This document shows, piece by piece, positions 1 through 64,000 of a stretch of DNA of 64,000 bases. Under the pieces are notes generated by a model that was not told the origin of the DNA, did not search any database, and saw only the letters and a list, made by a program, of their open reading frames with translations. Every line of letters starts with the position of its first letter. Position 1 is the first letter of the stretch. The position numbers were made by a program, and so were the translations under genes. The stretch covers positions 62,001 to 126,000 of the IMG/VR virus record IMGVR_UViG_3300007513_000004. The stretch is one strand, 5' to 3'.

Positions 1-1
1 C

Positions 2-2332
2 CATCCGTCGAACCTGATCACATTCGCCAGAATAAAGCCTTTCCAAATCCTCTTCATCCAATAAGAAATTAAAAAACGGAATACTTTTTACTTCTTTTAA
101 ATATTCTTCTTTATTATTTTTTGAAATTCTATTTAATTCATTTCTTTTGCCTTCATAAAATTTTAACACTTTATTCATCACAATCTTAACGCCATTAATT
201 GATCTGTTCCATACCTTTTGCTTTTCTCCCTTTTTTACATAAGAGCTTACATGCTGGGGATCTTCTTCGGCAATATCCATTCTTCTCCATCCATAAAATT
301 TTGACATAAGCATACTTGTTTCTGTTTCAGAATACAAAAGCAAAGCATTTCCAAGCTTGGAGTTTACACTTAACATAAGCTTGAAAAAGTTAAAAGCAAA
401 ATCTTCCACGCCTCTTTCTGTATCAAAGATATCCGAATTTCTTTTGTGAAGAGAACGCAAATAAAGATTGCCATCGGAACATAGTCCGTAAATATTATTC
501 TTGGAAAAAATCTCTTTCATCTTATCCAACTTCAGTTTGGCTCTTTCTTCGGAAGATGCAGACACTCTTTCATTATACGGTCGAGACTCATCCAAAAGCT
601 TAATGGCCTCGACTCGATCTCTTTCCAGCTGCTCAATTTCCGACGCTCCATCGGTTACGATGGCCTCTATGGTATGCGCGCAAGGCTCTCCCATAATGGG
701 GGTCTCATGAGTTATCGGCTTTTTAATTATCCTATTGGACTTTAATACAACACTTCTTATGTATTTTCTTACATCGCCAATTGTTCGAAAGTATGTTTTT
801 TTGGCATATGTGCGAACCATTGGGTCGGTTATAAGGCTTGTGCTATGCTCTGGGTTTGCCGCTCTTCCAAACCTTGTATCTTTACCGATATCTAATTTAG
901 CAGCCTTACCATAATATCCTTGAAGCTTATGCCTTGTGAGCCATTTTTCGCCCATCTCCATCTCCAGGGCTTGTCCAGATACATTATGACTTGGCTGATT
1001 GGCATACATGTCTTCTTCGCTCATTCCTTTTCGGTATTGCTCACGAGCCCATGTATACTTCTCTCTATACTGCTCTTGCTCCCATTCGTTTCTTTTTTTT
1101 CTATATTCACAAGGCAAAAAGTTGGTGGCATTTTGTTTAAATGCAGGTATTGCAGCATAGCTGAGTGCTTCTAAGTCTTTTTGAACATCTTCCGAAAATC
1201 CATTTAATAGAATAATTTTTGTTAACTCTTGAACAAGAGGGCTGCGCACATGGTTCCATTGCCTTCCCGGCTTGCCCTGCACGTCCCACAGAGTCTTTAT
1301 TGATAATTCTTTATTGATAATTTTATAAACAAACTCTTCTAAAGACTCCTCTTCTATGTTGTCAACATATTTGTCGTTGATTCTTCTGATTACAGACATA
1401 AAATTCTCTTGCCTTCTCGCTCCGCTATCAGACCTTCTTTTGACTCTTCCGACCAAGTTTCCTCTGATCTTTCTTCGCAAGTATGAATCTTCTTCTGGTT
1501 CTAAATTCTCTGTATCAAAAGAGGTTAGGCCTGCGGCCACATCCTTCATTTCATCATCATATTCGCTTGCCAATGCTCTTTCTATATTTTCAGGATGGTT
1601 GCTGCCTGCTTGAGCACCGGGCCATTTTATCGGAATCCAAGGAGCTTGCTCCAAAGAGCACTGGCCACCGGATACGCCTCTGACAAATCTTGTTCCGACC
1701 AGATTATAAAGCATTATCGTTAGGTCTTGTTCTCTTTCGATTCTCAAGTTCCTTCTTACTCTGCCATCCTCTTTGTCCCAAGGTGGCGTATCTGGACTTC
1801 TGAGGTTTAGGTTTTCTAAATAAAAAATCTCTATAGGCCTATGAGCCCTCGTCCAAATGGCCCCACAGGATGTTGCGGAAATATCAAAGCCATCTTCGGC
1901 AGAATCGATATCTTCAATTATGTTTCTAAAAAGCTTTATCTCTCGCGCAACCACAGATCTCATTTCATTATAATCACGAGGACTTAACTTCTTTCTCATC
2001 AGCTTTAGCTCGGCAAGACGTTTTTCTATTTCTTCATTATAATAAAAAACAGCCCTGTGCTGAAGCCATCTGCGTCCTACATTGTTTGTCTCGCCAACAT
2101 ACCAATTATATTTTGGCTTTCCATTCTCATCCACAATCTGCACCGGAGGGCTTTGCGATTCATCCAGGTTTTCAAGCTTTAAGATATATACCCAATCACC
2201 ATTATCATCCCCCATCTTTATATCAAGCTCTTTGCCACCCGGAGTTGTGGTACGCATAGCCATAGCATCTTTTTCCAAACCGCCGTAGGCGGTGAGTAAT
2301 AGCTCTTGTATTTGGCTTGCTCTATTCATCAT
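2..2332 (-). CDS. Large protein (>=777 aa, runs off the left edge) with N-terminal GIY-YIG nuclease domain; absent from the ORF track
   Basis: Manual translation from ATG at 2332: MMNRASQIQELLLTAYGGLEKDAMAM...WVYILKLEN...WYVGETNNVGRRWLQH...GAIWTRAHRP...EREQDLTIMLYNLVGTRFVRG. Both ends of the frame were translated and are open (...ECDQVRRM at position 2); absence from the track is consistent with no in-window stop. Confidence 0.8.
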   Translation of the reverse strand, partial: MMNRASQIQELLLTAYGGLEKDAMAMRTTTPGGKELDIKMGDDNGDWVYILKLENLDESQSPPVQIVDENGKPKYNWYVGETNNVGRRWLQHRAVFYYNEEIEKRLAELKLMRKKLSPRDYNEMRSVVAREIKLFRNIIEDIDSAEDGFDISATSCGAIWTRAHRPIEIFYLENLNLRSPDTPPWDKEDGRVRRNLRIEREQDLTIMLYNLVGTRFVRGVSGGQCSLEQAPWIPIKWPGAQAGSNHPENIERALASEYDDEMKDVAAGLTSFDTENLEPEEDSYLRRKIRGNLVGRVKRRSDSGARRQENFMSVIRRINDKYVDNIEEESLEEFVYKIINKELSIKTLWDVQGKPGRQWNHVRSPLVQELTKIILLNGFSEDVQKDLEALSYAAIPAFKQNATNFLPCEYRKKRNEWEQEQYREKYTWAREQYRKGMSEEDMYANQPSHNVSGQALEMEMGEKWLTRHKLQGYYGKAAKLDIGKDTRFGRAANPEHSTSLITDPMVRTYAKKTYFRTIGDVRKYIRSVVLKSNRIIKKPITHETPIMGEPCAHTIEAIVTDGASEIEQLERDRVEAIKLLDESRPYNERVSASSEERAKLKLDKMKEIFSKNNIYGLCSDGNLYLRSLHKRNSDIFDTERGVEDFAFNFFKLMLSVNSKLGNALLLYSETETSMLMSKFYGWRRMDIAEEDPQHVSSYVKKGEKQKVWNRSINGVKIVMNKVLKFYEGKRNELNRISKNNKEEYLKEVKSIPFFNFLLDEEDLERLYSGECDQVRRM

Positions 2333-2335
2333 CGT

Positions 2336-2662
2336 TTAGTCTCCGAAGTTTTCGGGAACCTCCACAGGTATTGAAAAATTTTTCGCGTCAGAAACAGTTA
2401 TATGTTGCAAGGACAATGACCCTTTGGCCATTTGGTGCCAGACCCCCTGGCCGTGAAGGTAGACGAAAAGATAATAGAGATAATTGGGATCAAGAATAGA
2501 TCTACCAACATCATTCAGCCGGAAACCGATGTGACTGGACTTAAAGCTCTTGGTCGGCTCTCCGACCTTCTTGGCATCGCCCTTGCGGATGATCCAAAAA
2601 TTGGCATCTTCAAAGTTGGTCTGTATATCCAAAATGTCTTTTAATCTAATATAAGCAATCAT
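2336..2662 (-). CDS. Hypothetical phage protein resembling a fragment of a type I R-M specificity (HsdS TRD-like) fold
   Basis: RLKDI N-terminus and LDPNYLYY...GS..LQHITVSDAKNFSIP C-terminus resemble the HsdS TRD end motif. Confidence 0.4.
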   Translation of the reverse strand: MIAYIRLKDILDIQTNFEDANFWIIRKGDAKKVGEPTKSFKSSHIGFRLNDVGRSILDPNYLYYLFVYLHGQGVWHQMAKGSLSLQHITVSDAKNFSIPVEVPENFGD

Positions 2663-2706
2663 ATTTTAACTCGCTGTAACTAAATATTTAATATTATTAA
2701 ATACCT

Positions 2707-3423
2707 TTAAAATTTATAACCAAATAAATCTATATCTTTTTTAAATAAGTTATAAACTATCTCTGCTGTTTTGTCTGTATATACTTCTCTGTAGTATTTG
2801 TGATTTGATTTGTTCAAATGCACAAGATTGTCTTTTAACCCAACCTTTGACGTTACGAAGGCCCAATCCTCTTCTATATTTTCAAACCTGCCGACGAAAT
2901 CTACCAATAGGTTTTTATCTTTATCATATATATATTCATACTGTTTATTCTTCACAAGGCATACGCACTCACCTCTCATGTGCGACCTGCAGCTTTGAAA
3001 GCTGCACCCTATTGGCTTTTCGCCAACTATATACTTTGTAAACTCTAGCCCTGGAGTCCAATATTCGCCACCCCTTGACTCTATAACTGCGCCTATTTCT
3101 TCTACCCATTCGTTAAAATCAAAACGCTTTAATGTTTTATATTTATTTAAAGTTTGCTTATAAACGATCCAAGATAAAAACCAATCCCAAGGGTTTCTAA
3201 TAAACGCGAACTTAAAAAAATCATCAAAAAGATCCGATTTAAGCCGGCCTTTTATTTCGGTAATCTTTTCATGAAGAGGCCCCGGCTTCGAGGATTTGCT
3301 CCTAAAGTTAACATCCCACTCTAAACCTCCTGCATCAATTATAGAGGTGTACATACTTAGGCTTGCTGTTTTGGGAATTCTAACAAATATTATTTTTTTA
3401 TTATAAAATATCGGCACAATCAA
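2707..3423 (-). CDS. Sulfotransferase family 2 protein
   Basis: FVRIPKTAS (5'-PSB loop), FIRNPWDWFLS (3'-PB), DFVGRFENIEED, C-terminal DIDLFGYKF. Confidence 0.85.
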   Translation of the reverse strand: MIVPIFYNKKIIFVRIPKTASLSMYTSIIDAGGLEWDVNFRSKSSKPGPLHEKITEIKGRLKSDLFDDFFKFAFIRNPWDWFLSWIVYKQTLNKYKTLKRFDFNEWVEEIGAVIESRGGEYWTPGLEFTKYIVGEKPIGCSFQSCRSHMRGECVCLVKNKQYEYIYDKDKNLLVDFVGRFENIEEDWAFVTSKVGLKDNLVHLNKSNHKYYREVYTDKTAEIVYNLFKKDIDLFGYKF

Positions 3424-3427
3424 CCTT

Positions 3428-6109
3428 CTAACTTATTATGGATGCTATTTTATTTAATAGCCTTTTTCTTTCAAAATTTTCTGCCAATCTCCATAAATCT
3501 TCTCCCGACCCAACAGATTCGGCCGCTCCATCATAGTGTTCCATTCTTGGAAAAAGCTCCTCTTCTATTATATCGTTTCGCTCTTCCTCTTCTCTATCAG
3601 CATAAAACTCCTCCAGAGAAGCTCTATTCGCAACGCTCATCTCTCCCGGTATTGTACTGTATGCATCTTTGTTTCTATCGGGAATGCGCCCCCATTTTCT
3701 TTTTTGCACATCAAATGGTGTTAAAAAGATTGCTTCTCCTTGAGCTTTTGCAAATTCGGTTAGGGTTAGCAAAAACTGAACATGCCAAAACTTTATCTTT
3801 TTATCCCACCATTTGATAGCGTTATAAAGAGGTGGATTTGATTCCTTATAATGCTTTAAAGTTTCTTTTCCAAGATTATAAATATCTGCATCTCTCTGTA
3901 GATTGTTAATAACATAGCTTTCGCCATCAACCTTTGATATTCTGGCATAGGCGATAGCTCCAGAGTGATGCTGAGTTCCTCTAACAGATAATGTATCCCA
4001 AGCCTTTGGGCCCTCTCGGCCAAATAATATTTCTGACGATTTAATCATGGCGGCCGATGGCTCCATAACGATTGTAAAGCTTGGAATGTCATTATACCTT
4101 GATTTCGTCACGCTATAATCTACACCAATTGGAGTAAACCTTCTTATTGCTTCAAGCCTTTTGCTTTTGCCTCCTGATTCGGATTCTCTTTTGACAGTCA
4201 CCACATTCCCATCTGCATCCTTAGTTGTTAATGGATAGGTATCATAAAATGAATTTGTAGAACTTACCTGTGATTGCACACTTTCGAGAAAATTATTCAT
4301 TTCATTTTGATACTGATCAATGCTATACTCATGATCAGATGAAAATTGTTTTGCCATAAACTTTTGAGCATGCCAAGTTAAAAGTAATGCATCTTCATTT
4401 GACAAGCCTTGCGATTGAAGCTTTTTCACGACCCCCTCTAGTGCCGGCCCGTGCGTTGTCCACTCTGTATTCGCAAGATTTTTTAAATCATTTAATTTTA
4501 ACCTTCTAAAGACCGGAATGGCTCTGCTTAATAGCGATGCAGGAACCGGCAGCAAACCCACCTGGGTTTGTCCACCAGTTTCTCGTGGAGTATTTAAGCC
4601 AAGAACACCGCCTCGTAAAGCGTTTTCCAAATGCTCTGTAGCCGCCTCTTCATCCGCTCCCATAACTGATTCGTAGCAACCTTCACAATAAATATCGCCA
4701 TCCTCTGTTGCGTGAGTTTCATTGGCATGAACCAATTCTCCACATTCTTCGCATCCATAGTAACTTTCGACGCATCCTTCGCATATTGGATTCCCCGCTG
4801 TATTTAAATACTTTAAATCTTCTCTCAAGTATTCTTCCCAGCAGTCATCGCATTTATCTAGCAGATCTTCTGCACACTCTTCGCATACAGGATACTTCAC
4901 AAGCCTTTCGGCCTGAGCGAAGCCGGAATAGCCTCCTGATACTGGTGACTTAATTGTCGGAGCACGCCCTTCAGATTCTGGTGTTAATTGATCAATGTAT
5001 AAATTAAGTATATTTAAAATTACTTCATACCTATCTGCAGCACTTTGAAGCTGCATAACAAACTGGCTTCCATAAAGCATTTTTTGTTCTATTAAATGAT
5101 TAACATAATCATTTCCTGACATCTGTCTTGTGGTTATTGCAAATAAAAATATACCAAACATATTTCGCCTTCCAACCCCCTGCAGATCCTGCAGAGCTTG
5201 ATGCGTGCTTCTTAAGTGCAGGTCGCCAGATAGACGATCAGGGTTTGAAACATCTTTACCTTCAGATATATTTTTAATGATGTTTCTGATATAATTTGGA
5301 AGTACAGCTTTGTAGCTCCTGATCTGATCCCCGATCTGCTCAAGCTTCGCCCTTATATCATCTATATTTTCGCTTAAATAAGTTTTATATAAAGCTTCTA
5401 CCTTTTGTTTCGTTGCATCTTTTATATTCGTCCAATCATCACGACTTATTATTTTGACTTGATCTAAAGATACTTCTTCTCCGTTAATATATAGCATAAA
5501 CCCTTGGCTTATCACTCTCTCATAATTCCAAGAATGATATGGGCCAAGACCCATGATATCTTCCATTTTAATTTGAGAAATATCATCAATTTTAATCCTT
5601 GCTTTTACAGGAGTTGGAGGAGTCTCAGTGTCAACCAGCCCATCTTCAGCTCGATTTAATATCTTTATTCCCATTTCAAAATCTAAAACCTGTGGAGGCA
5701 TCCTGTTTAAGACTTGAATTAACTTTCGTATTTCTATTAAAAAATCTCCCAATAATTTTGGAATTTCTTTATCATGATTAGGCATCATCCGGTCTGGATT
5801 ATATTCTGTTTCCGGAAACTCTTCTTTATATATTGGGGCATCATCTAAATCACTGTCATCAAGAGACTCTTCTTGATAAAACCCATGAATATCATCTTCA
5901 TGAAAAGTTTCTCCGCAACCCGCACATCGATAGCTGTTTGGCTCTACCCTTCCTGCGTGAAAAACAATTTCTGAATCAGGGATAACAGAAGGGGGAAACA
6001 TTACTTGTTGTGTTTGAGCAATCTTTTCCAAATGACAAATATGCACACACTCATCCCGCATGCCTCTTTGCCCTATGATATTCAACAATTGCTCAAGCTT
6101 ATTTAACAT
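3428..6109 (-). CDS. 893-aa tagged protein with CxxC zinc-ribbon repeats and a C-terminal H...AYAR...INNLQRD domain
   Basis: N-terminal tag MLNKLEQLLNIIGQRGMRDECVHICHLEKIA; CEEC/CDDC/CEGC repeats; C-terminal RKRLLNKIAS. Confidence 0.75.
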   Translation of the reverse strand: MLNKLEQLLNIIGQRGMRDECVHICHLEKIAQTQQVMFPPSVIPDSEIVFHAGRVEPNSYRCAGCGETFHEDDIHGFYQEESLDDSDLDDAPIYKEEFPETEYNPDRMMPNHDKEIPKLLGDFLIEIRKLIQVLNRMPPQVLDFEMGIKILNRAEDGLVDTETPPTPVKARIKIDDISQIKMEDIMGLGPYHSWNYERVISQGFMLYINGEEVSLDQVKIISRDDWTNIKDATKQKVEALYKTYLSENIDDIRAKLEQIGDQIRSYKAVLPNYIRNIIKNISEGKDVSNPDRLSGDLHLRSTHQALQDLQGVGRRNMFGIFLFAITTRQMSGNDYVNHLIEQKMLYGSQFVMQLQSAADRYEVILNILNLYIDQLTPESEGRAPTIKSPVSGGYSGFAQAERLVKYPVCEECAEDLLDKCDDCWEEYLREDLKYLNTAGNPICEGCVESYYGCEECGELVHANETHATEDGDIYCEGCYESVMGADEEAATEHLENALRGGVLGLNTPRETGGQTQVGLLPVPASLLSRAIPVFRRLKLNDLKNLANTEWTTHGPALEGVVKKLQSQGLSNEDALLLTWHAQKFMAKQFSSDHEYSIDQYQNEMNNFLESVQSQVSSTNSFYDTYPLTTKDADGNVVTVKRESESGGKSKRLEAIRRFTPIGVDYSVTKSRYNDIPSFTIVMEPSAAMIKSSEILFGREGPKAWDTLSVRGTQHHSGAIAYARISKVDGESYVINNLQRDADIYNLGKETLKHYKESNPPLYNAIKWWDKKIKFWHVQFLLTLTEFAKAQGEAIFLTPFDVQKRKWGRIPDRNKDAYSTIPGEMSVANRASLEEFYADREEEERNDIIEEELFPRMEHYDGAAESVGSGEDLWRLAENFERKRLLNKIASIIS

Positions 6110-6323
6110 TCTTTTTCCTAAAGTAACGGCTTATCTTACCAAACCATATTATATCGAATAAATAGTATAAAACTGTTGACAGAACATTGGCCACAATCGT
6201 CATCTTTAAAGCTATATCTAAGTTTCCTGTATAATAATAACATACGGTCAAACTCATTGGTATGGCTACCAAAAATCGCCAAACCAAAGACTTGACGATG
6301 GCTTCAAAGTTTGTTAACTGCAT
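6099..6323 (-). CDS. Small membrane protein, DUF2061-like
   Basis: AIVKSLVWR...TG...LYYLFDIIW pattern, two hydrophobic helices. Confidence 0.65.
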   Translation of the reverse strand: MQLTNFEAIVKSLVWRFLVAIPMSLTVCYYYTGNLDIALKMTIVANVLSTVLYYLFDIIWFGKISRYFRKKNVK

Positions 6324-6333
6324 TATTTATAAC

Positions 6334-7386
6334 CTAATCTTGGTTAAACTTTTTTATCAACTCTTTCTGATCATCTGTCAATTCTTTTGGCAACTTTACA
6401 TTAACTATTATGTAATGATCTCCAAGATTTTTGCCACGAACATCTGTAGCCCCTTCTCCTTTTATTCTCAACTTGGTTCCTGGCTGGATACACTCTGGTA
6501 TATTAACAACATACTCCTTTCTAACTAGCCCAACTTTTTTAGAACAACCCAACAGAGCCTCTGGCATGGTTATGTCCAATTCTGAATAAATATTATTGCC
6601 GTCTCTAATGAAATCATCAGAAGGCTCAACCAGAATCCTTACTAGGGTCGTGACATTATTTTTCTTACCTCTTACCCTGAGGGTATTTTCATTAAAGATT
6701 CCTGCCGGAATTTTAAGGTCAATAGAGTGTTTTGAGCTTATCTTTCCAGACCCTTTGCATGTTTTGCATGAATTTCGCGATGCCCAGCCGCGCCCACTAC
6801 ACTTAGAGCATGTTAGCTGAATAGTTACATATCCATGCGTAGAATTAACTTTTCCAGAACCACCGCAGTCGGAGCAGCTTACATGTCCAGAGGAGGGCTC
6901 TCCGCCTGTGCCTTCGCAATCATTACAGTTGTTTTTATAATCAAAAGCTATATGCTTGCTAACTCCTTTTATAGATTCTTCAAAAGTTATTCTTGCAGTA
7001 ATTTGAACCTCTGGTGCTGACCTTTGAGGCTGTCCCCTAGGCTTGTTATACGAGCCTTCATGAAACCCTCTGAATCTTGATGAGTTACCAAACCCAAAGC
7101 CTCTCAATATATCCTCAAATGCACCAAACCCTGATCTCGGACCTTGACGGCTTTCAAAGGCCGGGCCTGGGTCGCAGGTTCCAAACCTATCATACATTTG
7201 TTTCTTCTCAACATCCGACAGCACGTTATAGGCTTCAGATACCTCTTTGAACTTTGTTTCGGCATTGGGATCTTCTTGATTTCTATCAGGATGGTGCTCA
7301 AGAGCCAGCTTTCGAAAGGCTTTCTTAATCTCTGTTTCGCTTGCACCCCTAGAAACACCAAGAATTTCATAATAATCTTTGTTCAT
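6334..7386 (-). CDS. dnaJ: DnaJ chaperone (class A)
   Basis: [11 protein letters not shown] motif, G/F region, four CxxCxGxG repeats, C-terminal domain. Confidence 0.95.
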
Positions 7387-7423
7387 CTAAATTCTCCAAC
7401 GGTTTGATAATAGCAAAAATCCT

Positions 7424-7768
7424 ATGAATAAAATCGTACTATATAACAAGATTATTCCCATGATTATATTAAACATATTACTTACCGCATTTGTATTATT
7501 CGCACTTTTTGTTTCTGCATTACTGGTAAAGCAATGGAGAACAAGAAATAAATATACAAAACTCCTAGATAAATACAGGAAAGAATATTCTGTATATTCC
7601 GATCCAGAACCTGATAACGTTTATATGTTAGAAGACTACAGGAGTCTGAAGAAGAGACGAGAATCAGATGATCTTATAAAATATTCATTAACACATGATT
7701 TAATGTGGTCAGAAGAGCTTCAAGAGTATATTAAAATATCAGAAAATATTCCTATAGAAGATGAGTAA
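7424..7768 (+). CDS. Hypothetical membrane-anchored protein
   Basis: N-terminal hydrophobic helix followed by a charged domain; true start may be the second Met. Confidence 0.6.
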   Translation: MNKIVLYNKIIPMIILNILLTAFVLFALFVSALLVKQWRTRNKYTKLLDKYRKEYSVYSDPEPDNVYMLEDYRSLKKRRESDDLIKYSLTHDLMWSEELQEYIKISENIPIEDE

Positions 7769-7810
7769 ATAACATATTATTATTTACTTTATATACACAG
7801 GGATGGATTA

Positions 7811-8191
7811 ATGAGCAGAAAGGTAGCTTGGATAAGCGACATAAAGACTGAAGAAAAACCATGGGGCAATGAGCGCTCGTGGTCTGGCGCTGGCTATATG
7901 CATGGAAAGATTATAAAGATTAACAAAGGTCATAGAACATCTCTAAAGAGATACAGAGTAAAAAGTGAGGCCTTCTATCTTCTCTCTGGCAAAATCGCTG
8001 TTATATATGGGGATGAAAAAACAACAGATATAAATTATATGCACCAAGGAATTCTTGAACCAGACCAGATATTATCTGTTCCATCCATGTGTCCATATAG
8101 ACTTGAAGCTTTGGAGGATTCTGTAATAATTGAAACATCAGATTATAGAGATTCATCTTATGAGGTCTTAGAAGATGACTACGATAGATAA
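7811..8191 (+). CDS. Cupin (mannose-6-phosphate isomerase C-terminal-like)
   Basis: EKPWGNE, GHRTSL...KSEAFYLLSG, RLEALEDSVIIETS...EDDYDR; the usual metal-binding His residues appear substituted. Confidence 0.75.
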   Translation: MSRKVAWISDIKTEEKPWGNERSWSGAGYMHGKIIKINKGHRTSLKRYRVKSEAFYLLSGKIAVIYGDEKTTDINYMHQGILEPDQILSVPSMCPYRLEALEDSVIIETSDYRDSSYEVLEDDYDR

Positions 8192-9278
8192 AATAAACAA
8201 ACTTTCAAGATGGCTATGTAAAAACGGATTAGAAAAAGATGCTATAAGTTTAAATAATCTTGTAAAAATAAGCAACTTAGGATCTTTTCATCCGGAACAT
8301 ATGCGCCACGCTTTCAATACTGTACAAAGAATGAATACGCCTAACCATAGTAATTTAGCTGACTCTTTTTACAAAATTATAAGATACTCTGATTTTTCTG
8401 AAAACGAATGGAAGCTGACAAGAGCAATTCAAGGATCAGAAGAATATAAAGAATGGAGTGAAAAAGTAGACCCTGGCGGCCTTGGTGATTTTAATTTAGA
8501 AAATAAAAAATACTGGAAAAAAATGCAAAATACTCCTGGCGTTTCAACTGTTGATATAAATCCAAGTGAACATATTGAAGTTACATTTGAATATCCCAAG
8601 GATGAAGCCGGAAGACATCCTGCTAGACGGCAGTTAAATGGGATTAAATTAAAACAAGATTTGTATTTCTCTTTCGAACTAACAGATGAGGCGAAAAAAG
8701 ATCACTCTATTGCCTTAGAGGGTGTTAAAAACTATCTAAGGTGGATTTTAGAAGTAGTTAAATATTCTGGAGAAACAAACAGAGTTTTGAAAGAAAGTAA
8801 CTCACCAACTTACATTAGAGCCTTAAAGTTTAATCCGGGAATAAATCTCAATTATCTTGCAGGTTCACTCTTTGATGAAAAAGACACTCTTAAGATTTAT
8901 TTTGCAAATGCTCATCCAAAGTTTCTTAGGCAATTTTATAATAATGTTATTTCTTTAAAAAATAATTTTTCTGGATTTACTACAAATGAGAATAGAGCCA
9001 GATTAGCTCGGGGCTTTGATTTAAGCAAGGTTCCAAACATTGGGAGTATGTCTTTTGGTCAAATTGTTGCACACAGAATGGCCTTTCATGCTTTGAATAG
9101 TTTTGAATATGTAAAAAGTATAGAAGATAACGAAGAAGGTAGAGCGCAATTTGTTGAATTTTTGGGGAATATCATGGATGTCTCTCAGCGAGAATTAATT
9201 ACTCATATGGATAATTACATAACGAAGAAAGATTCATCCGGTATCGAAAGAGTTTTGCAGGAATCAAAAATTATATAA
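8175..9278 (+). CDS. Tagged hypothetical protein
   Basis: N-terminal tag IDKINKLSRWLCKNGLEKDAISLNNLVKIS; 367-aa ORF overlapping the upstream stop. Confidence 0.7.
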   Translation: MTTIDKINKLSRWLCKNGLEKDAISLNNLVKISNLGSFHPEHMRHAFNTVQRMNTPNHSNLADSFYKIIRYSDFSENEWKLTRAIQGSEEYKEWSEKVDPGGLGDFNLENKKYWKKMQNTPGVSTVDINPSEHIEVTFEYPKDEAGRHPARRQLNGIKLKQDLYFSFELTDEAKKDHSIALEGVKNYLRWILEVVKYSGETNRVLKESNSPTYIRALKFNPGINLNYLAGSLFDEKDTLKIYFANAHPKFLRQFYNNVISLKNNFSGFTTNENRARLARGFDLSKVPNIGSMSFGQIVAHRMAFHALNSFEYVKSIEDNEEGRAQFVEFLGNIMDVSQRELITHMDNYITKKDSSGIERVLQESKII

Positions 9279-9323
9279 CTAAATTTTGTAGAATAAATAT
9301 ATACTAATTTTAATGTAAAAAAC

Positions 9324-9503
9324 ATGGAAGCATCAGATATCATATTATTATTCATCGGATCGGTAATAGCTATGCTTGGCATTATAACCGCCAGAGCAGC
9401 GGCCGAAAAGCGATTAGAATTTATTCGTATTCAAGTTAATGATCAAATACATCGTGATGAACTTCGCAAAAAGCATCTTGACTCATTATATGGCAGGGAT
9501 TAA
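9324..9503 (+). CDS. Small membrane protein (59 aa, not in ORF track)
   Basis: MEASDIILLFIGSVIAMLGIITARAAAEKRLE...; fills the gap and ends 1 nt before the next ATG. Confidence 0.6.
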   Translation: MEASDIILLFIGSVIAMLGIITARAAAEKRLEFIRIQVNDQIHRDELRKKHLDSLYGRD

Positions 9504-9504
9504 A

Positions 9505-10035
9505 ATGATTAAAACAGCAGGTAGTATGTTTGACAAAAAGTCTCCCGAAGACAGAGACGCTATGGAGGCTCTTCTTGAGCAGCTAGATAGAGAAGAGACC
9601 GAAGAGGATTTGACTCACCTTCAAGATACCATTAACAAAATTGAAGAGTCATTAAAAATAATTCGTGAAAGAAATTTCTCTGAAATGTCTGACGAAGAAT
9701 TGCAAGAAGTTGCAGAAGTTGTTGCCAACTTAGACAAGTTCAAGAACGAAATGAATATACTAACTGACCAATACCTGGGGCAAGGAGCCTTAGCGGAAAT
9801 AGACTTGCCGGATGATGTATATCAAGACATCAAGCAAGAATTCGGCCAACCTTCAGAGTATCTTGGATGGGGCGCACGAAAGCCCGGAGATCCAGAGTTT
9901 GGAATGTTTCCTCCAACAATTCCATTAGCCGAAGCATCTTTTATTAATGAATTAGCCAAGATTGCAAATGAATTAGACAATCGTGGTCTTGCGAAAGAAG
10001 CTGATGAGCTTGATAAAATTATATTAAATAAATAA
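9505..10035 (+). CDS. Acidic coiled-coil protein with C-terminal tag
   Basis: Start re-assigned to ATG 9505 (MIKTAG...), directly after the upstream stop; ends EASFINELAKIANELDNRGLAKEADELDKIILNK. Confidence 0.75.
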   Translation: MIKTAGSMFDKKSPEDRDAMEALLEQLDREETEEDLTHLQDTINKIEESLKIIRERNFSEMSDEELQEVAEVVANLDKFKNEMNILTDQYLGQGALAEIDLPDDVYQDIKQEFGQPSEYLGWGARKPGDPEFGMFPPTIPLAEASFINELAKIANELDNRGLAKEADELDKIILNK

Positions 10036-10044
10036 TAATTATCA

Positions 10045-10602
10045 ATGGATAGATTCAATGATGATATTCATCCCATCGATGATTTATATTTCAATATAAA
10101 CAAACTCAAAAAAGACTTAAAAACAATTTATACAGCTGTTCAATACAAGGAAGGCGCTGTATATGGCATAAGCCTAACCAGGCCAGCAGATGGCTCAGAG
10201 GATGATGCTAGAGGCATATTTTGGACAAAGCCTAATGCCTCCGGCGCTGAAGAGCAACGAGAAAAGTATGTTGACGAATCAAGTTATACAAAGTTCTTAG
10301 AAGAAGCAAAAAATACTTATTACTTTGAAGTATATCAAACACTCTGTGAGCATTATAAAATTGGTCGAGTTAGAATTTTAAAACTAAAGCCTAGGACTTC
10401 ATTGAGTTGGCACAGAGATCCAGAGCCAAGAATTCACATCCCCATATTAACAAATCCCGGAGCACTAACTGTCGTTGAAAATTTTGCAACGAACATGCCT
10501 GCTGACGGATCAATCTATTTTATGAATACAATAAAATATCATACGGCAATCAATGGCGGCGAAGAAGATCGCATTCATTTGGTTGCAACTATACTAAGCT
10601 GA
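10045..10602 (+). CDS. Asp/Asn beta-hydroxylase-like 2OG-Fe(II) oxygenase
   Basis: LSWHRD (HxD), RIHIPILTN, HTAINGGEEDRIHLV. Confidence 0.85.
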   Translation: MDRFNDDIHPIDDLYFNINKLKKDLKTIYTAVQYKEGAVYGISLTRPADGSEDDARGIFWTKPNASGAEEQREKYVDESSYTKFLEEAKNTYYFEVYQTLCEHYKIGRVRILKLKPRTSLSWHRDPEPRIHIPILTNPGALTVVENFATNMPADGSIYFMNTIKYHTAINGGEEDRIHLVATILS

Positions 10603-10979
10603 ACATTTTTATCTTCCCAATCTTTAACCGCAGCTTTGATCGCATCTTCGGCAAGTACAGAACAATGTATCTTGACCGGCGGCAGGCAAAGCTCTTGAGC
10701 AATTACTGAATTCTTAATATCCTTTGCCTCATCTTTGCTCAATCCTTTTACCAACTCTGTTATAAAAGATGAAGATGCAATGGCCGAACCGCAACCAAAA
10801 GTTTTAAACTTGGCATCCTCGATAACACCATTGCTGTTGATCTTTAGCTGAAGCTTCATCACGTCACCACAGGCAGGCGCGCCGACGACTCCTGTTCCGA
10901 CTCCCTCTTCGTCTTTATCAAACGAACCTACATTCTTGGGATTTTCAAAATGATCTATAACCTTATCCGAATAAGACAT
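10575..10979 (-). CDS. iscU: Fe-S cluster scaffold IscU
   Basis: YSDKVIDHFENPKNVG, GAPACGDVM, KTFGCGSAIAS, LPPVKIHCS. Confidence 0.97.
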   Translation of the reverse strand: MSYSDKVIDHFENPKNVGSFDKDEEGVGTGVVGAPACGDVMKLQLKINSNGVIEDAKFKTFGCGSAIASSSFITELVKGLSKDEAKDIKNSVIAQELCLPPVKIHCSVLAEDAIKAAVKDWEDKNVQLSIVATK

Positions 10980-10980
10980 G

Positions 10981-11328
10981 TCACTCCCTCCATAATGCTT
11001 GTATTAAAATAATAGCAATAGATAGCAATAAACATACTGCCGTCTTTGTAGTTATACCCTCTCCCTTTAACAAATATGATATTGCTCCAAAGATTATTGT
11101 TGATACGCCAAAACCCAACATCCTTGCGGACCATAATGAACCTGTAGCCTCTACGGCATAGCGCCAGCCAAAATAGAAAGCCATGGATGTTGGTATGGAG
11201 TACATAAATATAGTCAAGAAAGGATGATCATACCACCACTTCCATAAGAATTGAGAATTAGCTTGAAACCAAGCCAGTGTATTTCCTAAGATAAAAAGTA
11301 TAACTGCAATTATAATGGGCTTATTCAC
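10981..11328 (-). CDS. Four-helix small membrane protein (SMR/DMT-like)
   Basis: About four hydrophobic segments in 115 aa. Confidence 0.6.
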   Translation of the reverse strand: MNKPIIIAVILFILGNTLAWFQANSQFLWKWWYDHPFLTIFMYSIPTSMAFYFGWRYAVEATGSLWSARMLGFGVSTIIFGAISYLLKGEGITTKTAVCLLLSIAIILIQALWRE

Positions 11329-11492
11329 AAGCTTCTCTTCTTAATGATCAACTATTATTATTTATAGTTAAAACGTGATAAATATAATGTACTTTATCAA
11401 CGTACAATAGGTTATGTTATGAAAAAAATTATCTCTTTATTAATATCTGAAATCGATGACGTTAAAGATGATGAAATAGGCTTTGAAAGATA

Positions 11493-11564
11493 ATGGACAA
11501 GCTAAGAAAGTTATCTGTATGGTTAAATACTAATGGTTTTAAAAAAGAATCATTAGTTATATAA
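11493..11564 (+). CDS. Tag-only micro-ORF (23 aa) or tagged-gene remnant
   Basis: MDKLRKLSVWLNTNGFKKESLVI*, matches the helical tag (cf. 8175 ORF IDKINKLSRWLCKNGLEKDA). Confidence 0.5.
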   Translation: MDKLRKLSVWLNTNGFKKESLVI

Positions 11565-11565
11565 A

Positions 11566-11727
11566 ATGATCACTCCGCGAATAAAAACCTATAAGAGTCA
11601 TCAGTTTGGATTGGGTGTAACTTTACATGCGGGATCAAATATGTTTAGAAATAAAGTTGTAAACTTCACCATATATTTTTTATGGTGGGAGTTTTCCGCA
11701 AGCCTTGAGCTCTCTAAACGTTTCTAG
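11566..11727 (+). CDS. Small hypothetical protein (53 aa)
   Basis: MITPRIKTYKSHQFGLGVTLHAG...WWEFSASLELSKRF; starts 1 nt after the micro-ORF stop. Confidence 0.45.
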   Translation: MITPRIKTYKSHQFGLGVTLHAGSNMFRNKVVNFTIYFLWWEFSASLELSKRF

Positions 11728-12476
11728 AGAGCGTCTTCAACCCAGCCTAATATAACGTCTTCGTTCCAACCATTGAGACCGTTGGTCAATACCATGCCTC
11801 TATCAATAACAACAAGTGTTGGCCAAGCAGATATGGGATATCCTGTCATTCCGGTTAAGTCAACAAAGTCTGCTCTATTTCCAGCAAGAACTGGCGAATC
11901 CACTATTCCATATGTAGTCGCCCAATCTTGTATATCCGTTTCGTCAGGGTCATTGCCTTGAGCATCTTCAATCAAAACAGTCACCCATAAAAATCCTTGT
12001 GGGCCATAAGTGTCTTGATGGGTCTGAACATCACCAGCTATGTTTTTGCATACACCGCACCATATGGTTGAGAAGTCTAATACCATTACTGTGTCATAAT
12101 TATCATAGAGAGTAAACGTATCACCATACTGATCTGTAAGAGAGAAGTCGCAAGGGTGGCTGCCTGGCCACTGATCGCAGTCTGTCCACGTTACAGGGGT
12201 TGGGCTACCTCCGTGAATAGAAGACCCTGGATCGTCTCCTGTGCCCGTATCTACGGCGGAATCGTCATCATCTCCCGAGGTGTCCACAGCAGAGTCGTCA
12301 TCATCTCCCGAGTCATCATCTCCCGAGGTGTCCACAGCAGAATCATCGTCGTCAACCACAGTTACCGTATCTTCCGGAACATCAGCAACATCGTCAAGGT
12401 TTTTATCATTTGAGCTTGAAGTGCATCCGGCAAGCATTGCAAACAATATTATAATTATATTTTTTGTATTAATCAT
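11724..12476 (-). CDS. Lipoprotein with DDDDSA low-complexity linker and TlpA/thioredoxin-like domain
   Basis: Lipobox LAGC, GDDDDSA repeats, DFSLTDQYG, WCGVC, AWPT. Confidence 0.85.
   Translation of the reverse strand: MINTKNIIIILFAMLAGCTSSSNDKNLDDVADVPEDTVTVVDDDDSAVDTSGDDDSGDDDDSAVDTSGDDDDSAVDTGTGDDPGSSIHGGSPTPVTWTDCDQWPGSHPCDFSLTDQYGDTFTLYDNYDTVMVLDFSTIWCGVCKNIAGDVQTHQDTYGPQGFLWVTVLIEDAQGNDPDETDIQDWATTYGIVDSPVLAGNRADFVDLTGMTGYPISAWPTLVVIDRGMVLTNGLNGWNEDVILGWVEDAL
12250..12352. repeat. Coding imperfect tandem repeats (GDDDDSAVDTS)
   Basis: Repeated tcatcatctcccgaggtgtccacagcaga units. Confidence 0.8.
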
Positions 12477-12591
12477 TTTATTTAATCCTTCTATTTTAAT
12501 AATACTAAGTGTAAGTATAATTAAAAGTGATTTATAATAAATATATAAAATTATTGACTATTAATGTTAAAGGAATATATAGAGCAATAAA

Positions 12592-13014
12592 ATGTCAAAA
12601 GAAAAACTTACACCCAAAGATGTTCACAAGGCTGCGGATAAAGCAGATATAGTATGGGACGATGATGATAATTTTATGGAAGCATCGCACAAGCTGACCG
12701 AGAAGAAGCATCTCGACGATATGTCGGAAAGTGAATTATCTACAATGATTTGTAAAATAGAAAATGATCCAAAGTATTTCAAAAGACAAGCTCACTTTGC
12801 TCCTGGCAAATTTAATCTAAAAAGTAAAAATGAAAAGGGCGAGCCAGAATTTGATTTCTTTAGAAGAAATCATGATTACGAAGGTGACTACTTGGAAAAA
12901 GTAGAACGTCGCTTAAAGCGTTTGTCTAAAACTTTGAAAAAAAGAAAACATAAGCAAGAGGCGAAAGATCTAGGCTCTATGATCAAAACCTTAAAGCCAA
13001 AGAATAAAAAATGA
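12592..13014 (+). CDS. Hypothetical protein with C-terminal tag variant
   Basis: VERRLKRLSKTLKKRKHKQEAKDLGSMIKTL. Confidence 0.7.
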   Translation: MSKEKLTPKDVHKAADKADIVWDDDDNFMEASHKLTEKKHLDDMSESELSTMICKIENDPKYFKRQAHFAPGKFNLKSKNEKGEPEFDFFRRNHDYEGDYLEKVERRLKRLSKTLKKRKHKQEAKDLGSMIKTLKPKNKK

Positions 13015-13084
13015 TATTTATGCCTACTAATAAAATAAATCAATATGATAACGAGATAGTATGATGAGCACACCAAAGGACTTA

Positions 13085-13222
13085 ATGAAATCTACATTTG
13101 CAAAATGGAAAGATTTGGCAATGCTAAATGGAGACCTAGAAGACTATGTTTTATTTACTATTGCCAAACTATGTTCATTCGCACTAGGACTAGGCGCTGG
13201 ATATTGGATATGGGGAGTGTAA
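13085..13222 (+). CDS. Small membrane protein (45 aa)
   Basis: MKSTFAKWKDLAMLNGDLEDYVLFTIAKLCSFALGLGAGYWIWGV*, with a GGA RBS upstream. Confidence 0.5.
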   Translation: MKSTFAKWKDLAMLNGDLEDYVLFTIAKLCSFALGLGAGYWIWGV

Positions 13223-13223
13223 A

Positions 13224-13640
13224 GTGAATAGACTACAAAAAATTTCCAAACTACAGAAGCTTGCAATGCACGACGATCCGGACAAGCAGGTTCAACAAAA
13301 CATATTTGATGCATTAGTTGCAAGCGGACTGCCTGAAGAAATGGCCGCAACGGTTGTTTCAAATATTGGCCGCATGGACATGAGGGATCTATGGAAGAAG
13401 CTCAAGCCAGAACGGGAAGAGCAGGAAGAGCATCGCGATCCGTATGGCTGGAAGCATTCTTGTGGAGAATCTTTTCACCAACTTGATAGCCCTGGAGATC
13501 CCTGCCCAAGCTGCGGAGTAAGCGGCGGCGAAGACGACGAAGGCAGTGGCTGGACCTGGTTTGATGAAGACGATGAAACATGGGAAAAGCGATCAAGAAT
13601 TAATAAGGTAAATCAATTATTAAAAACCGCTAGAAAATGA
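13224..13640 (+). CDS. Small zinc-ribbon protein with short tags at both ends
   Basis: MNRLQKISKLQKLA...HSCG...CPSCG...KRSRINKVNQLLKTARK. Confidence 0.7.
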   Translation: MNRLQKISKLQKLAMHDDPDKQVQQNIFDALVASGLPEEMAATVVSNIGRMDMRDLWKKLKPEREEQEEHRDPYGWKHSCGESFHQLDSPGDPCPSCGVSGGEDDEGSGWTWFDEDDETWEKRSRINKVNQLLKTARK

Positions 13641-13942
13641 TAAATCTTTTTGCCATATCTGCGGTCTTCTTCTCAACACCCTCTTTCGCCTCTGATATGA
13701 CAGGCAAACAAATCTATAAAACATATTGCGCAGGATGTCATGGCGACGAAGGTCAAGGCAGCGGAATGTGTCCAAGCTTTGTTGAAGACAAAACAAGACT
13801 GGCAAAGTCTGATGAAGAATTATTATTATCTATAAAGAATGGCAAGGGGATGATGCCAGCATATAGTTGGTTATTTGAAGACGAAGATATCTTAAAGGTA
13901 GTTAAATATTTACGCGATACCTTTGAGGAAGAAGCTAAATAG
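13637..13942 (+). CDS. Class I cytochrome c (c6/c553-like)
   Basis: Signal peptide, GKQIY..YCAGCHG haem motif, GKGMMPAY axial Met. Confidence 0.92.
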   Translation: MINLFAISAVFFSTPSFASDMTGKQIYKTYCAGCHGDEGQGSGMCPSFVEDKTRLAKSDEELLLSIKNGKGMMPAYSWLFEDEDILKVVKYLRDTFEEEAK

Positions 13943-16900
13943 CAAATTTGCTAAGCATCCAAAGCTTTCTAGCCCTAGCTCTCTTTTCCTCTTCTGAATC
14001 ATCCAAAGGCTCTGACCTCCACACCGTATCTTCCCGGGACTCCTCAGAGACTCCCAGCTTCTCTTCTTGCGGCTCTTGCTCTAGAACCCTTTGGACATCA
14101 GGCTCTTCCATATCAAGTTCTGGTTCATTTAAATCTTCGTAATATTCGCTCATATAATCTTTAGATAACTGCTGCTCTACCTCTTCTTCATCATAAGGAA
14201 CGGGTTTCCAAGGGCCATCATAGCTTGTGCGTTCCCATTGATCTCTTAGGCTAAATCCTTTTTTAAAAAATTCATCATATCCAAGCCCTGTTCGCTTGGG
14301 CCAAATGTTTTTCATTTGTTCAATATAATTTTCGACATCTGCTTCTTGAATCGCAGCCTCTTCGCCCATCTCATTAAATGTCGAAATAGACCAGTACATA
14401 AATCCATAAATAAACTCTGCAAAAACTTCCTCTTTAGCTTTCGGATTTTCTCCACCTAATTTTGTCAACTCCTCTTTTAAGAATTCTATAAACTCTTCGT
14501 CTTTAAAGACGAGGCTTTCCGGATAGTCAGGATCATTGTAATAATATTTAGCCAAAAGCTTATCAACATCGGCTCTGGGGCCGAAGATATTCCATAATGA
14601 CATTTTCTTTTCTTCAAGTTCTTTTTCGTATATCTCTTTAATTGCTGGAAACAAAGACTTGCTAACCTCTTCAATTGCACGAGATAACTTTTCGCTATAA
14701 GAAGAGTTAGGCTTATGCCATCCAAAGTTAATATACATTCTCAAAACCCCTATATGTTTAAGGACCTGATCATTGTAGTTATCTGGATTAAGATTATTTT
14801 CAATCGTATTTTTAATATATTCCTTTAATTTAACTGCCAATGTATAATTAACCTTCCCAAATAGACGAATAAACTTTGGAAGATCCTCTAGCTCGGAATG
14901 CAAATCATGCTTTCTTATCAAATGAAGCATTCTAACTGAGTGCTTAAGGTCCCATATCATATTCCCCAAAACATGCATTTGCAAGTGCCGGGTCGGATGT
15001 CGTTCTTCGTTTAATTTTTGCAAAGAACTAAAAAGAGATCGCCATCTATCTTGAAGAGTATTTTTAATTATAAATTTATATAACTCTGGAAAGTTTTTTC
15101 TTGATGTTGCTTTTCTCAAGAAAGCACTAGTAGCATAATCATCTTTTAAGTCTTCTTTTTTAGCTACATCAACAATAGCCTCTCTCATATCATGGGTCAA
15201 TTCATCAGGAACTAGGCCCTCTGTTTCTTTTATTAATCTGGGGAAAAAGCTAAATATAGACCAAGAGTTAATATTGCCACGAACATCTGGAAGAGTCATT
15301 GTTCCATGGCCATATCTTTCTGGATTTTCCTTTTTTCTAGAAACTTGAGAATTTCGTTCAACATCACGGCGACCAGCATAAGTTCTAAAAAGATCCGTAG
15401 ATTTAATAGCTCTTATTGTAGTTTCTAAAAATAATGGATTTTTATAAAAAAGCCTATTTCTCAAGTAATTAGAACCATAACGAGAACCATAACGCGAAGA
15501 TAATGTATCGTTTAAATATAAATTTGCTATCCTCTTTTTTGTTTCATCAGATACCCCCTTCAGCCTTACGATCCTATTCCATTCAGGAACTACTTGCATA
15601 TGCTTTGTTCCATCAAAATTATCAACTATATTTTTTGCAACAGAATCTGTTAAGTGCTTATATTCCTTTGTCATATGCAAACCAAGACGAAAAAATGAAC
15701 CTGGATCCGTCCTCACCCCTTGTTCGGGCTCAGCCCCGCTGGAAGGATCGACGTTAAATTCATCCGCACTCGCCGGAAGCTCATCTGACCCACCTCCCCG
15801 AGATCCAGCCTCAAGATCATCCTCAGGCTGGTCGTCGTCCTCCCTCTTTAATGAGTCGGGCTCTTCTAATTCTTTTTCTATATTGCTAACAGCTTCATCA
15901 ACTATTCTTTTAAATATTCCACCCCTTCTATACAGCCTGCTGTCTACAGCTCCTTTTACAATTTCAGGGAAAGAATAAGGCGATCCAGAATGTGCGTCCA
16001 ATCCTCCAAAGTTTTCAGCAATACTTTCTGCTAAATCTGGATATTTTTTCAAAATATAAGAATTCTTAAACAAAGACATGATCATCCAATCATTCCCGCC
16101 AGACTCGTTACTGTTCCACCCCAAGCTCCTATCGTCTAACAAAATCTTTTCTGACATTCCTACAATTTTATGTACAGCGGTTTCTTCTCTTTTTTTGATC
16201 ATATCCATTATATTGTCATCAAAGACTTTCCCTCTCCAATTATGTTTTGGATTTAGATAATCAATTATCTTATTTGGACGCATCTCTGTAAGGTTGTCAA
16301 CAGCCTCTTCATGGGCTTCTGAGAAGGCTGTGCTAGAATAAGTCTTTGGAAGATTGTTGAGCAAGTATAATTCAGGATAATCTCTTGCAATATCATCAAG
16401 ATGTTTGGCAAACTCATTTGAGTATACATGATGAACTCGCTCCTTTAAGAGTACGCTTAACAAATAGCGATCATTATTGTGCTCTTTCCCTCTGTATTCA
16501 GAAAATATAAATTTCAAAGTATTTATCAGCTCTGGCTTAAACTCCTCCCTATAACCTCTAAACCATCCTTTTCTTATAAAATCAGCACGACTTTTATTCC
16601 AAACCTCCTTGGCTTCTTTCCAGGAGGTTGGTGGCATCCTGTTATAATCTGTTTGACCCAAGTGCGAAAAGCTATAGCCGCCTTCCTTTAGCCATTCTTT
16701 TATCATTTTTGAATTTGGAATAGAAACGGAAGAGGCGTGATTGCCCGGGCCCTTTATCTCCTTTACAGCATTTCTCTCTATCCTTATACAAGCACCCGCC
16801 TTTCCATTTGGAGATCTTATAGAATAAATCTCACCCTGTTCATCATTTGAATATAAACCCTGCCGAAGACAAAGGCCTAGCTTTTGTCCAAGCTTTTTTC

Positions 16901-17492
16901 TTGCAACTGGATCTACAGACGCAATAGGTTCATAAACAATTTTGCTGCCATTGCTAAAAGAGTATATCACCTTTTTCTCTGCCTCTGAGGCTGCAACAAC
17001 AGGGCCGGCAGGAGCATCGTGCCACTCTTTAGACGCCATCAAAGCATATTCCAAATCGAGATCTGCCAAAACTATAGCCTCACCCTCTGGCCACCCAGAG
17101 CCCAAGAGCCAATCCTTTATCATGGCTATGTCATTTACATCTGGGTATTGCCTATCACTGGCTTTATTAAGCTCTGTCGCTAACCATTTAATAAACTCTT
17201 TTCTATTTGCTGGAATTAAATCTTCATCTATATTATTTCGAACAAACTCTATTGCTTTTGAAGAAAAGTAAGGACCATTCGCAGCCAATTGATTAAGCAT
17301 TCTATAATACTCTCTAGGCTCTTCTCCTTCTTTCTTTGGAAACTCTTTCCTCAAAGCACCTAGGTTGATTCCAGATAAATATTTAGCATCTCTTTCTGCT
17401 GCAGTCTTTATTAAATCTTCTAAATATAAAAACTCAGTATCATGAGATTCTTTTTGCAAGTAACTTGCTAATTTTAACAAACAGTCTTTCAT
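13935..17492 (-). CDS. 1185-aa tagged protein with PcfJ-like domain and helical repeats
   Basis: N-terminal tag MKDCLLKLASYLQKESHDTEFLYLEDLIKTA; SKEWH...LGQKLGLCL...IYSIRSPNGK...KEIKGPGN resembles PcfJ-like; C-terminal KRARARKLWMLSKFA. Confidence 0.7.
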   Translation of the reverse strand: MKDCLLKLASYLQKESHDTEFLYLEDLIKTAAERDAKYLSGINLGALRKEFPKKEGEEPREYYRMLNQLAANGPYFSSKAIEFVRNNIDEDLIPANRKEFIKWLATELNKASDRQYPDVNDIAMIKDWLLGSGWPEGEAIVLADLDLEYALMASKEWHDAPAGPVVAASEAEKKVIYSFSNGSKIVYEPIASVDPVARKKLGQKLGLCLRQGLYSNDEQGEIYSIRSPNGKAGACIRIERNAVKEIKGPGNHASSVSIPNSKMIKEWLKEGGYSFSHLGQTDYNRMPPTSWKEAKEVWNKSRADFIRKGWFRGYREEFKPELINTLKFIFSEYRGKEHNNDRYLLSVLLKERVHHVYSNEFAKHLDDIARDYPELYLLNNLPKTYSSTAFSEAHEEAVDNLTEMRPNKIIDYLNPKHNWRGKVFDDNIMDMIKKREETAVHKIVGMSEKILLDDRSLGWNSNESGGNDWMIMSLFKNSYILKKYPDLAESIAENFGGLDAHSGSPYSFPEIVKGAVDSRLYRRGGIFKRIVDEAVSNIEKELEEPDSLKREDDDQPEDDLEAGSRGGGSDELPASADEFNVDPSSGAEPEQGVRTDPGSFFRLGLHMTKEYKHLTDSVAKNIVDNFDGTKHMQVVPEWNRIVRLKGVSDETKKRIANLYLNDTLSSRYGSRYGSNYLRNRLFYKNPLFLETTIRAIKSTDLFRTYAGRRDVERNSQVSRKKENPERYGHGTMTLPDVRGNINSWSIFSFFPRLIKETEGLVPDELTHDMREAIVDVAKKEDLKDDYATSAFLRKATSRKNFPELYKFIIKNTLQDRWRSLFSSLQKLNEERHPTRHLQMHVLGNMIWDLKHSVRMLHLIRKHDLHSELEDLPKFIRLFGKVNYTLAVKLKEYIKNTIENNLNPDNYNDQVLKHIGVLRMYINFGWHKPNSSYSEKLSRAIEEVSKSLFPAIKEIYEKELEEKKMSLWNIFGPRADVDKLLAKYYYNDPDYPESLVFKDEEFIEFLKEELTKLGGENPKAKEEVFAEFIYGFMYWSISTFNEMGEEAAIQEADVENYIEQMKNIWPKRTGLGYDEFFKKGFSLRDQWERTSYDGPWKPVPYDEEEVEQQLSKDYMSEYYEDLNEPELDMEEPDVQRVLEQEPQEEKLGVSEESREDTVWRSEPLDDSEEEKRARARKLWMLSKFAI

Positions 17493-17500
17493 CTAAACCT

Positions 17501-18514
17501 CTAGATATAATCTTGCAAATCTTCATAGCCTTGACCATAGCGTTTTTCCTCAAGCCTTTCTAGATCACCAGAGGTTCCTACTGGCTCTTCTTTTTCATAA
17601 GAGGAGGTATCGCCGTATAAGGGCACCTCTTCTGGAACGGAAAAGCTTTCGTCTTCAAAAAGCTGTCTTTGATCATCTGGAATAGAGTCTAAAAACTCTT
17701 CCCACTCTTCATAGATAGTGCTCATTGAACCACTTAAGTTTGGAAGGTCTGTTTTTATTTTATTTAATAAATCTTCAAACTCCAAATCTTCTAATGACTC
17801 AAGATTTGGTTCCCGGTACTCAACCCATTCAGAAAACTTTTTAGCGATTTCATCCCTTACCTCTAATACCTCACCTCTTCCTGGACGCTCTGTTTGACGA
17901 TTTAAATCTTCATTTTGATAATCCTGCAAAGAAATAAGATTATTATCAAAATCATGATGGCCTTCGGGAGTTAATCCCGATGCTGCCCACAAAACCTCTG
18001 AAGCTTCATCCATATTTAAGTCCTCCAAAGAAGCTAATCCGTCATCCATTAATTGCGCAAATTGCTTTTCTAGATCGGAAAAACCAAGCTCAAAGATAGA
18101 CTCTCTAAAGTCTGTATCGTAATTCCAATCAACAAAGTTTTCAGAATATTCTTCGGCAAGAGTGTTTAAAGCCTCTCTTTTTAGCTTTTCTTTTAATTCA
18201 TTTCCATCATCTAAGATTGAAATATTTGCTAGCTTTAGAACTTCATAGCTTTCTTTTCTAAAATTATTCTTTTTAAGAAAAGAACTAAGCTTTGTCAACC
18301 TAGCCTTTGGGCAGGAAGCTTCATTAACTCTTACTTCAAGATTGGGAGCCTCTTCATCTTTTAAGTCAAACTTGTCGGTTATATCCCTTGCCTCATCTTC
18401 TACAAAGTCTTCTAAAAAATCCTCTGCAAAATCCTCTGCAAAATCCTCCAAGTTATCTTCTAGTGCATTAATTTTTTCTAATTTATCATACATTTTGCAC
18501 TCATATTGCACCAT
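17501..18514 (-). CDS. Highly acidic protein with internal tag
   Basis: VNEASCPKARLTKLSSFLKKNNFRKESYEVLKLAN embedded in a D/E-rich sequence. Confidence 0.75.
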   Translation of the reverse strand: MVQYECKMYDKLEKINALEDNLEDFAEDFAEDFLEDFVEDEARDITDKFDLKDEEAPNLEVRVNEASCPKARLTKLSSFLKKNNFRKESYEVLKLANISILDDGNELKEKLKREALNTLAEEYSENFVDWNYDTDFRESIFELGFSDLEKQFAQLMDDGLASLEDLNMDEASEVLWAASGLTPEGHHDFDNNLISLQDYQNEDLNRQTERPGRGEVLEVRDEIAKKFSEWVEYREPNLESLEDLEFEDLLNKIKTDLPNLSGSMSTIYEEWEEFLDSIPDDQRQLFEDESFSVPEEVPLYGDTSSYEKEEPVGTSGDLERLEEKRYGQGYEDLQDYI

Positions 18515-19167
18515 TAATCGTCTAAAAGATCTTCAAATCGATTTACATATTTGTAAGAAGCATTTACGGTTAATTCTCCAGAAGTATTTCCTATATTTTC
18601 CAATGTTTGCGTTACGTTTACTCCGCCTCGGCCACTATATCGTCCGCCAACATCCTCTGGGTCTTCTGGATCCTCAGGGTCTAGAGGTTCGGGATCAGGG
18701 CATGGTGGGCAAGGGCCAGAATGATCTAGGTTGTTCACAAGAGCCTTTAGGCTGTCTAGCCCTTGATGCATAGAGAGAAGATTTGATGTAACTTTTTCAT
18801 GAATTTCTTCATCTTCAATTACCGGCTGCGGACCTGCCATGCCAACAAGGGGCGGCTCAGCAGCGGCACCCGGCCGATGCAGTGCCTGAAAAACCACCTC
18901 TCCCAAATCATCTATATCTTGTATGGCTGCCAATATAGCTGCAATATCACTAGTTGTTTCTGAAGATGTTCCACCTTTATCCGTTAAATCATCTGGCTCC
19001 GTACCTGAGTCTGGCTCCGTACCTGAGTCTGGCTCATCTGGAAATATTTTAGTCTCCTCACCTTCTGCTGTTTTGCTTATAATCATATCCACAGTATTTG
19101 CCTCTGCAGTCATGCCTGCTCTGTCAAGTTTATCTGCCAACCATATTAATTCTATTTTTGCATTCAT
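18514..19167 (-). CDS. Acidic, low-complexity tagged protein
   Basis: MNAKIELIWLADKLDRAGMTAEANTVDMIISKTA; EPDSGT repeats; PCPPCP. Confidence 0.75.
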   Translation of the reverse strand: MNAKIELIWLADKLDRAGMTAEANTVDMIISKTAEGEETKIFPDEPDSGTEPDSGTEPDDLTDKGGTSSETTSDIAAILAAIQDIDDLGEVVFQALHRPGAAAEPPLVGMAGPQPVIEDEEIHEKVTSNLLSMHQGLDSLKALVNNLDHSGPCPPCPDPEPLDPEDPEDPEDVGGRYSGRGGVNVTQTLENIGNTSGELTVNASYKYVNRFEDLLDD

Positions 19168-19188
19168 AATATTAATCCCTATATTGTT

Positions 19189-19725
19189 TTAATCTTTTTT
19201 ATTATCAACATGATCAGAGATAGCCTCTACATGCATGCCTAAAAATCCAAAATCATCTGAAAGATCAGAATCTAATTTTTGCGAAAGAACCCCAGCCTTA
19301 TATGCTATATTATGCGAAAGCTCAAGAGCTTTTTTCAACTCATCTTGTGTTGCAGATTTTTCTTTAAGAATTTCCTTTTCCAAACCAAGTAGTTCATCAG
19401 TTTCCCCAAGAGCCTCCAAGGCTATATCTATAGAGTCCTCATCTACTCCGTCATTCTTTACTTCTTCTCTAAGCATTTTAAAAGCCTTAACCGCTCCAGG
19501 ACATATGTCAAAATGCTCCGTACTTTCTCCATTAAACTCTACTTGCTCGTCTTCTTCTGGAGCATCTTCTTCTGGAGCATCTTCCTCTGGAGCGTCCCCA
19601 CTTACGCCTTCCAGGCCATTAACCAACTTTGTTAATGTAGCCATAATATCATCAACCTTTCCAGCTTCTTTGATCAAGCCTCTTTGGTCTAATTCATTTG
19701 CTAAATTTATAAGTTTTTCTAACAT
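19189..19725 (-). CDS. Acidic tagged protein
   Basis: MLEKLINLANELDQRGLIKEAGKVDDIM; EEDAP repeats; FDICPGA. Confidence 0.8.
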   Translation of the reverse strand: MLEKLINLANELDQRGLIKEAGKVDDIMATLTKLVNGLEGVSGDAPEEDAPEEDAPEEDEQVEFNGESTEHFDICPGAVKAFKMLREEVKNDGVDEDSIDIALEALGETDELLGLEKEILKEKSATQDELKKALELSHNIAYKAGVLSQKLDSDLSDDFGFLGMHVEAISDHVDNKKD

Positions 19726-19752
19726 AATTAAAGTCTCTATTTTCTATAAAAA

Positions 19753-19759
19753 TTATTAG
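19753..19759 (-). promoter_or_regulatory. Candidate phage (late) promoter motif CTAATAA (representative copy)
   Basis: CTAWTWW recurs 28-35 nt upstream of starts at 3423, 12592, 19725, 20553, 32754, 36015, 40409, 41887, 47161, 51139, 61430 and 62263. Confidence 0.55.
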
Positions 19760-19764
19760 TATTT

Positions 19765-20553
19765 TTAGTCTAATGCTATTACAGAATTTCTTGCTGCTTC
19801 CCAATCTATTTTAGACGAAGGTAAAACCCAAACCATATCCTCCATTAATACCGGACCTTCTCTAAAACTACCAACACTTATGGCGAATAATATACCTGTC
19901 AAGTTTCCATGTTTATCAAACACGCAAGATCCAGATGATCCCATCCATGCTGCTGCATGCATTATAAGGTTATCTCCTTCGGTTCCGGCCATATATCCTC
20001 GGATTGTTGTCAAGCTATGTTGAGCTGGATATCCAGAAAATACCAATTCAGATCCAACTCTATCTTCTATATCATATCTCGGAAGTTTAAGCTTTAAAGG
20101 TTTAATTTTTTTAAACTCTGGAATCAATATTATTGCAAAATCCCTCTGTGAATCCTTATGCACCAAGACCCCAAGCCTGGCATTATTCCATTGATCAGTA
20201 ACCAGATAAATACCACTATCATCAGTTAGATGTGCTGCAGTAAAAACCACATGATGCCCTTCAAACAAGAAGTATGCTCCAGACCCATGACCCCCGCTTT
20301 GTGTTGAAACTTTCACAGAAGCATTCCTGGTTGCGACTTCTATTCTTGACATAGATGCCAATTCTATTTCAAAATCTTTTTTTACATTTTCACTTAGGCT
20401 TGGGCTTGTACTTGCGCTTGTGTCTTCGCCCGTGGTCGCAACAGGCTCTTCGCTTGATCCAGCTTCTTGTGCAATACCATTTGTTTGGTTTGCAGGAATT
20501 AGCAAAAGGGCCAATATTAACGGAAAAAGAAATAGGTATGCTTTGTGCTTCAT
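19765..20553 (-). CDS. Secreted/membrane trypsin-like serine protease
   Basis: Signal peptide; TAAH, DFA, GSSGS catalytic triad motifs. Confidence 0.88.
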   Translation of the reverse strand: MKHKAYLFLFPLILALLLIPANQTNGIAQEAGSSEEPVATTGEDTSASTSPSLSENVKKDFEIELASMSRIEVATRNASVKVSTQSGGHGSGAYFLFEGHHVVFTAAHLTDDSGIYLVTDQWNNARLGVLVHKDSQRDFAIILIPEFKKIKPLKLKLPRYDIEDRVGSELVFSGYPAQHSLTTIRGYMAGTEGDNLIMHAAAWMGSSGSCVFDKHGNLTGILFAISVGSFREGPVLMEDMVWVLPSSKIDWEAARNSVIALD

Positions 20554-20591
20554 TCGGCTTTCCTCCTGTTTATAGGAAAATTATTAGCCGA

Positions 20592-21092
20592 TTATAGATT
20601 TAGCAACAAAAAGCACACAATAGAGTTGTTTATAACGTGAGCTAATATAGATGGAAATATTGAATCTGACCGAAGTCTAAGCCATCCAATGTATATTCCT
20701 ATTGGAAAAACACCAACAATATGTTCTGGATCTACATGGGCAAATGCAAACAAAATGCTTGTTAAAAAGAAAGCATAAGTTTCATCGGAAAATTTCTTTA
20801 AAAGCTTCCAAAAAATTCCTCTGAAAAAAAGCTCTTCTAAAATTGGAGTTATAATGCATACTGATAATAATATTAAATAGAAGTCATAAGTCTGAGGGCC
20901 CATGATCACCTCATACCAAGGCTGCAGTCCGTCTGGGACTTCCTTTACAGACTCATCAATCAAGGGGCTTCTGAACCACATTGGAACCATTGCCATCAAT
21001 ATTGTTCCGAAGATAGCCCACAAATAATCGCTAACCTCACCGGCCCTTAAAGCAAATGTATCTTTTAGGTATTTTTTTACAGCCTTAATCAT
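20592..21092 (-). CDS. CPBP (CAAX/Abi) intramembrane metalloprotease
   Basis: PILEELFFRG, FAFAH, SILAHVINN. Confidence 0.9.
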   Translation of the reverse strand: MIKAVKKYLKDTFALRAGEVSDYLWAIFGTILMAMVPMWFRSPLIDESVKEVPDGLQPWYEVIMGPQTYDFYLILLSVCIITPILEELFFRGIFWKLLKKFSDETYAFFLTSILFAFAHVDPEHIVGVFPIGIYIGWLRLRSDSIFPSILAHVINNSIVCFLLLNL

Positions 21093-21126
21093 AGCTATAA
21101 AAATTATACCAAATATTTATATTATT

Positions 21127-21462
21127 TTAAAATACTTTTAGAATCCACAAAATAGCGCCCATCATAAATTGAGCAGCTATAAATACGCCAATAGCTTTTG
21201 TCTTAAAAGAATTAAGATCATCCACCTTTGCAATAAGCTCTTTTAATTGAGTTGGAGAAGACACGTCGTCCATCTTTTCTTTCCAGGCTCTTAATTCGTC
21301 AATGCGATCTTCTTTTACTTTTATCTCAATTATCTCTTGCTTTAATTCTTGTATTTGTGTGTTTAGATTGTCAAGGCTATCAGCAAGCGACTCAAGTTCT
21401 TTGAGCACAAGCTTAGAATATTCATTCCAACCATTTTGATGATTATCCGCCATCTTCAACAA
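21127..21462 (-). CDS. Coiled-coil protein with C-terminal TM helix (holin/XhlA-like possible)
   Basis: NGWNEYSKLVLKEL, heptad region, C-terminal hydrophobic helix. Confidence 0.55.
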   Translation of the reverse strand: MLKMADNHQNGWNEYSKLVLKELESLADSLDNLNTQIQELKQEIIEIKVKEDRIDELRAWKEKMDDVSSPTQLKELIAKVDDLNSFKTKAIGVFIAAQFMMGAILWILKVF

Positions 21463-21718
21463 CCTTCTTGCATCCTCTTTCCGAAACTAAGCTGGATATT
21501 CCATTCAATCTTTCAATAACTGTATTGATATTATTTTGATTTTCCCTATTTTCTACTGAGATTTCGCCAAGGGCATCTTTCGCCTCCTGAATATTTAACA
21601 ATATATCCCACAGCGTTGAGGCGTTAATTTTTAATTGTTCGTCGCGATCTTCTAAATCATCGCATAAAGCTTTAAGCTTATTTAAATTTTCTCTACAGGC
21701 TTTCATTACGTTCTCCAA
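21443..21718 (-). CDS. Hypothetical coiled-coil protein
   Basis: 91-aa ORF tiling with its neighbours. Confidence 0.55.
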   Translation of the reverse strand: MENVMKACRENLNKLKALCDDLEDRDEQLKINASTLWDILLNIQEAKDALGEISVENRENQNNINTVIERLNGISSLVSERGCKKVVEDGG

Positions 21719-21813
21719 ATAATAATTATAAATAAATTAACTTTTAAGAACTTAACAAATACTAACACTTTATGTCTAAATAATTAGCATGTAATAAAAA
21801 TATGTGATATTTA

Positions 21814-22275
21814 TTATACAGAAATATATCCAAAGCCTTTAACTACACAAAGCCTGTCATCATATGAGCATTTTGGTATTTCTAATTCTAAATATAAATT
21901 TTCCCAAACTACATTCAGACAGGTCTCTGTTTCCCACCCCCACTCTAGGTCATCCTCCTCTGCATTTGAGCAAAGTAATTCGTTCTCAGTTGCACGAGCG
22001 GCCATGGCATCTTTGATGAGATGACCTGTGTTTAATTCTAAATTTGCTCCACATAGAAATAATGTTGTGTCATAATATGGATCATCTTGAAAATAATAAA
22101 GCTTTATATGTCCCGTTAATGGGTCTGTTGCGACATCCTCTTCGCACAAGGTAATTGTCTCGCCCCATCTAGCGCATGAAAGTTCAAAGTCACCCTCTTT
22201 TTCTTTAAAAAGTTCTGAGCAACCAGTTGTTAAAATTAATAATAAACTTAAAAAAATTCCTTTTGCATTTAACAA
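21814..22275 (-). CDS. Cys-rich lipoprotein
   Basis: Lipobox LTTGC, multiple Cys. Confidence 0.65.
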   Translation of the reverse strand: MLNAKGIFLSLLLILTTGCSELFKEKEGDFELSCARWGETITLCEEDVATDPLTGHIKLYYFQDDPYYDTTLFLCGANLELNTGHLIKDAMAARATENELLCSNAEEDDLEWGWETETCLNVVWENLYLELEIPKCSYDDRLCVVKGFGYISV

Positions 22276-22872
22276 TTATTCTCCCATGGTGTCTTGAATC
22301 AACATATCAATATAAGAAGAGCTATATCCCCGCATACTTGTATTTAAAACCATTTCATCTGTAATGAAATAAAAGGTCGGCCAACTTGTGATGTTCCATC
22401 CGGATGTTGAACTGTAATCAATTATCGAACGATCACCCGCAAGAACCGGCTCTGAAATACCATAATCATCTGCCCAACCTTTACAGTCATCAACCGTAGG
22501 GGCAGTACCTTGGGGTGTTTCAATTAAGACCGTTAGATATGAAAGATTTTCATACGCATCTGCAACAGCTTGAACCTCAGAAGCCGCACTATTGCAAGGG
22601 CCGCACCACATTACGCTAAAATCCAAAACTATAGTATCTCCATAAAAATCATACAAAGATACGTCATTACCATTTTGATCTGTTAAAGTGAAATTGCATG
22701 GATGATCTCCCATGTTTTGCGAACAAGTCTCCCATGTCGCAAAAGAATATTCTTCACTACCATTTTCACCGTTATTTGCTGTATCATTTTCGCTTTCAAT
22801 ATTTTGCGTGCAAGCAGAACATGCCGTAAGCATTACTGAAATAAAAAATAAACATATTTTTTTACCAAACAT
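22276..22872 (-). CDS. TlpA/thioredoxin-like lipoprotein (paralogue of the 11724 ORF)
   Basis: LTAC lipobox; WETC...HPCNFTLTDQNG; WCGPC; SWPT. Confidence 0.88.
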   Translation of the reverse strand: MFGKKICLFFISVMLTACSACTQNIESENDTANNGENGSEEYSFATWETCSQNMGDHPCNFTLTDQNGNDVSLYDFYGDTIVLDFSVMWCGPCNSAASEVQAVADAYENLSYLTVLIETPQGTAPTVDDCKGWADDYGISEPVLAGDRSIIDYSSTSGWNITSWPTFYFITDEMVLNTSMRGYSSSYIDMLIQDTMGE

Positions 22873-22897
22873 TTTAACTCCCTATGTTTGTTGCTGT

Positions 22898-24517
22898 TTA
22901 TTGAGATCCATCTTCATTTGGTTCTTCACTACAGTCTGCCCAAACTGCATATGAAATATCTATCAAACTTCCATCTGCTGGCGCTATAGTGAATGTTACA
23001 GAGTTTGAAGAGCTACTGTATGTCCAATCTGTACTGATAGAACTGTCAACCAACACTTCTATGGTATCTTCTATTGGATCGCCAGAAAGAGGAAAATCCA
23101 TTAATGCCATCGACTCTCTAGCAAGAGTGTCCATCTGGGTTCCCCAATCAGATGCGCAAATAGACATAAAGGTTCCGCCTAGATCATTTACCACATCATA
23201 GTATCCGTCTCCAAATTGTGCTCCACCATTTGTTGAGCACCCGCTCGGATAATCTCCAGCGACAGCATGAGCTGCAACCATTGAGCTTGAAGATTTAAGA
23301 CTTGCAAGATGACTGCTTACTTCGGACGGAGTTACATAGGCGCTAGACCCATCTGGCTCGTCAGACACATATATAACAGCCAGCTTTGCATCTGATCTTA
23401 AAAACGCACTTCCAATACCGGCATCTGCTCCGGGTTGGGTTGCAAGGTATGAATAATAAAGGCCCTTCTCCATCGCACTACCTGTAGTTCCAATGCTATC
23501 AACAATATCTCCAACCTCTGTAATCGGATCTGGAGAGGATGCAGTTACAATGGTTCCGTTTACAAAGTTTTCATCATCTGTTGTGATAAATGCAATTTGA
23601 TAGTCAACACCAGCAGAGGAAAATACTGCTATAAATGAGTCAAAATTATTTTTAAAATTAAGCTGATTGGACCACATAGATCCTGAATTATCTATAACAA
23701 ATAGAATATCAGTGATTGCCATACCATCTTGTTCGAAGTTATCAATAACATAACTTTCATAGTCGCCTAGCCCATCTTGGTCTGAGGTTACAATCGGATT
23801 CAAGGGATCACTAGACGTAACCTCTATATAGGCTGAGTCATCATATATGTCTAGGGGCGTATATGAAACGTCCAAACTAATTGTTTCTCCCGGAGTCATC
23901 GTCCAAGGCAGGGGTCCATATTCTATTTCATATTCTCCAAGATCAAAGTCAACAGGAAGGGTTGCAAAATATTCTACGTCACTAATCTCCAATGAAACAT
24001 TTCCAACATTTCCTATAACGACCTCAAGTGTATCATCACACCCTAAATATACAGATCCAAAGTCATAATACTCTGGACTTATCTCTATGACCGGAGCATC
24101 GCCCGAGCCTCCGATTGGAACCCATGTATCTGGTTCGTCTTCATCATTAGATAATATGCTGACAATATCACTATTTGTTTCGTATGTATCCGGATTATAT
24201 GTAACGGCAAGATCTGTTGACTCCCAAGGCTCTAACGACGAAACCGATAGAGCACTTAGAGCAAAGGTCGAATCTCCATTCACAAGAGATACTCCATCCA
24301 AAGTTAAGGTGTCACTACCAATGTTTGATATGCTTATAATGATCTGATCACCATAGCCATTGGCGTCTATTGCTCCAAACGCATGCTCCACTGGAGTTAC
24401 ATCTATCTCCGGAGCTAACACTGGCGGTTCGGTTTCTTCTGGTATCACTGATAACTTATAATCGCTACACCCAGTAAAAAATATTAAACACAAACTCGCT
24501 ATAACTAACCTAAACAT
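22898..24517 (-). CDS. Lipoprotein with Ig-like (choice-of-anchor D/ASH-like) domains and a vWA domain
   Basis: FTGC lipobox; two Ig-like repeats (ISNIG/IGNVG); MIDAS DILFVIDNSGSM; VSDEPD. Confidence 0.85.
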   Translation of the reverse strand: MFRLVIASLCLIFFTGCSDYKLSVIPEETEPPVLAPEIDVTPVEHAFGAIDANGYGDQIIISISNIGSDTLTLDGVSLVNGDSTFALSALSVSSLEPWESTDLAVTYNPDTYETNSDIVSILSNDEDEPDTWVPIGGSGDAPVIEISPEYYDFGSVYLGCDDTLEVVIGNVGNVSLEISDVEYFATLPVDFDLGEYEIEYGPLPWTMTPGETISLDVSYTPLDIYDDSAYIEVTSSDPLNPIVTSDQDGLGDYESYVIDNFEQDGMAITDILFVIDNSGSMWSNQLNFKNNFDSFIAVFSSAGVDYQIAFITTDDENFVNGTIVTASSPDPITEVGDIVDSIGTTGSAMEKGLYYSYLATQPGADAGIGSAFLRSDAKLAVIYVSDEPDGSSAYVTPSEVSSHLASLKSSSSMVAAHAVAGDYPSGCSTNGGAQFGDGYYDVVNDLGGTFMSICASDWGTQMDTLARESMALMDFPLSGDPIEDTIEVLVDSSISTDWTYSSSSNSVTFTIAPADGSLIDISYAVWADCSEEPNEDGSQ

Positions 24518-24525
24518 TTTTTCTC

Positions 24526-25398
24526 CTAAGCATACACTTGATATCCAACCTCCACCAGAGTTCCATAATCTGGCAGAAAGTCAAGCTTAACCGTGTTTGT
24601 CTCCTCAATATATTTCCAACCACTTGTAACTTGACCATCTATATAAACTATTAATGAATCTAAAATGGGCGTTTCTTCACTAAGGATTATATAATCTCTT
24701 ATCTCTGTTAAGTATGAAGATTCTGAAAGCCACATAGACCAATCTTCTTCGCAAATATCTATAGAATTTTTTCCATAAAGAGATGAAAGCTCTTCATATT
24801 TATATCCCACATCATATACGTATCCGCAGCTGCTGTCTTCAACCTGAATAATTGTAACAACATCGTGCCTAACTTCATAAAACTCCTGTTGGAGCCATTC
24901 TTGAAAAACCGCAGCTGTGATGCCGCTTTGTTCATCTTCGTCGGAAATCAAAAATAAAAGAAAATCTGCTTCAGGGCGAGAAAACTCCATACCCTCTTCT
25001 GATGTCATAAACGAATATGTTGCAGCAAAACCCTCTTCATACCCGGCGGATGAAAGCAGGTATGGGGCCATCAACATGTCTATTGTTGTTGAGGACGAAT
25101 CATACGGACCAACATAACTTAGGTTGGTCGGATCCATTGTTATATATCCAAACTGATAATCTAAAGTGAGGCCTTCAATATCAGAGCGCAAAAGCTCCAT
25201 TCCGCCAGCTACTGCATCAAAGTTGTCATTCATTGAGCCGGAGGTGTCCAGCGATATTAAAACGTCTAGCTCCTCTACTGGATCTGCCTGTATGAATGAA
25301 TCTACAATTACACGAGTTTCTCTTTGTTCTACAATTGAAATGTCACTTTGACATCCCCCGACCAGCAACGCAAATAATGCTATGTAGAAAAACTTCAC
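24526..25398 (-). CDS. vWA-domain lipoprotein
   Basis: GGC lipobox; LDTSGSM MIDAS; ISDEDEQS; paralogous to the downstream gene. Confidence 0.85.
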   Translation of the reverse strand: MKFFYIALFALLVGGCQSDISIVEQRETRVIVDSFIQADPVEELDVLISLDTSGSMNDNFDAVAGGMELLRSDIEGLTLDYQFGYITMDPTNLSYVGPYDSSSTTIDMLMAPYLLSSAGYEEGFAATYSFMTSEEGMEFSRPEADFLLFLISDEDEQSGITAAVFQEWLQQEFYEVRHDVVTIIQVEDSSCGYVYDVGYKYEELSSLYGKNSIDICEEDWSMWLSESSYLTEIRDYIILSEETPILDSLIVYIDGQVTSGWKYIEETNTVKLDFLPDYGTLVEVGYQVYA

Positions 25399-25553
25399 TT
25401 AAACCCACCAATAAACTTAATAGTACCTATATAAGCATTGAATATTAATTGTTTTTTACATGTGGTTTAAGTATAACATTGGTTTTGATATGTCGTGTCT
25501 GAGAACAGCATTTGGGCATTATATATTATCTCTTTGATAATCAATAACAAATA

Positions 25554-25934
25554 TTATTTATTCTTTTTTCGTCTTTTTCTGCGTTTTCTTCTTCTATATT
25601 GAACAACGTCTATACCCTTTGCCATTATATCATCAAAAAGATGTCCTTGAAAATCTGTATCATATACCAGAAGTCCTTGTTTGTGAATTCTGCTTATTCC
25701 CTCATCTTGTACTAGTATTGTCAATATCTCCGCAATAGATGCAGAGCTTTGAACCTCAGCAGATTCGGCAAGAACCGTGAGAATCTCTGCAACGGATGCA
25801 GAGCTTTGAACCTCAGCAGATTCGGCAAGAACCGTGAGAATCTCTGCAACGGATGCAGAGCTTTGAACCTCAGTAGCTTGAGATACTACTGTTAATACTT
25901 CTGCAATAGCAGAAGAACTGTATATCTGCCCCAA
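25554..25934 (-). CDS. Protein with 19-aa tandem repeats and a poly-basic C-terminus
   Basis: (EVQSSASVAEILTVLAESA)n; ends YRRRKRRKRRKKNK. Confidence 0.65.
   Translation of the reverse strand: MGQIYSSSAIAEVLTVVSQATEVQSSASVAEILTVLAESAEVQSSASVAEILTVLAESAEVQSSASIAEILTILVQDEGISRIHKQGLLVYDTDFQGHLFDDIMAKGIDVVQYRRRKRRKRRKKNK
25741..25873. repeat. 57-bp coding tandem repeat (2.3 exact copies plus degenerate flanks)
   Basis: gcagagctttgaacctcagcagattcggcaagaaccgtgagaatctctgcaacggat at 25741 and 25798, partial at 25855. Confidence 0.9.
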
Positions 25935-25949
25935 CTTGACCTCCCATTA

Positions 25950-27500
25950 TCAGCCACCACCACCGGCGGTATCAACCTTGAGGCCTATCCTCATAGAGTC
26001 AATTACAAAAGACCTGTCTGCCGGGTTGCCATTGGGAATAAGGGGACCGGGATTGCCGTCGCCATTGCCATCTGGATTTTGATCAAAAACAGCAGATACT
26101 ATTTGAAAATCGGTACCAGCCAGACCCTTAGACATCGATGCGTCACCGGTCGCGGCAGCCCCATTGGTCGGCGGAGCCTTAAATGTTAGTTGTACCGTTT
26201 CATTACTTGCTTCCGTAAACTTACATACATTTATAACACGTATAGCTCTAATCTCACCAATCTTACTATCCCAAGCAGCATCAACCATATCTCTATCCCA
26301 CGTGTCTACAGTGTATTTAGAATTTTCTCCAATGTCATTAGTTTTCAAGTAAGTATCTCCCGCATAAGAAATTGGATTTTCTGGAAGATTAGGATCGGTA
26401 GGAGTAAAGTTGTCATCTCCCTGGATAGCCAGATGGGACGTGGCATTGCCGAGGGCGGCGCTTCCATCTGATGCTTTCCAATTTCCCCACTCATTAGTAT
26501 CGTCATTCCCACCTTCGCCTCCAGATTCATTCACCGGATACACACCCTGTATTACTTGATTCAAAGTTGTGGTCTGAGCTATGGTTCCCTGCAGATCCGA
26601 AAAGTCAGGGCTCTGACCTGGTTGCCAATGATCATAAACTACAACATTATCGAAGAGGGTGCGAATAGCGCTACCTTCATTTGCATCAGTATTTGATGTC
26701 AAAAAAGAATAATACTCAATAGCCTGAGCGGCCGGGGCTTCCTCCGTGGACGGAAACTGAATTTCTGCGTTTATAGTAACAACGTCCACCCCGTCTACAT
26801 TGATTACCAACAACCCATCGCTATCCTGAGGATTCTCTCCGGCTGCGCCGCCAACGACTACGGTAATTGCAATTTGATGCCATGAAGGGGTTCCTGCGGC
26901 ACTGACATTGAAACAAGACTGCGTTGTTTGGCCGAGGATGCTTCCATTGTCATGAGTTTTTACATAGAGTCCGGCCTTGCTGGGGTTATTGCCTGCGTCG
27001 TTTTTAAAGCTTAATCTAAAAAGCGGCGAGCCGTCCTCTATCTTATTTCCACCAGCATCTGAGAACAATCTTCCTAAATCACCGTCCCAAAATCGGCACA
27101 ATTGATCCTTGCCCTCCTCAAAGGCCTCTGGCGCTCTGTAGAAAAATCGAAAGCCCATTCTTTTGAGGCCCTTGCCGCCGGTGCCATGTATATTGCTTGC
27201 CCCACCATCAAGAAGATTCGGGGGTGATAAAAATTCTATGTGTGAATCCTGAGGCGCAGTCAAGGCCAAGGCGCACTTTCCACCACCTGGCGGAATAGCT
27301 CCGTTAATCATGCCTGCTTCAGTATCATTTGTACTGATATTGCTTAACAGGTTAACGTTTTGAGACCCTGGATCTTGAGTGGTTGTATATGCAACATACG
27401 CTCTATCATTACCGCCACCATATGCAGCACCGTTAATAGTGTGTATTCCGTCACCAAGAGACGCGTTTACTTCATATCCATCCATATGACTTATGCCCAT
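25950..27500 (-). CDS. Putative virion protein with concanavalin/LamG-like beta-sandwich
   Basis: G/N/D-rich; WHQIAITV...LVINVDG...FDNVVVYD pattern. Confidence 0.5.
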   Translation of the reverse strand: MGISHMDGYEVNASLGDGIHTINGAAYGGGNDRAYVAYTTTQDPGSQNVNLLSNISTNDTEAGMINGAIPPGGGKCALALTAPQDSHIEFLSPPNLLDGGASNIHGTGGKGLKRMGFRFFYRAPEAFEEGKDQLCRFWDGDLGRLFSDAGGNKIEDGSPLFRLSFKNDAGNNPSKAGLYVKTHDNGSILGQTTQSCFNVSAAGTPSWHQIAITVVVGGAAGENPQDSDGLLVINVDGVDVVTINAEIQFPSTEEAPAAQAIEYYSFLTSNTDANEGSAIRTLFDNVVVYDHWQPGQSPDFSDLQGTIAQTTTLNQVIQGVYPVNESGGEGGNDDTNEWGNWKASDGSAALGNATSHLAIQGDDNFTPTDPNLPENPISYAGDTYLKTNDIGENSKYTVDTWDRDMVDAAWDSKIGEIRAIRVINVCKFTEASNETVQLTFKAPPTNGAAATGDASMSKGLAGTDFQIVSAVFDQNPDGNGDGNPGPLIPNGNPADRSFVIDSMRIGLKVDTAGGGG

Positions 27501-27589
27501 TTTTATATCTCCTTAAAAATTTTTTATTATATATAAACTTACTGGACTAAACTTTCTGTAAAATCAATATTAATTAATAGAACCAAAGT

Positions 27590-30154
27590 CTATTGATGCA
27601 ACTCATACAGCCCAACGTCAATTATCACCGGCTCTCGCGAACCCGGCCTTTGCATTAAATTATTTGCATGCACATCCGACCAGTTAATTCCATTATCTTT
27701 TAATGTTTGAAGAAGAGCAAATAAACTTTCTGTTTCTGGCATATACTTTTCTGAAAACAAGAATCCTTCAGGAGATTCTGTGTAAATAGTTTGCTCTCTC
27801 TCCTTCTCTAATGCCTCTAATCTTCTGCGATTTCTACCTGCGCTATACCCCTGAGGATTATCTTCTAACATACCCTGTAATGCTCCAATAGATTGGTCTA
27901 CGCCTTCTGTTGAATAATATTTTGGAATAGGTCTTTCCGAAGCTTGGAAATATGAATTTATATTATTTTGAATTTCATCTGCAATTTGAGAAATGAAATC
28001 ATTTTCACCAAGCATAAATAAATTAGAAATATTTAGTAATTTATTATTTACAAAAGCAGATACCCCATCTGTTTGCACATCCCTAACAAGGATTGCCCTC
28101 TCCAGCTCTCTCTTTATACCCTCCTGCTCTGTAACAAAAGATCTATATATATCTTCTTCTTCCTCATTCTTTGATGTATTCCTTAAGGTTTCGGTGGCTG
28201 AATTGAAAGAGCGAGAGATTGCATCATGAATAAACTCTTCATTTTTAAACAAATCTCCTGATTCCCTATTTCTCTTTGTCCGCAAGACAGAATCCATATG
28301 ACCTCCGAAAGGTTCCAGGACTTCCATTATAATTATAGTGTCAAACATATCTTCAACTATTTTATAAATTTTTGGCAAATGCTTTCTTTGTTCTTCCGGA
28401 ACTTCAATTTCTGAAATCTTCTTCCAAATATCCGGCTCCATATTGCTGCTTGTAACCACCTTCGCTATTGCTCTATTGCCGTCATGCAGAACCTCATAGA
28501 TATTACCTTCTGCTGTTCTGGCCCCTTCGCCTCGTCGCTCTGCTTCTGTCCCTGCTATATACTTTATTATTTCCACTCCATTTCTTTTTAACACCTCTTC
28601 GCTTGGAAATCTGCGTCTCTCTACCCTGGTTTGCACCGGGATTGTAGCGTCTGGATCAACGGGGGTGGTTATCCCTGGCCCTATAGACATGGTTGAACCT
28701 GCCTGATCATCCGAATTAGTTGTCGCTAATTTTAAAATCTCTTCTAAAAAAGAAGCTTCTTGTGTAAAACCATTTTTCTTTAAATATTCATTTAAATTAT
28801 AAAATTTATTATCGATACTTGCAAAAGCGCTTGTCTGCTGAGGCATATCCACTCCCGGCGTCTGACCAGCATAAGGTATTCCGTCTTGCAAAAACCTATC
28901 AGCCTCTCTGTTTCTTCTCTTTGTAAGGCCGCGCATTTTTCTTCTTTTACCATCTGATCCGGTTGAAGTTTGAGGGCCATTTCGAATAGCCTTTTCTGCC
29001 CCCATATAATCACCCTCATTAAGGGGTCCTAATATATTATATTTTTTTGGACCACCCCTTCCGGTATTAAATGCAAAAGATGACATTGCATCAAACATAC
29101 TTTGGGTTATCGGAACTTTTATCTGACCTTTCCATGGAGACTCATGTTTTTTTACATCCTCTTTATAAAGACTCCAGGCCTGATCTCTTGTCATCTCCCC
29201 TCGCCCTTTTAGATACTTTGAAAACCTAGGCTTCTCTCTGGTTCTTACCAAATGTCCAATTCCAATTGTTGCTCGACCTTTAGCTTCCCCATATGAAGAA
29301 ATCGGCTCTCCCGTTGCATCATCATAAACATTTCCACGATAACTTTCTTTATCTGCCATCTCTTTCATTAAAGCCTCTGATGTTTCCATGCTACTTGCAG
29401 ACCCTATATTTGTAGCCCTTGATGCCTGAGCGGTGCCCGCCGGGGCAGGCAGAGGAGGCATGGCATCAGAGGGCAGAGGAGGCATGGCATCAGAGGGCAG
29501 AGGAGGCATAGCTCCAGAGCCTTGGCCCGGCGGGGTCGCTGCCCCTTGGCCTGCAGGCACCGCAGCAATGCTTTCCAGCATTATTAAAGTATTTTTATCA
29601 ACTATGCCAGTTGGCTCTATTTGATTGTTTGTCTGAAACTGAATAACAGCATTTTTTGTTTCTTCTCCATAATTTCCATTTACGTATCTTCCTGCTGAAA
29701 TATACCCATGTTTTACCAAAAGACTTTGAATCTTTGAGACAGGAGTGTTTCCAGCAACATCTTTGCTTCCAACCTGAAGTGTGCTAGAACCAGATCTGAT
29801 GGACGCCAGTTGATCCACCGGCGGAGGAAGATCTGGAGAAGAGACAGCTTGCGGTTCTGCCGACAAAGGCTCTGAGCGAGCCACCTCTTCGGCTCTCTGC
29901 AAGGCCTCCGCCTCTCCGCCTGCAGCAGCCGCAGCTTCTTCTGCAGCTTTTTGATCTTGCAAAGTCTTTTTAACCCACTCTAAATCGAACCCAAAAAACT
30001 CTGCATATGCCTCAGGGTCCGTTTCTGGATCAGGAATATCCGTAGATCCGCCACCGGTGCCAGAAATATTCCTAATAGCCCGCATCATCTCAGCTTCTTT
30101 TTCAAAACCCTTTTCTGTAAGAAACTTTTTTAATGTAAAAAGCCGATCATGCAC
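27590..30154 (-). CDS. Tagged multidomain protein: PG-binding domain + GH24 lysozyme + protein-kinase-like domain
   Basis: IQSLLVKHGY...G.YGEETKNAVIQFQ (PG_binding_1); KESYRGNVYDD...TIGIGH...FDAMSSFAFNTG...GLTKRRNREA (GH24); AIAKV...IIMEVL...DVHANNLM...IIDVG (kinase); tag at the N-terminus and between lysozyme and kinase. Confidence 0.85.
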   Translation of the reverse strand: MHDRLFTLKKFLTEKGFEKEAEMMRAIRNISGTGGGSTDIPDPETDPEAYAEFFGFDLEWVKKTLQDQKAAEEAAAAAGGEAEALQRAEEVARSEPLSAEPQAVSSPDLPPPVDQLASIRSGSSTLQVGSKDVAGNTPVSKIQSLLVKHGYISAGRYVNGNYGEETKNAVIQFQTNNQIEPTGIVDKNTLIMLESIAAVPAGQGAATPPGQGSGAMPPLPSDAMPPLPSDAMPPLPAPAGTAQASRATNIGSASSMETSEALMKEMADKESYRGNVYDDATGEPISSYGEAKGRATIGIGHLVRTREKPRFSKYLKGRGEMTRDQAWSLYKEDVKKHESPWKGQIKVPITQSMFDAMSSFAFNTGRGGPKKYNILGPLNEGDYMGAEKAIRNGPQTSTGSDGKRRKMRGLTKRRNREADRFLQDGIPYAGQTPGVDMPQQTSAFASIDNKFYNLNEYLKKNGFTQEASFLEEILKLATTNSDDQAGSTMSIGPGITTPVDPDATIPVQTRVERRRFPSEEVLKRNGVEIIKYIAGTEAERRGEGARTAEGNIYEVLHDGNRAIAKVVTSSNMEPDIWKKISEIEVPEEQRKHLPKIYKIVEDMFDTIIIMEVLEPFGGHMDSVLRTKRNRESGDLFKNEEFIHDAISRSFNSATETLRNTSKNEEEEDIYRSFVTEQEGIKRELERAILVRDVQTDGVSAFVNNKLLNISNLFMLGENDFISQIADEIQNNINSYFQASERPIPKYYSTEGVDQSIGALQGMLEDNPQGYSAGRNRRRLEALEKEREQTIYTESPEGFLFSEKYMPETESLFALLQTLKDNGINWSDVHANNLMQRPGSREPVIIDVGLYELHQ

Positions 30155-30170
30155 CTGTCAGCCCTCGCTA

Positions 30171-32627
30171 TTATTGATTTGAATCTTCTGGGTCGGGGTC
30201 AACGTCTGCATATGCCCCCTCCTCCTTGGATAAGAATTTAGTCATGTTTTGCTTTTCATCATATTCTGATGTCACAACGACCGTAGTAAGAGCAGTATCG
30301 GGCAAGGCAGCATCTGCGTCTTCCGCAGATGCGTAGACTACCAACCTGCAAGCCAAAAGCCTACCTGTCTCATCATATATGGAATCTGTGATTCTATGGT
30401 TATACTGAGCAAGTCCTGCTATAATCCTGTTGAACATACCGAATGTATGCTTGGTTTCGTGATCCGCAACTTCCTCTTCCCAAACTTCATGAGCAATCTC
30501 ATGCATTGTGCTATCAGTCTCTGCCTTGACGATTAAGACATCACTTGCTTCAAGGCCGGGAGAGGGAACAGAGCTCTCATCTTCATTTACTAATTTTATT
30601 TCAAAATATTGAGTGCCAGAGCCTTCTTCTTCGCCAACAGATACAATTCTTCCCAAATAACTCTGTGTATCTTGATCAAAAGACATTGTTCCAAAATCAA
30701 ACCCCTTTATAACAACAATTGACCTATCTACATAAGATATCATCTCAGCCTCTGTCAAAGGATGCGCCAATAGCCGGTTTGAATAAAATTTCTGACCATT
30801 GGGATCTGCATTATTGCATGTATGCACAGGGGTTCCCACCGGAGTCCCGCCTCCTGTCCAATGATTCATGTTTTCACTTAGATACCGAATAATCATGGCT
30901 TCAGCCATTGTGTTGGTATTTGGCGGAGCGGCTGTGCCGGTGTGTGGGTTGTAAATTGTATTAAATATATCGGCATTCCAAACTGCATCACTAATCTCTT
31001 GAGCGGCAGTGGCCGATATTTCTTCATATGTTACAGAATCAACCTGTATTGCATCTTCATCAATTGCATTGTTTGCAATTATCTGCGTTCTAATATTTGG
31101 CCTCCGAACAACAGAGTTACCATCTGGTAGGTAATCTTGGGTCCAAGTTACAAGAATATCATCAGGACTTGTTGGGCTTCCGCCTGTAACGCTGGTGCCC
31201 GCGCCCTCCCAGGTCTTGACCGAAATACGGGGAAATCTATTGGTTGTTCCGACCGAAACAGCTGCATCACTCACTCCCGCCCAGCCCTTGACTGTTATAG
31301 CGGGAAGCAATACGGTATTAACACTGTGGTCATATTCAGAACCGCCGGGAGCAGAAAAGACATATGCATCGGCACTCGTTGGGGTGGTAGCATTATTGGT
31401 TGTATTCCAAGCCTTAACGCTAATCTCAGGAACAGCAGATGTGTTGCCCACTGTGAACGAGGCATCACTATCTCCTCCCCAACCGCCAACACTAATCATA
31501 GGAAGAGAGTCGCCGCTTACTGCGTCCCCTCCAGCGCTGGTCTGAACATATGCATCTGCATGTGAAGCGTTTCCATCGCTGGTATTCCACGCTCTAACGC
31601 TAATTTCTGGAGCTTTGGAGGTATCGCCTATCGAAAATGCCGCATCGCCATCGCCTCCCCAGCCCTCAACCGTTACTGCCGGAAGACCAACACTGAGATT
31701 GGCTCCAGAGGTTCTAACCGTTACTGATCCTGTGTTATCATTCCAAGCTTCAACATTAATACTTGGCAGGCCTGAGCTTGAGCCAAGGGCTGTCTCGGCA
31801 TCAGTTGCTGAACTTCCATCTCTCCAGCCTCCAACACTAATCACGGGAAAGCTTGTGCTTGAACCAACAGAAAGAGATGGATTAAGTCCGCCCCAGTCTA
31901 CGACATTTGCACTAATCGTCCCCCCGCTTGCCGCATCAACATTCGGAAAGTGTGTTGTACTATCTGCCGAAAGTATAACACCAGTTGTATTTCCCGGATC
32001 AGCGTATGGTCCAAGATTATTCCAATCTACTACGTTTGCATCAACAGTTATTGAAGATACAACATCCACATCGGGAATTCCACCTGATCCAGAAACTCCG
32101 GATCCATCCCACTCTACAACATTAACATTTGGAACGCCATTAGTAGTTGTCGCAGTAACGTTATTGCCCTCCCATTGTACAACATTTGCATCTATAGCTC
32201 CAGAGAACGATGTAGATGAGACCATGACATCGCTTACAACAACATGGATGTATTCCAAGAAACCAGAGGTTGACTCTTCCATTCTTATTACATATCCCTC
32301 ATCTGCAGAATCGGGAGATGTGGTTGCAACACTGTTTGACCAAAATATACCCACCCCTGAGACCGAGGCGTTAAAATCATAAACGCCAGGTAACCCATCA
32401 GCCTGAAGCTCTCCCATGTCGCCCTCACAATCAGAGGGGCTAGAGACGTAATCCGCATTCGTAACCCACACATTAGAAGGGGCACCACCAGAGGTGAACT
32501 GCCAATACTCATCATTGTTAATACTATAAATACGAATCTTTGGAGCCAAACCAGACGTTGGAGTTCCACCGATAATCACTTCCATAGTAAAGTGTAGTGA
32601 TTCAGAATCTCTTATTTCATGTCTCAT
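30171..32627 (-). CDS. Putative virion structural/tail protein with P-x-I-x-V-x-x-W repeats
   Basis: About 12 repeats such as PSINVEAW, PAVTVEGW, PEISVRAW; EISDAVW and IAHEVWEE motifs. Confidence 0.6.
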   Translation of the reverse strand: MRHEIRDSESLHFTMEVIIGGTPTSGLAPKIRIYSINNDEYWQFTSGGAPSNVWVTNADYVSSPSDCEGDMGELQADGLPGVYDFNASVSGVGIFWSNSVATTSPDSADEGYVIRMEESTSGFLEYIHVVVSDVMVSSTSFSGAIDANVVQWEGNNVTATTTNGVPNVNVVEWDGSGVSGSGGIPDVDVVSSITVDANVVDWNNLGPYADPGNTTGVILSADSTTHFPNVDAASGGTISANVVDWGGLNPSLSVGSSTSFPVISVGGWRDGSSATDAETALGSSSGLPSINVEAWNDNTGSVTVRTSGANLSVGLPAVTVEGWGGDGDAAFSIGDTSKAPEISVRAWNTSDGNASHADAYVQTSAGGDAVSGDSLPMISVGGWGGDSDASFTVGNTSAVPEISVKAWNTTNNATTPTSADAYVFSAPGGSEYDHSVNTVLLPAITVKGWAGVSDAAVSVGTTNRFPRISVKTWEGAGTSVTGGSPTSPDDILVTWTQDYLPDGNSVVRRPNIRTQIIANNAIDEDAIQVDSVTYEEISATAAQEISDAVWNADIFNTIYNPHTGTAAPPNTNTMAEAMIIRYLSENMNHWTGGGTPVGTPVHTCNNADPNGQKFYSNRLLAHPLTEAEMISYVDRSIVVIKGFDFGTMSFDQDTQSYLGRIVSVGEEEGSGTQYFEIKLVNEDESSVPSPGLEASDVLIVKAETDSTMHEIAHEVWEEEVADHETKHTFGMFNRIIAGLAQYNHRITDSIYDETGRLLACRLVVYASAEDADAALPDTALTTVVVTSEYDEKQNMTKFLSKEEGAYADVDPDPEDSNQ

Positions 32628-32753
32628 ATTTATCTAACCTATTCGTTGTCCAAAACACAGGATACATTTTACTTATATTATTAATAAAAATAGCAAATGT
32701 ATATCATCATACATACTAATATGAATTAGTATGTTGTACTTGGAGGAAGAAAT

Positions 32754-33206
32754 ATGGCATTAGCAATAAACAGAACCCTTAGGGATGACAGCTCCCGAGC
32801 TGTATTCGAAATAGTCAGTGCCGATGGCACGGCTGTTGATGCAACCATCATTACTGCATCGACATTAACCGGTGCAAATGTTAGCGGACAGACGAACCAC
32901 ATGCTAAGGGTGACAAAGGTAATTGCCCTAGTGTGCGATAATTCAGGCGCAGGTGGAAACGTTACCCTGGAATGGGACGATGGAGTAACTGAGACAGCCT
33001 TTTTAACATTGCCTGTTGGGCATACCGTAACAACCCTTTCATGCACCCCTCCGGCTGCCTCGACCACGACGAGCGGATACTATGTTACGTCAACAGATAT
33101 AAACGCAGTAAGTAGCGACACCAATATAAGCTTTACACTTCGGATATATGTTGAAAAAGTTAGAGGCTTTGATAACAGCCTTATAAATATACTACAGGAT
33201 GATTAA
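32754..33206 (+). CDS. Hypothetical beta-rich protein (possibly virion)
   Basis: GGAGG RBS; T/S/V-rich 150 aa. Confidence 0.6.
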   Translation: MALAINRTLRDDSSRAVFEIVSADGTAVDATIITASTLTGANVSGQTNHMLRVTKVIALVCDNSGAGGNVTLEWDDGVTETAFLTLPVGHTVTTLSCTPPAASTTTSGYYVTSTDINAVSSDTNISFTLRIYVEKVRGFDNSLINILQDD

Positions 33207-33555
33207 ACGAATTTTAAATAAAATAGGAATACTATCCGCTTTAAGCATCATGTTAACCGGATGCTCTACGAAGATCCTTCCTAGGCATATAACTTTCGAA
33301 CCAACAAACAGCGCTTGCCTTGATGCTTTGACCGCAAACTTCGCTTATGCTAAGTGCAAAGAAATAGAGGAAGAAGGAAGCTGGGGAGAACAGCTTAGAG
33401 TATACTGCTCCGAACCAAAGAGGCAGACCGAATGGGCCATGAGAGATTATTATATAATCACGACTCTATGGGGAGGATATGCTCCTGTAAACGCGGTACC
33501 ATTGTGTGCAGATGAAGGTTTAATCCTTCTTTATACAGAAGGTGTAACTTACTAA
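33199..33555 (+). CDS. Cys-containing lipoprotein
   Basis: MLTGC lipobox. Confidence 0.6.
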   Translation: MIKRILNKIGILSALSIMLTGCSTKILPRHITFEPTNSACLDALTANFAYAKCKEIEEEGSWGEQLRVYCSEPKRQTEWAMRDYYIITTLWGGYAPVNAVPLCADEGLILLYTEGVTY

Positions 33556-33595
33556 ACTTCAGTTTTAATTCTCTATTAATTATATATATAAAAAT

Positions 33596-33817
33596 ATGAA
33601 TAATGAATTAATTAAACTAGCAAATCATTTAGACAAAAAGGGCTTTCACAAAGAAGCTGATTTCTTAGATTCAATTATAAAAACCGCTTTAAATACCTCG
33701 TATCCAGAAGGCGGAGGAACCCGGTCTAATATACGCAAACTATGGGAACGAGTAAATGCTATCGAAAAACAGCTTGCTCTTTTAGATGAATCAACCCATA
33801 CACATCCGGATCCATAA
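33596..33817 (+). CDS. 73-aa tagged micro-protein
   Basis: MNNELIKLANHLDKKGFHKEADFLDSIIKTA plus ~42-aa cargo; cleanest tag copy. Confidence 0.8.
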   Translation: MNNELIKLANHLDKKGFHKEADFLDSIIKTALNTSYPEGGGTRSNIRKLWERVNAIEKQLALLDESTHTHPDP

Positions 33818-33893
33818 CCAAACAAAAACTTTAAGATAAGGACAAAGCAACTACCAAGTTGCCCCGGTTTTTGTTTTTAAAAATATCAAACCT

Positions 33894-34172
33894 TTATCGC
33901 CAATGCCCAGGAGTCCAAGCTCCATGATGATTATAATGTCCAGGCACCCAAGCGCTATGAGAATGAGGACGCCTTGGGGCCGGACGCACAACCCAATGAC
34001 CCTTTGTCCAATGCCTGTGGGGCCCTCTGTGGACCCAACGACCGCTAACCCAAACCTTTACGGTTATAGGGTGAGAGCGAACAACAGGGGCCGTTTCAAC
34101 ATGCTTTACAGCATGTGCTGAAGCACATCCTGAGAAAAAGAATGATGCTATAATTAATAAAAACTTATTCAT
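33894..34172 (-). CDS. YXWGXW (WxxGxW) repeat lipoprotein
   Basis: FSGC lipobox; WVSGRW, WTKGHW, WVPGHY, WTPGHW. Confidence 0.8.
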   Translation of the reverse strand: MNKFLLIIASFFFSGCASAHAVKHVETAPVVRSHPITVKVWVSGRWVHRGPHRHWTKGHWVVRPAPRRPHSHSAWVPGHYNHHGAWTPGHWR

Positions 34173-34225
34173 GACTAACTCCTTGTGGCGACTAGACGAA
34201 CAAGAAGTGTATAATATTCAAAAGT

Positions 34226-34669
34226 TTATTTTAAAATTCCCGATAAATTCAATGCCAGCAAATAATCATATGCTGTATTGGATTTTGATCCATAATAACT
34301 TGTTTGATCGCCAGAGACTGCATAAACTTTATTCTCAATTTCTAAATAAGCAAACTCTTTACTATTTACGGGAGAGCCGCTTCTCTTCTCTGTGTTTAAT
34401 CTTGGCAAAAGTATAAAATTTACAGCTTCTTCTAAGAATAGATGTATAGCGCTCTTTATTTTTAATCTATTTTCCCCAATATGAAACAAGTCATCCTCAG
34501 AGAGATCTTCAACCTGTATATCTGAAACATCTAGATCAATTAATTCATTAATTAATAAGGCATCTTCGGCAGATATATCTCTTATAGAATTTTTTATACT
34601 TTTTATAGAATCTAAATTTATAACTTTTGGTACTTCAACAACTATAAATTTGAACTCACTTGAAGACAT
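34226..34669 (-). CDS. Hypothetical protein
   Basis: 147-aa ORF tiling downstream of the 34678 ORF. Confidence 0.6.
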   Translation of the reverse strand: MSSSEFKFIVVEVPKVINLDSIKSIKNSIRDISAEDALLINELIDLDVSDIQVEDLSEDDLFHIGENRLKIKSAIHLFLEEAVNFILLPRLNTEKRSGSPVNSKEFAYLEIENKVYAVSGDQTSYYGSKSNTAYDYLLALNLSGILK

Positions 34670-34677
34670 AAATTTTT

Positions 34678-36015
34678 CTAACTAATCTGATACCCAGCAT
34701 TCTTCAGCGCCGAGTTATGGCACATAATTCCAGGCGTTGATCCAGACAGCTCTGTCCAATCCTCTATTTCTCCACTTTCATCTGCTCCAAAAATATATGT
34801 TTCCGGACCAGACATCGGCACCTCATTGGCTGACACTACAACGTGTGTGTGACCATCCAATGGTTCGCTTAACTCATAAAGGGCAGCATCTCCTCTGAAA
34901 TTATCCAAGGTTTTTATACGCTTTGCCGTTTTGCTTTTTGACAATTGCTCTGCATCCAAAAGATTCTGCCCCCGACCATGATAGGGTTTTTCGGTCATAG
35001 TGTTTAAAGAAACACCCCTATCTGCCCAAGGCTTATCCCAAGGCTTATCGTCAGAACTTATTTGGCTTACCATTTGACTTACCATTTCATCCATTCTTCC
35101 CTCTGGATGCGATCCGGGACGAGCTTGAACATCAGACGTTGGGTCAAGATCATCTTTTAGCTGCTGTACTTCATCGCCTATTCTTTCGTCAACCTCTGCA
35201 GCAATCTCCTCAGGATCTTTGGAGCTTCCGGAGTCAGCAGCGCCTTCTCCGAGGCCATACCAATCCCAATTAGCCTCACCCTCTTCGTCGTCATCCCACG
35301 AGGGTGCATCTACTTCTTTTGTTCTTTTCGCAACCAATGTAGCCTCAAGAACTGCCGAGCCTTCCCAGACACAGCCGGAGGCCACATCCCAACCATAATA
35401 CCACATACTACTGTGCCTAAAGCTATACTGATAAGGGCAGATCTCAATGCCAGAATATTTCATAGCAACTTTTGCCCAATCAATAGTCTTCCCCCAAGAA
35501 CTATCTGGAACCGAATACTCTCTCTCAAAGGCGACAAACTCTTGCTCATTCGTTATCATAAGCATTCTGCTTTCATCAACCTTGAAAGAATAAACATAAC
35601 CACCAATCCATTGTGGCATCTCATAAGTCAGCCAGCTAATCCACTCATTTCCGCATGCATACCAAATGCCCGAAGGTTTTGGTCCCTTTTGTTGCGCAGG
35701 AAAGTTTGGAATTCTAGTCAACTCTTCTGCCGCCATAGTTATTCTGTTATTTTGATTATCCCCTATTAACTCTGTAAGCTGTGTATAATTTGCCTCTTTA
35801 TCCTTTTTTTCAGGAATATTTACCTTCAGATCTTGAGTCTCTTCTTTCAGCTTCGCTAGTTCTTCCGGAATCCTTCTTGCCATTCCTAATTTATCAAAGT
35901 GGTATGCCAACTTATCGCAGACATCAGCCTCTCTAATCATTCCTTTTTGATCAAACTTATTAGACAGATCTATCAACTCATTGATATTTAATTTTGAAAT
36001 GGCAGCTTTATCCAT
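34678..36015 (-). CDS. Tagged two-domain protein (KPxGIW...IDW...WDVASG domain plus C-terminal phage domain)
   Basis: Tag NELIDLSNKFDQKGMIREADVCDKLA; acidic linker between two globular domains. Confidence 0.75.
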   Translation of the reverse strand: MDKAAISKLNINELIDLSNKFDQKGMIREADVCDKLAYHFDKLGMARRIPEELAKLKEETQDLKVNIPEKKDKEANYTQLTELIGDNQNNRITMAAEELTRIPNFPAQQKGPKPSGIWYACGNEWISWLTYEMPQWIGGYVYSFKVDESRMLMITNEQEFVAFEREYSVPDSSWGKTIDWAKVAMKYSGIEICPYQYSFRHSSMWYYGWDVASGCVWEGSAVLEATLVAKRTKEVDAPSWDDDEEGEANWDWYGLGEGAADSGSSKDPEEIAAEVDERIGDEVQQLKDDLDPTSDVQARPGSHPEGRMDEMVSQMVSQISSDDKPWDKPWADRGVSLNTMTEKPYHGRGQNLLDAEQLSKSKTAKRIKTLDNFRGDAALYELSEPLDGHTHVVVSANEVPMSGPETYIFGADESGEIEDWTELSGSTPGIMCHNSALKNAGYQIS

Positions 36016-36056
36016 AAGATACTCCTTGGTATAAGTAAATAAATAATTAGTAACTA

Positions 36057-39000
36057 TTATTCTCTAATAAAATTTATGATTCTTAAGAAAGAAAGCTTTC
36101 TTAATTCTCTTTTTCTGTCAAAATTATGTGAAGACGTTTTTACAATCATTTCGTTCATAAGCAGCAACAACCTGCTGGCTCGGGAAAGCTTTCCAAGCTC
36201 TCGCATTATTGGTCCAAATGTTGAATTAAATCTTTTCTTTGGAACTATTTTGGTTTTGATCTCTGAGTTCAAATACCTCATAATACTAACCGGATCATAA
36301 AAATCCGGAACATCAATACCCGAAAGCTCTGCTTGAACTACCCCAGATAGCTCCTTAAGTTTTTCAATCTTTTCAGGTGTCGGATTCCATGTGGAATCTT
36401 TTTTGACGGGCGCTATATTAGTCTTGTTTTGTGCCGGAGTTAAACTAAAGTCATATTGATCATTTTGGCCCGAAAGTTTTTGCGCCGCTGATCGCAAAAC
36501 CGCAATAGATTCATCATTTGCAGGAACCTCATATACAGTCTCCAAATGTTTTTCGTCATACCCCGCAGTGCCTATTTTATTGGAAACATAAAGATCTTTA
36601 TCAATGCTTCTCGATGTAGCTACCAACTCCGGTATATTCTTATATAGTTTTGTGGCTTTTTCTACATTTTGTATACTAGCATAAAATGGAGCATTCTTTA
36701 ATATATAAATATATTTATGGTCTAATTTTTTTGCAACCTCAATTGTATTAATAATAACAAGATATGGATAAACTTTTGATATTATATCAAAATGCTTTCT
36801 TGCATCCTTAGCCTGTGGGGAAGCCTCCAAAGGAAAATGCTCTTCGGGATCAAAATCATTAATTACATGTTCTTTGAAAAATACATTTATAATTGTTTTC
36901 TCCAATTCTTCCCCGCCAGTTCTAAAATGCTCATCGCCATGTACTTCCCGATAATTAGATATATGATCGTTCCACTGTTCAGAAAAGTTAGATTTTTCCA
37001 ACCAAGCCTTTGCTGCATCTACGTCTAAATGCTGCAAAATCATATTATTTAACTGGGTATACTCTTTGCCTGTAACCCCACCATCGTCATCTCGTAGGTT
37101 TCCAAGAAATATTCTATCATAGACTACTGGATAATCGCTTTGGTATTGTTCAATGACCAGCGTTTCTTCCGGAAAGTCCTCCGGACCCTCTTCGCCTTCT
37201 TTCGTTTTCTTTTGCAAATTTATTATTGGTCTAAAAATATCTGCCAGTATCTTGACTAGCCACTCAGGCTGATTTGCTACCTTCCATGCCTTTATAACAT
37301 CAAAATTCTTTAAAACTATATAAATCAAACCTCCAATTTTATAGTCTGGTACGCCAATCTCTCTGTCTATCATTTTAACAATATAGCTTATATCGTTATC
37401 TGCAAGCCCCGCCTCCACAGGCTCATACCCCATTGGGTTTTCCATGCTTCCAACTATTGGAGCTTGTAATAGTCTATGAAAAGTATCTGTTGCAGCTTCA
37501 TCTGCCAAGTAATCTTTTACGCCCTTTTCTTTTAAGATATTTAAAATTTCTTCATTTTTATCGTCCTTTGATAGCTGCCAAAAATATTGCTTTAAATCCT
37601 CAACAGCCTCTAAGATTTTTAAATTGCTAGAATGATCAGTGGTGGAGATATCTCCCTCGTGTTTACTTATAGACCCATGCACTGTAGCCAATGCCCAAGC
37701 AGACGTAAACCCACTTGCTCCAACATTTGTATGTTGAACTCCATCTCCGGCATGAATTAACTTTTTATTTATATTATAAAGAAGATCGGTTGGATTTGTA
37801 TTATTTTGAGATATAGTAAATCTTTCATGACCCTCCCACTCATCTGGTCGCTGATCATCTTGATACATAGACCTATTTATTTTTATATGATTTGGCAAAT
37901 CGCCTCTTACCAAAGAGCTGGCTGCTCCATTAAAATGGTTTAAGGCTTCTTCTTTATTTTCTATTTGTCTTAATGAAGATATATTTTTGTATTTTATATC
38001 TGGATATAATTTAGATACTTCGTATTTATCAAAATTTGCAGAATCTATGAGTGCAAAATTTTCTGCAACTTTTTTAATAAATTCTGGAAATTTATCCTTT
38101 AAAGAATAATCATTAGAATCCTTCATATATTTAAAAAGTTTTGCCGCGCTCAATGGGGGGCTCCCGGCAGATGTTTCCAAATAATTTGAATCTATTCCTG
38201 CATTTTTTCCATATATAAATCTTTTTAATAAATATTCTTCATCTTCTAGAGATAATTCTACATTATAATTCTTTATAACATTATAAAAGCTATATATCTT
38301 TCCGCTCTTAAGAAGCGCCTCTAGAGCCGTCTCTATAAACTCTGGATATAAATTTGCTATCAATAGATTTTTATCATGCTCGTGCTCTTTCTCCTCTATC
38401 TTAGCCTTAAGCTCTTCGTCCTGAAGGCCTTCGCTAAACTGTTCATTAATCATTATGTGATAATAAGAATTACTCTCTCCACTTAATTGTCTTGTAAAAA
38501 AGAATAACGGATCTTTTTCGGCCAAGCTATAAGCAAATGATGATATTATTTCATCAACTTTGTTTTCATCACCATCATCAGATGCGCCCCTCAATATACT
38601 GGGTAAGTTATTTCTGAAAAAACTATCCGGCTTATCGGCCTTTTCCAAATCTACCCTTTTTTGTTTATTTAAAAATGCCAATAAAGCTTTGGGATATTTT
38701 GCAGCAATTCCTTCTTCTGTAGATCTGCCAAGGTCTTCAAGGAAGGCCATGATGGCCATTGCGCTTTTTTCGCCCTCTGAATCTAAATCATCAAGATGCC
38801 ATTTAAAATAATCAAACAGTCTTTCTGCCCTCTTCATACGTATAACAACGCCCGACTCAAGATGCGAACTGGCTTGGGACTTGTACTTAGATAACGCAAC
38901 CTCTATAAACTCTGGGAATTTCGTATGAAAGTCTTTTGTGAAATATTCCAAAGGTTTAAATTCAATATATTTTAACAGATTATTTCTTGCAACTTCTGGA

Positions 39001-40409
39001 AAGTGATCATGCAACCTAGAGCTAGATTCAAAAAATTGTTTAATATTATTTCTTGCATAAAATTCTGCCAGCTGCTTTACCATAGGATGATCTATATATT
39101 CTTCAAATCTTCCCGTTACGTCGATGCCATAGGCGGCTCTTATTCCAAATAATTTTTCTACAATATCCTTAAAGCGCCCAGACTTATCGGGATCTGGATC
39201 ATAATCTGGATCTGCAAAAGCAGCTCTAAGGCTGCCAGCCTCTTCAAGCAGCTTGTTCATAGCATAATCTCTTATTGATTTACCGCTTACTTCTTGCTGA
39301 ATCCCAACTGCCTCCATGGCGTCAGACCATACATCCGATGTTAAAAAGTATTCAGAACCAGAACCATGCGCTCCAGCTTCAGAAGGATCTTTGTTCATCT
39401 GACTGTCTATGGCGTTCGCTATGTTCTCTCTATGGTTTATGCTTTCATTATAAAATACTTCTGGCCTATCTTTACCTTTAAAGTACATTGCATGAAAATA
39501 TGAAGCAGGATCTTCTTTGGCTAAGGCGCTAATGGCTATATTAAAAGCTTCAGCATCATACGCGACAGTTCTTGATTCTACGAATCTCTTTGGATCTTTT
39601 TTTGCCCACCCCCTAAGCGCATTTATCGTCTCTTCCGGATATGCTTCTATATATTTTCCAGCCCCTCCCCCTCCTGAGCCAACCCAATCAATAGAAGATT
39701 GCATGAATGGCCTTGCTGCCTCCGGATTGCTCCTCCATCCATCATGCTCCATGAGTATATTGTAAGCTGTGGATCCATATTTCGGCTCTTTACCTTCCAG
39801 TCCATCAATTATATCTCCAATTATGGCTCGCTCTTCCTCCGGAAAGCTAATTTCATTTACCATTTCCGATTCAGCATCTGTCTTTCCTTTGCTTCTTTTT
39901 TTGAGATAAAAATAATTGGACGGCGTTGCTTTTAACAAAGAAAGCATAAGCGGCTCAAGGGCTTCAGGGTTTGTTTTGTGAAAATTATGTCCAAAATAAT
40001 TAAACGTATCGCCGGAATTAATTAAAATATTTACTATATCCTGTGCAACCTCTGGAACCTTTTCATTAATTTTATATTTAAGGATCGTATACAAAGCAGA
40101 GCCGTTGGGACTCTCTTCTCGTAATTTCAAAAGCCTTTTGGCTGCGGCCAGACCAAGATCCGGATATAGCTGATAAGCAGGAGTTCCACCAGACATAGGG
40201 TTTGTAAAAAATGTCCCCAATGTATAAACGCTTCCTGGATCATAGCCTCCTATGTCTATAGGAGAATTTGGATCAAGCTTTGCTTCGGCCCACTCACGAG
40301 TCCAATCCTCGGCAAACTTTCTTAATATATTAAGGCCCGATACATCGATATTACTTTTAAAAAGAATATCGAGCATTTTCTTTGATCTATTGTTAATAGA
40401 GTGAGACAT
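36057..40409 (-). CDS. 1450-aa helical-repeat protein with short tags at both ends and a VIEQYQSD domain
   Basis: N-terminal ...LNILRKFA; repeats DP..FF...H..FPE; C-terminal SRASRLLLLMNEMIVKTS...RKRELRKLS. Confidence 0.75.
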   Translation of the reverse strand: MSHSINNRSKKMLDILFKSNIDVSGLNILRKFAEDWTREWAEAKLDPNSPIDIGGYDPGSVYTLGTFFTNPMSGGTPAYQLYPDLGLAAAKRLLKLREESPNGSALYTILKYKINEKVPEVAQDIVNILINSGDTFNYFGHNFHKTNPEALEPLMLSLLKATPSNYFYLKKRSKGKTDAESEMVNEISFPEEERAIIGDIIDGLEGKEPKYGSTAYNILMEHDGWRSNPEAARPFMQSSIDWVGSGGGGAGKYIEAYPEETINALRGWAKKDPKRFVESRTVAYDAEAFNIAISALAKEDPASYFHAMYFKGKDRPEVFYNESINHRENIANAIDSQMNKDPSEAGAHGSGSEYFLTSDVWSDAMEAVGIQQEVSGKSIRDYAMNKLLEEAGSLRAAFADPDYDPDPDKSGRFKDIVEKLFGIRAAYGIDVTGRFEEYIDHPMVKQLAEFYARNNIKQFFESSSRLHDHFPEVARNNLLKYIEFKPLEYFTKDFHTKFPEFIEVALSKYKSQASSHLESGVVIRMKRAERLFDYFKWHLDDLDSEGEKSAMAIMAFLEDLGRSTEEGIAAKYPKALLAFLNKQKRVDLEKADKPDSFFRNNLPSILRGASDDGDENKVDEIISSFAYSLAEKDPLFFFTRQLSGESNSYYHIMINEQFSEGLQDEELKAKIEEKEHEHDKNLLIANLYPEFIETALEALLKSGKIYSFYNVIKNYNVELSLEDEEYLLKRFIYGKNAGIDSNYLETSAGSPPLSAAKLFKYMKDSNDYSLKDKFPEFIKKVAENFALIDSANFDKYEVSKLYPDIKYKNISSLRQIENKEEALNHFNGAASSLVRGDLPNHIKINRSMYQDDQRPDEWEGHERFTISQNNTNPTDLLYNINKKLIHAGDGVQHTNVGASGFTSAWALATVHGSISKHEGDISTTDHSSNLKILEAVEDLKQYFWQLSKDDKNEEILNILKEKGVKDYLADEAATDTFHRLLQAPIVGSMENPMGYEPVEAGLADNDISYIVKMIDREIGVPDYKIGGLIYIVLKNFDVIKAWKVANQPEWLVKILADIFRPIINLQKKTKEGEEGPEDFPEETLVIEQYQSDYPVVYDRIFLGNLRDDDGGVTGKEYTQLNNMILQHLDVDAAKAWLEKSNFSEQWNDHISNYREVHGDEHFRTGGEELEKTIINVFFKEHVINDFDPEEHFPLEASPQAKDARKHFDIISKVYPYLVIINTIEVAKKLDHKYIYILKNAPFYASIQNVEKATKLYKNIPELVATSRSIDKDLYVSNKIGTAGYDEKHLETVYEVPANDESIAVLRSAAQKLSGQNDQYDFSLTPAQNKTNIAPVKKDSTWNPTPEKIEKLKELSGVVQAELSGIDVPDFYDPVSIMRYLNSEIKTKIVPKKRFNSTFGPIMRELGKLSRASRLLLLMNEMIVKTSSHNFDRKRELRKLSFLRIINFIRE

Positions 40410-40505
40410 TAAACAAACCTATTTACCTTCTAACTACGTTTGAAAATTAGTAAGGTTACTTAAATAGGGATTATACTTTTTAAAAGTACAAATAAAGTTA
40501 TAATG

Positions 40506-41147
40506 TTATAAGGTAACGCCTCTATACAAACTAAACTCTACAATAGGCTGACAACTAAGGGTAGCAGCTCCGCTATTACTGGCCGTCACGTCTACGCTGA
40601 TAATAAAGGCTATCCATTCAGCCATTGTAGTAGGCACTCTAAGGCTTATCTGCCTCTCAACTGGAGCTTGAGTAGCACCGCTTGAGGGTACAGGATCGAA
40701 TGCGCCTATCTGTATGTCTTTAATTAAAACAGAATATTTAGCAACATCAACAGATCCTACAAATGGTGTTACCACCTCCTCTAAGAAAAGCGGAGACCAA
40801 TGCTTTGATTCCGGATTTGCAAAAGTAGGCGGAAGCTCTACGAAATCAACCATATTAGAATATATAACTTTAATCTCTAAATCCTGAGCAAGCACAATCG
40901 GGCTTGAAGCAAAGTAACCGCCCCAAGCAGATGCATCTCCAAAATTATCTAAACAAGTTATGTTCAAAACTACTTCATCAAACTCGCTTACATTAATGGG
41001 TGCTGTTGTAGAATAATCACCAACCCCCCATCCTGCTGCTGCGTTTCCGGGAGAGCCTATTGTCATTGATCCATGAGTATTGTCAAACTTTTGTACAGGC
41101 ACTTTTATACCAGCAGCGCTACCTCTGCTGCTTGGAATTCGACTCAT
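40506..41147 (-). CDS. Hypothetical (possibly virion) protein
   Basis: GGAGG RBS, beta-rich composition. Confidence 0.6.
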   Translation of the reverse strand: MSRIPSSRGSAAGIKVPVQKFDNTHGSMTIGSPGNAAAGWGVGDYSTTAPINVSEFDEVVLNITCLDNFGDASAWGGYFASSPIVLAQDLEIKVIYSNMVDFVELPPTFANPESKHWSPLFLEEVVTPFVGSVDVAKYSVLIKDIQIGAFDPVPSSGATQAPVERQISLRVPTTMAEWIAFIISVDVTASNSGAATLSCQPIVEFSLYRGVTL

Positions 41148-41887
41148 CTAAACCTCCTTGCGGTTATCCTTATTCTCAAAATCGACCTTCCACCAGTGGC
41201 GGGTCCGCCAATAGCTGGATGCCAAAGTTTCCAAACAATGCCCATCCCAAGATCTCCGGTATTATGAGGGTCTGAACCGCGAACATACGGAATTGGCGTA
41301 GAAAAATTTTCTTGAAAGAATGGAGTACGAGTCCCGGCGACCGCCACACCTGCTGCGCCCGGGGTGACAGATTCTGAAAATCCAGGATATAATGTATCCG
41401 ATTCATAAAAAAGATCTGTAGGCATTGGGCCATGGAAAGGGTCTGGATAATCTAAAACTTCTTCGGGCGACAACGGGGGAGAGGCCTCTCCTATAACATT
41501 AAAATTAAATTTCCCAATAAATATTTTCATATGCTTAAAAGAACTTTCTGTAACACTTCCAGACAAAATTCCTCCCGAAGGAGGGTTCGTATGTATGTCT
41601 CCAAGCCAAGCCATTATAGACAATAACTCGCCTTCATTTCCAAGATTTTCCAAATCAAAGTTTAAAGGCCTAGCGGGTCCACCCGAGCCTACGGCAGGAA
41701 ATGAATAATCCAGGTCTCTAAGCCATCCCTGGTTTGGATACGGAGCAAGGTCATGCAACGCTCCCCACCCTGAGATTGGGCCTACAGAGCTATTATAATC
41801 GGTAAGCTTATGTCCTGCACCACCAGGTGAATAATTCGTGTCTATAAAAAACTCTTGCATAACTATTGGCGGAAAATTAAGGTTCAT
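41144..41887 (-). CDS. Hypothetical Pro/Gly-rich (possibly virion) protein
   Basis: 247-aa ORF with GGAG RBS; ATGA overlap with the next gene. Confidence 0.6.
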   Translation of the reverse strand: MNLNFPPIVMQEFFIDTNYSPGGAGHKLTDYNSSVGPISGWGALHDLAPYPNQGWLRDLDYSFPAVGSGGPARPLNFDLENLGNEGELLSIMAWLGDIHTNPPSGGILSGSVTESSFKHMKIFIGKFNFNVIGEASPPLSPEEVLDYPDPFHGPMPTDLFYESDTLYPGFSESVTPGAAGVAVAGTRTPFFQENFSTPIPYVRGSDPHNTGDLGMGIVWKLWHPAIGGPATGGRSILRIRITARRFR

Positions 41888-41952
41888 TGTATCTCCAAGC
41901 TAACAATATTCATAATATTATTAGAAATTACTTCGTTCATCTAAATGTATGA

Positions 41953-42558
41953 TTATAACCATATGACATCTTTAAAATTCCACATAGGTTTAAAAAAATT
42001 TTCAATTTTCTTTTTATCATCATCTGTAATAACCCCATCGGGTGCTAGAACTATCTTATCATTACCCTTTGGAGCAGGCTTGCCCTCCGGTCGAGAAGGT
42101 GACTTCGTTTTTTCTCGCCACTCTTCATCACTATCATTAACAGGAACATACCCAACGGCAATAAGGTTATGGCCCTGCGGAATATGCTTCACATCTTCTT
42201 CTTCGTCTTCTGGATCCACAGTAGTTTTGGCGCTTGGTACGATTATAACATCCCAGCCCATATCGTCAGCAGGATTATTTACCTCTGTAAACTCTCCATA
42301 GTGAAAAGGCATCTTCTTGCGAAGTTTTTGTCCAAACCTTTTTTTGCTGCCCTTTGGATTGTCTAGAAATATAAATTTACCCGGATTTTCATCCAGGTAT
42401 TCCAAAACACTATCAATGCCCTCTACGTCTATCTCCTCGGTAGGATAATCTATTCCGGGCATAGAGCATATTTTTATAATGCGTTTTATTTTAAGTGCAT
42501 CATTAGAAAGGCCAAGTTTCTTAAGCTGTTTAACAAGAAGCTTTAACCTTGAAATCAC
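41953..42558 (-). CDS. Tagged inorganic pyrophosphatase-like protein
   Basis: Tag MISRLKLLVKQLKKLGLSNDALKIKRIIKICS; NPKGS, MPFHYGEF, ADDMGWDVII, NDKIVL, IENFF as in family I PPase. Confidence 0.7.
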   Translation of the reverse strand: MISRLKLLVKQLKKLGLSNDALKIKRIIKICSMPGIDYPTEEIDVEGIDSVLEYLDENPGKFIFLDNPKGSKKRFGQKLRKKMPFHYGEFTEVNNPADDMGWDVIIVPSAKTTVDPEDEEEDVKHIPQGHNLIAVGYVPVNDSDEEWREKTKSPSRPEGKPAPKGNDKIVLAPDGVITDDDKKKIENFFKPMWNFKDVIWL

Positions 42559-44012
42559 TTTCTAAATCTCCGCATCTTGCCGCTTGGAATGCCGCCGGGC
42601 GTTAATGATTTTACTGTAACATGAAAATGATCTGTCTCTCTAAGAATATCAACTGTAGCCATCTTTTGAGCTTCAAACAAAACCTCTTTGATATTACTCC
42701 CAAGCCTAATATCAAGAGACTTGCCTCCCCTATGACCAGTTTTGGGCCAAGATTCTGCAATTACTTTTTCTGCAGCTTTTCTTTTACCCTCTGCCTCTGC
42801 AGACCCCGAAAAAATAGATACAATCTCACTAATTCTTGGAAACTTTCTATATAGACTTGAAAGATACTTGTTAGCCCTGTTGCTGCCTACCCCTCTTCTT
42901 TTGTAATTGTTATACATAATCCTTGCTTGATCATAAGGGCCTCTATAAGCGCTTGTTATTTTAACCTTTGCATTCATTTGACTGGCAGCATTATTAATTA
43001 TCTTCAGAAGCTCATGCAACATAGGAGAGCCTCCATCAACATCTACCCGGCTGCTTGTAAACTGTACATGAGTTAAGCTATCAGATAATTCGGATGAACA
43101 ATTTGGAGAACAACTTCTTTGCCACTCTCGACCCCCAAGCCTCTCCTGCCTCTGCATCCTTCGATGTTCTCGCCTAGATTCTACAGGAAATGGTTTGGGA
43201 TTTGAAATAAGAGTAGATAGCGTTGCCTTATCAACAATGCCGGTTGTTGGCAATTTATTTTCCTGCTGAAACCTAACAACCGCATCTGCCGTTATATCTC
43301 CAAACTTTCCATCAACACCGTAGCTTCCCAGGTTATATCCTAACCCTTCGAGTCTTTGTTGAATATAAGCTACTTGATCACGATTTTCATGATCCTTTGT
43401 TATATTAAGGTTTGGATCGATATCCATGGTTTCTTTTACTACAGTAGGATCTTTTCTCTCAAAAACCTCTGAAGACTTTAAATATTCACTGTTGTATTTT
43501 GATGATTTTTCAACTAAATCTTGAATAAAAAATTTAAAATACGCTGGATCTTCCTCTTTGTTGTTAATAACTGTTTCTATTTCTAATTTTATTGCATTTG
43601 AACTAAAGTTTTTATCTTGCAATTTATCACTAGATAATATTCTTAAAATTTCATAAGAAGTTTCTGGTCCTACTTTGGATCGAAACTCTCTAATAGATAC
43701 TGTCAAATCAGATGCTGCAACATTAAGATTTGCAACTTTATAAAGACCGCCAATACTATCGGCTCTATCCTTCGAGCCCAAAGAACCTATATTTGTGTCG
43801 GCATTCATACTATAGCCCATTTCTATAAGTTTTTTTTCAACGATAGGCGAAGGCGTGGCAGCTAGAACCCACCTTCTTCTTTCTTCATCCGAACGTAATT
43901 CGTCCAAAGAGGTCAAACCCATGTCTGCCATCATAGTTTCCAAATACTTTCTTCTTTCAGATTTTCTTGGATTTCCGAAGTCTTTTATTATTTTGAATTT
44001 TCTTTTGGGCAT
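42555..44012 (-). CDS. PG-binding domain + peptidase M15-like cell-wall hydrolase
   Basis: IQQRLEGLGY...DGKFGDITADAVVRFQ; ITSAYRGPYDQ, H-x6-D (GHRGGKSLD), DHFHV. Confidence 0.8.
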   Translation of the reverse strand: MPKRKFKIIKDFGNPRKSERRKYLETMMADMGLTSLDELRSDEERRRWVLAATPSPIVEKKLIEMGYSMNADTNIGSLGSKDRADSIGGLYKVANLNVAASDLTVSIREFRSKVGPETSYEILRILSSDKLQDKNFSSNAIKLEIETVINNKEEDPAYFKFFIQDLVEKSSKYNSEYLKSSEVFERKDPTVVKETMDIDPNLNITKDHENRDQVAYIQQRLEGLGYNLGSYGVDGKFGDITADAVVRFQQENKLPTTGIVDKATLSTLISNPKPFPVESRREHRRMQRQERLGGREWQRSCSPNCSSELSDSLTHVQFTSSRVDVDGGSPMLHELLKIINNAASQMNAKVKITSAYRGPYDQARIMYNNYKRRGVGSNRANKYLSSLYRKFPRISEIVSIFSGSAEAEGKRKAAEKVIAESWPKTGHRGGKSLDIRLGSNIKEVLFEAQKMATVDILRETDHFHVTVKSLTPGGIPSGKMRRFRK

Positions 44013-44289
44013 CTCTATCTTTCTTCTCGATTTTTCTTAACCAGTCAATTATATTTCTAAATATCTTATTACATAAATTATCATTATTATCATTTAAATT
44101 AGCTGTTCTTCTATATCTTTTAAACTCATCTAATATATGTCTAATTTCGTTTCTGAGCCTCAAAACCTCTTTGCCTCTTCTTCTCGGATCTTCTATATCA
44201 AATGCGGCTCTCCATCTCTTGTCCAATGCAAACAAGGCCAGCTGCAAATCTCTTTCTGTTTTGATTTTTGATAATTCTATTTTTTTCAT
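43957..44289 (-). CDS. Basic hypothetical protein
   Basis: 110-aa ORF overlapping the start of the next gene. Confidence 0.5.
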   Translation of the reverse strand: MKKIELSKIKTERDLQLALFALDKRWRAAFDIEDPRRRGKEVLRLRNEIRHILDEFKRYRRTANLNDNNDNLCNKIFRNIIDWLRKIEKKDRDAQKKIQNNKRLRKSKKI

Positions 44290-44399
44290 TACAGACTCGC
44301 TTATTGTTTATGCTGAACATTTAAAAACTATAGATCCTCACCAATTATTAATATAATATTACCTGATGTAGCCAGTATAATCTTTCTAAAGAGGGTCGC

Positions 44400-44876
44400 A
44401 TGTTAAAAGAAAATGTTATACGAAATTTTGACAACGGAACAATCGAATACGATGATCTTGTTAAACGAATAGAAAAATTAACCTTAGAAGGTTATGATGT
44501 ATTTATAGGAACCGATTCTCAAGTTATAAAAACAAAGCTATCTATTGTAACGTGCGTATGTCTTTATAAAAACGGAACAGGTAAATCTCAAATATTTTAT
44601 GTAAAGAACAGATTGCCTGCAAAGAATTATCCCACACTAAGATCCAGAATGCTCTTTGAAGCTTATAAGAGCCTGGAGGCAGCCCTTGACGTTGATCCCT
44701 ATGCTGCGGGTCGGCTAACCGTCCATCTCGATATAGGATCAGATTTTAAGAAATGCAAGACTGCCAAGTTCAAAAAAGAACTGCAAATACTTGTGCGATC
44801 TCAAGGGTTTGGCTGTGAAGTTAAGCCAAACAGTTGGGCCAGCAGCGCCGTAGCTGATAGGTTTACGAAAACCTAA
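44400..44876 (+). CDS. YkuK-like RNase H-fold protein
   Basis: VFIGTDSQ, RMLFEAYKS, VHLDIG, KPNSWASSAVADR. Confidence 0.85.
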   Translation: MLKENVIRNFDNGTIEYDDLVKRIEKLTLEGYDVFIGTDSQVIKTKLSIVTCVCLYKNGTGKSQIFYVKNRLPAKNYPTLRSRMLFEAYKSLEAALDVDPYAAGRLTVHLDIGSDFKKCKTAKFKKELQILVRSQGFGCEVKPNSWASSAVADRFTKT

Positions 44877-47161
44877 TTAGATTTAAGAGCTGCGACTTCT
44901 GCCTGAAGCTCTTCGATCATAACTTGCTGCTCTTGAATTGCAGAGACAAGAAATGGAAGAATTCCGTTAAAGTCTAAACTCAACGGCTTACCATCAAACT
45001 CTGGATCTAAATCTTTCGGATCCAAAACAAGATCTGGAACAAGCTCTGCAATCTCTTGCGCTATAAATCCATACTTGCTCTTATTAAGAGCAACGTCATT
45101 TATGCCTGGCTTTAGTCTGTTGGCTAAAAATTCTTCATTCCAATTATAAGAGACTGCTCGCATTCCGAGAACTTTTTCTAAACCATTATCTATGGTAGAT
45201 ATATTTGTTTTCATATTTCTATCTGAAAGATAACTAATAGAGGAAATAATGCCTACGCCTATCGATATTGCACCGTTTGATGCTATAGTAAAGTCTCCGA
45301 TATCTCCGGATATAGCCCCAGAAGTTGCAACATTCATATACCCCATTGCCACCGACCCATTAGCAGCTACGGATATCTGACCTATATCTACCGCAGAAGT
45401 TATATCTCCACTGCCATTCATTGTAAAGCCATTGTCAAAAACAACTCCGCCACCGACCTGGGTCACAACGGAGGATGCAAACTGAGCATAATCACCTATA
45501 TGATCTACGCCTCCAGAGCTATACATATCCATGCCATTAAATTTGAGTTCTTCTGTAGCATGAGACAAATTATAAGTTGATGTATTAAATCTTAAATTGC
45601 CCATATACTCTGTGCTTCCAGAGCTATACATGTCCATGCCATTCATCTTGATATTTGCTGAAACATGAGACAAGTCATAAGTTGATGTATCAAATCTTAA
45701 ACTGCCCATATAATCTGTATTTCCAGATCTATACACATCCAAGCCATTAACGGTAAAGTCTCCAGAGTCTAAGTACATATCCAATGTTGATGTATTAAAT
45801 CTTAAGTTTCCAAACTCAAAAATACCTGCATCCATCCGGAAGGGCAAAGTGTTAATACTTATCATATCCGGAATGCCAAGATCTTTAATTCCATCGTCCC
45901 AATTTAGAAAAGATACATCAATCAAACCAATATCATATGCATTGGTTGATATATTGGAAGCCATGTCGGTAATGCTTTCGCCATCGAACATAAGACCCCC
46001 TAAGTCGCTTGTAAGATCCCTTGTTACAGTATTAAACTTTAAGTCTCCAATCATAAAGTCATTACCATCCAGCCCCCAGGCTTGGCCATTGATTGTTCCA
46101 AGACCGGTTGAGAAGGTTAAGGCTCCATCAAGCACGCTCAGCATATCAGCATCTTTTAGAGTTATATTGCCCATCGACTGGTGGCCACCATAAGCTCTCA
46201 ACTCAATGCCCCCTGTTCTAAAGAACTGCGACTCATCAATTGGATTCATGCCCAAGTTATCTTGATCAACTCGAAGAATCATTCCAATATCATTGGCTAT
46301 ATCTCCAAATCTAAGAGTATAGGGATTATCCTCTGGCGGGCCTTCCCAGGGGCCTGGCATCCCCGGCCAATCTATAACAAACATATCCGTTAAATCTATA
46401 TGAAGATATTCATCCCATGCTATATAGTTTTCTGGATTGAATTGAAACTTTGGAAACAAAGTAGATTCATCAAATTGAATCCCGCCTTGAAAATCATTAG
46501 CACCATCATAAACGCCAAAGGAAGGGCCGTCAACCTTGATGGTATAGCCTCCAGGGGTGTCGGCAATTAACGATCCGGTAACTTCGCCCGTAAGGTCTCC
46601 CGTCACATTGGCATACAGCCTTCCATTTCCACTGTTAAGAGATATGTTTCCAGTGCTTGCATCACAAGTAATTTTAGAAGATGTTTTTGGTCCCAAGCCC
46701 GAGTGGGAAGCTGCTGTCCAAATGCCCAGATAAGAGCTAGAGTTTGTTGTCGTGGAAACTGATATGGTATCAGGAATGATATTTGCGCTACCGTCAAAAG
46801 ATACTCCTCCAATGGTTCTTGCAGTTTCTAAAATAGTTGCTGCGGCAGCAATAGTTGCTGTAGCAGCGTTGCCCGTGCAGGAGCTTGATGATCCAGTCAC
46901 ATTGCCTGTCACATCCCCTGTTACATCCCCTGTAAACCCACCAGTTGCGGATACGGCCCCAGAAGCAGTCAGGCTTGCTGCAGAAATAGCGCTCGAAGAA
47001 GCTGTTATGCTTCCGCTGCTCACAATCAAACCGCCGCTGCTTATTGTTAGGCCAGACGCCAACTCCAAAGCTCCGCCAAACTCTATATCGTTGGCATCAA
47101 GAGTTATACTCCCATCTGTTACTTTTATAGTGTGACTGCCCGAATATCTATCCGTTGACAT
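44873..47161 (-). CDS. Tail fibre with C-terminal intramolecular chaperone (peptidase S74)
   Basis: GDVTG repeats, ARTIGGVSFDGSANI, ~30-aa internal repeats, SDRNMKTNI...GFIAQE...LVSAIQE. Confidence 0.88.
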   Translation of the reverse strand: MSTDRYSGSHTIKVTDGSITLDANDIEFGGALELASGLTISSGGLIVSSGSITASSSAISAASLTASGAVSATGGFTGDVTGDVTGNVTGSSSSCTGNAATATIAAAATILETARTIGGVSFDGSANIIPDTISVSTTTNSSSYLGIWTAASHSGLGPKTSSKITCDASTGNISLNSGNGRLYANVTGDLTGEVTGSLIADTPGGYTIKVDGPSFGVYDGANDFQGGIQFDESTLFPKFQFNPENYIAWDEYLHIDLTDMFVIDWPGMPGPWEGPPEDNPYTLRFGDIANDIGMILRVDQDNLGMNPIDESQFFRTGGIELRAYGGHQSMGNITLKDADMLSVLDGALTFSTGLGTINGQAWGLDGNDFMIGDLKFNTVTRDLTSDLGGLMFDGESITDMASNISTNAYDIGLIDVSFLNWDDGIKDLGIPDMISINTLPFRMDAGIFEFGNLRFNTSTLDMYLDSGDFTVNGLDVYRSGNTDYMGSLRFDTSTYDLSHVSANIKMNGMDMYSSGSTEYMGNLRFNTSTYNLSHATEELKFNGMDMYSSGGVDHIGDYAQFASSVVTQVGGGVVFDNGFTMNGSGDITSAVDIGQISVAANGSVAMGYMNVATSGAISGDIGDFTIASNGAISIGVGIISSISYLSDRNMKTNISTIDNGLEKVLGMRAVSYNWNEEFLANRLKPGINDVALNKSKYGFIAQEIAELVPDLVLDPKDLDPEFDGKPLSLDFNGILPFLVSAIQEQQVMIEELQAEVAALKSN

Positions 47162-47189
47162 TACATCTCCTTATACAAGATATTACCTT

Positions 47190-47756
47190 TTAATAGTAGA
47201 CTTGATTCATCTGCTCTATTCGCCTTTTAATACGTCTTTTGAGCTTTTTAATTTTACGAGTATACATATCTCTTTTAAGCTTGCTAACCTTATCCAGCAA
47301 GGTTACTCCATCCAAATGATCTAATTCATGCTGAACAACAACAGCTTCGGCCCCAAAGAGTTCCTCTTCCTTTTCTTCGCCAAGCGGAGTTACATACTGA
47401 ACCTTTATTGACTCGCTTCTTTCGACATCAAGTATAAATCCCGGCAGGGATAGGCACCCCTCCTGAAAGGTTATGGTTTCTTCCGATTTGCTAACAACTT
47501 TTGGATTTACCATCATCAACGGATTCGATCCAGCATCTGCAACAAGAAGTCTTCTTGAGTCTCCAACCTGAATGCCGGCAAGCCCAACCCCATTTAGCTC
47601 ATACATCTTACTCAACATACCCTTCATGTGGGCCTCTAACTCTTCTCCCAAATCATCCTCATGAACATCATCGCTCACATCTCTAAGGCTAGAACTGGGT
47701 GCAAAAACAATATTTACTTCACTCATAATAATTTCTCCTTTCATCATTTGTATCAA
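47190..47756 (-). CDS. def: Peptide deformylase
   Basis: GVGLAGIQ, EGCLS, QHELDHLDG; likely start at MSEVNI (47726). Confidence 0.95.
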   Translation of the reverse strand: MIQMMKGEIIMSEVNIVFAPSSSLRDVSDDVHEDDLGEELEAHMKGMLSKMYELNGVGLAGIQVGDSRRLLVADAGSNPLMMVNPKVVSKSEETITFQEGCLSLPGFILDVERSESIKVQYVTPLGEEKEEELFGAEAVVVQHELDHLDGVTLLDKVSKLKRDMYTRKIKKLKRRIKRRIEQMNQVYY

Positions 47757-47970
47757 TAATCCATCCAGCTATTGAAGAAGCAGTATCTACAAATAGGAAT
47801 GGAAATATAGCGTGTATAAGACATACTACTCCAGCGAACAAAAGAGATATGCTAAAAAATATTGCAACAACACAATGTTTTATATATGACTCTCCAACGC
47901 TATTAGGGTGTTCTGTAAATAATCTTTTAAAAGATTTAAAAACATCTTTTAAAAATTCTTTCATTATCAA
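47719..47970 (-). CDS. DUF6356-like small membrane protein
   Basis: FTEHPNSVGESYIKH...IHAIFPFLF..TAS. Confidence 0.75.
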   Translation of the reverse strand: MIMKEFLKDVFKSFKRLFTEHPNSVGESYIKHCVVAIFFSISLLFAGVVCLIHAIFPFLFVDTASSIAGWIIDTNDERRNYYE

Positions 47971-48497
47971 TCCTCATATATAGATCCTTCGAAATCGTAT
48001 CTGGCCTCTTTCCCATTAAAGAACCCTATTCTCGCATCCAACTCTACTCCGTCAACTTCGTTGATTCCCACGCCAAGTAATTCATTCGAATAAACAGGGC
48101 TGGTTTCCTCTGTGGTTGACACTGTTATATGAGGAATGCTGTTTGAAGAGGCTACCCCAGCAACCATAACGGCCTGGCCTCGATCATCTTCATTGTATCC
48201 AATAATTTTTAACTTAACAATCTTTCCATCTATTGGCAAAGCTAGAACCTCTTCTTCCGATGGTTTAAACTTTATAGTCATATGGTGCATAAAATGCTTA
48301 GAATGAAGCTCCTTCTGAACTACGGTTCCCCACCAATTTTCCAACATTTCTTTACCAGATGGTGTTAAAAATGCCGCAGTATATAAGGCTTTCTTTTTCT
48401 TTTTTGCATATTTTATAATTTCTTCTACAGACTTTAAATATGCAGAGCCACCTTCTTTTTCTATTTTATCTTTTAATTCCTCTAATGCTTTAATCAT
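47967..48497 (-). CDS. 2H phosphoesterase (cyclic phosphodiesterase-like), with divergent tag
   Basis: Two HxT motifs, HHMTIKF and PHITVS; N-terminal MIKALEELKDKIEKEGG...EEIIKYA. Confidence 0.8.
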   Translation of the reverse strand: MIKALEELKDKIEKEGGSAYLKSVEEIIKYAKKKKKALYTAAFLTPSGKEMLENWWGTVVQKELHSKHFMHHMTIKFKPSEEEVLALPIDGKIVKLKIIGYNEDDRGQAVMVAGVASSNSIPHITVSTTEETSPVYSNELLGVGINEVDGVELDARIGFFNGKEARYDFEGSIYED

Positions 48498-50848
48498 ATT
48501 ATCTCCATATTATCTAAATAATCTGCCTCTTCAATAAGGCCTCTCTCATCTAACTCGTTTGCTACTGTAATTAATTTTTTTAATATACTCACTTTATCAT
48601 TCGACGCCTTTACTCGAAGCGATTCTTTGGGTTTAGCGCTAATGCTTACTCTATAAATAGTTACTTTTGAATGAAGATCTGGACCATAAACGTTTTCTAG
48701 TATATTATTTACATCATTTATATATTTCAAATTATCGTCATAAAATTTTATTGAACTTACAGAATCTTGCTGTGCAATTTGTCCAATTATATGCGCCTTA
48801 TATTTTCCACTAGAAATATTGGTTGGCTTTGTAAATATAGATATAGGAAGCTTAAGGCCAACGCTTGTGAGTCGATCCATTATACCCTCTGCCATACCTT
48901 CTCTTGTTTCTCTTGCTGTCAATATAACGGCGTTATCACTATGAGTCTTGTATGTGTTTAAAATCTCTTCATTCGGTATGGTCCCCAATGTTTTAGGGCT
49001 TTGATAAAACACAGCGTCTCCAGCTACAACCGCTTGCTCGGGAACATACTTGCCCCTTAAATCAAATGCTTTCAAATTTTTTGATGAAAAATATTTTTTC
49101 AACATCGGAATTCCTATTGGGCTTCCGCTTTCGTCGGAAAGAACAAACACTACCTGCCTATCCTTTCCAAGCATAGGTAAATCCACAATCCTCTTTATAA
49201 GCCTAAGGTTTCCCACCTCTTGCCTATATGAGTCTGCCAACCCTTGTATTTCTTTTCCCTTTTTATCTTTTTTGATTAATTCTACATGATTTTCATTAGC
49301 TCTTTGCACAAAAGAAATAGCCTTATGAAACATATTTGGAAGGTCCATGTCTACAGAGGTTGCATCACCCTCCTCGTTGGTCTCCACTATAGTGTGCCAC
49401 TCAGGAGTCCAGAACAGTGTGTCATCCATATCAAAAATATACACTTCTCCACTAAGCGGTGGAATAGGTATATTTAGTGGATTTTCTATTTTATCACCAT
49501 TCAAAGAATGCGCTTTTTTTATATGATTATTTAAAAAATTAGTCTCAGAAAATTTTCCAAGTTTGCTTAATTCTAAAGAAAGCTTAATCAATTTTTCTGT
49601 TATATCAGAACTGGCCTCAGATATTCCTTCAGTATTCTCTGGATTTTTTTCAAAATAAGCATCAACCTCAGCGCTCCTAATGGCTTCGCCCATCTCTGGC
49701 CCAGGCTTCATACCTCCCGCTATAAGATCTCGCGCAGATACAACCGGTGGGGCAGATGCAAAGTTTATAAACTTATTAAAGTCCTGCCCTATAGCCCCTC
49801 CAAAGTCCATTATTGCCTCGTTGCTCATAATTGTCTTTGAAGCTTTTTTCATTCGTATCAACTCTCTCTTTAGTCCGATTAAACTTTCGGCATTTAATTT
49901 AGTTAAATTTAAGAGAAATTTTACAGAATCTTTTATATCATTTCCATATTTCTTTTGAAACAAAACATTAGCTACATCGCTACTATTGTTTTCTTGAAGA
50001 ATCGTAGCAAGTTGAACAGCAACATTTCTGCTTGAAGATATTGCTTTAGAAACTTTTAATCCTGGCAATATTTGTGGAAACAAATCAAAATCTTTTAACA
50101 TATTAATATAATGAGATGGAGACTTTGATGTTTTAATTCCTTTTTTTACTTCATCCTGAATTCTTTCATCAGAAACCGCTGCTTCACTATTCTCTGTAAG
50201 TGAATTATTACTTCTAATTGCATTAGCAGTTTCTTCATCAACCTCTCCGCCCATTCTTCCTGCAAATCTAAAGGCTCTAAGGATTCTTAAACGATCTTCT
50301 CCGAATCTTTCATCAGGATCTCCAACGGTTCTTATAACCTCATTCTTAATGTCGTCTATTCCACCAACATAGTCAACGACCTCTCCCGCAACTCCATCCT
50401 CCCTCTCTTTGCGTGTTGGAATTCTATAAAACAAAGCATTTATGGTGAGATCTCGACGCATTGCGTCATCTTTTATTGATAACGGATTCTCTTTTGTGGA
50501 AAGGGTGGCCTCACCACCCATCCTGGTTCCGCGCTCTACTCGATATGGAGCAAATTCATACTCGTTTCCATCATAAGCTATCATCCTTGCTACTGCGAAT
50601 GACTTTTCGCCCTGAACCCCTATGCGCTTAACGTACGGGCTTAAAATTCTAATGACATCTTCCGGAGTTGCGTTTGTTGCTATATCATAATCCTTTGGAG
50701 ACTTTCCAAGAATGGTGTCCCTTACTGCTCCTCCAGCAATGTACATTTCAAATCCAGCAGAAGCCATTACATCCCTTAGTTGATAAAGGCTTTCAGGAAT
50801 TTCCATAGGAATTTCCATTATAATTGGATTATCAAAAGCTTCAGACAT
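48494..50848 (-). CDS. cca: Class II tRNA nucleotidyltransferase (CCA/poly(A) polymerase family) fused via a tag to an RNA-repair-type HAD phosphatase
   Basis: GGAVRD..LG..PKDYDIAT, RRDLTINAL, EDRLRILRAFRF, ERI..E; then FDMDDTLF, ILTAR, K, FYDD (HAD); internal and C-terminal tags. Confidence 0.85.
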   Translation of the reverse strand: MSEAFDNPIIMEIPMEIPESLYQLRDVMASAGFEMYIAGGAVRDTILGKSPKDYDIATNATPEDVIRILSPYVKRIGVQGEKSFAVARMIAYDGNEYEFAPYRVERGTRMGGEATLSTKENPLSIKDDAMRRDLTINALFYRIPTRKEREDGVAGEVVDYVGGIDDIKNEVIRTVGDPDERFGEDRLRILRAFRFAGRMGGEVDEETANAIRSNNSLTENSEAAVSDERIQDEVKKGIKTSKSPSHYINMLKDFDLFPQILPGLKVSKAISSSRNVAVQLATILQENNSSDVANVLFQKKYGNDIKDSVKFLLNLTKLNAESLIGLKRELIRMKKASKTIMSNEAIMDFGGAIGQDFNKFINFASAPPVVSARDLIAGGMKPGPEMGEAIRSAEVDAYFEKNPENTEGISEASSDITEKLIKLSLELSKLGKFSETNFLNNHIKKAHSLNGDKIENPLNIPIPPLSGEVYIFDMDDTLFWTPEWHTIVETNEEGDATSVDMDLPNMFHKAISFVQRANENHVELIKKDKKGKEIQGLADSYRQEVGNLRLIKRIVDLPMLGKDRQVVFVLSDESGSPIGIPMLKKYFSSKNLKAFDLRGKYVPEQAVVAGDAVFYQSPKTLGTIPNEEILNTYKTHSDNAVILTARETREGMAEGIMDRLTSVGLKLPISIFTKPTNISSGKYKAHIIGQIAQQDSVSSIKFYDDNLKYINDVNNILENVYGPDLHSKVTIYRVSISAKPKESLRVKASNDKVSILKKLITVANELDERGLIEEADYLDNMEII

Positions 50849-50881
50849 TACTCTTCCTTTGCCTTAGCTTTTTTTAATATA

Positions 50882-51139
50882 CTATAAAGCTGCTGAGCTT
50901 TTAACCAGGAGTGTGGGTGCATGTAATTCCTCTCTTAATAAAAATTCTATTGAACTAAGAGTATATCCAAGAGAGCTTGGGCATCCATGACACCCTCCCA
51001 TAAAATCAAGCGTAATCTCCCAACTATCTCCGCATGGATCTATGCTGTTTAACTCAACATATCCGCCATGCGAGGCTAAGCCTGGGTTTATTTGCTCATC
51101 TATTATCTTTATAACATCATCTTTTATCTTGCAAGACAT
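50882..51139 (-). CDS. NifU-C/NfuA-like Fe-S carrier
   Basis: INPGLASHGGYVEL, GGCHGCPSS. Confidence 0.88.
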   Translation of the reverse strand: MSCKIKDDVIKIIDEQINPGLASHGGYVELNSIDPCGDSWEITLDFMGGCHGCPSSLGYTLSSIEFLLREELHAPTLLVKSSAAL

Positions 51140-51186
51140 AATATACCTTTAAGTTCGTAAATTATAAAATAATTAATAGAGGAAAA

Positions 51187-53268
51187 CTATACAGTTTTCA
51201 TTATATTTCTACACTTTGGAAAGCCGGAGCACCCATAAAACTTCCCATACTTTCCCGTTCTTTCTACCATCTCACTCTTCTTACACTTCGGACAAGTTAC
51301 ACCCGTCTTTTTTACCTTCGGCTTTTTCTTTACGACAACTTCTTCATTTTCGCCTATTGCTGCTGTAAACTTACATGCAGGATATGACTTGCACCCGTAA
51401 AAATCACCGTTTCTTCCGGCTCTCCTTATTAAAATATTTGAACAGTCTGGACACTTATGTCCGGTTTCTATCGCTTCTTTCGCCTTATCTTCTCCGCTTA
51501 TTGAAAGTGTTCCGTCACAATTCGGCCAGTCTAAACATCCCAAGAACGGACCATGTTTCGATATCTTTTTAACCATTTTAGAAGAGCACTTTGGACACTC
51601 AACATCTACAACAAAAGCGTCTGGAAGACTCGATGTTGTCGCACTATTGATTTGAGAATCTAGATCTTCATTAAATAACTTAAGAGTATCTATATAATCA
51701 AGCTGACCATCTGCTATCTTGTCTAAGTTTTGCTCCATTCTAGAAGTAAACTTTGTATCAACAATGGATGGAAAATTTGCAGATAAATAATCAGAAACCA
51801 TTATTCCGATCTCAGTGGCCGCTAATGATTTCTTCTGTCTTTCTACATACTTCCTCTTTAATAACGTATCTATAATTGAAGCATACGTACTTGGCCTTCC
51901 AACGCCTTCTTTTTCTAACATCTTAACAATTGATGCATCAGAAAATCTGGGCGGAGGCTTTGTAAAGTGTTGTGAAGGAATAACTTCATCCCATGGTAAT
52001 TTTTGACCAACCGAAAGAACAGGAAGTATGACATCACTCTTGGTCTCTCCATAAACCTTTAAGAAGCCGTCGAAAATTAATGTACTTCCATTCTTTTTAA
52101 AGTTGTATGCATCCTTTTTCCCAGGATACTTCAATTTCACAGCGACTTGTTCAAATTGTGCATCTGTCATTTGAGATGCTGTAAACCTATCGTCAATTAA
52201 CTTTAAAAGCTTTTTCTCATCCGAATTCAAAGCAGATACCGGCGAGTCATAAGTAGGCCTGATAGCTTCGTGCGCATCTTGCGATGAAGACTTTGGTCCA
52301 TAATTTATAGTATTTGCAGATAAATACTTTTTACCATGATCATTCTTTATCTTTACTCTAAGGTCTTTTATTTTTTGCGGATCAGACCTAGTGCTATCAG
52401 TTCTGTGATATGTAATCAATCCGTTACCAAACAAACTTTGTGCAATACTCATAGTCTTTTTTGCACCCCAGCCGAAGCTGTTGCTCGCAGCCTGTTGAAG
52501 TGTAGAGGTTATAAAGGGAGGGGCAGGTTTTCTGCTCCTCTTTTTGTTTGTATGCTCTGTAACAACAAGGTCTAACTTATCACCATTCATAGCAGAAACA
52601 ATCTTATCTGCTTCAGCTTTATTCTTTATCTTAAAATCTTTGCCGTTAACTCCCCAGAAATCTACATTAAATCCAGAATTTGTTTCAACAATTATTTCCC
52701 AATATTCCTCTGGAGTAAAGGCTCTTATCTCCTTTTCTCTATCGGAGATAACCTTAAGAGCCACAGACTGCACTCTGCCAGCGCTGGTGCCTCTAAGGCC
52801 CTTGTTCCACATAACAGGGCTAACCTTAAAGCCAACAAGCCTGTCGGTTATCCTGCGAGCCTGCTGTGCATTATATAGATTGTCATCCAGTATTTCTGGA
52901 TTCTTAATAGCTTTCTTTACAGCTTCTTTGGTTATTGCGTTAAACCTTGTACGATGAACCTTAACTCCTCGTTTTGGCAACAAGGTTGCCAAGTGAAAAG
53001 CGATTGCTTCACCCTCCCTATCCGGGTCTGTTGCTATATAGATAACTTCGTGATTTTTTGCTTCACGTTTTATTTCTTTCGCAATATCTTTTTTATCTGT
53101 ATTTACTTTGTATGTTGCTTCAAACGTTTCTATGTCTATACCCATCTGCTTTTTGGACAGATCCATAATGTGACCAACGGAGGCCATAATGGTATAGCTA
53201 TTTCCAAGAATTTTTCTTAGTTTAGAAATCTTATTTGGAGACTCTATAAGTACGAGTGGCATGATCAA
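51187..53268 (-). CDS. topA: DNA topoisomerase I (type IA) with C-terminal zinc ribbons
   Basis: IESPNK, ASVGHI, ATDPDREGEAIA, SAGRVQS, ITYHRTD, QDAHEAIRPT, GRPSTY, three C4 ribbons. Confidence 0.97.
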   Translation of the reverse strand: MIMPLVLIESPNKISKLRKILGNSYTIMASVGHIMDLSKKQMGIDIETFEATYKVNTDKKDIAKEIKREAKNHEVIYIATDPDREGEAIAFHLATLLPKRGVKVHRTRFNAITKEAVKKAIKNPEILDDNLYNAQQARRITDRLVGFKVSPVMWNKGLRGTSAGRVQSVALKVISDREKEIRAFTPEEYWEIIVETNSGFNVDFWGVNGKDFKIKNKAEADKIVSAMNGDKLDLVVTEHTNKKRSRKPAPPFITSTLQQAASNSFGWGAKKTMSIAQSLFGNGLITYHRTDSTRSDPQKIKDLRVKIKNDHGKKYLSANTINYGPKSSSQDAHEAIRPTYDSPVSALNSDEKKLLKLIDDRFTASQMTDAQFEQVAVKLKYPGKKDAYNFKKNGSTLIFDGFLKVYGETKSDVILPVLSVGQKLPWDEVIPSQHFTKPPPRFSDASIVKMLEKEGVGRPSTYASIIDTLLKRKYVERQKKSLAATEIGIMVSDYLSANFPSIVDTKFTSRMEQNLDKIADGQLDYIDTLKLFNEDLDSQINSATTSSLPDAFVVDVECPKCSSKMVKKISKHGPFLGCLDWPNCDGTLSISGEDKAKEAIETGHKCPDCSNILIRRAGRNGDFYGCKSYPACKFTAAIGENEEVVVKKKPKVKKTGVTCPKCKKSEMVERTGKYGKFYGCSGFPKCRNIMKTV

Positions 53269-53287
53269 CTCCTTTTGCCATAAAATA

Positions 53288-53350
53288 ATACCAACGAGAT
53301 TAATACTTGTCTATAAAAATTTACAAGTTTTTATTAAATCTCGTTGGTAT
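53288..53350. repeat. Long inverted repeat/hairpin upstream of topA
   Basis: Perfect 14-bp arms ataccaacgagatt (53288-53301) / aatctcgttggtat (53337-53350), with inner pairing acttgt/acaagt. Confidence 0.8.
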
Positions 53351-53377
53351 ATATTTGTATAAGTATATGATTCTAGC

Positions 53378-53572
53378 TTAAAAAGCCTCCTGTAGAATCG
53401 TGGCTAATTGTTCTCTATCCTGTCTCTCAAGAAACGGCATTGCTTCTTTCATAGGCATAAGGAATCTATTTTTATTAAAATATTTTATTAAAATATACTC
53501 CAGGAACATAATGGATTTAGTATCTCGTTGGACATTAAGACGACTTAGTGCGTCTATGAAGGTTTTTTCCAT
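53378..53572 (-). CDS. Small hypothetical protein
   Basis: GGAGG RBS, 64 aa. Confidence 0.6.
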   Translation of the reverse strand: MEKTFIDALSRLNVQRDTKSIMFLEYILIKYFNKNRFLMPMKEAMPFLERQDREQLATILQEAF

Positions 53573-53630
53573 GCCACCCTCCTTTGGAAAAGATCAGAAA
53601 GCTTGATGCTTTCAATATATAATCTTTTTA

Positions 53631-54155
53631 TTAGCCTAAAGATAAATCTGTGCTGCCAAAGCCTCCATTGCTTCTGATTGTTTCTTCCAACTCTTGCACT
53701 GCAAAGCTGCAGTTGTTTCTTTTTCTAAGAATAGCCTGAAAAAGCTTTGGCTTATTTCTTAAAATCAAGTCAGCCAAGGCTGGCATGGTCTGCGGCCTTA
53801 GTCCAAATATCTTTACAATGCCATTGGGGAATGTAATCCTTGAAGGGTCGCCGCCCATATCTTGATGGTGTACTCTTACCGGTACAAGAATTTCTCCCGT
53901 ATAAGATTCATCTATAACACCAACCGAGTTTGCCATAGACAACGGAAGCTTTGATATGCTGCTTCTTGGTACCACTTCAAAATAATAACCATTTGAAGGT
54001 TGCATGGAGATGCCCGTATTAAATAAAATAACGTCTCCAACAATCTTTTCTACACCAATAAACGTCAGATCATATCCCGTATCTGTATTGTGCGCCCTTG
54101 ATGGGACTTGTGCTTTTTCATCTAACAACTCTACCTTAACTTTAACATTAGCCAT
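53631..54155 (-). CDS. dut: Trimeric dUTPase
   Basis: TGYDL, PRSS, GVIDESYTGE, RSNGGFGST. Confidence 0.93.
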   Translation of the reverse strand: MANVKVKVELLDEKAQVPSRAHNTDTGYDLTFIGVEKIVGDVILFNTGISMQPSNGYYFEVVPRSSISKLPLSMANSVGVIDESYTGEILVPVRVHHQDMGGDPSRITFPNGIVKIFGLRPQTMPALADLILRNKPKLFQAILRKRNNCSFAVQELEETIRSNGGFGSTDLSLG

Positions 54156-54266
54156 GCAATCCTCCTAAGCTTTAAAAATAATACTGCGTAGCTCGAAATA
54201 GAACAGTAAAATATTTAATGTCTATGAATAGAATTTTACTCAGTAGATCTTAAAGGTTAATCGTCA

Positions 54267-54488
54267 ATGAGCAATAGACAAGATAAATACTTTTTGGAAA
54301 TCAATATAGAATGCGTATTAGAAATTGATGGAAAGAAAAAAGAAGCTACAATAGATAGGATTAATAAACTAATCTATAAGATACTAAAAGGTGAAGATGC
54401 AGTACATCTTAATACAAGTATGAATTTAATTGCAGAAAAAAATCTAATGTACTCATTGGCAAATATAGATTTTGGTGAAGAAAATTAA
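54267..54488 (+). CDS. Hypothetical protein
   Basis: 73-aa ORF filling the gap. Confidence 0.55.
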   Translation: MSNRQDKYFLEINIECVLEIDGKKKEATIDRINKLIYKILKGEDAVHLNTSMNLIAEKNLMYSLANIDFGEEN

Positions 54489-54895
54489 AACTTTGGATCC
54501 AAACACCATTGCATATAAAGCTTGAGAGCCCTTGCAACATCTCTATTCCATTTGTCTTTATCGACTGGAATCCCCAGCCTATTAGCTAAAGACAGGCCTC
54601 TCTTCCAAGCCTCAACTTCTTCAATTACAGTAAATACTCTATACATATTGCTTTTTTCATTATAATTATCTGTAACCTCTTTAACATTTGTAACCTTATC
54701 ACTTCCATATATAAGAATATGACCACACTCATGAAGTAACGTATAAAGCTGCGTCTCTAATGATCGAGTTGTATTTATAGATATAATTTTAGACTCTTGA
54801 TCTACGGAATCATCTCCATCGCGAGAGAAATCAACGCAGTAACCTTTGGTATAGGCCCAATACTCTAAAGCACCAATGGCATCTTTATGAGGCAT
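54485..54895 (-). CDS. Zincin-like metallopeptidase (HExxH)
   Basis: LLHECGH with downstream EEVEAW. Confidence 0.7.
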   Translation of the reverse strand: MPHKDAIGALEYWAYTKGYCVDFSRDGDDSVDQESKIISINTTRSLETQLYTLLHECGHILIYGSDKVTNVKEVTDNYNEKSNMYRVFTVIEEVEAWKRGLSLANRLGIPVDKDKWNRDVARALKLYMQWCLDPKF

Positions 54896-54928
54896 GCCTA
54901 TATAATACTAAAATTAATTTATTAATCT

Positions 54929-57900
54929 TTACCCACTGCCTATAGACGTTGCTTTGAATTTTACATTCCAATCCATAACCTCGTTGAGGCCCTTTATTCG
55001 GATTATTGGCTGATTTCCCGATGAATAAATTGTATGATCTAATGCCTCATCAGTTTCGAATGGCGTTCCAATATCTTCATTCAAATCAATTGAAATGGAT
55101 ACTCCACCACCGCCATTGTCTTCAGCATATAATACCGCTCTCTTTTTATAGCAGGCTCTATTTGTGCTATTTTCGCTTTTTGCTATAATATCTGTTTCTA
55201 TATATAAAACTTCATTTATTAACATTCGAGTTCCAAAGGGAAATACATCAGAATGATCAGTTGTCTGTAAGCTAAGCTCTTGTTCGATTGTATAATTTAT
55301 AGGCGTATTTCCTGCTCCCCAGTTTACTGCGGCAACGCCCAGTGTTCCATGATGCCTATTCCCCCTAAATTCTACGTCTCTAAACTTGGCCGTCTTGGCT
55401 CCGCGAACACTCAGGGCTAAAACGTACTCCCCTTCAACATCAGGCGTAAAAGTGGGCGACTCGACAGCCGGATCGCTCAAGGAGGCCGAAGAGCCTTCCG
55501 GCGAAGTTAGCGTCCAACTATACACCAAGCTTCCTCCGCCTAGATCTGAGGACCCTGATCCGTCTAGCGAAACTAAGGCCCCTATGGCGACAGCTTGATT
55601 AGCCCCCGCATTAGCTACCGCCGTAACCCCCGGTACTCCACTTCCCGTATCCGTACTAAGAGAAGGAACAGGCCCTCCTCCGGCAATGGTTGCAGCTATA
55701 TAAACATAATCTACAGCCTGAGGAGCAAGCGAATTTACACCAAAATAAAATATATAATCAGAAGTTCCATAAATGTGATTATCAATAACAGACAAGTTTA
55801 CAACGTCTCTTGGCCCAATGTTCGACCCCATATAACAATTATGAAACTTATTGCCTCTAATGGTTACAAATTTAGCGTCCACCGGCTCTTGAGGGTTAGC
55901 AAGAGCGGGCCCCGTTGTAAGGCTGAGCCCCCCGCCGCCGCTTCCTCCGAAGTCAAAAAAGTCATTACCTACCAAATCAATAAACTCTCCTGACAAAGAA
56001 AACTTTGCTCCGAACGCACCATCCCTGCCAGTTCCTCGTACTATGTTATTAGAAAATTTAACCCTAGACTGATTATGCCCCCCGGTGTGAAGATACAGCC
56101 CTATCCACGGGTCATTTACAACATTGTTTGCAACCAAACAATCGTCGCACAAAACTCTTAAAGCCGACATCTTCCCCGAGTCTTCAATGTTATTATTCAG
56201 AACCTGGGTTGAATACCCATCTACACTCACTGGAATACCCGAATTCGCCAGCATATCTGCTACAAAATCTGTGTGCAAGTCTCTAGGAACACCCTTTATG
56301 GTTATGCCTGTTGTGGTAGCCTCTGAAACTATATTCTCTATTATATTTCCAGATATAATAGCCATCCTACACTTGGTGTATATTCCATGACACTCTGTCG
56401 CCACGCTAAGGCCATCAATATTCTTTATTATATTATTTTTAATATGTGCTTGTTGGCCATAGACCAGTATTCCTATATCGCTGGTGTGTCCAAGCGCGGC
56501 GCTTACGCCATCAATAATATTATCTTGAATATACATATTCTTCCACAAGTCCTGAGAGGACCTATTATTTGTTCCAAGACGAATAGAGACACCTTTGTTA
56601 TTCTTTATAATATTTCGCTCTATCCTAACCCTTTCAAATGGTCGCTCGATATATACTGGATTTATATAATTGCATGTATTATTTATAAAGTCCAGCATTA
56701 GGTCAGAATCACTGCTGGTGTCACTCAATAAATTTCTTACTACAGTTTTGGCAAGCGTGTCGTCCCCAACAAATTTGCAATTTGTTATTTCAACAGAATG
56801 CAAGGCTCTTATGAAATGCTCAGACACTGAAATCGTTGCACCATTTCCGTTTAATCTCAATGATTGCACTGTAGAGTACTCACTCCATCCGGCAAGATTG
56901 TAAGTTTTTCCCGCCACTAGTTCTATTTTATCTCCCGAATTAAATGCCGCAATAAATGCAGCTTTATCATCGCCGCCGCCGATTTCTCCATAATTTTCCA
57001 CTGGAATTCCGAAAGACAGTTCACTGCCGACCGAAATGTCTTCTTCGTAGTCTTCTGTATCCTGTCTAAAAATATCATTTATTTGAGCCCCCCCCTGGCC
57101 CGCCAGGGTTTGCATGTATGCCTTCCAGTGTTTCAGCTTCATGTCACTCAAAGCGCCTTTTCCGGAATGAGCGAGGGCATTACCAGAATTTCCTCCAGCG
57201 GCAATGACTGCAGCCGGGACTGAATTCGTCTTTCTCTTTCTGAACTTCATTTTGCCAGATGTGTCAATTGTAATCTTGTGATTGTCACCTACCCAAAGAG
57301 ATGAGTCTGACACATATAGATCTCTGACTTTATATTCTGCAGAACCTATATCATAAGAGTCATTTGATTGCGGAAGAATATGACCCCCCTGAGTGACTTT
57401 CCAGCGATCAGAACCTTCAGTCTTCATGATGATTTCGCCATCTGATCCAGTATCTACAACCTCAACACTTGTGTTTAACTGTGTAATCGCTGTTCCACCA
57501 CCTCCTGAGGGTCCAACCAAAGATGTTGGACTTCCCCAGCCTGAGACAGTCTTTGGGCCGTATATTTCATTTGTATCTGTTTTTATATAAAAATCACCTT
57601 CACTGCCAGGATCTGTAGAGGTTGGATCATCAGTTCCGTTCAAAATAGTCGCACCGTCTGCACCTGCAGCACCTGCAGGGCCAGTAGAGCCTGAGTCTCC
57701 TATTAGTGACGTTGCACTGCCCCAAGCTCCCGAATCGCGAGGTCCATATATATCACTCGTATCTGTCCTTATCCAAAAATCACCATCACTACCATCGGGA
57801 GAGCCAGAGCCTTCATCAAACGGAGCGCGATCTCCATTCCAAATTGTCTTTCCATCTATTCCACTCGGTCCTGAAGCACCATCGGAGCCATTGGCCCCGG

Positions 57901-58327
57901 CATCGCCAGTAGGGCCAGCCGGACCTCTTACGTCTCCTGCATTGATATCAGGCTCTCCACCGCTTCTGGTGAGAATTAAGTTATCACCAGAAATGTTAGC
58001 TCCGGTTATAGAGATTCCGTCTGCACCAGAACCACCGCCGCTTGCGGCTGTTGGAGAAGATCCATCATAAGTTAAGTTTAAACTTTGATTCACATCAAAC
58101 ACCATATCGCCTGTATTCAGGGTTGTAAACTCCCACGCAAGTGTGGTATCGTTGTATGTTGCAACCTTTCCGTCTTGACCAGCCCAAACGTCTGAGCCTG
58201 TTCCTACGATGTGGCGATCTCCATCGGATGGAGATAGGGTGGTTGGGTCGTCATGTGTGCTTGCTACCGGTGGATGTATCTTGCCCGGACCCCAAGGCAC
58301 TAGTTGGTCTGTTTTTGTATATGACAT
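54929..58327 (-). CDS. Tail fibre/spike: DUF2793-like N-terminus, collagen-like repeats, right-handed beta-helix, inserted PKD domain
   Basis: GDRHIVG..WAGQDGKVA; GPAGPTGDAG; GDFWI/GDFYI..IYGP repeats; Asn-ladder parallel beta-helix; ANAGANQ...LDGSGSSD...YSW. Confidence 0.75.
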   Translation of the reverse strand: MSYTKTDQLVPWGPGKIHPPVASTHDDPTTLSPSDGDRHIVGTGSDVWAGQDGKVATYNDTTLAWEFTTLNTGDMVFDVNQSLNLTYDGSSPTAASGGGSGADGISITGANISGDNLILTRSGGEPDINAGDVRGPAGPTGDAGANGSDGASGPSGIDGKTIWNGDRAPFDEGSGSPDGSDGDFWIRTDTSDIYGPRDSGAWGSATSLIGDSGSTGPAGAAGADGATILNGTDDPTSTDPGSEGDFYIKTDTNEIYGPKTVSGWGSPTSLVGPSGGGGTAITQLNTSVEVVDTGSDGEIIMKTEGSDRWKVTQGGHILPQSNDSYDIGSAEYKVRDLYVSDSSLWVGDNHKITIDTSGKMKFRKRKTNSVPAAVIAAGGNSGNALAHSGKGALSDMKLKHWKAYMQTLAGQGGAQINDIFRQDTEDYEEDISVGSELSFGIPVENYGEIGGGDDKAAFIAAFNSGDKIELVAGKTYNLAGWSEYSTVQSLRLNGNGATISVSEHFIRALHSVEITNCKFVGDDTLAKTVVRNLLSDTSSDSDLMLDFINNTCNYINPVYIERPFERVRIERNIIKNNKGVSIRLGTNNRSSQDLWKNMYIQDNIIDGVSAALGHTSDIGILVYGQQAHIKNNIIKNIDGLSVATECHGIYTKCRMAIISGNIIENIVSEATTTGITIKGVPRDLHTDFVADMLANSGIPVSVDGYSTQVLNNNIEDSGKMSALRVLCDDCLVANNVVNDPWIGLYLHTGGHNQSRVKFSNNIVRGTGRDGAFGAKFSLSGEFIDLVGNDFFDFGGSGGGGLSLTTGPALANPQEPVDAKFVTIRGNKFHNCYMGSNIGPRDVVNLSVIDNHIYGTSDYIFYFGVNSLAPQAVDYVYIAATIAGGGPVPSLSTDTGSGVPGVTAVANAGANQAVAIGALVSLDGSGSSDLGGGSLVYSWTLTSPEGSSASLSDPAVESPTFTPDVEGEYVLALSVRGAKTAKFRDVEFRGNRHHGTLGVAAVNWGAGNTPINYTIEQELSLQTTDHSDVFPFGTRMLINEVLYIETDIIAKSENSTNRACYKKRAVLYAEDNGGGGVSISIDLNEDIGTPFETDEALDHTIYSSGNQPIIRIKGLNEVMDWNVKFKATSIGSG

Positions 58328-58346
58328 ATCTGTTATTCCTTATTTG

Positions 58347-61300
58347 TTAAATTATATACCAGTTTGCACCATCAGACTGAACTGTAACTGCTACCCATAA
58401 GGACGATATCGTCTTGGTTGCTACTCCATCAATGTTTCCTGCGGCAGAAGCTACTATTATATCATTAGCTCCTGCAATCTTTTTAATATTATACAGCCTT
58501 CCTTCGCAAAGTGCAGCATCTGGCAATGTGAACGTTATATCACCCCCAGTGTCGTTTTCGCCCAACACTGTATAATCACTCTCATCAAGATTTGTGTTTG
58601 CATCAGTAACTGTACGAATAGGAAGATTTAACGCACCCTCTGCAGTAACCTCACCATCTACATGCAGCTTGGTTGCCGGGTTCGTCGTTCCGATGCCGAC
58701 GTTTCCCTCTACATAAAGACCACTTGTAGGAGGGGTGTTGCTGTGAACATTGTGACCTATTGAGACTCCACCGGCATCCATATCAACGGCCATTTTGACG
58801 TAGCCAGTTCGACCGCCGCGTGCAAATAGGACCTCGCCGCCAGTATTGGCAAAGAGCACCATGTCGGTACCGTCTTTTTGCGCCATACCCACATCAGATG
58901 CACCCAAATGGATCTTATCTTCATTCTGGGTAGTCGAGAAGTCTAATGGTGCGCCTGGACTCGTTGTTCCGATGCCGACGTTTCCACCGCTATCAATAGT
59001 TACTTGGTCGTCAGTGCCATCGGTGCCGAAATGTAGATTATCTGTAGCGTGATTATATGAGATAGCCCCAGCATGTGCGGATCCTCCGCTGGTACCATCT
59101 GCGAAGTAAATAGAGCCCCAATCTGATGAGGTTCCCGCAATGGTTATGCCGCCATTGCCAGCCTCGTAGATAACAAGGTTATCGGCACTATCATTGTAAT
59201 CTCCCGGAGAATCTGTTCCGATGCCGACGTTTCCAGCAGAATCGATACGCATGTGCTCCGTTGATTCTCCTGTTCCGTTTGCTCTGGTAAGGAAAACTAA
59301 GTCAGCATCATAGTTTGTGGCTGTTCCGTTTGATTTGGCGGCTCGGATGGTTGCAAACTCTGTTAAAGAACCCGCGACATCGTAAATGCCTCGGAAAGTA
59401 ATGCCTCCACCCACGCCCGCAGCTTGGGAGGTGGTATCTGATGCAACTATAGTATACATTCCGAAACCACTAGGGTTATGGACATCAAAAGTATAGGCGG
59501 GGCTTGTTGTTCCAACTCCAACACGATGGGTGGTGGAATCAACAAATAAAGTGTCTGTATCAACCGTTAGGTTTCCACCAGAATCTATTGTGGTAACTCC
59601 AGACAATGCTCCGCCAGACAGAATGGCCGTACCGTCCGTAAGCGTACCGCCGGTTATTGTGCCGGCCGATGCTGTTATGTCTGCCACGCCAGTTAAGCTG
59701 CCACCAGAAAGGGTGGCCGTACCGTCTGTAAGTGAGGTGCCGGTTATTGTGCCGCTAGAACTAAGGTTTCCAGTAACGGACAGTCCTGGATTAATATACC
59801 AAAGATTTTCCACCATCCCCCAAGAGAGGGTCTTATTTGTATCTCCGAGAAGAGTTATTCCTCCGCCATTTGCACTAGAATCATTTGGGGAATCTACTGC
59901 GTTTAATGTAATATTCGGATCATCAACAGTCATCTCTTCAGTATTAAGAGTGGTTGTTGTTCCACTTACTGTTAGATCATTTACTGTTAGATCACCCGTT
60001 ATGTTGACATTACCATCTTTATCAATTATCATCCTTGGAGAAAGAGGCGTTGCATCCGCCGGGTCTCTTGTCCAAAACCGTAATTGACTCTCTCCCGATG
60101 GGTCAGTCCAATCGGTTGTAATAGCACCTGCCAAAAGAGGAGTATTCGGCGCGTTTGTTTGTAGCTCAAATTCGACACCTGCACCAAAACCAGCTACTGG
60201 CGTAGCGGAACAGGCGTTAGAAATGCGTTGTCCGTAAGTAATGTTGTCAGAAATAGCGCTTGTGGTACTAACCAATAGTGTTTCGGTCCTGGTTTGTCCA
60301 ACGACATGAAGAGCGGACCCCGGAACGCTTGTCGCAATTCCAACCCGTCCAGCGGAATCTACAGACCAACCCTGATTAGTGCCATTAGTTTTCGAATACA
60401 GCCTTTCAGTATCATGATCATACTTTACAGCGCCCTCACCGGGGATGCCGCTAGCGGATGCAAAATGCAAGGCATTAACATGCGCCCCATCTGTCGCCTG
60501 TATCTTAATGCCTGTATCGTTGACAGAAGGAGAAACTACAAGCTCTTGATCTGGGTCGACCGTACCAATGCCAACAAACCCAGCTTGACTGACTGTCATT
60601 ACCGGGCTTGCAGAAGAGTTTCTAAGCCTAAAGCTTTCAGCATCAGCGCTACCATCTGCGCCCTTACTTCCGATAGCCCACTTTAAAGTGCCACCTTCTT
60701 CAAATCTTATATTTGTATTATTGGCTGCAGTTGATTCTAGGCCTATGTTGCAAGAATTATTAACATCAATATTCTTTACAAAAAGCACCTTGCCACCAGG
60801 CAGGGAGGGTGAGGCTGTTTCAACATATAATGGATGATCTGTTAAGCTAGAACCTATAGATGCAGTCGTTGAAACAAACAAATTACTATTAACAGTTGCG
60901 GAACCAGCCGTTAAAGCATTGGTAATAGCTGCAGTATCCGCCGTTAAACCTGCCGCAATAGCTGCAGAATCCGCCGTTAAACCTGCCGCAATAGCTGCAG
61001 AATCCGCCGATAAGGTGGAGGAAATTACTGCCGAGAGAGCGGCAAAGTCGAGGACGGTTGTGGCGCCGGCCGATAAGGCTCCGGCAATAGCTGCCGAGCC
61101 TGCTGTTAAAATACCAACATCTGCGGTACCTGCAATATTTGCATTATCGTTCAGCCACAAATCATGCCATCGCTGGCCATCAATTCCTAAGTTTAAAGTT
61201 GCTGACTCAGGTAGAAGATCAGAGTTAATATTCGCAGAGAAAGTAACTGTATCATTGCCCATGATCCCATCGGGCTCATTCCCCAATACAATATTTCCGC

Positions 61301-61430
61301 CTATGGTTATATTGCCAGTTACATCAAGATCTGCGTCTATACTAACATCTTCTGAAAAGTTGAAAGAACTGTTTATGGTTATTGGACCACCAGAGTGTGA
61401 TTCGATTGTATTAACTTTTAACGTACTCAT
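58347..61430 (-). CDS. Long tail fibre-like protein with GNVGIGT repeats
   Basis: MSTLKVNTI start; multiple G[NFR]VGIGT..P repeats; C-terminal TLPDA...KKI...QSDGANWYII. Confidence 0.8.
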   Translation of the reverse strand: MSTLKVNTIESHSGGPITINSSFNFSEDVSIDADLDVTGNITIGGNIVLGNEPDGIMGNDTVTFSANINSDLLPESATLNLGIDGQRWHDLWLNDNANIAGTADVGILTAGSAAIAGALSAGATTVLDFAALSAVISSTLSADSAAIAAGLTADSAAIAAGLTADTAAITNALTAGSATVNSNLFVSTTASIGSSLTDHPLYVETASPSLPGGKVLFVKNIDVNNSCNIGLESTAANNTNIRFEEGGTLKWAIGSKGADGSADAESFRLRNSSASPVMTVSQAGFVGIGTVDPDQELVVSPSVNDTGIKIQATDGAHVNALHFASASGIPGEGAVKYDHDTERLYSKTNGTNQGWSVDSAGRVGIATSVPGSALHVVGQTRTETLLVSTTSAISDNITYGQRISNACSATPVAGFGAGVEFELQTNAPNTPLLAGAITTDWTDPSGESQLRFWTRDPADATPLSPRMIIDKDGNVNITGDLTVNDLTVSGTTTTLNTEEMTVDDPNITLNAVDSPNDSSANGGGITLLGDTNKTLSWGMVENLWYINPGLSVTGNLSSSGTITGTSLTDGTATLSGGSLTGVADITASAGTITGGTLTDGTAILSGGALSGVTTIDSGGNLTVDTDTLFVDSTTHRVGVGTTSPAYTFDVHNPSGFGMYTIVASDTTSQAAGVGGGITFRGIYDVAGSLTEFATIRAAKSNGTATNYDADLVFLTRANGTGESTEHMRIDSAGNVGIGTDSPGDYNDSADNLVIYEAGNGGITIAGTSSDWGSIYFADGTSGGSAHAGAISYNHATDNLHFGTDGTDDQVTIDSGGNVGIGTTSPGAPLDFSTTQNEDKIHLGASDVGMAQKDGTDMVLFANTGGEVLFARGGRTGYVKMAVDMDAGGVSIGHNVHSNTPPTSGLYVEGNVGIGTTNPATKLHVDGEVTAEGALNLPIRTVTDANTNLDESDYTVLGENDTGGDITFTLPDAALCEGRLYNIKKIAGANDIIVASAAGNIDGVATKTISSLWVAVTVQSDGANWYII

Positions 61431-61458
61431 CTAATAATTTCTCCTGAGTCAATCATTA

Positions 61459-62085
61459 CTATAATATTAGTAAATTAGCATCTTCCTGAATATCTAGCGT
61501 AACACCCTCTTGAATATCAATGTCTCCAATCAACATATGGTTCAAACCGGAATAGATATTTAAGTCCGCTGATAAGTTGGGAACATTGGAATATAAACGA
61601 GATTCTGTCATACCCACAACCTCAAGGTATCCAGATACTTGCAATGCCTTTGCCGCACTTGGGTCAAAAGTTTCTGCATTTGTTCTAGCCCCCGAATTAG
61701 TTCTAGATATCTCTAAAGCATTCGTGTCAACGAATGTGCCGGCTGAAACATCATTTACAATTCTTACCGCACCACTATCTGCGGTTATTTCCCTTCCAGA
61801 CCCTCTGACTCTAGGGTCTCGCTCTCTAATGCCAATCCCATCATAGGCTCTATCGAGATGAAAATTAAACCATGACTCTATATCATCAAGGCGCTCATTT
61901 ACATCTATAAATTCTTCATCAAAATCTGATATATGTGGAGCAATACCTAATGTATTCTCTATGTTTACCGCAGCAGATCGAAGCCTGTTAACGCTTTCTG
62001 CGTTAACGGCACTATATCGGTCAACAGCCAGTGGAATCTGGGCATAACCGTCAATTGCTTTGGGATAAACACTATAATCTGACAT
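61459..62085 (-). CDS. Putative virion structural protein
   Basis: YPKAID..., VNRLRSAAVNIENTLG motif; directly upstream of the fibre genes. Confidence 0.55.
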   Translation of the reverse strand: MSDYSVYPKAIDGYAQIPLAVDRYSAVNAESVNRLRSAAVNIENTLGIAPHISDFDEEFIDVNERLDDIESWFNFHLDRAYDGIGIRERDPRVRGSGREITADSGAVRIVNDVSAGTFVDTNALEISRTNSGARTNAETFDPSAAKALQVSGYLEVVGMTESRLYSNVPNLSADLNIYSGLNHMLIGDIDIQEGVTLDIQEDANLLIL

Positions 62086-62101
62086 TTAATACCTTCTCAT
62101 T

Positions 62102-62263
62102 TTAACTAGTCTTTTTTACCACTTTCCCAGTTGACCTTCCAGGAACAGAAATCAGCTTAGAGATCCTTCTCTTCCTAATTACACTACCAGTTTTTTTAAT
62201 AGCAGATTTCTTAGCTTTTCTAGCCTTGCTTTTCGCTATTTTTCTGCCACAACCACATCCCAT
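62102..62263 (-). CDS. Small very basic protein (53 aa, not in ORF track)
   Basis: MGCGCGRKIAKSKARKAKKSAIKKTGSVIRKRRISKLISVPGRSTGKVVKKTS*, GGAG RBS and CTAATAA upstream. Confidence 0.7.
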   Translation of the reverse strand: MGCGCGRKIAKSKARKAKKSAIKKTGSVIRKRRISKLISVPGRSTGKVVKKTS

Positions 62264-62368
62264 GAAACACTCCGACTACTTCATTAGAATAATTATTATT
62301 AGTATTACTTATCTAATGTTATTAATTTATATACTTATATAGGAAAGCCTCTTTCCCTTGGACTACAA

Positions 62369-63166
62369 ATGAGGAAACTTATAAGCTACATTTTTTTACT
62401 TTCAGTATTGATTTCTTTGGTCTATATTACTAAAGAAGTTATAAGTTTTTCAAAAAATATCATATCTTTAAAAGAGTATCAAACAGACGCTATAATAAAA
62501 CAAGAAAAGATGCTACACCCAACCGTCAGGGTAATTAGCATGGAACGAACCTATGACAGCTCTGCCTCTGCAGACTCTGGCGATGTAGAGGTTGAGATTA
62601 TACTGGCTACAGCCACCGGGTTTAGCATTCAATATGATGCAATAAATGATGTTTCTTTTGTAGTCACAAATGATCACTTCTGTAACTCAATAATGCCAAG
62701 CTCATCTTTGGTAGTGGAAGACTATAATAAAAATTCATTAAATATTTCAGAAAATTATATAAGTTCAAAAATCTTATACACAGATGAAGGATTAGATCTT
62801 TGCCTACTAGCAGCATATGGGTTTATAAAGCCGGCAATTATTGCAGATGTTGATTACACTCCAGAATTATTTGAAAAAGTTTTTGTAATCGGAGGACCGA
62901 CCGGAAACTTTCCAATTATAATAGATACCTATATTTCTGGCTCAAGCGACAGAAGAAGCATAACGGTTGGAAACTTAGATGCTTCTGGAAATGATTTTTT
63001 GCTTATTTCAGAACAAATATTCCCAGGACATAGCGGAAGCCCTATCTTTAACCAAGATGGAGAGGTTATTGGAGTAATTTTTGCAGCATTAGAAACATAT
63101 GGTGGTTTAGCGATATCTCATAGAGATATATTCATGTTATTATTCTATTATCAAAATAGTCTCTAA
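62369..63166 (+). CDS. Membrane-anchored trypsin-like serine protease
   Basis: N-terminal TM; TNDHFC, DLCLL, PGHSGSP. Confidence 0.88.
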   Translation: MRKLISYIFLLSVLISLVYITKEVISFSKNIISLKEYQTDAIIKQEKMLHPTVRVISMERTYDSSASADSGDVEVEIILATATGFSIQYDAINDVSFVVTNDHFCNSIMPSSSLVVEDYNKNSLNISENYISSKILYTDEGLDLCLLAAYGFIKPAIIADVDYTPELFEKVFVIGGPTGNFPIIIDTYISGSSDRRSITVGNLDASGNDFLLISEQIFPGHSGSPIFNQDGEVIGVIFAALETYGGLAISHRDIFMLLFYYQNSL

Positions 63167-63733
63167 TTATTTCTTATTCTTGAATTTTTTACCCATCTTC
63201 TTTACACGGCTAGAAGCCCTTCTCGCATAAAGGGTGTAAAAAGCAAGATCTACCCTTTTTCCGTCTAAAACCATCTTAAGCGCTTCGTTGGCAAAATTTG
63301 CAGACTTAATAGCCTCGGCCCCAAGAGGGTCTCGTATACCATCACTGTTTTTCTTTGTATATGTTGAACTTATTTTTTCAACCTGATTTGCGGTAACTCC
63401 ACACAAAAGCATATTTGGCTTTAACTCATCAATAACTTTATCTAACTTCTTCTTTTCTTCCAAAACTTTAAAAAAGTTTTCATTCTTATTATTGGTACAT
63501 TCCAATGGGCAGGTAAAGCAGCTCTCCTCTAGTCCCATATTCCACAAATCACAAGTATAAAACTGCTTTACATCCTTTGCTTCATTTCTTATGTTTTCTT
63601 CGCAGCCATAAAACACCTGTCCATCCACAACCTTTGCTTTACCGTTGCAAAACTCGCTCTCCCTCATGGCCGTTGTCATCTTGCAATTTTTTGTGCAATC
63701 AACAATTTTTATTTCGGCTTTTTTATCAGACAT
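63167..63733 (-). CDS. Cys-rich hypothetical protein
   Basis: 188-aa ORF with several Cys clusters. Confidence 0.6.
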   Translation of the reverse strand: MSDKKAEIKIVDCTKNCKMTTAMRESEFCNGKAKVVDGQVFYGCEENIRNEAKDVKQFYTCDLWNMGLEESCFTCPLECTNNKNENFFKVLEEKKKLDKVIDELKPNMLLCGVTANQVEKISSTYTKKNSDGIRDPLGAEAIKSANFANEALKMVLDGKRVDLAFYTLYARRASSRVKKMGKKFKNKK

Positions 63734-63926
63734 TCTTTATCATTATTTTAGACATTAGAGAAATTAACTCTGATATAACCAAATCTACTTGATCTACATC
63801 AAATTCTAAAGTCGTTAAGAATATTTTACCATTTTGACCTTTAATCTTACTTGAAAAAATAACTTTTTCTTTATCTTCAGATATGTCTAGCAAAATATCA
63901 GTATTTTCATCTAATTTTATCTTCAA
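63726..63926 (-). CDS. Hypothetical protein
   Basis: 66-aa ORF overlapping both neighbours. Confidence 0.55.
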   Translation of the reverse strand: MKIKLDENTDILLDISEDKEKVIFSSKIKGQNGKIFLTTLEFDVDQVDLVISELISLMSKIMIKNV

Positions 63927-64000
63927 AGCCTTATTTCATTATTGATTTCAAATTGTTTATCAATATTGAAATCTATCTCTGGAGAATTTTCAGTTGACTT

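Follow-up and report, generated by a model that had tools for sequence, protein, structure and literature searches.

In a 64,000-nucleotide stretch of viral DNA (hereafter the window), a reading of the sequence alone had proposed that one short amphipathic motif recurs about 17 times on unrelated proteins, which raises the question of whether these copies represent a single module and what such a module would do for the phage. The tag is 29 residues long, with the consensus KELIKLANHLDKKGLxKEADYLDxIIKKA; in hundreds of proteins from outside the window L3, L10, D11, G14, E18, A19 and D23 are near-invariant, and the usual N-terminal form of tagged proteins is M-[IL]-K-E-L-I-K-L-A. We built an ungapped matrix from 198 copies, all outside the window, and ran it over every position of the 62 window proteins. 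Twelve sites scored between 12.9 and 82.9 bits, against a maximum of 8.6 bits over 357,280 shuffled positions; the shuffles were composition-matched, none yielded a copy, and 0 sites are expected at ≥10 bits. Two additional copies were recovered by HMM rather than by the matrix, namely the last residues of the CCA-adding enzyme and a truncated stub (Table 1). At every position where a copy had been reported, one lies in an open frame, and both strands are represented as described. The count itself resolves into 14 solid copies, two weak copies in register and one claim, at the N-terminus of gene 47967-48497, that is without statistical support, its likeness to the tag being limited to the second helix. 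Scores such as those of the two weak copies are expected about 0.05 times per shuffled proteome, and both begin at residue 3, like most copies outside the window.

Table 1. Copies of the 29-residue tag claimed or found in the window, with scores in bits from the matrix and HMM built outside the window
Copy	Position	Strand	Place in protein	Matrix	HMM
Tag, most canonical of the window	33602..33688	+	Residue 3, 73-aa protein 33596-33817	82.9	63.9
Tag	9946..10032	+	Extreme C-terminus, protein 9439-10035	54.3	38.5
Tag	19633..19719	-	Residue 3, 178-aa protein 19189-19725	47.0	38.3
Tag	19069..19155	-	Residue 5, 217-aa protein 18514-19167	40.6	28.7
Tag	35896..35982	-	Residue 12, 445-aa protein 34678-36015 (ArdC-N-like domain)	38.5	
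Tag	48497..48580	-	Final 28 residues, 784-aa CCA-adding enzyme 48494-50848		39.5
Divergent tag, inter-domain	49511..49597	-	Residue 418, CCA-adding enzyme	30.5	5.4
Tag, inter-domain	28724..28810	-	Residue 449, 854-aa PG_binding_1 + lysozyme protein 27590-30154	28.5	28.2
Tag	30062..30148	-	Residue 3, lysozyme protein 27590-30154	17.4	22.5
Degenerate tag, without conserved D11, G14, A19	17400..17486	-	Residue 3, 1185-aa protein 13935-17492	21.8	
Divergent basic-type tag	8187..8273	+	Residue 5, 367-aa protein 8175-9278	17.3	
Divergent tag	18218..18304	-	Residue 71, 337-aa protein 17501-18514	14.8	11.5 (E=0.018)
Divergent lysine-rich copy	12907..12993	+	Near C-terminus, protein 12592-13014	12.9	
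Truncated copy	11496..11561	+	22 residues then stop; 24-aa ORF within 395-nt intergenic gap		
Weak copy	6017..6103	-	Residue 3, 893-aa protein 3428-6109	7.9	
Weak charge-swapped copy	42466..42552	-	Residue 3, protein 41953-42558	5.1	
Claimed divergent copy	48405..48491	-	Residue 3, 176-aa 2H-phosphoesterase-like protein 47967-48497	-1.9	

Several of the poorer copies find support elsewhere. A leave-one-out model trained on the window copies was weak for three divergent ones (those ending at 49597, 30148 and 17486), which are rescued by the models from outside the window, all three by the matrix and the second also by the HMM. The homologue of the 1185-aa protein in a relative (L028) bears a canonical tag, also at residue 3, lending independent support to its degenerate copy. 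The basic-type copy is about half identical to the truncated stub, whose counterpart is called as a 24-aa gene in L029; the stub is probably the remnant of a tagged gene. The lysine-rich copy exceeds every shuffle but lacks the glycine turn.

Identical residues in the copies share only 52% identical codons, with 43% identity at third positions, in agreement with the synonymous variation noted before, and the DNA upstream of tagged genes shows no conservation. All-against-all BLAST with the tags masked related just 2 of 2346 protein pairs. Because codons vary freely, upstream DNA is unconserved and the proteins behind the tag are unrelated, the tag is a portable protein module, maintained by selection at the protein level and not at the DNA level; a DNA or RNA element and a common promoter or leader were rejected on the same codon and upstream evidence. 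That there might be no module at all, the copies being chance K/L/E-rich amphipathic helices or the N-terminus of one duplicated family, draws some support from the three copies that are weak in leave-one-out and from the few tandem TPR-like proteins that the profile attracts. We give it practically no weight, since the scores exceed the shuffle maximum, the near-invariant residues recur in hundreds of outside proteins and copies are found at C-termini and within known enzymes. Low-complexity similarity was rejected with the shuffles and with real non-tag positions, and a duplicated family by the tag-masked BLAST. The tag is absent from DnaJ, TopA, Def, Dut and the tail-fibre proteins, as had been reported.

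The module had also been called position-independent, and on this point the data differ, as the tag shows a strong N-terminal bias. Outside the window 120 of 218 copies begin at residue 8 or before, mostly at residue 3, the others being internal (77/218) or C-terminal (21/218); within it, the first 12 residues hold the start of 10 of the 17 claimed copies, or of 9 when only the 16 supported ones are counted. Tagged proteins carry one to three tags. Two or three, separated by long unconserved spacers, were found in 62 of the top 149 scanned proteins, some of which consist of one tag at each end and scarcely anything else, and there are ORFs of 46-60 aa made of the tag only. Over 143 N-terminally tagged proteins conservation stops at about residue 32, followed by a weak [AS]-x-E tendency (E in 26% at position 33) and by no clearly conserved cleavage motif. 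Membrane targeting was rejected as a role, transmembrane-like segments being fewer in tagged proteins than in untagged ORFs (4% vs 10%).

According to structure prediction, the tag is a self-contained helix-turn-helix hairpin, in which helix A (residues 1-13) and helix B (15-29) flank a glycine turn at residue 14. AlphaFold2 placed a helix at 2-14, then a turn and a helix from 18, with pLDDT of 85-92 across tags; a two-tag protein was modeled as compact (pTM 0.64), and a conserved tagged family (C6), with pLDDT 69 and pTM 0.27, too poor for a fold search, showed hairpins at both tags. Foldseek found nothing significant in the PDB for the two-tag model, designed TPR proteins appearing at E=1.5, and the C6 profile had no PDB match. 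The profile search of the PDB with the tag returned weak matches, only to designed TPR proteins (E=0.008) and unrelated chains, and no homology to a known scaffolding protein. The tag does resemble a TPR repeat in its spacing (L-A-x-x-L-x-x-x-G-x-x-x-E-A) and its layout of helix A, turn and helix B, and the profile yields a few tandem TPR-like repeat proteins as false positives; however, it is solitary or separated by long unconserved spacers, instead of forming three or more tandem 34-residue repeats, and its invariant acidic residues are absent from the TPR signature.

In Pfam, 13 tag copies searched at E≤10 gave nothing relevant, with no TPR, SAP/HeH/Rho_N or Dockerin_1 model, and the matches of 10 tagged window proteins were confined to cargo domains. 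No family in Pfam-A or PHROGs v4 was common to more than one of 84 outside tagged proteins. Dockerin_1 matched a single outside protein (E=1.6e-4), and a dockerin-cohesin system was rejected, there being no such match to the 13 window copies. The pattern L..L...L..RGL...A......I is, in our estimation, loosely like SAP, HeH or Rho-N motifs, and a nucleic-acid-binding two-helix motif of this type would suit those cargo proteins that act on nucleic acids (CCA-adding enzyme, ArdC-N domain, 2H phosphoesterase). We consider this very improbable: the Pfam search was negative for these very models, the cargo includes peptidoglycan hydrolases, the hydrophobic spacing is TPR-like, and nucleic-acid binding is disfavoured by a conserved surface that is acidic (D11, E18, D20, D23).

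We searched 1.84 billion proteins with the profile and obtained 1008 clusters at E≤0.001. In IMG/VR, where the search was seeded with a 4-copy subset of the alignment, 104 of 109 pattern-matched stretches were confirmed by the HMM, on about 85 contigs of 4.5-371 kb. The carriers are uncultured phage contigs, marine at least in part, with tagged genes in tandem arrays; the capsid protein encoded on at least 12 of them resembles that of Bacillus phage G, and the huge marine phage of the window has dozens of unrelated tagged proteins. Hits in one large-phage clade, a scaffold or capsid precursor among them, were what the sequence-only reading would have taken as support; the carriers are huge uncultured phages, and in relatives related hairpins lie at the scaffold position. 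No true match was found in GenBank or cultured phages. The sole GenBank phage match, gp25 of Sphingomonas phage PAU (E=0.04), was dismissed as chance, since the stretch is internal to thymidylate synthase. Among 185,579 prokaryotic species genomes (GTDB) there was a single match, in a small binned contig. The tag family is absent from Pfam, PHROGs and the sequences of the PDB, from GenBank phages, and from those open-access papers and preprints that were searched; it appears new, whatever its destination, in line with the initial impression that it was not a described one.

This distribution bears on the possibility that the target of the hairpin is a single conserved protein of the host, for instance a chaperone, the ribosome, RNA polymerase or a protease, so that phage takeover proteins would be brought to it or marked for handling by it. 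Such a role would match the cargo, whose small size, acidity, fast evolution and unknown function are typical features of host-takeover genes; tag-only mini-proteins could serve as plain inhibitors, the conserved charged surface suggests a single fixed partner, and the phage encodes its own DnaJ beside tagged genes. Nonetheless, cellular genomes are essentially devoid of the motif, which means that the tag does not mimic a host motif, and positions in the head operon and hairpins at the scaffold position (see below) would be left unexplained. Overall, we find a host partner quite improbable.

The cargo itself offers further indications. Tagged proteins are mostly small, soluble, acidic and fast-evolving. 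Those that can be identified in the window include the large PG_binding and lysozyme protein, the CCA-adding enzyme (Pfam PolyA_pol, E=2e-30) and the protein at 34678-36015 (Pfam ArdcN, E=4.5e-5); outside it, singletons matched ART-PolyVal, an ADP-ribosyltransferase, and Phage_T7_Capsid (E=1e-4, in one of the 84 proteins; this match falls within the cargo part and is not decisive). The large lysozyme, ArdC-like and ADP-ribosyltransferase proteins are of a kind known to be injected by phages, which supports loading into the capsid indirectly. The charge of tagged cargo (-5.7 per 100 residues vs -1.5 for untagged conserved proteins) argues against it, the internal proteins of T4 being basic, and acidic cargo might, like scaffolds, be driven out by incoming DNA. 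Tag-only mini-proteins also make little sense as cargo. The largest arrays of the window's phage (12 tagged genes in a row, immediately upstream of the window) neighbour ArdC/MPTase, SprT, NUDIX and kinase genes, so that their surroundings have the look of an early anti-defence region and not of a head module. No head genes were identified in the window, and the flanks reached of this 223-277 kb genome hold metabolic and anti-defence genes, with none for the head. A phage-encoded DnaJ adjoins tagged genes.

These features could alternatively indicate a sticker acting inside the cell, with hairpins pairing mutually or with one phage hub protein to gather their clients, not into the capsid, but into a cytoplasmic body made by the phage, for instance a condensate, a factory or a compartment; proteins with several tags would be cross-linkers and the tag-only mini-proteins regulators. 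The multi-tag proteins with long spacers, those with a tag at each end and the 46-60-aa ORFs all fit, as do the compact two-tag model, compatible with hairpin-hairpin packing, and the arrays in an early-looking anti-defence region. The consensus is nearly equal across genomes (identity 0.56 within contigs vs 0.49 between), as expected of a self-binding module, and a solitary TPR-like hairpin would require a partner helix pair. Fixed slots in the head operon and scaffold-position hairpins would remain without explanation, and self-pairing is equally consistent with capsid loading through a tagged scaffold, so that this is a rival only in part; we regard it as possible, if rather unlikely. The tag might also be the address code of an intracellular body built by the phage, distinct from capsid loading, in which multivalent tag-spacer-tag proteins would condense to a compartment and single-tag proteins, including anti-restriction, tRNA-repair and cell-wall enzymes, would be recruited to it. 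We think this unlikely; if true, it would represent a sequence-encoded sorting system in a bacterial virus.

Gene order in the relatives points towards the capsid. Tagged genes either shortly precede the terminase gene or stand between those for the prohead protease and the capsid. This latter interval is the scaffold position, and in relatives whose capsid protein is of the phage G type, the proteins encoded there end in related hairpins or contain repeats of them. Of 32 loci with a large terminase gene, 17 have an unconserved tagged gene 0.5-2.3 kb upstream of it on the same strand. One locus (L107+L120) has the order protease, 173-aa protein tagged at both ends, 233-aa protein, 242-aa protein with a C-terminal tag, three genes and capsid, this last protein matching gp27 of phage G (PDB 6wkk, E=2.8e-91). 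Elsewhere a tagged gene immediately follows the capsid gene (L061), or a three-tag protein is encoded two genes past the portal (L064). Within 80 loci picked through the capsid gene and not through the tag, all 25 tags were on the capsid strand and 22 of the 25 upstream of the capsid gene. In 22 of these 80 loci tag-related hairpins, often C-terminal, are found on members of the F2 family, whose gene immediately precedes those for F3 and the capsid. In L147, L148 and L151 (proteins of 242-250 aa), L220 (145 aa), L222 (1047 aa) and L224 (1089 aa), the hairpin ends a protein that is encoded between the capsid gene and that of the portal or protease. On the other side, the protease-capsid interval of the lineage with the most canonical tags holds degenerate hairpins only, and the 25 kb scanned of the phage G head module contain no tags. 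The conserved neighbour families C1, C2, C4, C7, C8, C20, C12 and C21 had no matches in Pfam, PHROGs or the PDB.

Taken together, these results suggest that the tag most likely docks proteins to a common partner, which, going by gene order, is probably the assembling capsid core. So short a hairpin would be unstable alone and probably packs against its partner, and from the conserved acidic surface we infer that this partner is common to the whole clade. Our best explanation, a tentative one, is a docking hairpin by which proteins of varied kinds, acidic and fast-evolving, would be loaded into the core of the procapsid. With this hairpin, scaffold or core proteins would attach to the inside of the capsid or to one another; copies of it on numerous accessory proteins (a lysozyme, an ArdC-like protein, tRNA-repair enzymes and many proteins of unknown function) would bring these into the procapsid during assembly, and from there, together with the DNA, into the next cell. 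The capsid loading that had been proposed keeps indirect support from the fixed head-operon slots, the scaffold-position hairpins and the injected-type cargo, against which stand the lack of a clearly conserved protease site, the acidity of the cargo and the arrays of the window's own phage among small anti-defence-type genes.

The likeness to the capsid-targeting sequence (CTS) of T4, invoked from the start, would be one of function and not of structure. The CTS measures about 10 residues, is exclusively N-terminal and is removed by the prohead protease, whereas the tag is a folded 29-residue two-helix hairpin, which may also be C-terminal or internal, is present up to three times per protein, and has neither sequence similarity to the CTS nor a clearly conserved cleavage site. 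What they have in common is a variable tagged slot upstream of the terminase gene together with tandem arrays, and an N-terminal address borne by unrelated fast-evolving proteins (IPI-III and Alt in T4; PMC3012670). The internal proteins of T4 are diverse and come from hyperplastic loci in which only the address is conserved; they enter the prohead core, are later injected, and in several cases act against host defences (PMC3012670). Heads with a large protein content are known from SPN3US, which has about 50 head proteins and an ejection-protein mass (PMC7411985).

With regard to shape, scaffolds offer a comparison. The P22 scaffolding protein gp8 binds the coat through a C-terminal helix-turn-helix, gp7 of phi29 has a helix-loop-helix, and foreign cargo can be brought into capsids by engineered fusion to the P22 hairpin. 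Like the hairpin of gp8, the tag is short, has two helices joined by a tight turn and exposes a charged surface, and in relatives only, proteins whose genes lie immediately upstream of that for the capsid end in related hairpins; unlike it, the tag is found on dozens of proteins per genome rather than on one, and its conserved surface is acidic rather than basic, with no detectable sequence relationship. Should the tag prove to be a signal for loading or docking, an entire group of huge uncultured phages, marine at least in part, would sort dozens of otherwise unreadable proteins by one readable 29-residue code. This would provide a first functional handle on about a thousand unannotated protein clusters, which could be read as travelling or assembling with the head, or as members of one complex. 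It would also show a scaffold-type binding hairpin being copied to new genes to build a large injected arsenal, and would offer a compact natural tag for loading foreign proteins into large capsids.

Encapsulin shells, which have the HK97 fold of phage capsids, and microcompartments likewise recruit unrelated cargo through a terminal site (N or C) joined by an unconserved linker (PMC10960027, PMC8229669, PMC13185644). Their signals are short single peptides or amphipathic helices, cellular and on one to few cargo proteins, whereas the tag has two helices, dozens of carriers per genome and, bar one small binned contig, a purely viral distribution. The cargo domains ArdC-N and ART-PolyVal, and MPTase-PolyVal adjacent to tagged genes, recur in polyvalent proteins, which phages and conjugative elements encode and which are believed to accompany the DNA into the host (PMC5512222, PMC7824862); polyvalent proteins, however, join many effector domains in a chain, and here separate effector genes have a common tag. 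As a separate observation, one relative encodes, directly upstream of a tagged array, a 2602-aa protein in which Topo-IB, 2H and CCA-adding domains are fused.

Thirteen copies of the tag, a 29-residue helix-turn-helix hairpin, were recovered in real reading frames of the window by a loose pattern together with an HMM trained on the copies listed in the sequence-only reading. To avoid circularity, a second model was built from 198 copies outside the window only. With the resulting ungapped matrix, 12 sites in the 62 window proteins scored 12.9-82.9 bits, while the best of 357,280 shuffled positions reached 8.6 bits and non-tag positions of the real window proteins at most ~2.6 bits. With a 28-residue C-terminal copy and a truncated stub (see table), the window holds 14 solid copies, and the recurrence claimed from sequence alone is upheld, except for two weak copies (genes 3428-6109 and 41953-42558, see table) and a copy placed at the start of gene 47967-48497, which scored -1.9 bits and is unsupported. 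The 24-aa ORF carrying the stub stands alone on the plus strand between two minus-strand genes that are 395 nt apart. It shares about half of its residues with the tag of gene 8175-9278 and appears to be what is left of a lost tagged gene. A degenerate copy on a 1185-aa protein is backed by a homologue at locus L028, which has a canonical tag in the same place. Some window copies represent a second flavour (L..[FWY]L.K.G[FL].K[ED][AS]), with K, N, T or S in place of the conserved acidic D11 and D23; the CCA-adding enzyme has one copy of each flavour, and one idea is that the acidic and basic flavours might pair with each other.

Tag copies, tagged proteins and other features of the window
Feature	Position	Score	Remark
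C-terminal copy, 28 residues	48497-48580	HMM 39.5 bits	
Truncated stub	11496-11561 (+)		first 22 tag residues then stop, in ORF 11490-11564
N-terminus of a gene	3428-6109	7.9 bits	in register at residue 3
N-terminus of a gene	41953-42558	5.1 bits	in register at residue 3
Second-flavour copies	8187, 11496, 12907, 18304, 28810, 30148, 42552, 49597		
PG_binding_1 and phage-lysozyme protein			854 aa, two tags
CCA-adding enzyme			784 aa, two tags
ArdC-N-like domain protein	34678-36015		445 aa, tagged, without peptidase domain
tRNA-repair cluster	47967-53268 (-)		TopA, small ORF, CCA-adding enzyme, 2H-phosphoesterase-like protein
Two trypsin-like serine peptidases and a CAAX/Rce1-type membrane protease	19765-21092 (-), 62369-63166 (+)		one peptidase directly upstream of a run of four tagged genes (13935-19725)
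Auxiliary genes	6099-6323, 10575-10979, 13637-13942, 2707-3423, 10045-10602, 11724-12476, 22276-22872		DUF2061, NifU/IscU, cytochrome-c-like protein, sulfotransferase, Asp/Arg-hydroxylase-like protein, two AhpC/thioredoxin-like proteins

Once the tags were masked, BLAST similarity remained in only 2 of the 2346 pairs among 69 tagged proteins, and this unrelatedness extends to neighbours within tandem arrays. Together with the shuffle scores, this excludes chance similarity and simple gene duplication. The 20 copies of the window's genome share 54% amino-acid identity and 43% identity at third codon positions, with the same codon used at only 52% of identical residues. Conservation ends at about residue 32, and no conserved DNA was found upstream of the start codons of the tightly packed tagged genes. 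A single module on unrelated proteins, conserved as protein with synonymous variation, had been read from the window sequence, and both points are borne out: the tag is a small folded hairpin that is joined to numerous unrelated proteins and maintained by protein-level selection. The consensus of the outside copies is KELIKLANHLDKKGLxKEADYLDxIIKKA, where L3, L10, D11, G14, E18, A19 and D23 are each present in 95-99% of copies. Each tag was modeled by AlphaFold2 as a helix, a three-residue turn and a helix (pLDDT 85-92). A single TPR repeat has the same spacing, L-A-x-x-L-x-x-x-G-x-x-x-E-A, and the sole PDB matches are designed TPR proteins (E=0.008 by sequence, E=1.5 by fold). No Pfam TPR model matches the tag, and its copies are solitary, unlike tandem TPR arrays.

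The sequence-only reading had proposed scanning related genomes with an HMM. With the 13-copy profile, 1008 matches at E<=0.001 were obtained among 1.84 billion representative proteins. No true match was found in GenBank phages, and 185,579 prokaryotic species genomes gave just one, on a 2.9-kb binned contig. The best 150 of these proteins (five being tandem-repeat false positives) hold 218 copies, of which 120 start at or before residue 8, typically as M-[IL]-K-E-L; another 21 sit at the C-terminus and 77 within the protein. Two copies occur in 55 proteins and three in seven. In IMG/VR, a strict degenerate DNA pattern retrieved 109 stretches from ~85 contigs of 4.5-371 kb, 104 of them confirmed by HMM, with 214 tags in 1.04 Mb. 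Many lie in tandem arrays of tagged genes that share one orientation, as illustrated by 12 consecutive tagged genes just upstream of the window on its contig (53-62 kb) and by 5-7 tagged genes within 6 kb in other phages. Tag likeness is barely higher within contigs (0.56) than between them (0.49). The whole group shares one consensus.

Eleven tagged window proteins have no match, and Pfam and PHROGs recognise almost nothing in 84 outside tagged proteins, with single cases of PolyA_pol, lysozyme, PG_binding, FliG, HEAT, Phage_T7_Capsid (1e-4) and ART-PolyVal (4e-4). Tagged proteins are short (median ~180 aa across loci), poorly conserved across loci and rarely contain transmembrane-like segments (4% vs 10% of untagged ORFs). 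In the 223-kb relative GCA_902730985.1 (L032/L033 1-6748), Topo-IB, 2H/LigT and PolyA_pol are fused in one 2602-aa protein, directly followed by an array of seven tags in six genes and, further downstream, a weak copy. Upstream of the window, a complete untagged ArdC of 313 aa (ArdC-N and MPTase-PolyVal; L143 5954-6895, contig about 45-48 kb) is encoded downstream of a tagged array, at a distance of a few genes.

Clustering the ORFs of the fetched loci into families (C1-C21) revealed a gene order conserved in relatives: primase, C14, C11, C7, C6, C4, C10, C2, C3, C1 and C1, one or more variable ORFs, then C8, large terminase, portal, C20, C12, C12, C21 and C19, which contains a prohead-protease domain (phrog_18299). 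Family C6 is itself conserved and bears one to three tags. Its members (L125 279-1289 and 18 homologues) have a ~140-residue domain with an invariant LSTRY.P...G.Q...DG..Q.P.T...YDYNEGF, immediately followed by a tag that ends the protein in some members and precedes a variable region and a second tag in others. Searches of Pfam, PHROGs and the PDB gave no match for C6, and its AlphaFold2 model is poor. In 17 of the 32 terminase loci, the variable slot holds an unrelated tagged gene, differing by locus, which lies on the terminase strand and 0.5-2.3 kb upstream of that gene. At L107+L120, the protease fusion precedes a 173-aa protein with a tag at each end, then a 233-aa protein, a C-terminally tagged 242-aa protein, three more genes and a 337-aa capsid protein matching gp27 of Bacillus phage G (PDB 6wkk, E=2.8e-91). 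Elsewhere, a tagged gene directly follows the capsid gene (L061), or the second gene past the portal encodes a protein with three tags (L064). The portal gene of one relative (L050 1871-4699, minus strand) is 943 aa long vs ~530-570 aa in other loci and contains a LAGLIDADG domain, probably an intein.

Scanning IMG/VR with the capsid protein gave 438 loci; among the best 80, picked without regard to tags, contigs reach 441 kb and at least 12 are tag-bearing. The capsid protein (L120 1896-2906, plus strand; L147-L226) shares 53% identity with its counterpart in Bacillus phage G, a soil phage of 497 kb, and is very common in IMG/VR, which ties many tag-bearing contigs to the phage G capsid lineage. 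Fifteen of the 80 loci carry tags, 25 in total; every one is on the capsid strand, and 22 lie upstream of the capsid gene. The module order is protease, F12, F7, F8, F2, F3 and capsid, where F2 has a segment Q.K.I.VA.KMPTG.L.G.HA followed, in 22 of the 80 loci, by one or two copies of a tag-like hairpin, often at the very C-terminus. The 25 kb around the phage G capsid gene hold neither tags nor BLAST homologues of F2 or F3.

The scaffolding protein of P22 has a coat-binding hairpin, whose logic the proposed role of the tag would match. The capsid targeting sequence of T4 follows an address logic of the same type as that proposed for the tag (PMC3012670). Both, like encapsulin and microcompartment peptides and dockerins, are address or docking tags, as the tag would be; judged by the features compared here, it is a member of none of them. 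It differs in tag length and position, forms no tandem TPR arrays, and matched no dockerin, SAP or scaffolding-protein model or sequence. No description was found in Pfam, PHROGs, the PDB or searchable literature, in agreement with the sequence-only reading, which did not recognise it as a described family.

We tentatively favour a role of the tag in loading accessory proteins into the procapsid for delivery with the DNA. A 13+13-residue hairpin would need a partner for stability, and its invariant acidic surface may point to one common to the clade. The assembling procapsid (capsid interior or scaffold/core hairpins themselves) would be the likeliest, since the head operon includes tagged genes and proteins in scaffold position end in related hairpins. 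Such loading would fit a cargo comprising a large lysozyme protein, an ArdC-like protein and an ADP-ribosyltransferase (PMC5512222). The acidity of the cargo weakens this reading, the net charge outside the tag per 100 residues being -5.7 vs -1.5 in untagged conserved proteins (Mann-Whitney p=1e-15). Capsid loading is also weakened by the existence of tag-only mini-proteins and by the lack of a conserved cleavage motif after the tag. Further points against loading are that the big arrays of the window's phage lie among ArdC/MPTase, SprT, NUDIX and kinase genes, and that, in the lineage with most canonical tags, all hairpins between protease and capsid are degenerate. The main rival, a homotypic sticker building an intracellular assembly, is judged less likely than loading; binding to a host hub appears a rather poor candidate, less likely than the sticker, and that the tag is a nucleic-acid-binding motif seems highly improbable. 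The tag is widespread and easy to test, and it would offer a first way to read a large group of phage proteins without assigned function.

The window corresponds to about positions 62,004-126,003 of IMGVR_UViG_3300007513_000004 (223,402 bp), in the same orientation, and its phage, a huge phage, has a longer assembly in ENA (ERZ23498664 scaffold_26, 277,573 bp). Its G+C content is ~39%, and neither DNA-level similarity to cultured phages nor tRNA genes were found in it. Nameable genes encode DnaJ, TopA, peptide deformylase, dUTPase, two AhpC-like proteins, NifU, the CCA-adding enzyme, a 2H-phosphoesterase-like protein, two trypsin-like peptidases, a CAAX protease and tail-fibre-like proteins (S74 chaperone domain, DUF2793/PKD/collagen, phrog_9942). 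A mesopelagic Tara Oceans sample (0.1-0.22 um) is the source of one member of a tagged-protein cluster from outside the window, so the tag-bearing group is at least partly marine. The auxiliary genes (see table) form an unusual set. Just beyond window position 64000 (L144 1-9600), upstream by transcription direction of the last minus-strand genes, lie PrkA, DUF444 and SpoVR, a bacterial stress or sporulation trio, together with genes for a diadenylate cyclase, a sigma-70-family factor, a class II ribonucleotide reductase and PIN-PhoH.

What the first reader, a model, noticed from the sequence alone, without database searches (positions are those of the whole stretch)
9931..49618. Tags are bracketed by x-A-S upstream and K-x-A downstream: putative Ala-specific maturation-protease sites
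Seen: five of the six internal or C-terminal tags are closely preceded by an A-S dipeptide: LAEA/S (9505 ORF), VNEA/S (17501), SAFA/S (27590), ISEA/S and RVKA/S (48494). The ~12901 variant is the exception. TVNA/S also occurs near the end of the 18514 ORF. N-terminal and internal tags end in IKTA, EKIA, SKTA, LKLA, IKKA, IKYA, RKFA or VKIS, after which the cargo begins. The 9505 ORF begins simply MIKTA. Inference: cleavage after Ala (often [ILV]-x-x-A) on both sides would excise the tag and free the cargo. This is analogous to Glu-specific head-protein processing in T4 and phiKZ, but with a different P1 residue.
Basis: partly seen in the sequence, partly recalled or inferred. Interest (0 to 1): 0.72.

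Follow-up and report, generated by a model that had tools for sequence, protein, structure and literature searches.

The report
Ala-specific cleavage sites flanking capsid tags
In an uncultured marine jumbo phage, a 32-residue helical tag carried by dozens of proteins is bordered by Ala-Ser and Lys-x-Ala motifs, which also sit at the key processing positions of related phages' head protease/scaffold and capsid proteins, so they are probably maturation-protease cut sites of a herpesvirus-like kind, though no cleavage has been shown.

Summary
The window is part of a 223-kb IMG/VR jumbo myophage contig. It carries a 32-aa tag (consensus MINELIKLANxLDxKGLxKEADYLDxhIKKxA), predicted to be a helix-turn-helix hairpin. 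The contig has 24 solid copies, and 3,033 protein clusters in metagenomes match.

- **Upstream A-S.** Five of six internal or C-terminal tags in the window have A-S just upstream. Across 79 non-redundant internal tags the figure is 37%, against a 4% background (p=2e-20). AS outnumbers SA 29:7, and the codons vary.
- **Downstream Ala.** The K-K-(x)-A end is present in 71% of tags followed by cargo, but in only 21% of C-terminal tags.
- **Same motifs in head proteins.** The contig lacks the head genes, so I used relatives. Their prohead protease (a homologue of phage G gp19) is fused to a scaffold. Its only two conserved A-S dipeptides are at the end of the protease domain (LLKxxA|S, 100%) and 30-38 aa before the C-terminus (K[IV]A|S). 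This is the layout of herpesvirus UL26 R and M sites.
- **Capsid protein.** Its only two A-S dipeptides (GEINA|S, IVKYA|S) lie in a short N-terminal extension.

Cleavage itself is inferred, not shown. The closest analogy is herpesvirus assemblin rather than T4 or phiKZ. Verdict: a new variant of a known kind.

The parts
9943..10026 (+). C-terminal tag of the acidic, scaffold-like ORF 9439/9505-10035. It is preceded by PLAEA|S (Ala codon 9934-9936).
   Evidence: HMM E=6e-13. A|S position. The G001 orthologue keeps PIAQA|S.
18215..18307 (-). Internal tag of ORF 17501-18514. Upstream is RVNEA|S (Ala codon 18317-18319). The tag ends in LKLA|N (Ala codon 18227-18229).
   Evidence: HMM E=6e-6.
19063..19158 (-). 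N-terminal tag of ORF 18514-19167, ending ISKTA|E (Ala codon 19066-19068). The same ORF has TVNA|S near its C-terminus (18559-18561).
   Evidence: HMM E=7e-11.
19630..19725 (-). N-terminal tag of ORF 19189-19725. It ends ...IMATLT, with no K-x-A.
   Evidence: HMM E=3e-12.
28718..28816 (-). Degenerate internal tag in the 854-aa PG-binding/lysozyme protein (ORF 27590-30154). Upstream is SAFA|S (Ala codon 28820-28822). The tag ends ILKLA|T (28724-28726).
   Evidence: Weak HMM match (iE=0.04). Domains. Positions.
30062..30154 (-). Degenerate N-terminal tag of the same 854-aa protein.
   Evidence: Weak HMM match; sequence.
33596..33688 (+). N-terminal tag of the 73-aa ORF 33596-33817, ending IIKTA|L (Ala codon 33686-33688).
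   Evidence: HMM E=2e-17.
35890..35988 (-). Near-N-terminal tag of ORF 34678-36015, whose cargo includes an ArdC-N-like domain.
   Evidence: HMM E=8e-12. PF08401 E=4.5e-5, above the curated cutoff.
48506..48586 (-). C-terminal tag of the 784-aa CCA-adding-enzyme polyprotein (ORF 48494-50848), preceded by LRVKA|S (Ala codon 48605-48607).
   Evidence: HMM E=6e-11.
49502..49600 (-). Degenerate internal tag of the same polyprotein. It lies between the CCA-adding domain and a domain with a HAD-like DxDxT motif. Upstream is ISEA|S (Ala codon 49613-49615). The tag ends HIKKA|H (49511-49513).
   Evidence: Weak HMM match plus the sequence; positions.
17400..17492 (-). Degenerate N-terminal tag of the 1185-aa ORF 13935-17492, ending LIKTA|A.
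   Evidence: Sequence. Below the HMM threshold.
6017..6109 (-). Degenerate N-terminal tag of the 893-aa ORF 3428-6109, ending LEKIA|Q.
   Evidence: Weak HMM match.
12901..12999 (+). Basic, tag-like C-terminal variant in ORF 12592-13014.
   Evidence: Weak HMM match (iE=0.1).

Best explanation
The window belongs to an uncultured marine jumbo myophage. Its capsid protein and head protease are related to those of Bacillus phage G.

**The tag (inferred role).** A portable 32-residue alpha-hairpin, most often at the very N-terminus, marks at least 28 otherwise unrelated proteins. They include a lysozyme, a CCA-adding enzyme, an ArdC-like protein and many tiny proteins. I infer that the tag directs them into the assembling head.

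**The flanking motifs (shown as sequence features; function inferred).** The motifs at the tag borders are most likely recognition sites of the phage's prohead serine protease, which cuts after Ala.
- On the N-side of internal and C-terminal tags the site would be h-x-x-A|S. Cutting there leaves a Ser one or two residues ahead of where native N-terminal tags have their Met.
- On the C-side of tags the site would be h-h-K-K-(x)-A|x, exactly where tag conservation ends.
- Cutting would detach cargo from the anchored tag and split multi-enzyme polyproteins.

**Parallel with herpesvirus (inferred from relatives).** The same enzyme would free itself from its fused scaffold at [KR]-x-x-A|S. It would remove a tail of about 31-38 aa from the scaffold at K-[IV]-A|S, and trim the N-terminus of the capsid protein. 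This repeats the herpesvirus UL26 scheme of release site, maturation site and capsid-binding tail.

**Shown:** the motifs, their statistics, their placement, and the homologies. **Inferred:** packaging, cleavage, and which enzyme does it.
For: **Flank statistics**
- AS lies upstream of 29 of 79 internal tags, against a 4.1% background (p=2e-20). AS:SA is 29:7, and the Ser is at -1 or -2 in 19 of 29.
- The codons are synonymous-variable.
- Ala at tag position 31/32 occurs in 163 of 230 tags with cargo but in 4 of 19 C-terminal tags (p=2.5e-5).
- Conservation stops right after that Ala.

**Tag structure**
- AF2 predicts helix 2-14, a turn, then helix 18-31, with pLDDT 94.6.

**Protease identity**
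- The 1108-aa ORF of G001 matches phage G gp19 (E=4e-30). A published annotation calls gp19 a head maturation protease (PMC12484599).
- The ORF also matches phrog_18299, 'head maturation protease' (E=1.5e-11).
- It lies about 5 kb upstream of the capsid gene in G001, G002 and L068.
- hhalign places its invariant H125 and S176 on HK97 gp4 His65 and Ser114. The score is weak.
- ESM-Atlas neighbours include S77 and S78 clusters.

**Sites in the polyprotein**
- Among 70-111 homologues, the only conserved AS dipeptides are at 239|240 (100%) and 1077|1078. At the second site K-[IV]-A is 100% conserved, the following residue is S in 69%, and the tail is 30-38 aa.
- Phage G gp19 has ILEKVA|S and LLKIA|S. 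Phage G gp21 has EEIKKTA|K ahead of SLGG.

**Capsid protein**
- Its only two AS dipeptides are at 13|14 and 27|28, and both are invariant.
- GE[IF]NA|S is kept in Lu11 and, with Val for the Ala (GEFNV|S), in GR7B.
- The NCBIfam HK97-fold core starts at residue 51.
- Phage G gp27 starts at the equivalent of residue 44.
- The capsid protein of PaBG, a relative of Lu11, loses about 20% of its mass on maturation (PMC7412058).

**Herpesvirus reference**
- Pseudorabies virus has R site YLQA-T and M site VQA-S, and the M-site cut removes a 37-aa capsid-binding tail (PMC4498786).
Against: - There is no proteomic or biochemical evidence of any cleavage or packaging.
- The window's own contig (CheckV 67% complete) lacks the protease, scaffold and capsid genes. 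That evidence comes from relatives (G001, G002, G005, L068).
- 63% of internal tags have no A-S. One homologous family has ...PA|L...AA|L or ...VS|L instead.
- The residue after the tag-end Ala is variable.
- The AF2 model puts the tag-end Ala inside helix 2, where it could simply be a helical-face residue.
- [KR]-x-A is frequent in the polyprotein, with 17 conserved instances.
- The AS at 239|240 sits inside a highly conserved stretch, so its invariance alone proves little.
- Pfam S21, S77 and S78 models do not detect the protease.
- The structure prediction of the protease domain failed (pLDDT 42).
- The complex prediction of tag plus capsid protein gave no answer.
Confidence: 0.5

Rival explanations
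1. There is no cleavage. A-S and K-K-x-A are structural or linker features of the hairpin module, such as a small-residue linker with a helix start on one side and a helix end on the other. Tags stay attached to their proteins.
For: - The AF2 model has helix 2 running through the terminal Ala.
- Upstream flanks are rich in G, S, A and P, like linkers.
- 63% of internal tags lack AS.
- The residue after the tag-end Ala is variable.
- K-x-A is a common helical tripeptide.
Against: - The AS:SA ratio of 29:7 is not a composition effect.
- The terminal Ala is largely lost when nothing follows the tag (21% against 71%). That is unexpected for a fold-intrinsic residue.
- The same motifs recur at the protease/scaffold boundary, near the scaffold C-terminus and in the capsid N-terminal extension, none of which contain tags.
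Confidence: 0.28
2. The sites are cut, but by another protease. Candidates are the secreted trypsin-fold peptidase encoded in the window (19765-20553), the phage ClpP of relatives, or a host enzyme such as signal peptidase I (A-x-A).
For: - A Trypsin_2 peptidase (E=1e-11) lies next to three tagged ORFs in the window and is conserved in G001.
- S1 peptidases with small S1 pockets cut after Ala. This is general knowledge of alpha-lytic and elastase-type enzymes, not tested here.
- Several sites read A-x-A|S (AEA|S, AQA|S).
- ClpP is present in G001 and G003.
Against: - The trypsin-like protein has a signal-peptide-like N-terminus and sits among exported lipoprotein-like genes, whereas heads assemble in the cytoplasm.
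- The G001 ClpP is flanked by a methylase and a nucleotidyltransferase, not by head genes.
- Tagged proteins have no signal peptides.
- The motifs at the prohead protease's own domain boundary point to self-processing.
Confidence: 0.07
3. The tag is not a capsid-targeting signal. It could be a docking or oligomerisation module for some other phage structure or a regulator. The resemblance of its flanks to head-protein motifs would then be coincidental or reflect a shared but different function.
For: - No test supports binding to the capsid protein (one search gave no answer).
- Cultured relatives by capsid protein (phage G, Lu11, GR7B, Tunturi_5, Rctr197k) lack the tag entirely.
- Foldseek finds only generic hairpins.
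Against: - The cargo list fits injected proteins: PG-binding lysozyme, an ArdC-N-like domain, a CCA-adding enzyme, and many tiny basic or acidic peptides.
- The architecture copies the T4 internal-protein loci. There is a tandem array of genes with a conserved N-terminal peptide and hypervariable remainder. The T4 comparison rests on established knowledge.
- One C-terminally tagged protein is an acidic helical protein of scaffold-like composition.
Confidence: 0.15

Closest known systems
Herpesvirus assemblin / UL26 protease-scaffold polyprotein (MEROPS S21, clan SH)
   Same: - Both have an N-terminal serine protease fused to a scaffold.
- Both have a conserved Ala|Ser at the end of the protease domain. 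Here it is LLK-x-x-A|S. Pseudorabies virus has YLQA|T, and other herpesviruses have Y-V/L-K/Q-A|S (from my own knowledge).
- Both have a second Ala|Ser about 30-38 aa from the C-terminus. Here it is VK[IV]A|S. Pseudorabies virus has VQA|S with a 37-aa tail that binds the capsid protein (PMC4498786).
- P1 is Ala and P1' is mostly Ser.
   Different: - The Pfam S21 model does not match.
- The best, though weak, alignment is to HK97 gp4, with a His/Ser pair.
- The host is bacterial.
- The tail after the putative M-like site is not the tag.
- The phage additionally uses a portable hairpin tag on dozens of non-scaffold cargo proteins, which herpesviruses do not.
T4 capsid targeting sequence (CTS) of internal proteins, with gp21 prohead protease
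   Same: - A short conserved N-terminal peptide is shared by unrelated, hypervariable proteins encoded in arrays.
- The peptide ends at a protease consensus site.
- The cargo includes anti-defence proteins that are injected.
   Different: - The T4 CTS is about 10 aa and is cut after L/I-x-E. Here the tag is a 32-aa folded hairpin and the putative P1 is Ala.
- Here tags also occur internally and at C-termini, bracketed on both sides.
- The Pfam S77 model does not match.
phiKZ / SPN3US propeptides cut by gp175 / gp245 (A/S/G-x-E motif)
   Same: - Both are jumbo myophages with many packaged ejection proteins.
- Both have multiple cleavages, and the protease removes its own C-terminal part (PMC10052503).
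   Different: - There the P1 is Glu, and the long propeptides (20-254 aa) are not a shared portable motif.
- The capsid and protease lineage is different. Here both are phage-G-like.
P22 scaffolding protein C-terminal helix-turn-helix coat-binding domain
   Same: - Both are alpha-hairpins of about 30 aa.
- In P22 the hairpin alone suffices to load fused cargo into procapsids (established knowledge).
- In this phage an acidic helical protein carries the tag at its C-terminus (ORF 9439-10035).
   Different: - There is no detectable sequence or Foldseek relationship.
- The P22 scaffold is not proteolysed.
- Here the tag sits mostly at N-termini of non-scaffold proteins.
HK97 gp4 prohead protease (Pfam S78)
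   Same: - Gene position is the same, between portal and capsid.
- hhalign superposes H125 and S176 on the catalytic His65 and Ser114.
   Different: - HK97 cuts gp5 after Lys103 (FNK|SLG).
- The Pfam S78 model does not match.
- Here the protease is fused to a scaffold of about 850 aa.

Membership tests
Herpesvirus-type protease-scaffold polyprotein (UL26-like organisation) | N-terminal serine protease domain fused in one ORF to a scaffold protein. | tested here: met
   In relatives G001, G002, G005 and L068, residues 31-240 match phage G gp19 (protease) and residues ~1017-1071 match phage G gp21. The window's contig does not contain the gene.
Herpesvirus-type protease-scaffold polyprotein (UL26-like organisation) | Conserved Ala|Ser release site at the C-terminal end of the protease domain. 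| tested here: inconclusive
   The motif [IV]LL[KR]C[ILF]A-S-L is invariant in 111 of 111 homologues, and phage G gp19 has KVA-S. Cleavage was not shown.
Herpesvirus-type protease-scaffold polyprotein (UL26-like organisation) | Conserved Ala|Ser maturation site about 25-40 aa from the scaffold C-terminus. | tested here: inconclusive
   K-[IV]-A is 100% conserved. The next residue is S in 69%, otherwise R, T or A. The tail is 30-38 aa. Cleavage was not shown.
Herpesvirus-type protease-scaffold polyprotein (UL26-like organisation) | Sequence membership of Peptidase_S21 (assemblin). | tested here: not met
   PF00716 gave no match in G000, but that contig lacks the protease gene and the control genomes gave no hit either. 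hmmscan of the G001 protein found no peptidase family.
HK97/T4-type prohead serine protease (Pfam S78/S77; MEROPS clan SH) | Match to the family model. | tested here: not met
   PF04586 and PF03420 gave no match in G000-G005. However, phrog_18299 'head maturation protease' matched at E=1.5e-11, and ESM-Atlas neighbours include S77/S78 clusters at 0.91-0.93.
HK97/T4-type prohead serine protease (Pfam S78/S77; MEROPS clan SH) | Catalytic His and Ser in the family's spacing and motif context. | tested here: inconclusive
   Invariant H125 (CRDHESS) and S176 (YGSMGT) align with HK97 gp4 His65 and Ser114. The support is weak: hhalign probability 1.2%, E=0.043 against a single sequence. The AF2 model was unusable.
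HK97/T4-type prohead serine protease (Pfam S78/S77; MEROPS clan SH) | Gene located in the head module between portal/terminase and the major capsid protein. | tested here: met
   In L068 the order is terminase, unidentified ORFs of 566, 553 and 755 aa (no portal was identified), protease/scaffold (1139 aa), four ORFs, a decoration-like gene, then the capsid gene. G001 and G002 have the same protease-to-capsid spacing.
Capsid targeting sequence plus maturation cleavage (T4 CTS / phiKZ propeptide type) | A conserved terminal peptide shared by many otherwise unrelated phage proteins. | tested here: met
   There are 24 copies in the contig, 8-16 in each related contig, and 3,033 clusters in 1.84e9 proteins. 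Most are at residue 1.
Capsid targeting sequence plus maturation cleavage (T4 CTS / phiKZ propeptide type) | The peptide ends in the prohead protease's cleavage consensus. | tested here: inconclusive
   K-K-(x)-A lies at the point where conservation ends, and the Ala depends on downstream cargo. Similar K-x-A(|S) motifs occur in the protease/scaffold and capsid proteins. The protease's specificity has not been measured.
Capsid targeting sequence plus maturation cleavage (T4 CTS / phiKZ propeptide type) | Tagged proteins are physically packaged in the head and the tag is removed. | not testable with these tools
   There is no cultured member: tblastn against 50,697 phage records found no tag. 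Complex prediction gave no answer.
P22-scaffold-like helix-turn-helix coat-binding domain | A helix-turn-helix of about 30-40 aa. | tested here: met
   AF2 predicts H2-14, a turn, then H18-31, with pLDDT 94.6.
P22-scaffold-like helix-turn-helix coat-binding domain | Binds the coat protein. | tested here: inconclusive
   Complex prediction of capsid protein plus tag gave the verdict 'no answer'.

The most novel reading that the evidence does not exclude
A large, abundant and entirely uncultured clade of marine jumbo phages with a phage-G-like capsid uses one portable 32-aa alpha-hairpin as a universal capsid-loading tag. The tag sits on dozens of cargo proteins and multi-enzyme polyproteins. 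The cargo is released by a prohead protease with herpesvirus-like h-x-x-Ala|Ser specificity. That protease is itself encoded as a UL26-like protease-scaffold-tail polyprotein with R- and M-like sites. If true, this would be the closest sequence-level parallel yet between phage and herpesvirus capsid maturation. It would also be a natural, programmable packaging-and-release system.
Probability: 0.4. Interest if true: 0.82.

Novelty: new variant of a known kind. Interest (0 to 1): 0.7.

Why it matters
- **Targeting code.** If the motifs are cleavage sites, they define both the targeting code and the release code by which a widespread group of ocean jumbo phages loads enzymes into the capsid for co-injection. 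The cargo seen here includes a lysozyme, a tRNA CCA-adding enzyme with a HAD-like module, and an ArdC-like anti-restriction domain.
- **Annotation.** Thousands of 'hypothetical' metagenomic proteins could be annotated as virion cargo from sequence alone.
- **Evolution.** An Ala|Ser-specific, scaffold-fused prohead protease in phages would strengthen the link between tailed-phage and herpesvirus maturation at the level of substrate specificity and polyprotein layout, not only fold.
- **Application.** A 32-aa hairpin plus a short cut site is an attractive natural module for loading and releasing cargo in HK97-fold capsids.
- **Testability.** Phage G is cultured and shares the protease and scaffold motifs, so part of the idea can be tested now.

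Tried and rejected
- **Pfam and NCBIfam on tagged proteins:** no family covers the tag.
- **The search for related loci with the tag alignment or the tag alone:** I replaced it with a degenerate DNA pattern.
- **Pfam S77, S78, S21 and S49 searches of the contig and relatives:** all negative.
- **ClpP in G001 and G003:** rejected as the head protease because its neighbours are a DNA methylase and a nucleotidyltransferase.
- **AF2 of the protease domain:** pLDDT 41.6, because the alignment was shallow at 68-100% identity. It was unusable, so no fold search was run. Phage G gp19 could not be added to the alignment.
- **PDB sequence-profile search with the protease profile:** only a spurious designed repeat protein.
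- **Complex prediction of capsid protein plus tag:** 'no answer'.
- **Foldseek of the tag model:** only generic hairpins, all with E>1.
- **The idea that G001's TAA|S, at the point where phage G gp27 begins, is a conserved capsid cleavage site:** rejected for the marine clade. Most members read ATAP[SG] there, although Lu11 has ATA|S.
- **The idea that the capsid N-terminal extension exists only in tag-bearing phages:** rejected. Lu11, GR7B and Rctr197k have an extension but no tags.
- **The idea that A-S reflects a DNA-level motif:** rejected because the codons vary.
- **L068 as the missing head module of the window's phage:** no nucleotide overlap, and the decoration-like protein is only 39% identical. 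It is a relative, not the same phage.

Full report
**What the window is.**
The 64-kb window is bases 62,001-126,000 of a 223,402-bp linear IMG/VR viral contig (CheckV 67% complete, 39% GC).
- PHROG and Pfam searches identify tail fibres, a baseplate wedge, a tail sheath, a PG-binding lysozyme, topoisomerase IA, a CCA-adding enzyme, helicases and ribonucleotide reductase. It is a jumbo myophage.
- No head genes are present. The contig ends at a decoration-like gene that in relatives lies next to the capsid gene.

**The tag.**
- A 32-33-aa motif with consensus M-I-N-E-LIKLANxLDxKGLxKEADYLDxhIKK(x)A occurs 24 times in the contig at E<1e-8. Fifteen of these are in a tandem array of small genes just upstream of the window.
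- In the window there are seven solid and six degenerate copies.
- AF2 predicts a confident helix-turn-helix hairpin: H2-14, H18-31, pLDDT 94.6. Foldseek returns only generic hairpins.
- No Pfam, NCBIfam or PHROG family covers it.
- A profile search of 1.84 billion representatives finds 3,033 clusters at E<=1e-3. Most have the tag at residue 1, and many have two or three tags. All those looked up are unnamed or 'hypothetical', and one cluster member carries a Tara Oceans sample label.
- A degenerate DNA pattern found related viral contigs. These are G001 (316,664 bp, 94% complete), G002, G003 and G005, which are independent relatives. G004 is the same phage as the window.
- The tag is absent from 50,697 GenBank phage records by tblastn. 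It is also absent from phage G, Lu11, GR7B, Tunturi_5 and Rctr197k by profile search, with G001 as a working positive control.

**Check of the observation: upstream A-S.**
- In the window, five of six internal or C-terminal tags have A-S within 10 residues upstream. The basic variant at 12901-12999 does not.
- AS is not over-represented in these proteins overall.
- In a de-duplicated set of 263 tags from five phages and 150 database representatives, 29 of 79 internal or C-terminal tags lacking an initial Met have AS within 12 residues upstream. Background is 4.1% (p=2e-20).
- AS is the top dipeptide there and AS:SA is 29:7. The Ser is 1-2 residues before tag position 1 in 19 of 29 cases.
- Internal tags that begin with Met almost never have AS (1 of 20). 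This fits their being true or recent N-termini.
- Codons for A-S vary, so the constraint is on the protein.

**Check of the observation: downstream K-x-A.**
- Positions 29-30 are K/R then K. Ala is at position 31 (36%) or 32 (39%). After that, conservation ends in an acidic linker.
- Ala at 31/32 occurs in 163 of 230 tags followed by at least 15 residues, but in only 4 of 19 C-terminal tags that still extend past that position (Fisher p=2.5e-5).
- The Ala therefore tracks the presence of cargo, not the hairpin fold.

**Locating the protease and capsid protein.**
- Synteny mapping shows that the G001 region of about 20-135 kb is the part missing from the window's contig.
- The G001 ORF 34006-35028 is the major capsid protein. 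It matches phrog_2522 (E=2e-73) and the NCBIfam HK97-fold MCP model NF042927 over residues 51-335. It is 51% identical to Bacillus phage G gp27.
- A published re-annotation of phage G names gp19 as the head maturation protease (PMC12484599).
- gp19 matches the N-terminal 240 residues of a 1,108-aa ORF in G001 (39995-43321, E=4e-30). It also matches orthologues in G002, G003, G005 and L068.
- The C-terminal part of the G001 ORF resembles phage G gp21.
- The ORF hits phrog_18299, 'head maturation protease' (E=1.5e-11).
- hhalign against HK97 gp4 is statistically weak, but it superposes invariant H125 and S176 on the catalytic His65 and Ser114.
- ESM-Atlas neighbours include S77 and S78 clusters.
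- Pfam S21, S77 and S78 models do not match, and the AF2 model of the domain was unusable.
- The phage ClpP in G001 and G003 sits among unrelated genes, so I dismissed it as the head protease.

**The motifs in the head proteins.**
- Across 70-111 homologues of the protease/scaffold polyprotein, only two AS dipeptides are conserved.
  - One is [IV]LL[KR]C[ILF]A|SL at residue 239|240, at the end of the protease domain (100%).
  - The other is [STN]-[VIM]-K-[IV]-A|S-DLGG, 30-38 residues from the C-terminus. There K-x-A is 100% conserved and the next residue is S in 69%, otherwise R, T or A.
- Phage G gp19 has ILEKVA|SK and LLKIA|SE in its C-terminal tail. Phage G gp21 has EEIKKTA|K just ahead of SLGG.
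- The marine capsid proteins (1,837 homologues at E<=1e-20) carry a conserved 31-residue N-terminal segment followed by a variable linker. Phage G lacks this segment. The only two AS dipeptides of the whole protein are there, GE[IL]NA|S at 13|14 and IVKYA|S at 27|28, and both are invariant among G001, G002 and L068.
- GE[IF]NA|S is conserved in Pseudomonas phage Lu11, with GEFNV|S in Vibrio phage GR7B.
- The capsid protein of PaBG, a relative of Lu11, loses about 20% of its mass on maturation (PMC7412058).

**Interpretation.**
- The layout is protease, then Ala|Ser, then scaffold, then Ala|Ser, then a tail of about 31-38 aa. That is the layout of herpesvirus UL26, with a release site and a maturation site.
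- In pseudorabies virus the sites are YLQA|T and VQA|S, and the second cut removes a 37-aa tail that binds the capsid protein (PMC4498786).
- Known phage head proteases differ in specificity. T4 cuts after L/I-x-E. The phiKZ and SPN3US enzymes cut after A-x-E (PMC10052503). HK97 cuts after Lys103.
- I therefore read the tag flanks as sites for an Ala-specific, assemblin-like prohead protease. The sites would be h-x-x-A|S ahead of internal and C-terminal tags, and h-h-K-K-(x)-A| behind tags.
- This would release cargo from an anchored hairpin and split polyproteins. One example is ORF 48494-50848: CCA-adding enzyme, ISEA|S, tag, IKKA|, a domain with a HAD-like DxDxT motif, RVKA|S, tag. Another is ORF 27590-30154: tag, PG-binding domain and lysozyme, SAFA|S, tag, LKLA|, then an unknown domain.
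- The cargo types and the tandem array of genes with a conserved N-terminal peptide recall the T4 internal-protein loci and their capsid targeting sequence.

**Limits.**
- Nothing here shows cleavage or packaging.
- The head-gene evidence is from relatives.
- 63% of internal tags lack A-S, and one family has ...A|L or ...S|L instead.
- The residue after the tag-end Ala is variable.
- The tag-end Ala lies in helix 2 of the model.
- [KR]-x-A alone is common, with 17 conserved instances in the polyprotein.
- The AS at 239|240 lies in a strongly conserved block.
- The complex prediction of tag plus capsid protein gave no answer.
- The main rival is that the flanks are linker or helix-boundary features without cleavage. 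Lesser rivals are another protease, such as the window's secreted trypsin-fold peptidase, or a non-capsid role for the tag.

**Verdict.**
- It is a new variant of a known kind: targeting propeptides removed by a prohead protease.
- It occurs in an uncultured, abundant marine phage clade, with clear experiments available, some of them in cultured phage G.

Noticed in passing
window 48494-50848 (-): A 784-aa polyprotein. It has a CCA-adding enzyme (PolyA_pol head plus RNA-binding domain), an internal degenerate tag, a domain with a HAD-like DxDxT motif (YIFDMDDTLF), and a C-terminal tag. It looks like a packaged tRNA-repair module.
   Followed up: partly
window 34678-36015 (-): A tagged 445-aa protein with an ArdC-N-like (anti-restriction, ssDNA-binding) domain. 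PF08401 matched at E=4.5e-5, above the curated cutoff. This would fit an injected anti-defence protein.
   Followed up: partly
window 19765-21092 (-): A Trypsin_2 peptidase with a signal-peptide-like N-terminus lies next to a CPBP/Rce1-like intramembrane protease. Both are conserved in G001 and are followed by lipoprotein-like and Ig-like exported proteins (22276-25398).
   Followed up: partly
genome 53,000-62,000 (locus L004), just upstream of the window: A tandem array of about 15 small genes. Each begins with a near-identical tag and continues with an unrelated short sequence, reminiscent of the T4 internal-protein loci.
   Followed up: partly
database homologues P0323, P0327, P0337, P0350, P0392 of the protease/scaffold gene: Some homologues are 1,290-1,507 aa long and carry intein and homing-endonuclease Pfam domains (PF14890, PF05203, PF14528, PF13403). 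Inteins have therefore invaded the head protease gene in this clade.
   Followed up: no
G001 34006-35028 and its 1,837 database homologues: The capsid protein of this clade is extremely abundant and conserved in metagenomes. The 120 best hits are 84-100% identical to the G001 protein, and it is 51% identical to Bacillus phage G gp27. The clade thus appears to be a marine relative of the largest cultured phage.
   Followed up: partly
window 6334-7386, 10575-10979, 13637-13942, 47190-47756, 51187-53268: Auxiliary genes: full-length DnaJ, peptide deformylase and topoisomerase IA (all by Pfam). By eye only: an IscU-like Fe-S scaffold and a class I cytochrome c with a signal peptide.
   Followed up: partly
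window 11724-12476 and 22276-22872 (-): Two lipoprotein-like proteins with thioredoxin-type WCGxC motifs. The first has long acidic DDDDSAVDTSG repeats. Seen by eye only.
   Followed up: no
window 25554-25934 (-): A 126-aa ORF made of tandem peptide repeats of about 19 aa (SSASVAEILTVLAESAEVQ), with an R/K-rich C-terminus.
   Followed up: no
L005 16964-19438 (genome 141,964-144,438): An 824-aa protein combining a glycosyltransferase match with a weak PhuZ-like tubulin match (phrog_4733, E=6e-6).
   Followed up: no
window 9439-10035 (+): The start of this ORF is ambiguous. An internal ATG at 9505 gives a protein beginning MIKTA-G, which is a bare tag-end motif without the tag. The start site was not resolved.
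   Followed up: no

Follow-up and report, generated by a model that had tools for sequence, protein, structure and literature searches.

An apparent natural fusion of two tagged genes joins a lysozyme to a protein-kinase-like domain in an uncultured marine jumbo phage

A single gene of an uncultured marine jumbo phage encodes a peptidoglycan-binding (PGB) lysozyme and a protein-kinase-like domain, each preceded by a copy of a short tag that recurs across the genome. The gene lies in a window of 64,000 nucleotides, positions 62,001 to 126,000 of IMG/VR record IMGVR_UViG_3300007513_000004, and all coordinates below are those of the window. The explanation we prefer, to which we give about an even chance, is that this is a natural fusion of two tagged genes and that the tag serves to dock or load proteins.

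The ORF occupies positions 27590–30154 of the minus strand, starts with GTG, ends with a stop codon at 27590–27592 and encodes 854 amino acids in the order tag, PGB, GH24, tag, kinase-like domain, all features being on the same strand. Tag 1 (residues 1–32, 30059–30154; MHDRLFTLKKFLTEKGFEKEAEMMRAIRNISG) belongs to subtype B of the genome-wide tag. It is followed by a PG_binding_1 domain (residues 138–192, 29579–29743; Pfam E 5.3e-13), by a proline-rich linker of three AMPPLPSD repeats (residues 214–240, 29435–29515), which is a different segment in the divergent strain of run X7, and by the GH24 lysozyme domain (residues 263–425, 28880–29368). A junction linker (residues 426–444, 28823–28879), which holds an in-frame ATG (M437, codon 28844–28846), leads to tag 2 (residues 445–477, 28724–28822; ASIDNKFYNLNEYLKKNGFTQEASFLEEILKLA). 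Between tag 2 and the kinase-like domain (residues 516–854, 27593–28609) lies a linker predicted to be disordered (residues 478–515, 28610–28723), with the family-conserved motif D/E-x-T-[VI]-x-x-P. A preliminary description of this DNA had reported a peptidoglycan hydrolase and a kinase-like domain in one ORF with a full tag between them; Pfam, PDB, AF2 and motif analyses confirmed the pairing, and the intervening tag is preceded by SAFAS (residues 442–446) and ends in ILKLA (residues 473–477). The same description had entered a contrast between periplasmic and cytoplasmic substrates as something seen, but this was interpretation: the ORF has neither a signal peptide nor a transmembrane segment (maximum Kyte-Doolittle 19-mer, 1.06). 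It also lacks an HExxH motif and matches no peptidase family in Pfam.

Both domains of the N-terminal half score above curated Pfam cut-offs, PG_binding_1 (PF01471) with 49.4 bits against 23 and Phage_lysozyme/GH24 (PF00959; residues 286–417, E 2e-19) with 70.7 bits against 22.3. Lysozymes in the PDB match this half with a best E of 4e-12. Inspection of motifs revealed a catalytic pattern of the T4-lysozyme type, with E270, D279 nine residues on, and T296 within TIGIGH, which we take to be the equivalents of E11, D20 and T26 of T4 lysozyme. PHROG matches of the PGB–GH24 half carry endolysin annotations; there is also a weak match to 'internal virion lysozyme motif'. These annotations, and the fact that PGB plus GH24 is the classic Gram-negative endolysin architecture, favour an explanation in which the protein is not part of the virion at all: it would be an endolysin or accessory endolysin whose kinase-like domain and tags regulate or localise it within infected cells, the tag being a general oligomerisation or localisation module with no part in packaging. 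The absence of a signal peptide, as in holin-dependent endolysins, fits this explanation, as do the amphipathic 30-residue hairpin, a typical dimerisation element, and the presence among tagged proteins of some enzymes unexpected in virions. However, the endolysin role could be filled by a second PGB protein of the genome (485 aa, window positions 42555–44012), whose 402-aa counterpart in the relative L002 has weak, sub-threshold M15/VanY-type matches. Moreover, the muralytic halves of split orthologues resemble PF18013, 'Phage tail lysozyme' (sub-threshold), and come after a fibre-like gene. Because the kinase catalytic residues are all conserved, the C-terminal half is probably a real enzyme and not a purely regulatory domain. 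We consider it unlikely that the protein is a non-virion endolysin.

A profile built from 82 sequences of the kinase family matched PDB entries for eukaryotic-type protein kinases, CK2alpha among them at E 1.6e-9. The matches fall into two blocks, one spanning the G-loop and VAIK lysine and the other the alphaE, catalytic-loop and DFG region. Across the 82 sequences, K565, D827, N832 and D846 are invariant or nearly so. AF2 run on the single sequence of the kinase half was uninformative (pLDDT 38), whereas the model built on the MSA reached a pLDDT of 90.9. Searches with this fold by Foldseek and VIA-align returned protein kinases exclusively (1000 of 1000 re-aligned chains, Z up to 10.8), in alignments that span the N-lobe through DFG and end at the DFG of the targets. 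The G-loop is degenerate, with a nearly invariant E549 and an invariant G550 directly before the NIYEV strand; K565 is the VAIK-type lysine, MEVLEP (610–615) the hinge, and a helical insert of ~185 aa (about 617–800) is placed before alphaE. The preliminary description had singled out DVHANN and IIDVG, which are residues 827–832 and 844–848. The former is the catalytic loop D827–N832 (27659–27676, minus strand), which reads W-S-D827-V-H829-A-N-N, and the latter (27611–27625, minus strand) contains DVG at 846–848. The polypeptide stops 8 residues past D846, the DFG-equivalent Asp, and the canonical ePK parts that follow DFG (activation segment, APE motif, alphaF–alphaI) are absent. Pfam Pkinase (PF00069) has no match in this protein. 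Judged from sequence and model, the assignment to the kinase fold is well beyond chance and the domain is an atypical ePK fold that ends right after the DFG-equivalent; lysozyme half and kinase half both look catalytically competent.

The absence of an activation segment and of peptide-binding C-lobe elements is what one might see if the domain acted on a small molecule or envelope component (a sugar, lipid or muropeptide) and not on a protein. Language-model neighbours of the kinase, which include APH, Kdo and YrbL-type families, lend this idea some weight, and an envelope substrate would account for the recurrent linkage of the kinase to peptidoglycan hydrolases of four families. Yet Ser/Thr protein kinases are the top matches in both sequence and structure, distant family members match Pfam Pkinase directly, and the periplasm, where the cell wall lies, is without ATP, so we find a small-molecule substrate very improbable. 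The minimal effector protein kinases OspG, NleH and HopBF1, bacterial secretion-system effectors of about 200 aa, likewise lack an activation segment and peptide-binding C-lobe elements. They resemble the domain described here in being pared-down ePK cores in which the Lys, the Asp/Asn of the catalytic loop and the DFG Asp are retained, and an OspG family cluster is among the language-model neighbours of the kinase. They lack the 185-aa helical insert, and the likeness drawn here is one of core make-up.

The kinase family comprises ~200 cluster representatives at 50% identity, mostly stand-alone kinases of 320–420 aa, many of which carry an N-terminal tag. A parallel drawn earlier with T7 gp0.7 holds as a concept, both being phage protein-kinase-like enzymes presumed to phosphorylate host proteins, but it does not extend to sequence: at E ≤ 0.01 the kinase has no match in any GenBank phage, T7 among them. 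Moreover, T7 gp0.7 is an early-expressed, stand-alone protein that is not known to be packaged. It is cited as a host-takeover Ser/Thr kinase precedent in the analysis of polyvalent phage proteins (PMC5512222).

In relatives, the two units occur both as neighbours and in new combinations. L002 has a 300-aa tag–Phage_lysozyme2-like gene, a gap of 14 nt and a 390-aa tag-kinase gene; L019 has a 401-aa PGB–Phage_lysozyme2-like gene, a gap of 13 nt and a 386-aa tag-kinase gene. The start of the muralytic gene is tagged in L002 and merely degenerate tag-like in L019. One-ORF fusions were found in G000, L017/P0002, P0004, P0003 and P0032, and the fused forms are a single clade (support 98/98). In P0003 and P0032, SLT replaces GH24 as the partner of the kinase, and P0066 has the reversed order kinase–PGB–muramidase, an independent fusion. 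Two arrangements, kinase–tag–kinase in P0082 and SLT–tag–kinase in P0032, have a tag-like segment between their modules. Thus, both outcomes for which the preliminary description had suggested searching, separate tagged genes and swapped partners, occur among homologues. Altogether the kinase is repeatedly linked to four hydrolase families (GH24, SLT, PF18013-like and PF11860), in both domain orders, and this adjacency and the repeated independent fusions suggest that the halves cooperate even when separate. The sequences point to a fusion of two adjacent late genes, tag-PGB-muralytic and tag-kinase, that arose once and was then maintained by selection. Separately, a PrkA/YeaG-like gene used as a probe for cultured relatives matched only unrelated Thermus phages, for which reason we class it as auxiliary and do not use it as a marker of taxonomy.

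Since the two units are separate in some relatives and merely 13–14 nt apart, an assembly or read-through artefact could in principle have joined them, as the preliminary description had allowed. This is excluded by independent, divergent fused copies, and we assign it a negligible probability. Fused ORFs come from several samples and studies, are monophyletic, and differ from this one in the kinase part (84% identity in P0002, 64% in P0003). In addition, a 4242-nt contig from another study, representing a ~95%-identical strain, crosses the junction; it has no more than two indels, which are separated by 7 nt and cancel each other out. An identical IMG/VR contig also carries the fusion and was the sole return of a locus search with alignment A3. 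The junction is free of stop codons, and the tag there has no start codon of its own.

A separate kinase could nevertheless arise without proteolysis, if one mRNA yielded two proteins and initiation at M437 produced a tag-kinase beside the full-length fusion. This ATG lies 8 codons before the tag, with an SD-like GGGAG five nucleotides upstream; L017 has an ATG with a weaker AAGG just ahead of its tag, and the predicted product resembles stand-alone tag-kinases. By contrast, the SD-like motifs are weak and not conserved in position, P0003 and P0032 have no Met there, and the motifs may be left over from the intergenic region of an ancestor. We judge internal initiation to be improbable.

The tag itself is widespread. 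A local HMM identified 28 copies in the 223-kb genome but none in either the reversed or the shuffled ORF sets, and the tag is common to at least 27 otherwise unrelated proteins of the genome, in which it is N-terminal, C-terminal or internal. In IMG/VR we found 37 tag loci on 28 contigs, at least 7 of them C-terminal. The tag is ~30 residues long; tag 2 is predicted to be a two-helix hairpin (AF2 pLDDT about 87–91) and aligns to the N-terminal tags of stand-alone kinases, and modelling indicates that the tag is an autonomous two-helix hairpin. Subtype A of the tag is carried by small hypervariable proteins, subtype B by large enzymes, for example the muralytic enzyme and the kinase. Identity among type-A tags is 61%, compared with 10% for the sequence downstream, and there are many synonymous differences. 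Between G000 and L017, pN is 0.18 in tag 2, 0.24 in GH24 and 0.25–0.51 in the linkers (only pN and not dN/dS was usable per region because dS is saturated), and the internal tag is retained by purifying selection.

Comparison of the tag with Pfam (E up to 10) and PHROGs (E up to 1) gave nothing credible, and its profile returned only two chance matches of 11–13 residues (E about 1) among PDB sequences; in these three collections it resembles no known targeting sequence. In a tblastn search of 50,697 GenBank phage records, a 46-aa tag protein had no match at E ≤ 1, a search with little power for a 30-residue motif. A word-indexed protein search with the tag retrieved 29 proteins, all metagenomic, an ESM Atlas search with a tag protein gave uninformative scores around 0.65, and a literal search of the text of papers for tag peptides gave irrelevant matches only.

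Fibre genes lie in the neighbourhood of the fusion gene. Its upstream neighbour encodes a fibre-like, repeat-rich protein of 818 aa (30171–32627, minus strand). Synteny of this gene extends to L002, L017 and L018, and it is always followed by the muralytic/kinase unit. A conserved HEIAH motif in the 818-aa protein is probably not that of a zincin: Pfam and PHROGs are blank, and its Atlas neighbours are of fibre, tail or muzzle type. Other tagged genes in the window encode a 445-aa protein that matches the ArdC N-terminal (anti-restriction) domain below threshold (34678–36015, minus strand), a 784-aa member of the poly(A)-polymerase/CCA-adding family whose tag is at the extreme C-terminus (48494–50848, minus strand), and a small ORF of 73 aa with a subtype A tag (33596–33817, plus strand). 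Three tagged genes stand in a row at 17501–19725 on the minus strand, encoding proteins of 178 and 217 aa with N-terminal tags and one of 337 aa with an internal tag (67–100), and two more are found at 8175–10035 on the plus strand (367 aa, N-terminal tag; 198 aa, C-terminal tag). Further tagged cargo includes a protein that matches LysM below threshold and 12 small variable ORFs arranged in an array. By analogy, this repertoire of lysozyme, kinase, ArdC-N-like, CCA/poly(A)-polymerase and LysM-like proteins and small variable ORFs would be typical of injected proteins.

According to our preferred reading, the tag would dock this diverse cargo onto one common partner, most plausibly a component of the virion interior or of assembly, in a manner akin to the T4 capsid-targeting sequence (CTS), the coat-binding hairpin of scaffolding proteins and encapsulin cargo peptides. 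In the P22 scaffolding helix-turn-helix and in encapsulin cargo peptides, a short terminal module, helical or peptide, suffices as a portable tag that loads arbitrary cargo into an HK97-fold shell; the resemblance of the tag to them is one of function alone, with no sequence match to solved structures. The fusion would then be delivered at infection as a small 'polyvalent protein', with the PGB–lysozyme half opening the cell wall and the kinase half phosphorylating host proteins. Several observations sit less easily with loading: a CCA/poly(A)-polymerase-type enzyme is no obvious virion protein, the neighbours of tagged genes are exported and lipoprotein genes with no clear head genes among them, and the tag is dissimilar to known targeting sequences. 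Nor did we find a head module or prohead protease in the record, which is only about 67% complete; PF03420 (T4 gp21 family) and PF04586 (HK97 family) are both absent from it. Finally, were a single tag enough to load the fusion, decay of the second would be expected; its persistence points to an extra or different role, whether structural for the kinase, in heterodimerisation or in processing.

Processing is central to the model of the preliminary description, in which the ORF encodes a tag-loaded polyprotein that is cleaved at the internal tag or beside it to free lysozyme and kinase. Each half does have its own tag, the internal one is under purifying selection, and the P0082 and P0032 fusions keep a tag-like segment between their modules. 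As the flanking linkers are predicted to be disordered, the internal tag would be accessible to proteases, and head-packaged proteins offer precedents for processing in the T4 IPs and Alt (PMC9026906) and in P1 DdrB (PMC5512222). Against this model, the tag borders show no conserved cleavage motif, no MPTase domain or prohead protease was detected in the ~67%-complete record, the sole nearby protease, Trypsin_2, has a signal peptide, and certain polyvalent proteins are delivered uncut (PMC5512222). 'FAS' as a cleavage site is unsupported: A-S is also present inside N-terminal tags (MAS-I, NAS-L), a recurrence that makes the (F/E)-A-S before internal tags look like a helix N-cap. There is little behind the argument that such a fusion 'makes little sense as one enzyme', joins of lysozyme, C-lobe-less kinase and ArdC-N having already been published (PMC5512222). 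As far as the sequence goes, nothing in it would demand later cutting, and we regard the polyprotein model as rather unlikely. A broader proposal, in which the portable ~30-residue hairpin is a universal address label with which a clade of uncultured marine jumbo phages loads dozens of effectors into the virion or some other assembly of phage origin and tag-X-tag-Y strings are later split at the tags, is possible but tentative.

The closest conceptual relatives of the fusion are the polyvalent proteins of Iyer, Burroughs, Anand, de Souza and Aravind (2017), phage proteins that join lysozyme, ArdC-N and C-lobe-less kinase domains (PMC5512222). They are encoded among late genes, and it has been suggested that they accompany the DNA on delivery, breaching the cell wall and modifying host proteins; an MPTase/zincin autoprocessing domain is frequent but not obligatory in them (PMC5512222). 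The protein described here combines two effector domains, lysozyme and kinase, and has fibre-like genes around it. Its kinase shares with the polyvalent clade the loss of the C-terminal subdomain, an intact active site and a Glu N-terminal to strand 2 (E549). By contrast, the polyvalent clade has a Gln signature, whereas the last N-lobe strand here, IIIMEVLEP, contains no Gln, its M610 and E611 being invariant. The polyvalent clade is also described as having an insert between the conserved His and Asp of phosphotransfer; in the loop here the order is D827, then H829, and the large insert comes before alphaE. Unlike polyvalent proteins, the fusion has just two effector domains and no MPTase (zincin), and a term search of that paper found no counterpart to a hairpin tag ahead of each unit (PMC5512222).

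The T4 CTS is carried by the otherwise unrelated, hypervariable small internal proteins IPI-III and by Alt, a host-modifying enzyme (PMC9026906). The tag resembles it in combining a constant element with variable cargo, here with 61% versus 10% identity. However, the CTS is an N-terminal sequence of ~10 residues that gp21 cleaves off at L/I-x-E (PMC9026906), whereas the tag is a ~30-residue hairpin that is also C-terminal or internal and has no sequence similarity to it, and the ~67%-complete record yielded no gp21-type protease. Like the protein described here, virion-associated peptidoglycan hydrolases (T7 gp16, T4 gp5, phiKZ gp181, PF18013) have a muralytic domain, a structural-gene context and no signal peptide. 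None of them is known to carry a kinase; here, the muralytic domain is interchangeable and the kinase is the conserved partner.

If the virion delivers the kinase, bacteriophages would offer here a clear example of a packaged host-takeover kinase in physical union with the entry lysozyme. Its family, with no member in cultured phages, would extend the range of minimal kinase cores to one in which the C-lobe is replaced by an insert placed upstream, and the order-independent linkage to four unrelated families of cell-wall hydrolases predicts a functional or physical partnership. We rate the tag above the kinase in importance, being short, transferable and independent of position, and present in at least 27 proteins per genome and on many IMG/VR contigs. 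It would make it possible to list from sequence which proteins an uncultured phage clade injects or co-assembles, including hypervariable small proteins that are probably anti-defence, and could also be put to practical use to load large capsids with foreign cargo. Should the address-label proposal prove true, the tag would represent a new modular system of cargo loading and processing, unlike both the T4 CTS and MPTase-processed polyvalent proteins.

Window positions 27590-30154 (-) form a single uninterrupted ORF of 854 aa with a GTG start and GAGG ahead of it. The N-terminal half contains a PG_binding_1 domain (residues 138-192) and a GH24 Phage_lysozyme domain (residues 286-417), both well over the Pfam cut-off, and PHROGs and PDB sequence searches concurred. 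Residues of the GH24 catalytic type are present (E270; D279, nine positions on; T296 within TIGIGH), in agreement with the preliminary description, which had recognized a PG-binding/GH24 lysozyme. The ORF has no hydrophobic segment that could serve as a signal or SAR sequence (top Kyte-Doolittle 19-mer 1.06).

The C-terminal half had no significant match in Pfam or PHROGs. An exhaustive HMMER search recovered 196 cluster representatives at E <= 1e-3, and a profile built from 82 of them matched eukaryotic-type protein kinases in the PDB (CK2alpha, E 1.6e-9; >1000 chains at E < 1). The matches fell in two blocks, one covering the G-loop and VAIK lysine and the other alphaE, the catalytic loop and DFG. 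K565, D827, N832 and D846 vary little or not at all in the family, and its distant members match Pfam Pkinase directly. AlphaFold2 with this alignment modeled the kinase half at pLDDT 90.9 and pTM 0.79. (Structure and alignment work used the database representative P0001, in which residue 459 in the second tag is M; the window has K.) Foldseek and VIA-align returned only protein kinases (Z up to 10.8; CDKL1, DAPK1). Collectively, these data bear out the kinase-like domain proposed earlier and show it to be a genuine but unusual ePK-fold kinase core. The structural alignments always run from the target N-lobe to DFG and end there. Because the domain stops eight residues past the DFG-equivalent Asp, it lacks an activation segment, the APE motif and alphaF-alphaI. 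An approximately 185-residue helical insert sits between the hinge (MEVLEP, 610-615) and alphaE. We detected no homologue of the kinase among GenBank phages. Separately, the linker from tag to kinase core (e.g. residues 496-506; P0006-P0020) carries a motif, D/E-x-T-[VA]-[VI]-x-P, in nearly all family members. It includes a conserved Thr and could be an N-lobe-docking strand, or an autophosphorylation or pseudosubstrate site.

Two copies of a ~30-residue tag, at residues 1-32 and 445-477, precede the two halves. A local HMM found 28 copies in the ORFs of G000, the whole record, compared to none in reversed or shuffled ORFs, so the tag noticed in the preliminary description is real, with a count far above what chance would give. 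Its consensus reads (M)xxELIKLAxxLDxxGLxKEADxLDxxIKK; a second flavor, xKLxxLxxFLxKNGFxKEA..., is found on both copies of this ORF, on stand-alone kinases and on several larger proteins. Most copies begin at the initiator Met, and others, in G000 and IMG/VR contigs, are internal or at extreme C-termini. Among 14 proteins with the first flavor (type A), identity is 61% within the tag compared to 10% over the next 29 residues, and the tags differ at 667 synonymous codon positions. These values show the tag to be a conserved module on unrelated bodies rather than a by-product of recent duplication. In the AlphaFold2 model, the internal tag is predicted with confidence as a hairpin of two helices (441-460 and 464-483), followed by a disordered linker (484-510) and the kinase domain from ~516. 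Two narrow peptide patterns alone placed the tag at 37 IMG/VR loci on 28 contigs of 11-317 kb. It had no match in Pfam, PHROG, PDB or GenBank phages, and the tag system is absent from the domain libraries and literature searched.

The relatives of the kinase reveal how the fusion probably arose. Stand-alone kinases of 320-420 aa start with the tag and share the exact end point of our ORF; the HMM detected the tag in 35 of 152 kinase representatives and in none of the reversed controls, and many more were visible by eye. The preliminary description had suggested looking for separate tagged genes and for swapped partners, and both were found. In L002, a 348-kb TARA scaffold, a fibre-like gene is followed by a 300-aa tag-Phage_lysozyme2-like gene, 14 nt, a 390-aa tag-kinase gene, and genes for a 289-aa lipoprotein and a 541-aa Ig/VWA lipoprotein, a neighborhood matching that of our ORF. 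Similarly, locus L019 has a 386-aa tag-kinase gene 13 nt downstream of a 401-aa PGB-Phage_lysozyme2-like gene, and in locus L018 the kinase gene directly follows the fibre-like gene. Fused forms occur in G000, P0004, P0003, P0032 and P0002 (locus L017, from a different sample, kinase 84% identical). P0003 and P0032 have an SLT transglycosylase instead of GH24 and retain PGB, the internal tag and the kinase. These fused forms are a single clade in the kinase tree (support 98/98), which indicates a single fusion, after which the muralytic domain was exchanged. A separate fusion, P0066, has the reverse order (kinase, PG_binding_1, PF11860 muramidase). The kinase is thus repeatedly tied to cell-wall hydrolases, of four different families, which by Rosetta-stone logic argues that the two probably work together.

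An assembly or read-through artefact, a concern raised at the outset, is excluded by the divergent fused lineages and by a junction-spanning contig of another study. Three divergent lineages lack both a stop codon at the junction and a Met at the head of the tag there, and a second IMG/VR contig holds an identical 9.2-kb stretch. The contig from the other study (4242 nt, a ~95%-identical strain) spans lysozyme, second tag and kinase, and differs by substitutions and one compensated indel pair only. Between G000 and L017, pN was 0.07 for the kinase, 0.18 for the second tag, 0.24 for GH24 and 0.25-0.51 for the linkers; the internal tag is therefore constrained at least as much as the lysozyme. 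The sequence data show the ORF to be a maintained fusion of two tagged units that look catalytically intact.

G000, an IMG/VR virus record of which the window covers bases 62001-126000, is linear, 223,402 bp and ~67% complete (CheckV). It encodes PhoH, ribonucleotide reductase, DnaB- and SF-type helicases, fibre-like proteins, nine tRNAs (within 10790-44629) and a tmRNA (1878-2227 (-); tag peptide ANNNYYYEPVALAA), and is therefore part of an uncultured jumbo phage genome. The ORF is present in marine and seawater metagenomes of several studies. G000 also encodes an unrelated second kinase, a 639-aa PrkA/YeaG-type "serine kinase"/AAA protein (133545-135464 (-); L010:7545-9464 in our regional numbering) with 35% identity to genes of Thermus phages and huge uncultured phages. 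An 824-aa protein (141964-144438 (-); L010:15964-18438) has a glycosyltransferase-like region and weakly matches PhuZ-type tubulin (phrog_4733, E 6e-6). Giant ORFs of 1533, 3319, 1108, 2738, 1777, 1080, 1207 and 1970 aa, all without the tag, lie in a row at 161584-217583 (-).

Both predicted lipoprotein genes near the ORF, of 290 aa (window 24526-25398 (-)) and 539 aa (22898-24517 (-); HYDIN/VesB-like Ig domains), encode lipobox-like N-termini, and every related locus keeps them beside the kinase gene; the L002 relative of the latter has a weak VWA match besides. Two signal-bearing redoxin/AhpC-like genes (22276-22872 and 11724-12476) lie near them. A 126-aa ORF (25554-25934 (-)), in which SSASVAEILTVLAESAEVQ occurs three times in tandem and the tail, RRRKRRKRRKKNK, is poly-basic, is missing from the syntenic position in L002. 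Genes for a 262-aa Trypsin_2 serine protease with a clear N-terminal signal peptide (19765-20553 (-)) and a 166-aa Rce1-like CAAX membrane protease (20592-21092 (-)) are directly upstream of three tagged genes; L002 and L018 have Trypsin_2 counterparts and L018 an Rce1-like one. The fibre-like upstream protein (30171-32627 (-)) contains, at residues ~700-800, an invariant TMHE-AHEVWEE-V-DH...TFGMFNRI block with HExxH that is kept in four relatives. This block is probably not a zincin, because the protein has no family match and its Atlas neighbors are tail, head-fibre or crAss muzzle proteins.

Other tagged proteins of G000 include one of 445 aa (sub-threshold ArdC-N match), one of 494 aa (sub-threshold LysM match) and a 784-aa poly(A)-polymerase/CCA-adding family enzyme whose C-terminus is the tag. 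Just upstream of the window, a type-A tag opens each of twelve consecutive ORFs of 46-388 aa (G000 53049-61743 (-); L008/L009) with mutually unrelated bodies and mixed acidic and basic pI, an array reminiscent of the hyperplastic loci for internal proteins in T-even phages. A 340-aa protein (G000 21605-22627 (-); L007:1605-2627) has a further "X-tag-Y" layout: its N-terminal 60 residues are very basic (KKRTTRGKGKK...), and HSFAS and an internal tag follow.

The T4 capsid-targeting sequence is carried by IPI-III and Alt (PMC9026906), and our system shares its constant short tag, variable cargo, tandem small hypervariable genes and host-modifying enzyme. Phage "polyvalent proteins", for which entry into the host along with the DNA has been proposed, include lysozyme, a C-lobe-less kinase and ArdC-N (PMC5512222), all found in the G000 tagged set (ArdC-N sub-threshold). 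The lysozyme-kinase protein is a variant of this theme, set apart by the lack of an MPTase, by a kinase architecture with an insert, and by the lack of one signature residue of the described kinase clade. These likenesses favor a reading, which we hold at even confidence, in which the tag docks cargo on one common partner, in the virion or in assembly, and the ORF product is delivered at infection. That the tag is not bound to one position suits a docking peptide and speaks against an export signal.

Simple loading does not account for the persistence of the second tag. The preliminary description proposed a packaged precursor cut there. We consider a processing site unlikely: the tag borders showed no cleavage motif, the ORF no MPTase and the ~67%-complete G000 no prohead protease, and the (F/E)-A-S ahead of internal tags recurs inside N-terminal tags and resembles a helix cap. 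Alternatively, the second tag may pair with the first or be required by the kinase itself. An ATG inside the ORF (M437), five nt after a GGGAG, weakly suggests that a separate tag-kinase could be made without proteolysis. An endolysin with a regulator and a small-molecule kinase are two further readings, each of low probability.

In the docking and delivery reading, the tag would bring varied cargo onto a shared virion or assembly partner, and the lysozyme-kinase protein would enter the host at infection, where the PGB-lysozyme half would work on the cell wall and the kinase half on host proteins. The tag system is the part most worth following up.
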